DNA of 38,579 nucleotides. Source: a virus (taxonomy: Duplodnaviria > Caudoviricetes). This document shows positions 1 through 38,579 of the stretch, in pieces. Location: the IMG/VR virus record IMGVR_UViG_3300033512_000249, positions 1 to 38,579 of that record, one strand, 5' to 3'. The position numbers and the translations under genes are program-made. Every line of letters starts with the position of its first letter. The first letter of the stretch is position 1. Under the pieces are notes generated by a model, which saw nothing but the letters and a program-made list of their open reading frames with translations, was not told the DNA's origin and ran no database searches.

Positions 1-141
1 ATAAAGAAGACAAACAACTATATGTTCTCGTTTGATACTACGGGAAATGACATACCAGACACGACATTAGTCTACAACGCACTAACCAAATGATGGACTC
101 AGTATACATACCCTAATATATACGACTATGGTGTATATATC
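1..141. repeat. Terminal direct repeat identical to 38439-38579 (circular assembly overlap)
   Basis: Exact 141-nt identity; a gene reads in frame across the junction. Confidence 0.97.
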
Positions 142-648
142 ACAAGTGCATGAGTGTGGAAGTATATAGCAACAAGTGCTGTATCTGATCAGTGTTACGA
201 AATAGAGTCATGATTCGATGATTTCGGCGAGCCTATAGTACATGAGCTGCAGACAAAGGCGTTTGATTTCGGTGAGCCTTGAAGTTATAAGACGTATGAT
301 TATGTAGATATTATCTGAAGGAAAAGCAAATGATCAATGATAGAGTGAAAGGTTATCTGTAATTGAGATATCGTTGGTGGTTGAATGATAACAGATTTCT
401 GTATAACTACGTCTCAGCCTTCCGAATCTCTTTGAAACAGAGTTATATGAGTTGACACTCTGACATGATCGCAAATTACGGAAGATATACTATTCTATGA
501 CTATGTAGCTAGATTCCCCTTATATGTAACTTGACCAGATATATCTATAAATCTTTCAAGCACTTGATGAAGCCGGACATTGGAGAAACTAAGAATATGA
601 GTAAATGGTGAGCCTATAGATGTCTTTTGATACAATAACATTGTTTAG
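1..648 (+). CDS. C-terminal part of tail nozzle / stabilisation protein (begins at 37527, wraps the origin)
   Basis: Frame 1 is open to TAG at 646-648 with TGA=Gly; in frame with ATG 37527; contains TKAFDFGEPGSYK, typical of P22 gp10-like proteins. Confidence 0.8.
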
Positions 649-663
649 ATTGTAAAAGTATAA

Positions 664-2397
664 ATGAGTGACTTAATGATTCTACCTATGCAAGATGATT
701 TCGAGACTACACTAAGCCAGTCTTGGAACTGATCCGCGACAACATTGAATGTTAATACTATCCCAACAGCTACGCTCCCCGCTAGTCAGTACACTTATGT
801 TGTAGTAGACCCTGGGAAAAGCAATATGCAAGTAAGGAAGGTCACGGCTTGGACAGGCACTACAATTACAGTGACTACTGACACAATAGAGAAGTGAGCT
901 GGGTTAAATTATTCAGTGGCATCACATTCCGCTTGAGCCGTAGTAAGATTTTCAAATAACTTCCAATTTTGGAAAGACATACAAACAGCAATAAATAGCA
1001 AAGCAGATGGTACTGATCTTTGAGACTTCATGTTTGCAGCTGATGACATCACAGCGACTGGATCTACAATATCTATAGCACAAACATGAAGCAACTGGAA
1101 GATATGGAAAGACTCAAACGATATGAAGTTTAGAGATGATAATACTCCAGCAACCACATTGACACAACTTGCTTCTTGAGTAGGAGCAGATCAGAAAGTT
1201 GCAGTAAGTGCAACAGATACGACAACATGAGTATTAAATGTTAAGTTGACGGCAGGTGATGGGTTGAAGAAAACCATCATAAACCCAGCAGGCGACGAAT
1301 CACTTGATTTAGATATTGATTTGACAGACACCACAACATTTATAACATTAACAGCATGAGTAGGCGACGCTTGAAAAGTTCCCGTTACAGATGCAACATG
1401 AAAATTAGATCCTAGTTTTTATGATATATGAGATATCGCAAAGTTCTGAGGGACAGGAGCGGATGGAGCGTTAAATATAGCAGCGGGAACAACAACGCTA
1501 ACACTGGCTAACGACACACTAGAGAAGAATTATAGTTCAATAAATATATCATGAACGGCATTGTTAGAAATAACAGGAGTATCATGAGCAGGCGGGGCAA
1601 TCGCAACAATCAAGTGTAAATGAGACTTTACTATGAGTTGAGGAGCGATTAGAATGGATTGACAATGAGCTTCTGCTAATAACGACGGAACAACTACAGT
1701 AATAACAACACGATTTGATGGATGAGCAGCTTGAGCAACAGTAACTGCATGAGGATGAGGGACGGCAAAGACATTTGTCTGATCTACAGCGTGAAAAGTG
1801 ATTAGAGCATCATGTTGAGGCGGAGGATGAAACGGTTGAGCGGCAACAGGATGATCAATTGCATCACCAGGAGCAAGATGAGGAGGTATTTTAATTATAG
1901 AAGTAGGCTGAGCAATAAACTTCACAGCAGGGACTATCTCTGCAAGCTGAGCGGATGCATTAGACCTAGGAGCTAATAACCGGGATCAAAGATGATGAAA
2001 CGGTTGAGGAGGTTGAGGATGAGGATGAACGGTAGTAGTGCTTTACAACACACTAACTTCAACAGCAGGAGCTGTGGAATGTAATTGATGAGATTGAGGA
2101 AACGGAGAATCATACGGTTGAGCCACACTATCAGCACACAAGAACGGATGAGGTTGAGGATGAGCCGGAGCAGGTTATACAGGCGGATGAGCAGGATGAG
2201 CTGGATGAACAGCACCTTGAGTATGAGTGGATGGAGCGAACTGAACAGCTTGAACTGATTGATCATATTGAGCACCAGGGGATGCGTGAGCATGATGAAC
2301 ATGAATACAATCGACATACGATGCGTGAGCAGGTTGATGATGAGGCGGAGGAGGAGAAGGCTTCTACTACGTACAGAAGAACACAGATTTCTTTTAA
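664..2397 (+). CDS. Tail fibre-like virion protein with glycine-rich C-terminal domain (577 aa)
   Basis: ATG..TAA; runs such as GGT TGA GGA GGT TGA GGA TGA GGA TGA give poly-Gly under TGA=Gly; follows the nozzle gene. Confidence 0.8.
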
Positions 2398-2413
2398 ATA
2401 AATACGATACAGA

Positions 2414-4408
2414 ATGGCTTTCAAAAAGAGTACACCTATTATAAAGACTTTTTGATCTCGTGGGGTCGTTTCTGACCCTACGATTACTAACAAGAAACTA
2501 CAAGAGATTACTAGTCCGAGTGCAAATAGTACGATGGGTAAAATAAAACAGCAGAATGTACAGAATGCTGGTATTTTATGAGCAATTAAAAATGTTGCAA
2601 GTTCGTTTGTGCCAAAGCTTACACCTACTACAAGCAGTGTGACACCTCCACAAACAACAGGAGTCCAACAAACATATTGATCACAGGCTATGCAACAGAA
2701 TATTGCAAGTCCTTGATACATAGATAATAGGAACACTGCTGACGTCGCTAAGCTTAAAGGGATGTGAGCGCAAACCATACAAGATGTTTCTGGCTACCTT
2801 CAGCAACAGCAATGATTCTCACAAGCTAGTCCAGAAGACCAGCAGAATACAATAAATAATGTATACAATATGCTTAGGAAAGACCCCACAGTCGCCACTC
2901 CTGAGACTCCTATATTCGATAAAACAGTTGATACGTCAACAGCATACGACCCAAACGACCCAGAGTCTTATCTGATGAAGATGCAAGCAAGGATACAGGC
3001 TAGTTGAAAGAAACCAACAGAAACAGAATACTTCAACATATTGCAAGCCAACAAAGCAATGCAGCTCAAACAGCAAGAATCGCAAGCTAACCCTTACGAG
3101 GACAGAATTAAAGCCCTAGAAGCTGAACAATTAAAACTAAGAGATATCGAGAACACAAACGACCAGAATCAATTGGCTACATATAAACAACAACTAGAAC
3201 AAGAGTACGCACAAAGATCACAACAACTACAACAGCAAGGAGCTGGACAAAAAGAATCCGCTCAGAATGTATATAGCTTCTCATGATTCTGAAGAAGCAC
3301 AAAGGCTGCGGACACAGCTGTGGCTATCCAACAGCAAACAGATCAAGCAATGAATATGCTTAATCTAGAGAAGCAAGCAGCAATAGCTAAAAAAGAAGCA
3401 GAACTTGCTGGAGCGGATTCAGAGGTATTGGCCAATATGAATAAACAAATAGAACAATATAGACAATGAGCTATAGATTACCAAACAGAAAGTCTAAAGT
3501 CTACAGCAGAAGCAAACAAAGCATGATGAGCTTCATATATGGAAAGTATAAATAACCTTATAGCTTCAGCATGAAAGTCTTGAATAGATGTATGAGATGC
3601 CACAAATATCTCTAAATACGCAGAAATGGCTAGAAATAGCGACTGAACGATAAACGAAGCGTTTATTTCTTCACTACCTGAAGATATACAAGCTATCATA
3701 AAGAGTGCGGCCCAGACTAGTATAGCATGAAACAAAGAAGCTCCTAAAATAGAGAATGTAGGGACTGCAAAGAATCCAAGATATATACAACGAGATTGAT
3801 CTAAACGAGTAAACGTAAGTTTAGGTTGAGGAGGTTGATCATATACATATTGAAAGTGAGGAGGCCTATGAGTTTCTTGAACAGCTGTCCCATGAGTTCC
3901 TTGAGTTGCGAAGAAAGATCAGCTGATTGTATCACTTCTTGATAAGTATAAATGATTCCTAAAAAACACAAACGCTTGAGAGGTTATGTTGAGCCCAATG
4001 CTAAGTGCAGAAAAATCAAACTTAGTAGCACAGATAACAGCAGAATACAAGAACGCAAAGAAGTTATGAACATTAGATAATGGTGTGCAAAAATTAGTTG
4101 ATTGATTGCTTTGAGATACACGGAAAACAACGTTTAGCCACGACGGTAAAGTTAAAGCAGTTGACTTACTATTAGAAAGCTTTTGAAGCCAACAACAACA
4201 GCTCACATGAGTACAAACAAACAAAACAGAAAACACAAACGCTTGAACTTTATGAAGTGCTATGGAATCAGCACAAGCATCACCATCGCAAACTTCTAGT
4301 TGAGGATGAATATTAAAATCTATTGTTAACATGTTCGCACCTTCTACAACAAGCACAACTAAAAAAATAGATCCTAAAATTAAATCAGCTTTAGATGAAA
4401 TACGGTAA
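2414..4408 (+). CDS. Putative internal virion / ejection protein (664 aa, Gln/Ala-rich, coiled coil)
   Basis: Continuous ORF in the recoded frame including track ORF 3041-3286; composition and position typical of podovirus ejection proteins. Confidence 0.65.
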
Positions 4409-4409
4409 T

Positions 4410-5972
4410 ATGGCGTGATTGTTTCAAATACCACAAAAGCAAGCTATAGGATGAGGAGTGCAGGGGTTCAAACCACCTGTAGCTTCTCCAGTAATGCCAA
4501 AACCACAACAGAAATCAGTTGTGAGTGAAGCTTTATCTGTTTGAGCACCACAATTGCAACAACAGCCAGCATTACAAGGGACTATAAGCAAAGCTTTGTT
4601 TCCTGTGGAACAGGTCAAGAAAGTTGCAACAGATCAAAAGGTTGAAGCCGAAAGGAATAAAATAACTGAGAATGGATTCTCTCAAAGAGAAATGGATTTT
4701 GTACAGAAAGCTAAAGCAAGTTGAATGTCTAAAGATGATGTCATGATGTACATACAAGACAAAAGAAAAGAAATGATGCCCAAAAAAACATTCTGAGAAA
4801 ACGTCAAAGATGTTTGAGAGGGTATCGCTGACTTTGCTTGATGAATACCAAAGGCAATCGCTTCTAGTTGAGTATTAGACAAAACAATGGAGAAGGTGGC
4901 ATGATCGGATGTTTGATTATTCCTCCCCGCTATGCAATGACAAGGGATCACAACGCAACAAGCTTTACAGTCATTAACAAAGGCATTAGTAGGAGAAGAA
5001 GAGCTTAAGAGATACCAACAAGAGCAATGAGGGAAGTCATTCTCTGAGTTCTCTAAGTGAAGCCAAGTATGAGGAGATCCAGAGAGCCAGCTTGCAAAGG
5101 CGACAAGCAACACTCTAAATGTTCTTGAAGCTGTTTGATGAGTCCCAGCTCTTATAAAGGCTTGATGAAAAGCAGTCGTAAAATGACAAGCAGGAAAGAA
5201 GATGTGAAAGATATTAGATGTGGTAAGAGAAACAGAGAACATAGGAGAGAAAAGAGCCGCACTTAGTGCTTGAAGGATAGCAAAAGAGCCTTGAGCTTTA
5301 AAAAAATGGTGGAGTTGAACTAAAGAAGTCGTGCAACCAAGCCAAAGATCAGTTGATGCGGCTGAACAAATAGCGAAAGACATTCCTAATATATCCAAAC
5401 AACCAGAAGTTCTTTATAAACAAGTGTCAGATAAGGTCTCTGAAATATGAAACTCTTTAGAGTGAGAACTCAAACAGATAAAAGTATGATCTTTGACAAG
5501 TAAAAACTCAGAGTTGCAGAAAAGTCTTTCAAGATTAGCTGATGAAATGTGAGATTTGTCAAAATGAAGCGCTAAAGAGATAAAGAAGCTTGCGGAATCT
5601 ATTAAAAACTCATCAACAGCAGATGATGTATGGAAGAATGCCCAGAAATTAGACGATATGATACCAGAGAGCATAAGAAAGTGAGTAAATCTATCTTGAA
5701 AAGATCAAATTATTTACAATATATGGAGACAAGCTAGAGGGTGAGTAAATGACCACCTTGACGATATAGCGACAATGATTAGAAACGTATCTGTAAAAGA
5801 TAAATTCAAGAAAATGTCTAATTATTATCACGCAATGTCACAAATAAAGAAGAAAATATGAGTACTTACCAAACCTCAGAAATGATTTAAGCAAAAGGTT
5901 AGTGAAGCGGTGAACCTTAAGAACTTAGTAATCGCAGGTGTCACTTGAAAAGTTTTATGAAGTATGGATTAA
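4410..5972 (+). CDS. Putative internal virion / ejection protein (520 aa)
   Basis: Continuous recoded ORF; Ala/Gly/Lys-rich with a hydrophobic Gly-rich C-terminus. Confidence 0.65.
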
Positions 5973-5998
5973 CATCTATTTTACTTATAAACAATATA

Positions 5999-6064
5999 AT
6001 GCTCGAACGATTATGATATTCACTTATTGCTTTTGTGATTATAGTAGCAATACAGCGAAAATAA
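5999..6064 (+). CDS. 21-aa single-TM peptide MLEWLGYSLIAFVIIVAIQWK
   Basis: Fills the gap before terL; CGA=Trp gives interfacial Trp residues at both ends of a hydrophobic helix. Confidence 0.5.
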
Positions 6065-6085
6065 CTTTTATTTTGGAACACGGCA

Positions 6086-7585
6086 ATGACCACTCCACAA
6101 AAATCGCAGATAATAAAAGAGTTATGAATTAGAGAGCTTGAGAAAAGACATGAAGACAAGAGAAATAGTCTTTATGAGTTCATTAAATTCTATTGGTACA
6201 AAGAGAAAAGGGAAAAACTAGAAGAGAGCCGACATCTTGAAGAGATATGTAAAAAGCTGGAGAGTGTTTATATGTGAGACATTAAAAGACTCATAATAAA
6301 TATACCTCCTAGATCTCTAAAGACAGAACTTGTTTCAAAAGCGTTCCCTATACGATGCTTAGGGCATGAAAGTCATCTCAAGTTTATGGAGATATCCTAT
6401 TCAGCTACTCTTGCAGAGAAGAACTCTTGAGGAGCTAGAGATATGTACAATTCGGAGACTTACAAACTTGTATTCCCAAGAAGATCTTTGGTGAAAGAAG
6501 ACCAGAACACCAAGCAGCATCGAGAGACAAAAGACGGTGGTCAATACTATGCGGCATGATCAGACGGTACTATTACATGAGTTTGATGTGATATACTTAT
6601 TATAGATGATCCATTAAAGCCAGACGATGCTAATAGTGATGTCATGAGAGTGAAAGTAAATAATAACTATCATGATACACTGTATAGTAGGCTAAACAGC
6701 AAACAAGATGGTGCTATTGTAATAATAATGCAGAGATTGCACGATGACGATCTTTGTTGACACCTTCTAGATAGTGAGGCTAAGGGGACTTGAGATAAGT
6801 GGGACAAACTAATAATCCCCGCTATTGCAGAAGAGGATGAAACACATAGGAAACAATGAGAAAGCTTCTTTGAGAAGAGATTCCCACTTGTATTCTTAGA
6901 AAAGATGAGAGACGATCCAGAAACAAGAGTTTCCTTTTCTACACAGTACCAACAGAACCCAGTGAATAAGGAATCACAGGAATTCCACGAGGAACGAATA
7001 AGATACTATACAGAACTCCCGAAGAAATGAAGAATATTCACAGCATGTGATCCAGCATTCAGTAAGAAACAAAGTGCGGATTACACAGCAATAATAACAT
7101 GAATGTTCGATTGACTTGATATGTATGTTCTTGAATACTCACACGGTAAGTTCGACCCTACGGAGTTGATAAACAAGCTAATATACCACAAACAGAAACG
7201 GAACCCTGAAAAGATATGAATAGAAGCGTTCCAAGCACAGCAAATGATATGATTCAACTTGAGAATCGAACTAGAAAGGCGTTGAATGTATGCAAATATT
7301 GAAGATATAAAGCAAACAGGCGATAAGGAAACAAAGATAAGAAAACTTATTCCCCTATACCAAAGATGACATATATTCCACAAGGTTGGTATGGCAGCAC
7401 TGGAAAACGAGATGACAAGATTCCCAAGGGGGAAACACGACGACATAATAGATGCTATGCAAATGCTATACTCTATGTATCAAATAACACCAAACACTTG
7501 ATTCCCTAAGGGAATCATAGAAATAGAGTATGATAACTTCTGAAGACCGTTTATGGTTTGAGTGGGTGAAAAGGACTGGCTTTAA
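6086..7585 (+). CDS. terL: Terminase large subunit (499 aa)
   Basis: WHLEEIC..RLIINIPPRSLKT (Walker A), ITGVGCDILIIDDPLK (Walker B), IMQRLHDDDL, YQQNP, DPA, FPRGKHDDIIDA. Confidence 0.97.
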
Positions 7586-7601
7586 ATAATAATAATAGAT
7601 C

Positions 7602-9488
7602 ATGGTTTCACAAGAACAGCAAGTAGATGCAATCAAATATATCGCTGATACGTTTGATGGTTACAAAAGTCTAATGCAAGACAGAATGGATGCTTACCTT
7701 GATATATACAAAGAGTATACAACTTTCACCATACCAAAGAAAAACAATTGGGATACTACATTCAAAGTTAATAAGATGCACGAGGTGGTAAACAAAACAC
7801 TCCCAAGAATTATGAGTAAGAATCCTAAACGATTGGTGAGCAGTAAGCCTGACATGATAACAACAGAGCTGGACAAAATAGAATCTAAGGAAGAAAAGAT
7901 TAGAAAGATCGAGGAACTAGACTTGCAAAGTAAAATAGTTCAGTCGTATCTTACTTTGGTGTTTGAGAAGTATAATCAAACAGAACCTGCAAGACTACGA
8001 GCGAAGAATATGCTTATATATTGAAGTGCGTTCGCTAAAATAGATTTTGCTTATGAAATAGCTAGAAGCACAACAGAAAGCGTAGACGAGGAATCGGAAT
8101 ATAATGAATCCGGAGAAGAGGTAGGGAAAAGAAAAGTGAAGAATAAGAAAATAGAAGAAAAGGTGTTCGGAGAGTATCCAACTATTGATCCAGTTTCTTG
8201 GGCTGATATATACTACGATCCAAGATACAAGATGTTTAGACAAATGCCTTGATTTATAGAGTTCAAGAAATGAGTAAGGATAGGACAGCTAGAACACAAT
8301 AAAGAAGAGTATATAAACCTAGACAAACTTAGAGACATCGTAAGTATACCAACGACACTGGACAGCAGGCTATACAAAGAGCAGATCTACACAATAAGCT
8401 GAATGCAGCTCCCAGAGGCAAAGACATGAGTAAATAAGAACTCACTAGAACTAAAGATATATTATTGACGATATGATTTAGATTGAGAAGAGAAGCTTTA
8501 TAAAATAACAACTGTAGACGATATACTTGTAATTTGCATGAAAGAGATTACGCAAATTCCATTCGTGCAAATAAGATGTTTCGAAGATACAGAAACAAAC
8601 TTCTGACGATGACTTTGTGAGCCTATCATGGGACTCCAACAGGAATTAAACTTCAAGAAAAACAGTGCAAGTGTATATGTTAACAACGCATTAAATAGGT
8701 CGTGGATTTACTCACCCAACAGCGGTATAAACCCGAAAGATCTAGTAAGCAAGCCGAATGGGATTATACCAACAAGCAAATCAATAGATGAAGTACAAAA
8801 GAATCTATTCGAGCTTCCACTTAGAACATTAACACCAGACTTCTTTAATGAGCAGAACGATTTTGAAAGGCAAATACAAGCAATGACTTTCACTGTCGAT
8901 ACAAGTAACCCCAGAACACAAAACAGTCTTACAAACACAGCAACATGAGCAAGAATTAAATTTTTTGAAAGCAACACAGTGATTGATGAGATCAGAAAGC
9001 ACTTCGAAGATGGGCTTACAACACTTTGATACAAGTTACTAGAGGCTACGTTCGAGAATATGGAAGACAACATTATAATTAAAGAAGAATCCACCTGAAA
9101 GACTCGGGAAGTTAACAAAGAATTGATAAAAGATGCGATTATGAAGTACGAAATAAAAATAGAGACTGGATCAAGCGTCTTGGATAACCCAGAAGACAGG
9201 AGAGACGATGCGATTGCTAAGTTCAACATGGCAGTACAAGCTATCGGGGCATGAGTGCCTGTAGACATGACGGAAGCGTTTAAGAACGTCCTTGAGCAGT
9301 TCGAAGTTAAGGATGTGAATAGGTTTATAAAAGATCCGAAACTAGAACAAATGATGGGAATGTGAGGATGAATGTGACAACCATGAATGCAATGATGAGG
9401 GATGTTACAGCCGCCACAACAGCAACCTTCTACTGCTGAGTGAATAGTTTGAGCAGTCGCACAAGGAGACCTAACTACAGCTAGTTAA
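7602..9488 (+). CDS. Portal protein (628 aa)
   Basis: Follows terL; LIYGSAFAK, TATGA motifs and a Gln/Gly/Met-rich tail as in P22-type portals; joins track ORFs 7602 and 8628. Confidence 0.88.
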
Positions 9489-9538
9489 TAACATAGGCAT
9501 CCGCAAGGAGTAAGACCGATTTATTTATTATTCTTGTG

Positions 9539-9847
9539 ATGGTGAACATTTTGGACATTATTTCTGAACAAAAATCTAAGGCAAAGTATTACAAAAGTAA
9601 GGACGATGCTTGGGATCACTTTGTAAAACAGAAAGACTCTATTGAAGCGATAAGTGGTACTCAAGGCTTCAAAGAGATCAAGGAGTACCGATCAAGAGAG
9701 GCAGTTGCTTGTCAAGAAAGACTCCAAACAGTAAGGTCGGAAGACATTAAGTGAGTACAGGCTGAGCTTAGGACTTCAATGAAGTTCTTAGACTTCCTAG
9801 AGAACTTAAAGAATTCTGACACATCCTCTTTTACAGAGGAACTTTAA
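9539..9847 (+). CDS. Small head-module protein following the portal (102 aa)
   Basis: Track ORF 9536 extended through TGA to TAA; usual position between portal and scaffold. Confidence 0.7.
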
Positions 9848-9862
9848 TTTATTATTTTATAC

Positions 9863-10459
9863 ATGGATTCTATTGAAACAACCCAAGAAGGGACTTCACA
9901 GGCATGAAGCCAAGAACAACCACAGTTTATTGAAATCGACTGAGAACAGATTTCTATTGAAGATGTCAAAAAATGATTTCTTCGCCAAAGTGACTACACC
10001 AAGAAAACACAAGAATTAGCTAAACAAAGGGAAGAAATCGAAAGGATGAGACAATGACAACAAGCACCAGAACAACAAGAAGACGAAAAGGTTGTTGATG
10101 AGTATTTGAAGTCTAAAGGTTACTTGACTAAAAGCGACTTTGAAAAAGAAAAAGAAGCATTAAAGCAAGAATCTTATTTTGACAAGTTCTTTGATGCAAA
10201 CCCAGACCTTTCAAAGCATGAAGAGGCTATCAGAGCAATAGCTAAGGTAGACAATTCAGCACTGGAAGATATAGTTGTGAAATACAACTTCTCTACTTCT
10301 GATAAACTACAAAAGGCAAAGTCTTCAAGATCGTTGGTTTGAGATATCAAAAAGGATGAATCTAACCCTAAGACAATAAAGACAATGACTGCTGCGGAAT
10401 ATGCGAAGTGGAAATCAGAACAGTGACTTTCTAGTAAGAAATGAATGTTCTCAGACTAA
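9863..10459 (+). CDS. Capsid scaffolding protein (198 aa)
   Basis: IDGEQISIEDVKKGFLRQSDYTKKTQELA scaffold motif; acidic; precedes the capsid gene. Confidence 0.88.
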
Positions 10460-10486
10460 ACTTTTAATTTATTATTCTTATAAACA

Positions 10487-11698
10487 ATGGCAAATTCATT
10501 ATCAGCATCATTCGAAGAGATTCGAGCAAAAGAAATGCAAGAAGTATTCTACAAAAGAAACATCGCTTACAAAATTGCGGATATTTCTTTCAAGGGGACT
10601 ATGAAACAAGGAGACACTTTGAATAGACCTTATAGATCTACTCTCACAGCACAAAGCTACACACCTGGAACGGCTATCACTATTGATGACCTTACAGATA
10701 CTAACGAACAACTTACAATCGACAAGAAATTCGCAACTGGTTTCTATGTAGACGAATTTGATAGCATTCAATCAGCTTATGACACTGCTATGAAATACGG
10801 TAAAGATGCTGGTGAACTTCTTTCAAACATGATCGACGCATACACACTTGGTGAAGCAGTTAATGCTTACTCTTATGTAGATGCTGGAAACGTTGGTGGA
10901 ACAGCTGGAGAAGGTATTGCTCTTACAACAAGCAATGTTCTTCCTATGCTTTCTGCAGTTAAACAGAAACTCAAGAAACTCAACATTTCTTCAAATGACA
11001 TCTTCGGAGCTATTTCCCCAGAAGTTGAAAACATCATTACTCAATATGTAGAAGCAAGAGATACAGCAATGGGAGACAAAATTGGAGAAAATGGATTTAT
11101 CGGTATGTACTATGGAATTAAATTCTATGTATCAAACCAATTGGCATCTTCTGCAGTATTATCACTTGTAACACAACCAACAGCTAACGACACAATCACA
11201 ATCCAAGGGCAAGTATTCACATTTGTTTCTTCTATCGGAACAACTGCAGGAAATGTATTGATCGGGTCTGATGTTGACACTACAAGAGCTAGCCTCGCTA
11301 CTCTTATCAACGCACCAGCAACTTCAACTTCTACAGGACGTGCACTCACAGGAGCAGCTTTAAGATTGTTCCAAAATCAAGTTACAGCAGCAAATGACAA
11401 CTCAGCAAACACTTTGACAGTTACTGCTAAAGGAGTAGGTGTCCTTGATGTATCTGAAGTTTTGACTGATGGTACTGACACATGGACTGCAACAACACAA
11501 CTTCAAAGAAATCTTTTCGGTATTGTGGGAAATCCTGTACTCGTAGTACAAAGAGAACCTTCAATTGCTGTTAGACCAGTACAAGACAAACTTGGAAACA
11601 ACTATTTGAATGGAGTATTGTTCGGTGTTAAATCATTCATCGACAATTCTAAACAAATGGTAGATGCAAGAGTTAGATGTGATACTTACAACGCATAA
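10487..11698 (+). CDS. Major capsid protein, P22 coat-like (403 aa)
   Basis: EIWAKE (CGA=W), GDTLNRP, LTIDK, GMYYGIKFYVSNQL, LFGVK motifs; position after scaffold. Confidence 0.93.
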   Translation: MANSLSASFEEIRAKEMQEVFYKRNIAYKIADISFKGTMKQGDTLNRPYRSTLTAQSYTPGTAITIDDLTDTNEQLTIDKKFATGFYVDEFDSIQSAYDTAMKYGKDAGELLSNMIDAYTLGEAVNAYSYVDAGNVGGTAGEGIALTTSNVLPMLSAVKQKLKKLNISSNDIFGAISPEVENIITQYVEARDTAMGDKIGENGFIGMYYGIKFYVSNQLASSAVLSLVTQPTANDTITIQGQVFTFVSSIGTTAGNVLIGSDVDTTRASLATLINAPATSTSTGRALTGAALRLFQNQVTAANDNSANTLTVTAKGVGVLDVSEVLTDGTDTWTATTQLQRNLFGIVGNPVLVVQREPSIAVRPVQDKLGNNYLNGVLFGVKSFIDNSKQMVDARVRCDTYNA

Positions 11699-11831
11699 TA
11701 GAAAAAACTTATAGGTAAGCGAGGACATGAGCAAACGATATTATTATTAAGAACCCTACAAAAGCATAGTTTCTATAGGATGTTCTGGCTTGCTAGAGCA
11801 TCTGGATAGATTTTATATCTTATTTGTAAAT

Positions 11832-12140
11832 ATGATCAGATACATCGACAAAAACGGTAATGTCCAGTTCTTCAATGGGAATGACCGAATGTCAAAACTA
11901 GAAAAGATTGATAATGACTACTTCGAGAAAAAAGAAGTAAAGAAGGAAGAAAAGAAGGTAGCGACAAAAAGCACCCCTGTAGAAGTAGAGGATATTCCTT
12001 CTGTAAAAGAAGAAACAATAGAAAGGGATTTAGAATTAGAAATGAAAGAGTTTCTAAAGGAGAAAAAAGTTAGAGGTTATGCACTCTTGAGAGGAGAAAG
12101 CCTAAAAACAAAAGCAGTAGAAAACGGTTTTACTTGTTAA
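11832..12140 (+). CDS. Hypothetical protein with charged linker and small C-terminal helical (HeH/Rho-N-like) domain
   Basis: Track ORF; ATG 11832 preferred as start; follows the capsid gene. Confidence 0.65.
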   Translation: MIRYIDKNGNVQFFNGNDRMSKLEKIDNDYFEKKEVKKEEKKVATKSTPVEVEDIPSVKEETIERDLELEMKEFLKEKKVRGYALLRGESLKTKAVENGFTC

Positions 12141-12149
12141 TATATAAAT

Positions 12150-12455
12150 ATGAGAGATCCAAAATTTAACAACACTGTTTATGATGCTGTAAGCACTACG
12201 GTAGCAACAGGTCAAACAAACAGAGATATGAAAGCTAACAACGCTACATTGTTTAGCAACATATCACAAGCAAACAAATGCGTTATTAGTACAGACCAAG
12301 CTATTACGTTGAGATTCAATACAACAAGCATGCCAGCCATAGTTATGGCAGCGACTGAGAGCCCAAAGGTTATAGATTCTCTTAATATCAAAAACATTTA
12401 TGTAACTAATGCTAGTTGATCAACTGCAAACATGAAAATAGAACTATATAGTTAA
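12150..12455 (+). CDS. Putative virion structural protein (101 aa, beta-rich)
   Basis: Track ORF extended through TGA to TAA. Confidence 0.65.
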
Positions 12456-12478
12456 TTTACTTTCCAATTATATGATAT

Positions 12479-13318
12479 ATGGAAAAGGAATTAGTACAGA
12501 TGTATAAAGAATACGACAAGCTATCAACTGCTCTTCCCAACATGAGAAATGAGCATAATTTTCTAATAGAATCTATTGAGAAGAAGAGAAAAGAGCTGGG
12601 GGATGTATCTAGACTAAAGCTAGAAGAGTCGGAATCTATACAAATAAAGAGAATGGAGTTTGATAATTACGTCAATTCTAAGAACTCTGAGATAAATATA
12701 GATAGAAAAAGAGTGGACTCTGACCTAAAGGCAGAACAAGAGAAAATCTATAGATTAATAGAAGAGCTTAAGAAGAAAAGAGAGTCCGCATCTATAGAAA
12801 GGGAGGCTACAAATAAAGAGTCGGTAGAGTTCTCAGCGTATCTCTTAAAAGAAAACAATAGAATCAAAAAAGAACTAGAAGTGTTGGACAAAAAAGAAAA
12901 AGATATGTTATTATTGCAGGATAAACTTGCTTTAGAGGAATCAAAAGTAAAGTCTCTTATAGCAAGCAATAACAGCAGTATTGTCTTAGCTAAAGAAATG
13001 GTAAGTGATGCTATAGCTAAACAGAAAAAGGCGGAGGAGTTATATTCTAAAAGTATAAATGAATCTGAGAAGCTTGTTGCTTTAAGAAGCTACATTGAAA
13101 GCAAAGAAGACGAAATTATAGAAAGATGAAAAGCTATAGATTATAGGATTAAAGATCTAGAATCAAAAGAAAAATGAATAATAAAAAAAGAACTAGAGAT
13201 AAAAGAAAGGGAGACTTCTATTAAAGATAAAGAATACAATTTAGAGTGTAAAGAAGAGGACCTAAAGGCAGAAGAGAAAAGACTTGTTTTACTTTCAAAA
13301 CAATTAAAGAATGGCTAA
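12479..13318 (+). CDS. Long coiled-coil protein (279 aa)
   Basis: E/K-rich heptads continue past the TGA at 13127. Confidence 0.75.
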
Positions 13319-13664
13319 AGAAACCGTGAGTATGGCAATAGCGAACTGAGATACGACTAACCCCATACAAGCAAGCGTAGTAGTAAGCACAGGGGATCCC
13401 ACAAAGAACGCCTTGATTGTTTCTTGACCAACAGGCTGAGGGATCCCGACACTCCCCGCTCTAGATACTTGAAGCTATGCTATCTCTGATCTCGACGAAT
13501 CAGGGACGACTAAGTATTACTGATTTGCTGATTGAGCTTGAGCGTGGTATATCCTAGCTATCACCAGTACAACGGCAAGGTACATAAAGTGAGCATCCGA
13601 CTATACAACAAACTGGACGAACAGAGCTGGGCTTTCTTATGATTATTACTACAATATTTTTTAG
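13311..13664 (+). CDS. Putative virion protein (117 aa)
   Basis: Recoded ORF with YYGF..GAWYI..RY..G..Y.T.W.NRA.L.Y pattern that I recall from phage structural modules. Confidence 0.65.
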
Positions 13665-13679
13665 TTAAGATACTACAAA

Positions 13680-14369
13680 ATGGCAATAAAGTCTGCACAG
13701 TCTGCGTTTAATCCGCTATTGGCATCAAATATCCAGAAAGTAAGCTACTCAAAAGAGCCAGTTGATGCTTTTGTGGATTTGCCAGCTTCTTGAAATACTA
13801 TAGGAGATCAAAGAGTAGTGTTGGCAACAAATATAATGTATGTTTGGGATTGAGCATTACGAAACGAGCTTTGAACGTCATTCACTTGAGCTCTTACAAA
13901 CTATCTATGACTATGGAATGCCACTACTAACTCCCCAACGATAGTATCTTCTACGTGAACTCTATGAGATTGGTATAAGGTAGGGACCGCGGGAACTACG
14001 AGTATCGATGGAATAGCTTCTTGGGAGGTGAATGATTATATATGGTTTGATTGATTAGTACGACAAAAAATAGATAACCAAACTTGAAGTTCCTCGGCGT
14101 TCTTTAATATAGTAAGCAATACAACACTTTCATCTATCCATTTCAACGGTATTGTGCAAACCACTTGAACGCTTACGCTTACTCTACCGACTGCGGTAGG
14201 AGTACAAAACTCAAGAATAACAATACTCAAAAGCGATGACTACAATTATACCGTTACACTCCTAACCACATCAAGCCAAACAGTAAACGGCGAAACCTAC
14301 ACATACATAAACCCACAATATACATCATTTACAGTAGTGTCAGATGGTGCAAACTGGAAAATACTTTAA
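13680..14369 (+). CDS. Tail fibre / appendage protein (229 aa)
   Basis: YVWDGALW, GLWNATTNSPT..GDWYKV..DGIASW..WFDGLVWQKIDN repeat module; C-terminal VSDGANW. Confidence 0.75.
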
Positions 14370-14385
14370 TTCGTAATATATTAAC

Positions 14386-14850
14386 ATGGCTTTTTTACCT
14401 TGATGATATGACAGCAGCTTGGATGTAGGGAAAACGATATCTCAGAACCCCGAATCTAGTTACTACCAAGATGTAACTCCTTTGATTTCTACTGCATACG
14501 AACTTACAGCTACTTTTGCTGATGTAGGCTTTGAGATACCTTGTGCTTGATATAAATATCTTACTTTGCGATTTACAATAGATATAAACACCTCTACTGG
14601 AGTTCATATAAGAATTTTGCATAAACACACAAGTGCAGGAACGGAAGAATATAGAGAAATTTATTTATGAAGTCCAGCAGGAAATCAAACAACTATAAAT
14701 CTTAATGATTATCTTATTGCAACAGATACATACCAGTTATTTAAGATTACTTTAGATGTCACTTGAACCCCTTATATACAAGTCCAAGCTAAAGATGATG
14801 CTGATTGAACGGGTCAAATAGATGCTTTATATTATACACTAACTTACTAA
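14386..14850 (+). CDS. Putative virion beta-sandwich protein (154 aa)
   Basis: Recoded ORF; its TAA overlaps the next ATG. Confidence 0.65.
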
Positions 14851-16532
14851 TGAAAGAATTACAATCATCATTTGACGGTAGAATATCAAAATTAAATAGC
14901 ACTTCAACAGTTCTTGCTTGAGGTTGAGTTTTTACTTGAACTGCTGAAAATATAGTAGATGTTTGAGTAATAGTTATCTCTGTAATAGCAAGTCATATAA
15001 GTGCTATAAATTGACTATCAGTGCAGTTTTCATCTGATTGAACTAATTGGGATATTACAGATGTTTTTACAATACCCGCAACAACAGGAAAAACATTTTC
15101 GTTTCAACCAGCTTGAAAGTTTTTTAGAGTAGTTTATACAAATGGGGCTACTTTACAGACATATTTTAGACTACAAACTTTATTAAAAGCTACTTATGTA
15201 AAACCAAGTTCTCATAAAATACAAGATGCAATTTCTACTGATGATGATGCAGAACTTACAAAATCAGTATTGACGGGTAAAGACCCTAGTTGAATATTTA
15301 GAAATATAAATACAAATGCTTTTTGAAATTTACTTGTTTCTCTTTCAGAACAGAAAGATGCTTTTGGTAGACTTAGAGTATCAGAGCCTTATACAGTTTT
15401 TGATAATTCTTTGACATCGTCTTTTTGTGATAATATTTTTTGGTCTACTCTTACAAATGGTACTGGTAGTTGAGCATATACACAAACAACAAGTAAATAT
15501 ACACTTTCTACTACTACCGATTGAGATTATGTTGTTAGACAAACAAAACAAAGATTTAAATATCAGCCTTGAAAATCGCATCAAATTTTAATGACTTGAT
15601 TATTTACAACAGAAACTGGACAAATAAAGAGAATTTGATTATTTGACCATGATGATATCGGACTTACAACGATAACAAATGCACCCCAAAACTGAGTATA
15701 TTTTGAGAACAATGCTTGAACTTTGACATTCAATATAGTAAATAATGGAACAGTCACAGAAAGTGTAGCACAAGCGAACTGGAATATCGATAAACTTGAT
15801 TGAACTTGAAGTAGTTGATTTACTTTTAATGTTTCTTGAACAAATATTCTTTTTATTGATATGGAATGGCTTTGAGTTTGAGCAGTAAGATGTTGATTTG
15901 TTTCAAATACTGGAGAAATAGTAGTTGCACACCAATTTAGGCACGCAAGTAATTGATTTACTGATGTGTATATGAGAACGGCTAATTTACCACTATCTTA
16001 TTCAATAACAAGTACGGTTTGAGCTTGAAGTATGAGTCAAATATGTTCTACCGTTATGAGTGAGTGATGATTTAACCCAAAGGGTTCTTACAGGTCTATT
16101 TATAATAGGACAGTAAACCAAATTGCATCAAGCTGAATAGAAACATTGCTTGGAATAAGATTAAAAGAAGATTGATTTGAATATATGACTGATATTACAG
16201 ATATTTCTGTACTTGCGACGAGTGCTTGAAGTTGACATTGGATGTTATTATTTAATCCAACATATACTGGAGCATCAACATTCACTGATATTTTAGACTC
16301 AGCATTGCAACAATCCGTTACAGCAGGTTTGCCTATTACTAACGAATGATATGTTTTAGCTTCGTGATTTTTTTCCTCCAAAACAGACCAAGCATCATCA
16401 GATATCCAAAATGCTTTGAGATTATGAAAAAGTCTTGCAAGTGTTCGTGATGAAATACGGCTTTGTGTTTTTAATACCAGTTGATGAAACGAGTCATATG
16501 TTGGTTCGATTTGAGTTAGAGAATATCTTTAA
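14850..16532 (+). CDS. Tail spike / adhesin-like protein (560 aa)
   Basis: NST..L..GGVFTG N-domain; DAFGRLRVSEPYTVFD, YQPGKS, WNIDKLDGTG, EWLGVGAVR motifs common in phage structural proteins. Confidence 0.75.
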
Positions 16533-16549
16533 TTTCTAAAATATTAAAA

Positions 16550-16930
16550 ATGTTATTCAAAAAACTAATAGAAAATAATCCAGAAGAACCTATAAATTCA
16601 ATTATAGCTATGGAGATATACAGTAAATTCAAAGATTTGAATACAGACTCTGAGTCTTTTGTATTTTCAGAATTAAATAAATTTCCATTTGATTATATAG
16701 TAGAAACAAAACAAGAGATTAATAGGCTAGAAAACATAGTTATGACTGCGATGCAAAGTGAAAACAAACCACAATCAAAAGAAGAATTGAGATTATTGTT
16801 GTCTAGTGATTTGATTGACTGTGATATAATTCTACAAGACACAATAGATTACATAATGGTATTTGAGTTAGATACAACACGAGCTGATTTTATAGAGCAA
16901 TTTACAAACAATGAAGGAATCACTATATAG
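16550..16930 (+). CDS. Hypothetical acidic protein (126 aa)
   Basis: Track ORF, tightly packed with neighbours. Confidence 0.7.
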   Translation: MLFKKLIENNPEEPINSIIAMEIYSKFKDLNTDSESFVFSELNKFPFDYIVETKQEINRLENIVMTAMQSENKPQSKEELRLLLSSDLIDCDIILQDTIDYIMVFELDTTRADFIEQFTNNEGITI

Positions 16931-18140
16931 TCAATGAAAACCAATCTTTCGTTTCACAGCGAATAGTGAACAAGATGTGAGGATACAAGGCTGAACGCCA
17001 AGTAATATCACTTTTTCTAATTGAGTTGCTAACTTATGAAGTTCAAACTCAAATAATATAACATATCCGACAAGGTCTATCGGTAAAATACGGACTATCA
17101 AAGCTACACTTATCACTTGAACTATATGAGCGGTAACATATTTCATGATATGTCAATCACAGGGGTTTTGATGAAGATATTTTTTCTTATGGTATGCAAA
17201 CGGGTTTTTTCAGATTGATTGGAACGGTAGCCCTAAAGTAAACTTCAATGCAAATACTTTTGTTGCAAATACCAAATATAATCTAGTATTCACAGCAGAT
17301 TGAACTAATCTAAAAATGTATATCAATGGAGTATTGCACGACACAAAAGCAGGTTCAGCAACTGGTTCAAATGATGCTTATATAAATAAAACAATGGCAC
17401 CGTATGTAATTAATAGCACTGTGTGGAATGCAGAACTGTTTGAAATATATAATTATGCTTGGTCAGCCTCACAAGTAGCAAACGACTATAATTCATCGAC
17501 TTTCAAAGACATAAGAAACTGACTTATACTTGATGTTGATAGTAGACAAGGAGTGATAGAGGATAAAATGGCAGGTACAATAACAAACATAAACTGAGTA
17601 GCAATAAAAAAGAATAAAAACAATGATATGTATTTTAATTGAACTAATTCATATTTGATTTGTCCTGAATTAAAACCAGTATATTTATCATTTTGATGAC
17701 GGGTATTTAATAAATGAGTAGGGAGTACGGCATTATGATCGGTAATAATAAGTTTGATTGGTGCATATCCACAAGTTATACCATATAGTTTTGTTGTAGA
17801 CTATGCTAATGCTAGAGCTTGATTATATATAAATTCAAACACATTAGTATCATTTACACCAAATTGAAGTATGAAAAATAATCAACGGCAACATGTCTTT
17901 GCAAAATATGACGGTGCATATAAATATATCTATATAAATTGAGTTCTAGCAAATCAAACAGCACGAACATCAAATCCAAATTATACAACTTGAACTTGAA
18001 CTACAAAAGTTTGATTTCTAGTCTCATGATTTTATAGAGTACCACTGTGATTTATGAATATGGTTAGAATGTATAATCGTGCATTATCAGAAAACGAAAT
18101 ATCCCAACTATACACTTCCCAACTTCCATTTTTTAATTAG
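16911..18140 (+). CDS. Tandem LamG / concanavalin A-like domain protein (409 aa)
   Basis: LVFTADGTNLKMYINGV, WQHVFAKYDGAYKYIYINGV, VRMYNRALSENEISQLY. Confidence 0.85.
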
Positions 18141-18179
18141 AAAAAAAGTTTTTTTGAATTTTTAACTATAAACAATAAA

Positions 18180-20030
18180 ATGCGTATCTTTGAATTCAAC
18201 CCAACATATTGAATGGTAGATATGGTTTCTTGAAGCCAGTTGTCTAATTCTGGAGTTGTTTTCAAAAGAACGGATAAATGACTGGCTGGACATTTCAATT
18301 GAAGTAATTATATAGAAAGTTTATCTCCTTGAACATACTCTGAATTTACACTTATTATAAATTTCAAATTAAACAAATCTATTGCCAACCAACCATCAAA
18401 TTTTCCAACATTTTTTGACAAATATACACTCTCAACATGATGATTTTGAATTTCATCTAGCAAGTCATCAAATTCAATATTTATGAGAGTAATAAGTTGA
18501 TGAGCTATTTTTGATTATTTAATTGCTGGTGCTATTATATGAACAAACTATAATCAATTGGTTTTGTCATACTGATGATGATTAAGAAAATCCTATCTGA
18601 ATTGAGTCTTATTAAATTCTACATCAGTATCATATACAGCAGACAATAAAAATATAACAATATGATCATACGGGACTTGAACATTAAGCACATTCTTAGA
18701 ATGAAACATATATTGAGTATATTTATATGACAATGTCTTATCTCTTACAGAGATTAAAACAGAATACAAAAGATTCCTCCAACTCCAACCACTACTAGAA
18801 AAGAAAACAAACTTCTTTTATCCAAAACTAACAGAGCTGAAAAAACCTTGACTTGTAGGAGCTTGGAATATGAAACCAAATGGGACTACTCTTGTCGATA
18901 TTAGTGGGAACTGAAGAAATATAACATTAAGTTGAACATACCCAACAAGAAACTGATTGTTTTTTAACTGAATATGAAGTAGCCAATTATCTAGCAGTAT
19001 AACGCCTGTAACAATTTCTTTTATTGTTAAAAAAGCAACATCAAGTTCAGATGTATTCTTGAGCCAGGCAGCTGCTTGATGAACATTTGTTGTTTATATA
19101 ACAAGCTTAATACAACTTTGATTTGTGGAAACATGATGAGTTTGAAACGTCTTGGCTGGTTTTAATATGCCAGTGAATGTTACAATAACTATTACAATAG
19201 TACATAAAACCACATCTACTGATTTATATGTGAATTGATCTTTTGTAAGTAACACTGTATGGGCAGGAGCTAGAACATTAAAACCAATAGCTTATATATG
19301 ATGATATTTTACAGGTTCTCCATTTTATTATAAATGAGAAGTAGAAGACTTAAGACTTTTTTCAACACAGCTTCCAGCAACAGAAATAAAAGACTACCAC
19401 AACAAATGGGCAAGACAAATAGTATTCAAAGAAACATTTGCATACGACAAAGCAGATTGAACAAAAACTATTCCTAATGGTTGGATAAATTGAACTTGAG
19501 CATACAAATTAGTAACAGAAACAACTTGAAATGCTATTGTAAAGAAATGAACAAAATATTTACAATGTACTTCATCTTGAGCAATAGCCTTTCCAAGCAA
19601 ACAAGCATATTGAACTTGGGAATTTAATTGTAAAAGAACTTTAACTAATCAAGTGTTTGTATATTTGAATTGTCAAAGGATAGCAAGTCAAGATTCTAAC
19701 TATTGATATAGGTTTTATATTACTACCTCAAATGAACTAGCCTTAGTTTTTGAAAACTTTGCATCTTGAACGGCGATAATACTTACATCTAGTAATTATG
19801 TGGCAGTCAATACAGATTATAGAATAAGAATAACAAGATGACCTACTTGACAATGGTGGATGTATATAAAATGAGGAATTCGGAGTAATTGGCATACAGT
19901 AGTAGCATTGCCTGCATATCCTAATTGATGAGCAAATAATACATACACTTGAAGCGATTTTTTTAATGTTGATTTAGACTCAGGTTCAACTATTTCCGAC
20001 ATAGTAATCAAACAATGAATTGAAGTTTAG
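18180..20030 (+). CDS. Multi-domain LamG/lectin receptor-binding protein (616 aa)
   Basis: YLNGVL..LYDNVLS; GLVGAWNMKPNGTTLVDISGNG; LYVNGSF; a third beta-domain at the C-terminus. Confidence 0.82.
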
Positions 20031-20031
20031 C

Positions 20032-20059
20032 TTGCAAAATATAAGATTCTGACTATATA
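20032..20059 (+). promoter_or_regulatory. Putative promoter of the lysis module, TTGCAA-N16-TATATA
   Basis: Intergenic; same geometry as the other promoters. Confidence 0.5.
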
Positions 20060-20107
20060 GCAAAATGTGACCAGGCGACTTGCCTCACCAACTAACCATT
20101 TATAATT

Positions 20108-20413
20108 ATGTTGATGTTAATGATAGACGAAACAACAAAGATATCACTGAGCTTGTTCACAGTGCCAGCAATAGTCTCTGCGATAATAGTATTCGCATAT
20201 AAAGTATTCTCTGCTAAGTTCTGAACTACCTATAGGGTGGAAAAACTAGAAGAGAAATGTAGAGATCATTTAGAATGACACACTAAACTCGAAGCTAGGG
20301 TGGAAATACTGGAAAGAGTAAGCACCCAAATGGATATAAGGTTTACAAAGATAGAAGCTAAGCTCGACTACCTTGTGGAAGGCATGTCAGAGATAAAAAA
20401 AAAACTTAACTAA
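20108..20413 (+). CDS. Single-TM plus coiled-coil lysis-module protein (XhlA/holin-like)
   Basis: LSLFTVPAIVSAIIVFAY helix followed by heptads; upstream of the endolysin. Confidence 0.65.
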
Positions 20414-20459
20414 TCACTTGTAGTAGATACTCTACACATTTACTTTGTCACAAACCAAT

Positions 20460-20654
20460 ATGGAAGAGATAACTTGTGAGGATATGGACAACAAAGAAGA
20501 AGCACTTGAAAGATCACTATGAAAGTATATAAACAGGTATCGAATGTTATTGTGGGATAATTTAAAGGTAGACAAATATCAACAGCTCAAGACGTTAATC
20601 CAAGAAGACGAATATTTACCCTCTAATGATAAAAACAATGACAAAACTTCTTAA
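20460..20654 (+). CDS. Hypothetical protein (64 aa)
   Basis: ATG..TAA filling the gap. Confidence 0.45.
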
Positions 20655-20853
20655 AGCACTTTCATGAAAAAAGAACATCATCCAATGAGTTATTTGACTA
20701 ACTGCTTATTTTCTTATGGACAAATGACTAATAGATTCCATCACTTTATGATACATTCTTTGAGTAAATGTGTTGGTGTTCGGATACACAAGCTATAAGA
20801 CAACTCAAATGTATAAAGAAGAGTCTAAAGATTTAACTCCTAACCAAGCATAA
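20638..20853 (+). CDS. Holin-like protein (71 aa, 2 TM)
   Basis: LSGKKNII start and two hydrophobic helices; TAA overlaps the endolysin ATG. Confidence 0.7.
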
Positions 20854-21218
20854 TGATTATAAATGACATCAGTTTGCTTAATCCCAATACTAGGAATAAA
20901 GTAAAATGTTTCATGAAGGAATGTAAAGAAAAGTGATACGAGATTTCAGTATTCGAAACACTACGCACTATTGACCGTCAGAAACGACTAGTAAAGAATA
21001 AAAAGAGCTGGACGATGAAGTCGAAGCATCTATCAGGAAAGGCTGTGGATTTTGTCTTTGGATCAGGGAAGAAGATAACTTGGAGTTGACCACGAAGTAA
21101 GTTGATCCCTATCGGCAAAAAGTATGGATTGAAGAACTTAGCTCCTACAGAATACTGCCACTTTGAAGACGATGGCACACCATTCAACGAAATTTACAGG
21201 CCTATGATAAGCAAATAG
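20853..21218 (+). CDS. Endolysin, M15 (L-Ala-D-Glu type) peptidase (121 aa)
   Basis: FETLRTIDRQ, SKHLSGKAVDF (SxH..D), EYCHFE zinc ligands. Confidence 0.9.
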
Positions 21219-21238
21219 GTTTTTATTGTTTTGGTAGT

Positions 21239-21421
21239 ATGGGTCGAATAGATTCTATTATTCTAGAACGGTACTCAAAGATATTCAAGCAAAGCATATT
21301 GGAAGATATCCAAAGACAAGATTATGATATCCCTGAATTTATAAATACCAAGAAACGGAAATTTTATCTTAATAAAATAAGAAAGATGCCCTGCTGAAAG
21401 AAAGGTAAGAAGAAAAAATAA
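21239..21421 (+). CDS. Hypothetical basic protein ending MPCGKKGKKKK
   Basis: Recoded ORF directly before a terminator; start uncertain. Confidence 0.4.
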
Positions 21422-21445
21422 GGTGGCCATATAGCCGCCTTTTTT
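21421..21445 (+). terminator. Intrinsic terminator after the lysis module
   Basis: AGGTGGC-catata-GCCGCCT followed by a T run. Confidence 0.75.
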
Positions 21446-21463
21446 ATAACCTAAAATATTGTT

Positions 21464-21733
21464 ATGAAGGTTATATACACCCTAATAAACTCAGAAACAA
21501 ACGATTGCTACACAGGCCAGACTAACTCACTAGCGACTAGGATATCGCAGCATATAGCAAATGGTCTTTTCTGAATATTACAACTTCCAGTTACCGTACC
21601 AATTCGAGTTCTTTTAAATACATGAAAGCTTATACTTCGTGTATTTATTTCTAAAGATCCTGATGGAGACGAACACAGAGTAATACAAGAGACAAAAGAT
21701 GAGTGATATAATGTTATTAATAAAAAACCCTAG
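21464..21733 (+). CDS. GIY-YIG nuclease family protein (89 aa)
   Basis: VIYTL..CYTGQTNSLATRISQH..E..GYNVIN. Confidence 0.8.
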
Positions 21734-21747
21734 GACATACCTAGGGT
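21722..21747 (-). terminator. Intrinsic terminator for leftward genes
   Basis: A6 then ACCCTAGG-acata-CCTAGGGT. Confidence 0.65.
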
Positions 21748-21772
21748 AATTGTTACAAATAACTTTAGGGCG

Positions 21773-21877
21773 TTATTTACTAGCCACATAAACAAAAGTA
21801 TTTCTTAAAGGAATACGTGGGCAATCCCAACATATACAGAAATACATACCGCAAACTTCACATTTCTTGAATTGCAT
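21773..21877 (-). CDS. 34-aa Cys-rich peptide MQFKKCEVCGMYFCICWDCPRIPLRNTFVYVASK
   Basis: ATG..TAA, CxxC..CxCxxC pattern, upstream of the minus-strand terminator. Confidence 0.45.
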   Translation of the reverse strand: MQFKKCEVCGMYFCICWDCPRIPLRNTFVYVASK

Positions 21878-21887
21878 AACTTTAAAT

Positions 21888-22016
21888 TTAATTTGTTATT
21901 ATCACAAAGTTTCCAAATGCTCCGACAACTATAAGTGTTGCTATGACAACAAGCACTATTATTATAATAATAGCAGCACGAGCCTACCCCTTTTCTGGGT
22001 CATAATCTTCTTCCAT
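21888..22016 (-). pseudogene. Single-TM peptide gene with in-frame TAG at codon 11
   Basis: MEEDYDPEKG*ARAAIIIIIVLVVIATLIVVGAFGNFVIITN. Confidence 0.45.
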
Positions 22017-22118
22017 AAATTTTTGTTTTAATGTTACAACAATTTATTTTGCTGAACGGTTGAAATATAAACAAAAAAGTATAGAAATGAATCGAAACAA
22101 AACTTTATCTGATATAAA

Positions 22119-22367
22119 ATGGTTATCAAAATGTGAAGAATCTACTTTGAAATCATCTTCCACAACGATCCAGACTATCTAAAAGTAAAAGAGCTGTCTG
22201 ACAAGTTAGGGATGTCTATCCATGATCTATGAAAAGAGGCTTTAGATCGTCTCCTAAAATCATTTGGCGTTGAGATAATGGAGCGTATGGATGTTAATAC
22301 ACAAAAGAACCCATTAAAGTCTATTTATAGCAGAAAACCAGAGAAGGGAGTGAAGCATCTCAAATAG
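22119..22367 (+). CDS. Ribbon-helix-helix-like DNA-binding protein (82 aa)
   Basis: Beta-strand RIYFEI then YLKVKELSDKLGMSIHDLGKEALDRLLK. Confidence 0.7.
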
Positions 22368-22373
22368 TTGATA

Positions 22374-22409
22374 CAAACAAACACTCTTTGCAGGGGGTGT
22401 TTTTTGTTT
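22374..22409 (+). terminator. Terminator after the RHH gene
   Basis: AAACACTCT..GGGGGTGTTT hairpin with T run. Confidence 0.65.
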
Positions 22410-22422
22410 ATGAAAGATTCTC

Positions 22423-22450
22423 TTGATTTATTCGTAAATATGTTTATTAT
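22423..22450 (+). promoter_or_regulatory. Promoter TTGATT-N16-TATTAT for ncRNA A
   Basis: Shares AAAGATTCTCTTG with the promoter at 22789. Confidence 0.6.
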
Positions 22451-22455
22451 GTGAT

Positions 22456-22766
22456 CGATATACAAGTTTAAGGTTCTTCGTATATTGCGATAGTGATAAC
22501 GGCACGCTGTGCATGTTGTAACTCTGGGAAAGCTACCCAGTACGCTTATAAACACTTTACTATAGTCACAAACATATCTGTTTGTTGTTTTTCTATAAAC
22601 AAATAATAGTTTATAAAAAACTCTATATTAGTAAAGGTTTTGAAGCAATAGATCCTCCGGTATCTGTGCATATCATAACTAATATAATATATAAACACAT
22701 ATATTTGTCTCTATAGTAAGAGAAGAAAACCTAACATGAAGGAGTCGCAAGGCTTCTTTTTGTTTT
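22456..22766 (+). ncRNA. Candidate structured ncRNA A (about 310 nt)
   Basis: Bounded by promoter and terminator; no sense ORF; many hairpins. Confidence 0.5.
22738..22766 (+). terminator. Terminator of ncRNA A
   Basis: GAAGGAGTC-gcaa-GGCTTCTTT followed by Ts. Confidence 0.75.
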
Positions 22767-22788
22767 ATATAAAAAAGTAAAGATTCTC

Positions 22789-22816
22789 TTGCAATCTATA
22801 ATTTATTTACTATAAG
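22789..22816 (+). promoter_or_regulatory. Promoter TTGCAA-N16-TATAAG for ncRNA B
   Basis: Sits directly after the terminator; repeat of the 22413-22425 motif. Confidence 0.6.
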
Positions 22817-22821
22817 CATTC

Positions 22822-22947
22822 CTGTCCGATGAAAGCAAACAGTTCCGCAAGGAGTCGTTTATGATTATTGGAAGACTCTACAATATGTTCCGTAAGGAGG
22901 CAGTGTAGGGGTTTCGAAAGACCTTTCTAGCAATAGAGAGGTTTTTT
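22822..22947 (+). ncRNA. Candidate sRNA B (about 125 nt, three GNRA-capped hairpins)
   Basis: TCC-gcaa-GGA, TCC-gtaa-GGA and terminator GACCTTTCTA-gcaa-TAGAGAGGTT with T run. Confidence 0.55.
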
Positions 22948-22958
22948 GATAAAAGAAA

Positions 22959-23054
22959 AAAGAAGCGACTTCGACCTTGCACAAGATAGCAAAACTCTAG
23001 CGTCATAGACCTTGAAGTTTTGGCAATTTGTGCATAGTGTCGTTGGAGCTTCTT
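22959..23054. repeat. Long imperfect hairpin, copy 1 of a motif also at 24221-24297
   Basis: AAAGAAGC/GCTTCTTT, CGAC/GTCG, TGCACAA/TTGTGCA and CAAAACT/AGTTTTG stems. Confidence 0.7.
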
Positions 23055-23065
23055 TATATGTAGAT

Positions 23066-23296
23066 TTAATTTAGAAAATCTTTTCTATCTATTCACGCTG
23101 TCTTTAACATTTTACTAATTGTAGAGGGTATCACTTCTTTTGCTCAATGATCGACAACGGTAAAATCTAATAAAGTTTTAGGGTTATTCCATATTCTGTG
23201 ACTTCATCAACAATTATACATAAATTTGCATCATAACTCCTTTAGTTTACGCACAATATCATCATATTTCATCGGTTTTACTTTTAGCTGTGTCAT
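23066..23296 (-). CDS. hicA: HicA-family toxin (76 aa)
   Basis: MKYDDIVRKLKELGC..GGSHRIW.NP..TVVDHGAKEV..TISKMLKTAGI. Confidence 0.88.
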
Positions 23297-23311
23297 CGCA
23301 TATAAGGTTAA

Positions 23312-23560
23312 TTATAAACTCTTTATTTTAACCTTACTGTACACAATATATGCAAGCTCGAATATCTTTTTTTTCATATCATCGTATCTTTGTTTTTTAA
23401 CGTGTAATAATCATTTAACAACCTTTTCTGAATTGTCTTGCATTTCTTCGAAACTTTTTCACTCTGCCATAAATCCTTGCAAGTCATCACTTGTTGCAAT
23501 AAAGTATTCTTCTCACTTGTATTTTACTTTTTCTACAGAGATTTTTAACATTATTTTCAT
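23312..23560 (-). CDS. hicB: HicB-like antitoxin (82 aa, no C-terminal DNA-binding domain)
   Basis: YFIATSDDLQGFMAEGKSFEE motif; adjacent to hicA. Confidence 0.85.
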
Positions 23561-23593
23561 CTGGACAGATGGTTACTACATAAATTTGTATTT

Positions 23594-23621
23594 AGTTTAT
23601 GTTTTAAAAATATAAAATCAA
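23594..23621 (-). promoter_or_regulatory. hicBA promoter TTGATT-N16-TAAACT
   Basis: Upstream of hicB; divergent from the 23639 promoter. Confidence 0.5.
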
Positions 23622-23638
23622 CATCTTTTCAACAATAA

Positions 23639-23666
23639 TTGTATAATAAAAAAAGATTAGTATATA
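23639..23666 (+). promoter_or_regulatory. Promoter TTGTAT-N16-TATATA
   Basis: Upstream of ATG 23713. Confidence 0.5.
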
Positions 23667-23710
23667 ATAGGAGGAGTGGAATCCATCTTTTACATACTAA
23701 TCTTTTTTTA
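23647..23710. repeat. Perfect 17-bp inverted repeat TAAAAAAAGATTAGTAT / ATACTAATCTTTTTTTA
   Basis: Arms at 23647-23663 and 23694-23710. Confidence 0.8.
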
Positions 23711-23712
23711 GA

Positions 23713-24189
23713 ATGTTCTGACTTACAAGCAAAGAGGTACTTACAATTATTGTTTTCCCTTTTTCAATCGCTCTCTTAGTTCTTTTGGTTGATAAATTAG
23801 TTTTCAAATCAAAAATCATACAATGGTTCGTAAGGCCATTCATATATATATTCAGATTCTTACTCAATAAATTTCCATACAGGTGTTATAATAAAAATAA
23901 ATACGAACTGTCTGATCTGTCGATACCCGTTGTAACACACTATATAAAAATATGGAAGATACGTGAATATGAATGATATACACGAGAAATACAAGATTCA
24001 TACAATAAAACAGAGTATTATAACCAACAACAATTTGATTCAGTAAGGGAATGTTTATCTGACGTAAGGCTTAATATAGACTTTACTCAGATAGACGCGT
24101 ATAAAGAGGGAAGGATATTATTTGTGTCGGTAAACAGTGAGTCATTACAAAATTCTAAAAAGAGAAATTGGAAGAAGTACCATAAATAA
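23713..24189 (+). CDS. Membrane-anchored accessory protein (158 aa)
   Basis: N-terminal TM VLTIIVFPFSIALLVLLV; extends track ORF 23785 in both directions. Confidence 0.7.
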
Positions 24190-24194
24190 ACACG

Positions 24195-24640
24195 ACTAGT
24201 TCTCAACCGCTTTCTATAGCAAGAAAGATCCAACGACCTTGCACAATATTGTTTTGCCACGTGTAACTGGCAAAAGATATCTTGTGCCAGTGTCGGACAT
24301 AAGGAGAATAAACAAAAGATGGAGAAATTCAACCGCAAGTTACAAACTGTGATACCTAAAAGTTATCACAAAAATATAATCTCCTATTTATTTCTCACTA
24401 GAAAAGAATATATTATTTTTGTCTAAACTATTGACAAGATACAGTTCTTCAAGGTGTGCAGGTTCTCTTGGACAGATTACCTGCACATGGAGATCTTTGT
24501 GTATAATATATTAGACACAAAAAAGTTTGTGTATCATATATTTAAAAAAATGAGACACAAAATAAATGGGAGGAGGTACAGAGTACAAGTAGGACACGAC
24601 AGTCCCGTCTGGTGAGAATCCAGCACTCCCTGCATTATTT
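24195..24640 (+). ncRNA. Candidate large multi-domain structured RNA C ending in a tRNA-like module
   Basis: About 450 nt with nested stems and no convincing gene. Confidence 0.4.
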
Positions 24641-24657
24641 ACTGTAAACTATTTACT

Positions 24658-24741
24658 ATGAACCTAAACAAACGACTTATATGGATGCGGATTATAAACA
24701 TATCGTGTCTATGATGATTTATTTTATATATTCTTAACTAA
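24658..24741 (+). CDS. 27-aa TM peptide MNLNKWLIWMWIINISCLGGFILYILN
   Basis: Hydrophobic under CGA/CGG=Trp; TAA overlaps the next ATG; in-frame upstream ATG at 24550 is also possible. Confidence 0.5.
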
Positions 24742-24875
24742 TGAAATTCTTGATATTTATTCTATTCTTATTCGCCTTACTTGTGGCGATAGTGGCATAC
24801 AGTTTATTCGGGTTTTGAGGGCTTATTGTCTGGGTGGTATTGGTGGGTGGATGAGTTGCTATATTAGCGGATTAG
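24741..24875 (+). CDS. 44-aa two-TM membrane peptide
   Basis: MKFLIFILFLFALLVAIVAYSLFGFGGLIVWVVLVGGGVAILAD. Confidence 0.65.
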
Positions 24876-24883
24876 ATTTTGGC

Positions 24884-24911
24884 TTGCAATTCTCTAAAAA
24901 AAGAGTATACT
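24884..24911 (+). promoter_or_regulatory. Replication operon promoter TTGCAA-N16-TATACT
   Basis: Near-consensus boxes in intergenic DNA. Confidence 0.7.
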
Positions 24912-24920
24912 TCAAACAAT

Positions 24921-25012
24921 CCAGTGTTTAAATGTCGCTAACATAGAAAACACCTGGGTACACAGCAAACCGTAAAAGGAATGCATGTTTAGCGACAGCC
25001 CAGGTGTTTTTT
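24921..25012 (+). promoter_or_regulatory. Structured leader with interleaved helices (pseudoknot / attenuator)
   Basis: 24933-24944 pairs with 24985-24997; 24947-24958 pairs with 24999-25010. Confidence 0.65.
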
Positions 25013-25028
25013 ATAAATTCGAAAAATC

Positions 25029-25784
25029 ATGTATAAAATCTGACTCTACCCAGAACGATGAGAAGCAATAAAAGATTTATCTTTCGAGGAGAAATGAAAG
25101 TTACTTGATTGTTTTTTCTATTACAATGGAACATGAGAAATAAATATCGAGTGAGCGTTGAAGGCTGTATTTAATATTTTCAAAAACAGATTAGACAACG
25201 ACAAAGAAGAATATAATAAAAAATGTAAAAAGAATAAAGATATAGCATTAGATAGGGAAGAAAAGAAGAAGCACGAACGTGCACGAACGTGTACGAACGT
25301 ACACCACGAAGCACCACAGCCAACCAATTCTAATTCTAATACTAATTCTAATAATATAAATAATAATATAATAAATAAAGAAGATATAAATATATTATCT
25401 AAAGATAATACAGAAACTAAAGTTTCTGAATCTAAAGAAATATCTCCTCCCATAGAATTAAAACCAATAACTGTTTCTATAAACAATCTAATAGGAACAA
25501 TAAAACAAAATGCGTCCGCCCTCGGCGTTGCATATTCCTCAGACAAAGATAGGGAGTTCGCTAAACACATACTAACCGCTAAAGCCTACTGAGAGTTCTG
25601 CGAGTCAATAGGAATGTGAAGGGAGGAGTTCGCAATAAGCGTAATGAAAGAAAGCGTAAAGAACTCTTATTGGAAGTGAGCGTGTGCTTGACCAAAGAAG
25701 ATATACCAAGAATACCCAGAGGTTTATAATCTCTATCAAAAGAACATTCACAAGAACACAATACCATTTATCCCTACAATATAA
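25029..25784 (+). CDS. Replication initiator / replisome organiser with DUF6291-like N-terminus (251 aa)
   Basis: LYPEWGEAIKDLSFEEKGKLL..Y..G..F.IFKNRLDNDKEEYNKKC; Asn-rich linker; upstream of dnaB. Confidence 0.8.
25271..25375. repeat. Iteron-like 10-bp tandem repeats (GYACGAACGT x3) plus AT-rich tract: probable replication origin
   Basis: Lies inside the initiator gene, as in lambdoid origins. Confidence 0.6.
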
Positions 25785-25786
25785 AC

Positions 25787-26161
25787 ATGAAAAAGATTAC
25801 AGTGATTGAGCTTTTCGATTGAAAGATATCGACGCAAGCTTCACTAGACGAAATAAGTAACCTTATAGCATCGCAGTCAAGTTTACTAAGAATTTGAGAT
25901 GTGATTATAAACAAAAACCAGATCAAAAAGATCTACACAAAGATTCTCTCGGACATAGAAGAATATATACTAAGCCAGCCAAAGGATATACAAGAGAAAA
26001 TATCACAAAGGGAGATGGACAAGATTGCGAGTGTGTGAAGAGGATTCGATTGTGTAGAAGAAGTAGAGAATTATGTTAATTTAAAAATATTGTGATGAGT
26101 ACAGAAGACAGCATTGGAAGATAATTTCTTTATATCATTACAAAATAAACAATGTGAATAG
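25787..26161 (+). CDS. Hypothetical protein between initiator and helicase (124 aa)
   Basis: Recoded ORF, tightly packed. Confidence 0.7.
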
Positions 26162-27381
26162 AGAATATCGAACAATACAACGACTACTCATTAGAAGTAT
26201 CTGGTTTGTCTATGATAGCAACAGATATAGATACAATGAAAAGACTAAGTGAAGAATGTTTCTTCTACGACATCACAAAGAGAATATTCCGTGCTATGAA
26301 AGAGGCGAGATCTACAGATGTAGCAATTCTGTCCCAAATAACATGAATCAACGATGAAGAAATATATCCTCTTATGAATGTTGTAATATCTTACGGATCG
26401 TTTGACTACATAGTAAATAAACTTAACGATCTAAAAACAGCAAGAATACTGAAAAAAGAACTACGCAACATTTCTAATAACTTATTGGATGGAGATATAT
26501 CAGGAGTAAAAAAGGAGTTACAAACTCTACACGACAGTATATCCCATGAAAAGGAATATAAATCACTATGATCACAGTTAGAATCTTATATGGAAGATAT
26601 GTACAAAGAACATAGATACATAAAAACGTGATATAGAGAGATAGACAAATACTTGTTGCTTTCACAATGAAAACTTGCTACTATAGCATGAAGGCCTTGA
26701 ATGGGGAAAACTACAGTAATGCAAAACATAGCACTTAGGCAAAGCTTCAACCATAATGTTGGATTTGTTTCTATGGAGATGTGAGTAAATGAAATAATAG
26801 ATAGATTCGTTTGTATGATAGGTGATATATCCTCCTATGATGTGGCAGAGAAGCTTAAAAACTCCACAAGAATAATGTCAGTATTGTGAGATCTTATAGA
26901 TAAAAAGTTGTTTCTCGTAGACGATATATACAAAATAGAAGAAATAGACGAGTTTATTGCTAGAAACTTCTTAGATGTTTGCTTCTTAGACCACTTGTCC
27001 TTGATATTACATTGAGAATCAAAGATGCCGACAATACAGAGAATTTCAGAGATAACAAGAATATTGAAAGTTATAGCAAAAAAAAGAAACTGTTTGATAA
27101 TATTATGATCTCAACTATCAAGAGAAACAGAGAAGAGAGTAGATAAAAGGCCGCAGCTGTCAGATCTTAGAGATAGTTGAACAATAGAGCAGGATTCAGA
27201 TGCTGTTATCATGCTTTACAGAGAAGAGTATTACGACAAACAAACAGAAAACAAGAATTGTTTAGATGCTATTATAGCAAAAAACAGGGGAGGGATATCA
27301 AAAGATATCCAATTATGATGTAAGTTCTCCTCGTATCAAGTACTTGATAATAAATACTTTGAAGATATTTTAAATTGATAA
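26152..27381 (+). CDS. dnaB: Replicative DnaB-like helicase (409 aa)
   Basis: AGRPGMGKT, FVSMEM, LDHL, SQLSR, RPQLSDLRDSGTIEQDSD, IIAKNR. Confidence 0.95.
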
Positions 27382-27390
27382 TACAAACCA

Positions 27391-27492
27391 ATGTCACCAC
27401 ACATTTATAAACAAATGAAGGAAGCAGAAGCACACATAAAGAAACTCTCAGAAGTAACTTTGAGAATATTCTCTTGATTTGCTGGAGTGTAA
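27391..27492 (+). CDS. Hypothetical 33-aa peptide
   Basis: Short ATG..TAA after dnaB. Confidence 0.35.
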
Positions 27493-27541
27493 GAGGAGAT
27501 AAAAGAAATAAACAAACCTTTAAATCCTAAAGACAACAAAG

Positions 27542-27826
27542 ATGGTAATAGAATATAATTGAAAAAGATATTTAGTCACAGAAGAATACGAATGAGGCGA
27601 TATGTCTTGATTCCCTATTTACTTTGATGAAGTAAGGCCAGCATGATCTGAAAGATTCTCTCCAGATGAAATAAAGATTATAGAGATCGACAATATCGAG
27701 AAAGTGAAAGAATCAGCAATAGACTTTTACAAAAAGGCTATAGCAACTGTTCAAAGGTATAATGTTTGATGAAAGTATGATAATGATGTAAAAGAGTTGG
27801 AAGATAAAATAAAGTACTTGTGATAA
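27542..27826 (+). CDS. Hypothetical protein (94 aa)
   Basis: Recoded ORF. Confidence 0.65.
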
Positions 27827-27913
27827 CCAAAAGATATCGCAAACAACACAAGACTCATTGAAAAAGATCAATAAATATTTATAAACAATCTGAATTTATC
27901 AGTAACCTAACCA

Positions 27914-28144
27914 ATGAATAAAACAGACTATAAAATCATAAAAGCTACAATCCATGAAGGGATACTTGTGGAAACAAGAGTAAAAGAGATTGGAGACTCT
28001 ATGGAGAACATGAGAAAGGTTGTAAAAAAACTACTCCCAGAAAAGATCTGGGATAAAATAATGGATGATCTTTATCCTCTACCAAAACAAAAATGATATG
28101 ATACAAAAAATGATTCGACAACTTCCTGAAGAAAACAGGAATAG
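27914..28144 (+). CDS. Hypothetical protein (76 aa if the TGA at 28094 is read as Gly)
   Basis: Track ORF extended to TAG. Confidence 0.6.
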
Positions 28145-28332
28145 ACTACTTCGCATATTTGAAACTCTCAGAGACTAACCAAAACATATTAGACTTTGAG
28201 TTTGAGAATTATAGGGCGGGGAATAATAGAGAAAGATTTACTCCTAACAAAATAAAAGATGTGAGCGATAGACGCAAACAAGATTTACAAACTAGAGCAG
28301 AAAAAGAAAAAGCTCGAAGAGAAAGCCCTTAG
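28093..28332 (+). CDS. Hypothetical protein (79 aa)
   Basis: Recoded ORF overlapping both neighbours. Confidence 0.5.
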
Positions 28333-28780
28333 AAAAATAGAAAAAAGTAAAGTTAAAAAGAAAACACAGAAAGTAAATAAACGCATGAAAAAAGAAAATG
28401 TTGAACTTGCAAAGACGATAGCGAAGATAAGGGATGGATACATTTGCCAGAAATGCTGAAAGACAGAAAACATACATTGAAGTCACGTAATAAATGAAGC
28501 AAGAGACCACAGGCTTTCGTGTGATCCAGAGAATATAAAAGCCTTGTGCTATAACTGCCATCTCAACCGACGGCATAAGAATCCTGTAGAGGCAGGAGAA
28601 CGATTTAAAGAGAAACGACCATGAAGGCGAGAGAATCTAAAGTGCAAACATTTAGACAATAGATTTCTTGGGACAATATCCCCAATTTGGGTAGAAGAGC
28701 AAAACAAACTTCTAAAAGAAACTTTACAATCTATGGAAGAACCATGCCAAAACAAAAGCGAGTCAAAGAAAAAAAACTAG
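28259..28780 (+). CDS. NinG/Rap-like HNH-fold nuclease (173 aa)
   Basis: RDGYICQKCG..HGSHV..DPENIKALCYNCHLNWWHKNP.EA.EWF. Confidence 0.85.
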
Positions 28781-28896
28781 TAAAGATAATAACAATATCT
28801 AGATGAAAAAAGAAAGTAAACTATGAAGAAATAAACTACCGATACCAAAAACTTTTAGAAAATAACAAGAGAGTATGTTGATCCCAAAAACAATAG
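28744..28896 (+). CDS. Hypothetical basic protein (50 aa)
   Basis: Recoded ORF. Confidence 0.45.
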
Positions 28897-29072
28897 CAGA
28901 ACGAAGCTGAGAAAGCGAAAGAACTACAGCAAGATGTATAAAGGACATGGAAAACGATAGATCTCCAAAATATAGAGCAGCAAAAGATCGCTATACATAT
29001 ATTTTAGACTCCTATATAGATCTATTAGACATGGAGAAGGCAAGGGTGAAGCACTATATCAGAGGTATGTAA
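28875..29072 (+). CDS. Small HTH-like protein (65 aa)
   Basis: PKTIAEWSGESERTTARCI resembles a helix-turn-helix. Confidence 0.55.
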
Positions 29073-29089
29073 AAAAAGTATAAATTGGC

Positions 29090-29117
29090 TTGCATTTGCC
29101 AAAAAAAAGATTATAAT
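29090..29117 (+). promoter_or_regulatory. Promoter TTGCAT-N16-TATAAT of the recombination operon
   Basis: Perfect -10 box, intergenic. Confidence 0.75.
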
Positions 29118-29255
29118 GGATACGTACAATTGAATTTAGGAAATGAGAAGATAAAAGAAAGTGTTGTAGGGAACAGCCTCTAATCAAAACCCTCTTCTCT
29201 CTTAAAGCCTAGATCAAAGTACAATCTGTCATTTATATTATTACCAATTACAAAC

Positions 29256-29495
29256 ATGAAATTAGACAAATTATCATTTGAGTTATGAGAGATCATCGCA
29301 CAACAACAAACACTATGTTACTCATGAAACAAAGAAGATTGAGTTGATTGTGAAGTTGAATGGGATTTCACAAACATTACAAACGAGCCTATTTCAAAAG
29401 TACTTCCAGTTTCTTATGACGGAGATCTTTGAATTGACAGTGTATGGAGATTTGTAGACAGAAACGAATGTTTAAATTTTAACAATATTATGTAA
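29256..29495 (+). CDS. Hypothetical protein (79 aa)
   Basis: Recoded ORF; TAA overlaps the erf ATG. Confidence 0.65.
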
Positions 29496-30058
29496 TGGAA
29501 AGTCTTTTGAAAATACAGTCGGAGTTGAAAGCTCCAAAATGACAATACAACTCTTTTGGGAAATACAAGTATAGAAGTTGCGAAGATATTATGGAGTCAG
29601 TAAAACCACTATTGCAAAAGTATAATTGCATCATAACCCTATCGGATGAACTTGTAAATATAGGAGAAAGGTATTACATAAAAGCCACTGCTTTGTTCCA
29701 AGATATCGCAAATGATAAAAGATTTGAGGTCACAGGATACGCAAGAGAAGAGGAGACAAAAAAATGAATGGATTGAAGCCAAATAACTTGAGCAAGTTCT
29801 TCGTATGCTAGAAAATACGCTTTGAATGGATTGCTTGCAATTGACGACACAAAAGATAGTGACGGAACAAATACACAGTGAAAAGAAAAAAAAGAAGTAT
29901 TTGACAACGCTAGATTTGAGAAGATGCAAACACGATCAAGAGACCAAACCAAAGAGTCGCTTATGCAATATATCTTAAAGATCAAAAAAGAATATGAGAT
30001 AGAAGAAAGCATAAAAGAAAAATTAGATTTATTTATTAACGATCATCAAAATGGATAA
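29495..30058 (+). CDS. erf: ERF-family single-strand annealing protein (187 aa)
   Basis: IQSELKAPKGQYNSFGKYKYRSCEDI; QITGASSSYARKYALNGL. Confidence 0.93.
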
Positions 30059-30857
30059 TATGGAAATTGTAAAGTTTAACCCAACAATAGCAGAGCTTAA
30101 TTCTCTTGTAGAAAAGTACAAATGACTAAAAATAAATTGAATAGATGACAAAGTTTGATATGAAATTGTAAAAGATGCACAACTAGACTTGAGAGATAAA
30201 AGAGTGATAGTCCAAAAGACGTGAAAAAAGTATAGAGAAGATGCAATCGCATACCAAAAAAGAGTTATAGAAGAAGAAAAAAAACTTGTATCAATTATAG
30301 AAAGTACAGAAGAAGAACTTAGAAATGAACGTTCTAGAATAGATGAAGAAAAAGAAATAGAAAAAAGAAGAAAAATATTGCCAGAAAGAATGGCTGAGTT
30401 AGAAAGAAATTGAATAGACTGTGATAATGAGTTTATAGTCGCTATGGACTCAGACGAATTTAACAGATTTGTTATTAGCAAAAGAGAAGAAAAAATATTA
30501 GAAATGCAAAAGAAAGTAGAAGAGGAGTCAAAAAGAGTAGAACTAGAAAGGCAAAATATGGAAAGAGAAAAGGAACTTGAACAAACACGTAAGGAAGCAG
30601 AAGAAAAAGCAAGAATAGAAACAGAAGCAAGGATGAAAAGAGAACAAGAGGAAAAAGAATTAAGAGAAAAGCAAAGATTGGAAGCAGAAGAAAAAGCAAA
30701 GATTGAGGGAGAGAGAATCGCGAAAGAAAAAATGGAGAAAAATAAGAAATACAAACAACGACTAGAAGATAACAGTTACAATGATGTAGAATACATTATT
30801 TTGGACAAAAATTGAAAGAAAGCAATGTATCGTTTTATTTCTGAACTATCTATATAA
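30051..30857 (+). CDS. Coiled-coil protein, DUF1351-like (268 aa)
   Basis: KYKGLKINGIDDKVGYEIV..R..G K..R pattern and E/K/R-rich tail; recombination module. Confidence 0.7.
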
Positions 30858-31609
30858 TGACTGAAATAATTAAAAAATCTATGTATAATTGAGAGGTCAA
30901 TATAGACTTCTACCCAAACAGCCACCAATACAAAAAAGACGGCAAGAATTTACTTTCCGTATCTACGGTATGCGGTGTTGTGGATAAATCACAAGTATTG
31001 ATCTATCGAGCTACAAACCTAGCTAAATACTATTTGCTATCTCTTCCAGAAAGCCAAAGGACACAAGAAGAAGTAGAGAGAGCTTGCCAGATGCACAAAG
31101 AGAAAAAAGAGACTGCGGCGAATATCTGAACGCTAGCACATGCTCGAGTCGAGACATATATAAAGACTGGAGAAATGAGTTTCCCAGAAGATCAGAAGGT
31201 TGCAAACGCAGTCAATTGATTCTTAGAATGGATAAAACAACACGAAGTGAAATTCGAAAAGTCAGAGTTGTTTGTTTATTCAAGAAATCATGACTACGTT
31301 TGAATAACAGATGCAATTGCGAGTATTGACGGGAAAAGATACCTTGTTGACTTCAAAACATCAAACACAATATATTTGATGGAGTACTGAATGCAAACAT
31401 CCGCATATCTAAAAGCATACGAAGAAGAGACTGGAGATGAACTTGATGGTATTATGATTGTTAAATTTTCAAAAGAAGAAACTGACAAGAATTGACAACC
31501 TATTCCAGTATTTGAAACACAAGAAATTGTAGACATAGAATATTTATTTAATGCTTTTCTCAGTGCTAAGGTGTTGAAAGAAGCTGTAAAGAAATACACA
31601 AAATGGTAG
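30857..31609 (+). CDS. PD-(D/E)xK exonuclease (250 aa)
   Basis: HQY..LSVST..DK..LIYWA; GTLAH; YVGITDAIA..LVDFKTS; QTSAY. Confidence 0.88.
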
Positions 31610-32022
31610 AAATAAAATCACTATCAATAAAAGGCATAGAAGCAAAAATAAAGTCTATAGAAAAGAATATAGCGAAGCTTAAGATTTCAAGAGATCCGAA
31701 AGTTCTGGATGATATGGAGTTTGAGATTTACTACCTGAGAGGTGAAATCGCAGATCAGTACTACACCTATGCTTTGAATTGCCACGCAATGGAGATGGAG
31801 AAGTGAAGACAACATCTAATTGAAAGACCAAAACACAATTCAGATCTTACATCAAGTAAAGCAGTAAATAAAATACTCAAAGACGATATAGCAAAGCTCA
31901 ACCTACAGGAAGCTATTATCGAACGATTAGAGAAAAAAGAAAATCCAATATTACGCATTGCAAACCACATAAACAGCATGAGAATATGAGACCTCGCGAT
32001 TGCAAAGACACAAAGATTCTAA
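31603..32022 (+). CDS. Hypothetical helical protein (139 aa)
   Basis: Track ORF extended through TGA. Confidence 0.7.
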
Positions 32023-32046
32023 CTTTTAATTTGTTATTTATAAACC

Positions 32047-32265
32047 ATGAAACAATTTAGACTAAGTACAAAAGTATGAGAATACAAAAAATGAGAAGAA
32101 ACAAAATCAAGCTACGCAGAACTTTGAAAGCTTGTTATGAAAGATGACGGAAAGATTTTTTGAGTAATTTACGACGCTTTGCATAATAGAGAAATAAAGT
32201 TTTCAGCGTTTGAGATCGCACCAAAAGAAGAAAAGAAGGATGAAGAAGAAAATCTTCCATTCTAG
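32047..32265 (+). CDS. Small SSB-like protein (72 aa)
   Basis: Beta-rich core with acidic tail DEEENLPF. Confidence 0.7.
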
Positions 32266-32302
32266 TGATATAATTTGGTTATCAAAGAAAGTCACTAATA
32301 AT

Positions 32303-32330
32303 TTGCAAAAAAACATTTCCCATGTATAAT
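32303..32330 (+). promoter_or_regulatory. Promoter TTGCAA-N16-TATAAT
   Basis: Near-consensus boxes, intergenic. Confidence 0.75.
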
Positions 32331-32364
32331 AGAGACGTAAAATTTTATTTACTTATCTGTCCAA

Positions 32365-32523
32365 ATGACAAACAGAAACCAAAAGCTACAGATCTCAAAG
32401 CAAGCAATAGAAAATGTAAGGATAAAAAGACTCCAAGAGGAGAACGCAAGAGAAGAGAAAAGAAGAAACCAAGTATTGGAGATAGAAGATAGTTTGCAAG
32501 TAGGAATGTACTCAACAAAATAA
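32365..32523 (+). CDS. Hypothetical protein (52 aa)
   Basis: First ORF after the promoter. Confidence 0.6.
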   Translation: MTNRNQKLQISKQAIENVRIKRLQEENAREEKRRNQVLEIEDSLQVGMYSTK

Positions 32524-32546
32524 CTTTTTATTTATTTATAAATCGC

Positions 32547-32915
32547 ATGAAAAAAATTACTATTGATTGAGAAGTTTATGTTTTGGAGAAAGACATGCCG
32601 AAACAAAACACTTTAGCAAAAAAGAAAAAAGATATGGAATATGTAATAGTGAGAACGTATTCAGCATGAGTATTCGCTTGATACTTAGAAAGTAGAAAGT
32701 GACAAGAAGTGGTATTGAGAAATGCAAGAAGGTTGCGATACCGAGATTGAGCTGCCTCATTAAGCCAACTTTCTACTGAGTGAGTATCCAAACCACAAAA
32801 CTGCAAATTTCCTTGTGAGGTTGACATCGTAGAGTTGCTACAATGTATAGAGGTTTTGAAAGTCACTGAGAAAGCAAAAGCAAGTATCGACTCAGTAAAA
32901 GAACGAAAAATGTAA
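32547..32915 (+). CDS. DUF6948-like protein (122 aa)
   Basis: YVIVRTYSAGVFAGYL..ARRLWYWDGAASLSQL..GV.KPQNCKFP. Confidence 0.88.
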
Positions 32916-32937
32916 TTTATATTTTAATTTTTATAAG

Positions 32938-33156
32938 ATGAGTGAGAAAGTACAATCTGGCTATGGCTATGGCGATGGCTCTGGCTCTGGCTCTGGCGAT
33001 GGCTATGGCGATGGCTCTGGCTCTGGCTCTGGCTATGGCTCTGGCTATGGCGATGGCTATGGCGATGGCTATGGCTCTGGCTCTGTCTCTGTCTCTGGCT
33101 ATGGCTCTGGCTATGGCTCTGGCTATGGCGATGGCTATGGCTCTGGCTATGGCTAA
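32938..33156 (+). CDS. Gly-Tyr/Ser/Asp repeat protein (72 aa)
   Basis: GGC(TAT/TCT/GAT) hexamer repeats; usual neighbour of DUF6948-like genes. Confidence 0.75.
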   Translation: MSEKVQSGYGYGDGSGSGSGDGYGDGSGSGSGYGSGYGDGYGDGYGSGSVSVSGYGSGYGSGYGDGYGSGYG

Positions 33157-33186
33157 AATAAACTTTTAAAATCTAAATAAAATCTA

Positions 33187-33540
33187 ATGAAACAAATTCT
33201 AAAGAAACGAGGTGTATATCTAATCGGTTGAATTATAGTGGTTTTTATTGGAGTATGAATAGCAATGGCAGTAAATAGAGATCCAGATCAAATAGCATTA
33301 CAGAAACTAGAAAACGCGACAAGAGATAAATTAGAAGAACAAATACTCTTGAGTAATAAGAAAGCAGAGCAAGAAATGGAGCTTATGCAGCTTAATATAG
33401 TCGCAGAAATAAAGGTAAATGAAGCACAAGAAGCTATATATAATTCAAATAAGAAACAAAAGGAATTGGAAGAACTATACAAATCACAAAAAGAACTATT
33501 TGAATCTATACAGTCAACAGGTTTTACAAAGATCCAGTAA
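33187..33540 (+). CDS. N-terminal TM plus coiled-coil protein (117 aa)
   Basis: MKQILKKWGVYLIGGIIVVFIGVGIAMAV then heptads. Confidence 0.75.
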
Positions 33541-33599
33541 GATCTAAAACTGCATTCAAAGAAGAAACCATCAAAGAGGTCAATCAATGAGTGAAGAAA

Positions 33600-33962
33600 A
33601 TGGTAGAAAATAAGAAAATCATACATAAAGGATACTCGACAGGAGATTATAGACAGGAAATTTATTCGAGGGCTTATCATATAGGTGGTGAAGCACTTAT
33701 GATATTGATAGAGTGCGAGAGTGCAGGGAAACCTTTGGCTGTAGGAGATAATGGAGATGCTTATTGATTATGCCAGATGAATTCTAACCGACATAAAATC
33801 CCAAAAGAATATTATCAAGATCGAGGATTCCAATTAAAGTATTGTAATGATAAAATGAAATGAGGCACAAAGTTCTATTGACTTACTAGACCACTATATA
33901 AAGAAGGAAAGTATATAGGTAAATGTCAGGATGTTGTATTAGGCCGTTTTATTATAAACTAA
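33600..33962 (+). CDS. Lytic transglycosylase (SLT/lysozyme-like) domain protein
   Basis: IECESAGKPLAVGDNGDAYGLCQ; frame is open upstream to 33453. Confidence 0.78.
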
Positions 33963-34251
33963 GTATAAAATGAAATATATATTTATCATAATGTTATGTA
34001 TTTTATTTATGTGAAGAGTAAACGCTGTCTTATACTGTGAGAAAGACAACCGATGATCTTATATTTGTAAGAGCATCACTACAAACCAATACAAAAGTAT
34101 AAATAATTGTAAAGAATTGTGCCTAGATGAATACGCATGGACAATAAACGAGAAAAGAGCAGTGATGTGTTTTAAAAAATGTGTAGACACCTGAGGTAAG
34201 TATGAGAAACATATAAAGAGATATTTTATAAACTAAGTATAAAATGAAATA
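33952..34251 (+). repeat. 26-bp direct repeats TTATAAACTAAGTATAAAATGAAATA at 33952-33977 and 34226-34251
   Basis: Exact copies flanking one gene. Confidence 0.85.
33970..34236 (+). CDS. Secreted Cys-rich protein (88 aa)
   Basis: Signal peptide MKYIFIIMLCILFMGRVNA; six Cys in the mature part. Confidence 0.65.
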
Positions 34252-34546
34252 CCCAACAAGAGAAGAAAAGATAAAAAAGATTTATAAAAAAATTTGATGA
34301 ATATATATTTGAACTGATAATTTAAATCGCATGATGTTTAAATGTATGATTTGAGATATTCTTCTATTTACATTTTCTGCATGATACAATATGGTTGTTG
34401 GTAATGTGTGAAAAATCATGTTTAATAAAGCATGAACAGCGGCTGCAGAGTGAAGCTATAGAGAATCACAACGGGAAAAACTAGAATCACCAATAGAAGA
34501 GCAATCAGATGAATGTGTAGACTTTATATTTTCACTTATACAATAA
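34244..34546 (+). CDS. Hypothetical protein (100 aa)
   Basis: Recoded ORF ending WEKLESPIEEQSDECVDFIFSLI. Confidence 0.65.
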
Positions 34547-34693
34547 ATGCTAACAATCTGTATAACTATATTTAAATTGTTATTCCCTACAGAGATTATT
34601 GATATTCAAAGTGTTCTTCCTATCACCGCATTTTTTGATATATCAACAATATACATTACGTATATAATCACAAAGATTATTGTTAGAAAATAA
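34547..34693 (+). CDS. Small hydrophobic protein (48 aa)
   Basis: ATG abuts the previous stop. Confidence 0.5.
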   Translation: MLTICITIFKLLFPTEIIDIQSVLPITAFFDISTIYITYIITKIIVRK

Positions 34694-34754
34694 AGACCGA
34701 ACAGAACAACAAAAGGAAGAACTAACAAGCTTTTTACTTTCTATATAAAGCACA

Positions 34755-34910
34755 ATGAAAAAATATAGGCATAAGAAAACATGATCTATTGCTACTTATT
34801 CAGAATTATGAGCGTACGAAGTAGAAGGACACCCGTTCAAAATATGATCAGTATTTATAGAAGATTCTCAAGATCGAGAAGAGATAGGACAAGAAGAACC
34901 TTTACTTTAA
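34755..34910 (+). CDS. Hypothetical protein (51 aa)
   Basis: MKKYRHKKTG..SQDWEE. Confidence 0.6.
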
Positions 34911-34922
34911 TAACAAAACAAA

Positions 34923-35198
34923 ATGACAGGGTTAATCCTACGAGCAACAGCAGCTCTTATATGAATGGACAACAAGATGGAGTGAGATTTCTATCCTTAT
35001 AAAAAATATGAAATACTAAACGAATCATATCAGAAATATAACGCAAAGAATCCTGAGAGGACAGAAGGTTTTGAAGGTATAGATACCACAAGCGAAGATC
35101 AATACTATTGAATTATCTTTTGCAACCAATCAGGAGCGTGTTTTATCGTTGCTTATAATCTAGAAAAGATGCAATGGATACGCATATGGTCAAAGTAA
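34923..35198 (+). CDS. Hypothetical protein (91 aa)
   Basis: Recoded ORF. Confidence 0.6.
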
Positions 35199-35226
35199 TT
35201 TATATTTTATATTATTATTTAAGTAA

Positions 35227-35403
35227 ATGGATTATTCTGTAACCGAAGAAGCAGAACAAGTGAAATTGATTACACCAGTGGGTTGTCATATAATGCACAA
35301 ATTAGATTGAATGGACGAACTTATAGAGCAGATAAAGGTGTTGAACAATACATTAAGTAAAGTTTGAAAAATGGTAGATACAATAAAGAGTCAAGGCAAA
35401 TAA
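35227..35403 (+). CDS. Hypothetical protein (58 aa)
   Basis: Recoded ORF. Confidence 0.55.
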
Positions 35404-35416
35404 GCTTATGTTTGTC

Positions 35417-35444
35417 TTGCAATATAGGCAATAGCGATTATAAA
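35417..35444 (+). promoter_or_regulatory. Promoter TTGCAA-N16-TATAAA
   Basis: Intergenic, same geometry. Confidence 0.55.
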
Positions 35445-35475
35445 CAAAGCAATATTTATCCATCTCAAAAGCAAT

Positions 35476-35970
35476 ATGGAATTTATAAAGATATGAAGAA
35501 AAGAAAAACTCCCCAATAAAGGATATGATTATAAAAAAGATAAACTAATAAAGAAATACGATCACCGAGAACTAAGAGAGCCGAGAGATCCATATAGCGA
35601 TATGAAAGATCACATAATACTACGACCAAAAGAAAAGTATAAGAGATTCTCAGATATACCACAACGACAACGAGGTAATCTAAGAATAATATGGGACTTA
35701 ATGTTAGATAATTGATTTAGACTATTTGTCAGATGATTCCCATACGCAAAAGCGTTAGAACCAGTATTACGTAAATTGATAAATGCTAAGTGAAAATGTG
35801 AACTAAATGAAGATGAATTATATATATTAGAGAGAGTGTTAGAGCAATTAGAATATTGTAATGATGAGGAGTGAGATATTATGTGAAACCCTCTAAATGA
35901 TAGATCAGTAATAGACTGCATCCACTTCCACTTCATAAAGGGGAAGAAGTTTGAATACTCTGTAGAATAG
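35476..35970 (+). CDS. HIT-like nucleotide hydrolase fold protein (164 aa)
   Basis: W....DPY....HIILWPK and N...RSV..IHFHFI; first triad His replaced. Confidence 0.55.
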
Positions 35971-36007
35971 ACAAAGTAACCATATTTTAATTTATAATCA
36001 AAAGCAA

Positions 36008-36349
36008 ATGAGACTATTAGCAAACACTAACTATGAAAATATAGAGATACAAGCGACGGACACAGAAGGAAGATATTATGTATCAATAAACGACAAACTA
36101 AATTTTGAGTTTATTAATTGAGAGTTTTTTCAAGAGTATGTCCCATCTAAAAAGATGCAAGAGATAATCAATGAAGGTAAGGCAAAAGAAAAAGGGTGAG
36201 CGACAAAAGAAGAAGTAGCCGTGCGACTTTCTCAACAAGAGAAAGAGAGTAAACGTATGTTCTCATACAAGATTATAACTAAAGATTGAGACCTATCAAA
36301 GATAGTGTCAAAGTACATAGAAGATAACAAACCCACATACGATCTATAA
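36008..36349 (+). CDS. Hypothetical protein (113 aa)
   Basis: Recoded ORF. Confidence 0.65.
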
Positions 36350-36376
36350 AAGTATTTACTATGTAAACAAAATACC

Positions 36377-36784
36377 ATGGCTAGACCATACCCTAAAAAT
36401 CCCAAGGGGGAACAAAAGTCACCTAAAAAAACAAAAGAGACAATAGGAAAGTTATTAGATGGGTTTAAAAGCGATTTTACCATATCAGAAGCATGTAGTT
36501 ACGCATGAATACATGTGAGTACATATCATGAACGGATAGATAAGGACAAACAACTTTCCAAAGAAATAGATAGCGCAAAGGAGTACTGCTTTCTATTGGC
36601 TAAGAACGCTGTGAGAAAATGACTCAATGAAGGTGATAAAGAATACTCACTCAAGCGATTAAAGAACAGACAGAATAAACTCTATAGCGAAAGGAATGCA
36701 GAATCAGAGAACAATATAAACATAACAATCAACGACATAAAGAGCATGAGCGATGAAGATCTTGCAAAATCTATTGATTTATAG
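36377..36784 (+). CDS. terS: Terminase small subunit (135 aa)
   Basis: MARP start; HTH TISEACSYAGIHVSTYHEW; KWLKNR; C-terminal MSDEDL. Confidence 0.8.
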
Positions 36785-36801
36785 AAAAAAACCCTTATAT
36801 G
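36774..36801 (+). promoter_or_regulatory. Possible promoter TTGATT-N16-TATATG for the tail/head operon
   Basis: Same geometry; weaker -10 box. Confidence 0.4.
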
Positions 36802-36853
36802 GGAGTTAACAGAACAATCGGAAGAACTCTGAGTTTATCAATAACCATAATTG

Positions 36854-37498
36854 ATGAGTACACTTACGGAGTTAAAAACAAAACTTAATGACGAATATAT
36901 TAAGATAGATCCGAACAATAAGATACGATCTTCTACAGAAAAGACCTCTTTCATAAACAGAGGTTTTTTGCAAATACAGAATGATTGACAATTTAGATGG
37001 AGAGAGAATCAAGCACTTAATACAATAACAACTGTTTGATGAAATAGAGAATACGCATTGCCTAGTGATTTCATCAGAGTAGACCAAATGACATACAACT
37101 GAAGTATCCTATACAAAATAAGTAAGGAGAGAGTAAGAGTCATGAATAGCACAAACACACAAGCCACTCCTAACAACTACTATATATATTGATCTTATGT
37201 AGGGTTTGATCCGATACCGAACACAACGCTAACAATACTTATGGACTACTTCAAGAGACTTCCAACGATAACAGATACCGTTGATTCGTCGCTTCCAGTA
37301 GCCTTTGATGATGCTATATGTTCTTATGCTGCGTATGTAGCATTGAACTCTATAGAGAAGCAAGGGAAGGCAATGATGATGTTAAATGACTACCAGCAGA
37401 ACCTATCAATGCTTTTGAACTCATATATATACGACGATATGAACATAAGCTTTTGACTGGATAGAGCAACAAATAGCTATAGGGATAATGTAATTTAA
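36854..37498 (+). CDS. Head-tail adaptor protein (214 aa)
   Basis: TLTELK..IWSSTEKTSFIN..EYALPSDF..GFDPIP..Y..LP; directly before the nozzle gene. Confidence 0.8.
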
Positions 37499-37526
37499 TT
37501 TCGATTTTATCTCAAATAAGTAAAGT

Positions 37527-38579
37527 ATGGCAGTAAAGCCCATCACAATAAATAATTTCAAAGGAGGGTTGAACCTAAGTACAACTTCAGATATTTGAGA
37601 CGATCAGTTTTCTATAGCAAAGAATATGTTTTACAACTCAAAGCAACAACTACAAACCAGATATTGAATAACTAATTTCTGAGCTGCTGTTGGTAGCAAC
37701 AATCCAGTGACATCATACCATTTCTTCCAAAGAGACGACACTGGAGCTATACAAGCGTTATGTGTAAGCTGAACAAACATGTACAAACTAGATAATACTG
37801 CACTCACACGATCAAGTATAAAGAGTTGACTCACTGAGTTCGAGACGGCTACAGGTAAAACAACTCGAAGAACAAGACGAGACTTCGCAGTATATAGGAA
37901 CATTGTATACGCTACTAACTGAGTAAATAGTTATGCTTCTTACAACTGAACTACATATACAGAGTATGCGACACAGCCAAAGTTTAGATATCTAAATATG
38001 ACTACCGATAGATTGTTTGGATCATGAGAAGACTTAAACCCAAGTACTGTATACTATACAGCATCCGCCCCAGCTGATGGATCTGATCTAGACAACAACA
38101 AAGTTGTTGTATGAGGTGATGAACTAGGAAGAATCAACTGAATGAACGAACTAGGTAACATCATACTTGTTATTAAGTCAAGCAAGATCTACAGCGTTAA
38201 CGTCACAGCATCTTCCGCTGAGCCTATAGATGCACAAACAGGAGGATTCAGCGATAGAACAATAGCTAATGTTTGAAACTCACTCGTTTATTTAACTGAG
38301 AGATGAATAGATACTCTTAAACCTAGAAGCTGAGTATCTTGAGCAGCGGCACTAGAAAGTGAACAGTTGGACATAAATGTAAGAGAACTAACCAAAAAGA
38401 TCGCAGAGTTAAGCCTTAACGCTAACTGTGCATTATACATAAAGAAGACAAACAACTATATGTTCTCGTTTGATACTACGGGAAATGACATACCAGACAC
38501 GACATTAGTCTACAACGCACTAACCAAATGATGGACTCAGTATACATACCCTAATATATACGACTATGGTGTATATATC
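37527..38579 (+). CDS. Tail nozzle / stabilisation protein, N-terminal part (519 aa in total with 1-648)
   Basis: INNFKGGLN..AKNM..TRYG start typical of podovirus beta-propeller nozzle proteins. Confidence 0.82.
38439..38579. repeat. Terminal repeat identical to 1-141
   Basis: Exact identity. Confidence 0.97.

Follow-up and report, generated by a model that had tools for sequence, protein, structure and literature searches.

Absconditabacteria (SR1) are predicted to read UGA as glycine and both CGA and CGG as tryptophan (Shulgina and Eddy 2021, PMC8629427). The tryptophan assignments are computational and derive from rare codons in uncultured bacteria; in the available text of that study the authors call for experimental confirmation. 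Phages and prophages that use code 25 have been published for both Absconditabacteria and Gracilibacteria (Liu et al. 2023, PMC10746230), as has RSA-ATP1, a 39,071-bp phage of Absconditicoccaceae (10.1101/2024.03.08.584096, PMC13059738). The literature already covers both the host code and phages of this lineage with TGA=Gly. We found no report of CGA or CGG as tryptophan in a virus in the literature searched.

We analysed a stretch of viral DNA of 38,579 nucleotides (hereafter the window). The code proposed for it matches that of Absconditabacteria in the three reassignments, the dominance of AGA among arginine codons, the low GC content (34%) and the rarity of CGT and CGC, except that the latter was described for bacterial genomes and this one is found in a phage (compared with PMC8629427 as available). 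Per 10,000 codons of whole genes the phage has 49 CGA, 14 CGG and 56 TGG; the CGA value exceeds the under-37 of PMC8629427, a count within Pfam domains that is not strictly comparable. By its description, RSA-ATP1 is similar in size, uses TGA for glycine, also lacks an integrase, and likewise encodes terminase, portal, HK97 capsid, DnaB, NinG-like, exonuclease and endolysin proteins. Yet it has four tRNAs, including tRNA-Gly(TCA), whereas the window phage has none, and its annotation relied on code 25 alone, with no mention of CGA, CGG or tryptophan in the main text (PMC13059738). The phages of PMC10746230 share the dense in-frame TGA throughout the genome and the match with the host; the available text compares codes 11 and 25 only and leaves CGA and CGG unmentioned. 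The AGG=Met phages of reassigned Bacilli also follow a sense-codon change of their host without a tRNA of their own, but they involve one sense codon, no stop reassignment and another host phylum (PMC8629427, as available).

Gene content of a circular phage genome

The first 141 nucleotides of the window are identical to the last 141, as in a circular assembly with 38,438 unique bases, and the gene interrupted by the window ends becomes a single 519-aa frame once read through the junction. Profile searches with 54 proteins found terminase, portal, scaffold, capsid, adaptor, tail, lysis and replication genes. The terminase, portal and major head protein that define Caudoviricetes are among these matches, which concern sequence only. 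The window is thus the complete circular genome of a tailed phage of 38,438 bp, in agreement with the sequence-only reading that preceded this work. Open reading frames of at least 90 aa cover 28% of it under table 11, a figure that rises to 84% once TGA is left open; table 11 would shorten 47 of the 53 genes tested to less than 80% of their length. Genes end with TAA or TAG. After inspection, the ORF at 23747-24001 (-) was exchanged in the gene set for 23713-24189 (+). The main features are the following.

1..141, no strand: terminal overlap, identical to 38439-38579
1..648, +: virion structural gene, 3' part (start at 37527), frame open across the junction
664..2397, +: structural protein rich in Gly, with 61 TGA and with both TGA and GGN in its poly-Gly tracts
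2414..5972, +: two large genes before terL, no family match, homologs in relatives
6086..7585, +: terminase large subunit (TerL), phrog_38, 19 TGA
7602..9488, +: portal protein (SU10-type), profile match
9863..10459, +: head scaffolding protein, phrog_3927
10487..11698, +: major capsid protein, PHROG match
13311..20030, +: tail/fibre region with two LamG-domain proteins (16911-18140; 18180-20030), profile matches
20853..21218, +: endolysin (peptidase type), phrog_465
23066..23560, -: HicA-like toxin gene (PF07927) and short upstream partner (weak DUF1902)
25029..27381, +: replication module (DUF6291 initiator-like gene, small gene, DnaB-like helicase), profile matches
28259..28780, +: HNH (NinG-like) nuclease, 4 CGA and 1 CGG
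29495..31609, +: recombination module (ERF annealing protein, coiled-coil protein, PD-(D/E)XK exonuclease), profile matches
32547..32915, +: DUF6948 protein with ARRL[CGA]Y[CGA]DG, 99.5 bits with Arg and 113.2 with Trp
36377..36784, +: terminase small subunit (TerS), PHROGs match only with CGA/CGG=Trp
36851..38579, +: SU10-type adaptor, followed by the beginning of the structural gene that spans the junction, profile matches

The two genes at 2414..5972 possibly encode ejection proteins, to judge from their position; the short partner upstream of the HicA-like gene is likely a HicB-like antitoxin. TerL has nothing close among 50,697 GenBank phage records (best match 34%), a search of solved structures gave no match for the LamG domain, and no RNA sequencing data with the phage are listed among sequencing runs. 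The motif DNA quoted by the sequence-only reading was located in the genes it had named: the DnaB Walker A (26686), ERF (29528), DUF6948 (32724) and NinG-like (28556) motifs, and those of TerS (36521), the capsid (10514), the fibre (14058) and TerL (CGA at 6230 and 6353, CGG at 7199).

Assignment of TGA, CGA and CGG

TGA accounts for 493 of the 863 glycine codons and is present in 50 of the 54 genes. Glycine outscored tryptophan at TGA in all five proteins compared with Pfam or PHROG profiles, which rejects the table 4 reading (TGA=Trp). For example, the Walker A motif of DnaB contains two TGA, and the DnaB_C match scores 192 bits with glycine against 171.3 with tryptophan. We also used a home-made likelihood test over 20 residues, run against homologs without TGA and then against recoded relatives whose own TGA, CGA and CGG were left out. 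It gave glycine +17.8 (31 sites) and +69.4 (114 sites), respectively. The assignment of TGA to glycine, as first proposed, is strongly supported by these comparisons.

The same test assigned CGA to tryptophan, with +7.4 against -4.7 for arginine at 8 sites (homologs without TGA) and +24.7 against -9.4 at 17 sites (recoded relatives). For CGG it gave +1.9 against -0.3 (2 sites) and +5.6 against -2.3 (3 sites). Enough homologs for scoring were available at 20 of the 72 CGR sites, and the codon alignments exclude three low-complexity genes (12479, 30051, 32938). Control codons were assigned correctly in 46 of 47 cases with the homologs without TGA and in 56 of 56 with the recoded relatives; AGA and AGG were standard, as were all 56 scored codons, while sites for CGT, CGC and TGC were too scarce for a score. 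When columns were defined on the relatives only, the window had CGA or CGG at 13 of the 21 tryptophan columns and at none of the 48 arginine columns (hypergeometric p 5e-9, which overstates the certainty because the relatives are phylogenetically non-independent). The 121 homologs without TGA show the reverse, with CGA or CGG at 1 of 593 tryptophan columns and 292 of 1688 arginine columns. An alignment of these codons mainly with arginine, the outcome opposed to the initial proposal, is thus not what we observed. In the whole genome, tryptophan would be encoded by 56 CGA and 16 CGG (72 in total) against 64 TGG, raising its share from 0.56% with TGG alone to 1.19%.

Profile scores point mostly the same way. 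With CGR read as tryptophan, the best PHROG score rose by 4.7-27 bits for 7 of 12 proteins and the best Pfam score rose for 6 of 12, e.g., from 364.8 to 387.6 bits for TerL with phrog_38 (CGA at 6230, 6353, 6521 and 6995, CGG at 7199), from 90.6 to 101.2 for the capsid, whose single CGA (10523) is at a tryptophan column, and from 37.2 to 45.1 for LamG (CGG at 17700 and 17886 in the protein at 16911-18140). The best score fell in 4 of 12 PHROG and 3 of 12 Pfam comparisons: against distant profiles the portal dropped from 70.1 to 66.0 and from 57.1 to 54.3, less than 1 bit was lost by each of HNH, endolysin and SLT, and the phrog_3287 and VanY matches vanished. These small losses, and the arginine that many database homologs have at these columns, are what would be expected under plain table 25, with CGA and CGG still arginine and the tryptophan-like contexts due to chance. 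Arginine is also found at three TerL sites in 2 of the 12 protein homologs without tryptophan at glycine columns (these homologs may or may not be recoded), and two CGA sites have AGA or AGG in a relative (codon 114 of the 37527 gene, codon 465 of the 2414 gene). However, database homologs show arginine because recoded relatives were translated with table 4; the database entry of the window's own TerL (P0002) is one of these, with TGA as tryptophan and CGA and CGG as arginine. In the DNA of the relatives the sites are CGA or CGG alternating with TGG, not AGA. Given this alternation, the codon columns and the likelihood test, we consider plain table 25 extremely improbable. CGA=Trp is strongly supported, in line with the initial proposal.

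CGG might nonetheless still be arginine, or ambiguous, alongside CGA=Trp. The sites are few, the score with phrog_1645 is unchanged, and at TerS CGG 53 five protein homologs have R, R, R, H and Y (in the database's own translation), with tyrosine in one DNA relative. At TerL CGG 372, distant homologs without TGA have F (30), H (13), Y (10) and R (10) rather than W. Against this, CGG is at TGG columns in TerL (372), the portal (502), the junction gene (496) and the NinG-like gene (105), and at none of the 48 arginine columns. In the portal, CGA at 7830 and 7998 and CGG at 9105 are at TGG columns; the junction-gene CGG (at 574) has TGG in 11 relatives, CGA in 4 and CGG in 2; and the NinG-like CGA CGG pair is TGG TGG in two DNA relatives. 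Moreover, tRNA(UCG) would read CGG by wobble (PMC8629427, as available), and the tRNA(CCG) of a bacterial genome discussed below bears tryptophan identity elements. A separate meaning of CGG is therefore improbable, and CGG=Trp is supported on few sites: 4 aligned ones and the LamG gain, with only 16 CGG in the genome. The earlier statement that the quoted CGA and CGG sites are tryptophan in their families thus stands for the columns as a whole but is not borne out for the TerS CGG.

Decoding and probable host

The phage carries no canonical tRNA, as had been noted: ARAGORN found none and Rfam gave no tRNA at E<=1 in the whole window. Relaxed ARAGORN settings produced 18 low-score calls, which we regard as noise, none with a TCA, TCG or CCG anticodon. 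We rejected a cloverleaf at 24568-24632 as a decoder: it has a z of -0.5 and an anticodon-like loop of 6 nt, and a search with its pattern gave two unrelated matches. A pattern search with the RNA at 22815-22950 returned one unrelated repeat only. None of the 54 phage proteins matched a synthetase or release factor. The host would supply tRNA-Gly(UCA) and tryptophan-charged tRNA(UCG) and tRNA(CCG), and UGA would not terminate there.

The closest TerL among species genomes is in the bacterial genome G001 (locus L007). It was found by an alignment-based scan; a single-sequence scan of these genomes gave no match. The contig of L007 could be co-binned with G001 rather than joined to host genes. 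A block of ERF (72%), DUF6291 and HNH genes in G001 adjoins tRNA-Lys and obgE. In alignments of G001 with E. coli, the latter has tryptophan opposite 11 of 18 CGA (arginine opposite none) and 3 of 3 CGG, and glycine opposite 38 of 71 TGA. The tRNAs of G001 include anticodons TCA, TCG and CCG. Those with TCG and CCG carry A1:U72 and G73 and lack A20, features that the available text of PMC8629427 gives as tryptophan criteria. As judged from sequence, G001 shares all three codon changes, in housekeeping genes and with matching tRNAs. No convincing CRISPR spacer match was found in 401 genomes of its class (two DNA searches, 2 candidates scored per genome); what these searches returned was homology at the level of genes, namely to TerL, portal, DnaB, ERF and Gly-Tyr repeats, besides chance-level short matches.

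The code equals the one predicted for Absconditabacterales (SR1), which are therefore the likely hosts of the phage and whose tRNAs would translate it. We consider it very probable that this complete tailed phage, with TGA at glycine and CGA and CGG at tryptophan positions, has such a host. The shared code and the relatives in G001 favour the host order that was first put forward, although its name is inferred. A host of the BD1-5/Gracilibacteria type with the same code seems unlikely. CGG=Trp is predicted for some Gracilibacteria, but CGA=Trp is reported for Absconditabacteria only in PMC8629427 as available, and CGA is the main reassigned codon here (56 against 16). The Gracilibacteria genome G002 does hold a TerL relative (47%), but its aligned synthetase codons include no CGA or CGG, and its phage locus (L008) lacks them at tryptophan columns and is outside the clade of the window.

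Phages that impose a code as a late-gene switch on a standard-code host have been described (PMC10746230, as available), and four phages without TGA (L111, L112, L119, L004) nest within the same TerL lineage. Such a switch is contradicted because TGA is present in replication genes: the helicase, ERF and exonuclease require TGA=Gly. We found neither recoded codons concentrated in late genes nor a suppressor tRNA, synthetase or release factor on the phage, and the gene without TGA is the capsid, the opposite of a late switch. We give this explanation almost no credence. Recoded codons in replication and structural genes, the lack of a tRNA, and relatives in a genome of the same code support a host-matched code, as the sequence-only reading held; the recoded codons would have been gained through long residence in such hosts. 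Its view that early and late genes use the code alike agrees with gene classes (TGA makes up 59% of the glycine codons of structural genes and 51% of those on the replication side) but not with the major capsid gene, where TGA is used for 0 of 32 glycines and ATA for 0 of 26 isoleucines. In each of the 32 relatives compared, the TGA share is lower for the capsid than for TerL and portal (6% against about 50% when pooled). In each of five host-class genomes TGA use is lower in EF-Tu than in synthetases; EF-Tu of G099, for instance, has 0 TGA and 38 GGN. PMC10746230, as available, suggests that TGA may be an efficient codon; these capsid and EF-Tu genes point the opposite way. UGA-Gly and CGR-Trp may be minor, less efficient codons, of which, together with ATA, the capsid gene, as the most highly expressed one, would have been purged.

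The TerL lineage and its implications

From 238 TerL loci we dropped 64 near-duplicates and set aside two with a single TGA. The three-codon code is common to 30 of the 51 TGA-recoded relatives, and the subclade of the window (support 0.993) has 14 relatives, all with CGR at tryptophan columns. One sequence classed as recoded on two TGA (L176) probably has the standard code, since it falls among sequences without TGA. Phages with TGA=Gly only and phages with the standard code belong to this lineage too, which would therefore have crossed genetic-code barriers more than once. We see about equal grounds for and against a wider view: the window represents, with a complete genome, a large undescribed clade of Absconditabacterales phages with the three-codon code, in which CGA and CGG overtook TGG as the main tryptophan codons, the lineage repeatedly crossed code barriers, and UGA-Gly is disfavoured even though it is the commonest glycine codon.

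That a phage follows the code of its host is expected in kind and not surprising, but it is useful and testable. Such phages are doubly mistranslated in public sets, and TerS is recognised only under the right code. By the placement of CGA, likely phages of Absconditabacterales can be told apart from other phages with TGA=Gly, and no spacers are needed for this. The fast-evolving phage genes, in which TGG and CGA interchange freely within a column, provide independent support for CGA/CGG=Trp. Finally, phage proteins are an abundant target for proteomics, and capsid peptides could give the first direct proof of CGA/CGG=Trp.

Genome content and TGA at glycine positions

The ends of the window (38,579 nt, GC 34.3%) share an identical overlap of 141 nt, which is a common assembler word length, and the gene split by these ends forms a single 519-aa frame through the junction. 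The assembly is therefore circular, at 38,438 bp, and the sequence-only reading likewise called the genome complete. ORFs of at least 90 aa cover 28% of the window with table 11 and 84% when TGA is left open. We picked 54 genes by hand, covering 88% of the window and ending in TAA (38) or TAG (16), a consequence of the way genes were called. TGA was found in 50 of them and makes up 493 of the 863 glycine codons. Profiles scored higher with glycine than with tryptophan at TGA in each of the five proteins tried, supporting the proposed assignment, which the likelihood test described below also returned.

Profile scores (bits) with TGA read as glycine or as tryptophan
DnaB: 192 vs 171.3
ERF: 140.9 vs 129.9
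TerL: 364.8 vs 315.7
Structural protein: 244 vs 162.6
Exonuclease: 116.7 vs 92.5

The structural, packaging and lysis families include TerL, an SU10-type portal and adaptor, scaffold, major head protein, tail and LamG proteins, and endolysin. The other families are HicA, DUF6291, DnaB, HNH, ERF, exonuclease and DUF6948. TerS matched a profile (PHROGs) only when CGA and CGG were translated as tryptophan. Since no integrase or tape-measure protein was matched among the 54 proteins, we infer that the phage is short-tailed and possibly lytic. Three stretches hold hairpins or a tRNA-like fold:

22815-22950, + strand: structured intergenic stretch (z -4.4, 0/200 shuffles) downstream of hicAB, opposite strand, with hairpins capped by GCAA or GUAA and a terminator-like end
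22950-23060: second long hairpin (z -5.4), immediately after the hicA-like stop
24568-24632, + strand: cloverleaf resembling a tRNA, its T-loop-like arm containing TGAGAAT and its anticodon-like loop 6 nt long

The first is a candidate small RNA. A promoter-like pair (TTGCAA..TATAAG), seen by eye and not reported by the promoter search, lies just upstream; the best Rfam match was far under threshold and no relative was found. The cloverleaf has an ordinary folding energy, no ARAGORN or Rfam call, and no relatives.

CGA and CGG at tryptophan positions

Recoded relatives are deposited in protein databases with TGA as tryptophan and CGA/CGG (CGR) as arginine, as is the TerL of the window itself. 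Around 107 of the 119 top TerL homologs (P0003-P0121) show tryptophan at glycine columns, i.e., they are TGA=Gly phages under the wrong code. Of the 12 others, 10, 10, 10, 12 and 12 have tryptophan at the five sites where the window has CGR. Because such stored translations mislead, we moved the codon analysis to the DNA level. The 238 TerL-bearing loci were reduced at 90% identity to 174, of which 51 have in-frame TGA, 121 have none, and two with a single TGA were set aside. Tryptophan and arginine columns were defined solely on the relatives' TGG or undisputed arginine codons.

The CGA and CGG codons of the window occupied 13 of 21 tryptophan columns (11 CGA, 2 CGG) and none of the 48 arginine columns (p 5e-9, the relatives not being independent samples). 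In the homologs lacking TGA they occupied 1 of 593 and 292 of 1688, respectively. A home-made likelihood test over the 20 residues, distinct from Codetta itself, assigned CGA and CGG to tryptophan and TGA to glycine with either of two reference sets, and was correct for 46/47 and 56/56 control codons; 20 of the 72 CGR sites could be scored. In the early HNH gene, CGA CGG aligns with TGG TGG in two DNA relatives. Translation as tryptophan raised the best profile score in 7/12 PHROG and 6/12 Pfam comparisons, by up to 27 bits. It reduced it in 4/12 and 3/12, by no more than around 4 bits in comparisons that gave a score for each reading, and two weak matches were lost. Two CGA sites face AGA or AGG in single relatives and TerL position 372 (CGG) has mixed residues in distant homologs, which counts against tryptophan. 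The motifs quoted in the sequence-only reading are present in the DNA exactly as given, and its observation is real and correctly interpreted, with the weaker CGG assignment drawing on four aligned sites.

Relatives and host

Among the 51 recoded relatives, 30 have CGR at tryptophan columns at least twice, five once, 14 lack CGR at scored columns and two have it at arginine columns. The TerL subclade of the window (support 0.993) comprises 14 relatives, all with CGR at one or more tryptophan columns; the wider lineage also contains TGA-only and standard-code phages. In the TerL tree, four loci without TGA and with CGA at arginine or lysine positions (L111, L112, L119, L004) are nested among TGA-recoded phages. 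Outside the window's clade there is another small CGR=Trp group, made up of L128 and L138 and, weakly, L135 and L146. The sequences suggest that this phage lineage may have moved between genetic codes. No GenBank phage was closer to the window's TerL than 34%. Near-identical fragments occur in microbial-mat metagenome runs of two studies; in runs X1 and X2 these are short contigs with 0-1 differences, spread across the window at depth 2-6, and one of the two may be where the window comes from. A related TerL piece from such runs differs by CGG>CGA at 7201 and TGA>GGA at 7217, neither of which would alter the protein if the proposed code applies.

Among species genomes, the TerL nearest to that of the window (L007, 59%) is in the bacterial genome G001 and belongs to the subclade of 14 relatives described above. 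When its IleRS, ValRS and LeuS-like genes were aligned to E. coli, CGA matched tryptophan at 11/18 sites and arginine at none, CGG matched tryptophan at 3/3, and TGA matched glycine at 38/71. Two genomes of the same order (G058, G099) share this code and a third (G112) hardly uses CGR. Judged by eye against criteria in the accessible text of PMC8629427, the G001 tRNA with anticodon TCA carries G1:C72, C2:G71, G3:C70 and U73, and those with TCG and CCG carry A1:U72, G73 and no A20. One G001 contig encodes obgE and tRNA-Lys followed by DUF6291, a homolog of gene 25787 (42%), ERF (72%) and HNH, so phages of this group have made their way into such chromosomes. The block (L341, contig C79, 3602-7371) lies directly 3' of tRNA-Lys and near obgE, and is likely a prophage remnant of this group; no integrase was seen within the stretch read. 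The code, the tRNAs and the resident relatives agree with the proposed Absconditabacterales host. The order name would follow from the code and from G002, a genome titled Gracilibacteria that is in the class sample but outside the order's matches (class composition from PMC13695967). A weak search of 401 genomes of the class gave no CRISPR spacer link.

As far as the accessible texts go, this code was published for the bacteria (PMC8629427) and reproduced (10.64898/2026.04.02.715157), TGA=Gly phages of this lineage were described (PMC10746230; RSA-ATP1, 10.1101/2024.03.08.584096; PMC12807717), and a phage tracking a host sense-codon change was reported for AGG=Met (PMC8629427). The accessible main texts of PMC10746230 and RSA-ATP1 leave CGA and CGG unmentioned. 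We found no description of CGA/CGG=Trp in a virus in the literature covered, from which subscription journals are largely absent. The window is an expected viral instance of a known host code, apparently undescribed.

Codon use across genes

In 25 genes for structure, packaging and lysis, 59% of glycine codons are TGA and 44% of tryptophan codons are CGR; the corresponding shares in 23 replication-side genes are 51% and 72%. In agreement with the sequence-only reading, which saw no canonical tRNA, no tRNA gene is encoded in the window (ARAGORN, Rfam). This distribution is host-matching and not a late-gene switch. The claim that early and late genes use the code alike holds for these gene classes but fails for the major capsid gene (10487-11698), where 0/32 glycine codons are TGA and 0/26 isoleucine codons are ATA, with a bias to C-ending codons. 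The TGA share of the capsid gene was below that of TerL and portal in 32/32 recoded relatives (pooled, 6% vs about 50%; TGA 59 vs GGN 854 in capsid genes), and CGR made up 7/71 tryptophan codons in capsid vs 157/465 in TerL and portal. Translational selection appears to act against the reassigned codons here. All 31 glycines of a 72-aa Gly-Tyr-Gly-Asp/Ser repeat gene 3' of DUF6948 (32938-33156) are encoded by GGC and none by TGA, and several host-class genomes have matches to repeats of this kind.

In 5/5 host-class genomes, the TGA share is smaller in EF-Tu than in class I synthetases (0.10/0.59, 0/0.22, 0/0.05, 0.29/0.61, 0.47/0.59). No earlier work on TGA avoidance in highly translated genes was found by title or opening of abstract. 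The accessible text of PMC10746230 suggests that dense TGA may aid translation; the capsid and EF-Tu genes point to the contrary. In the simplest reading, UGA-Gly would be common through AT-biased mutation and disfavoured where translation is heaviest.
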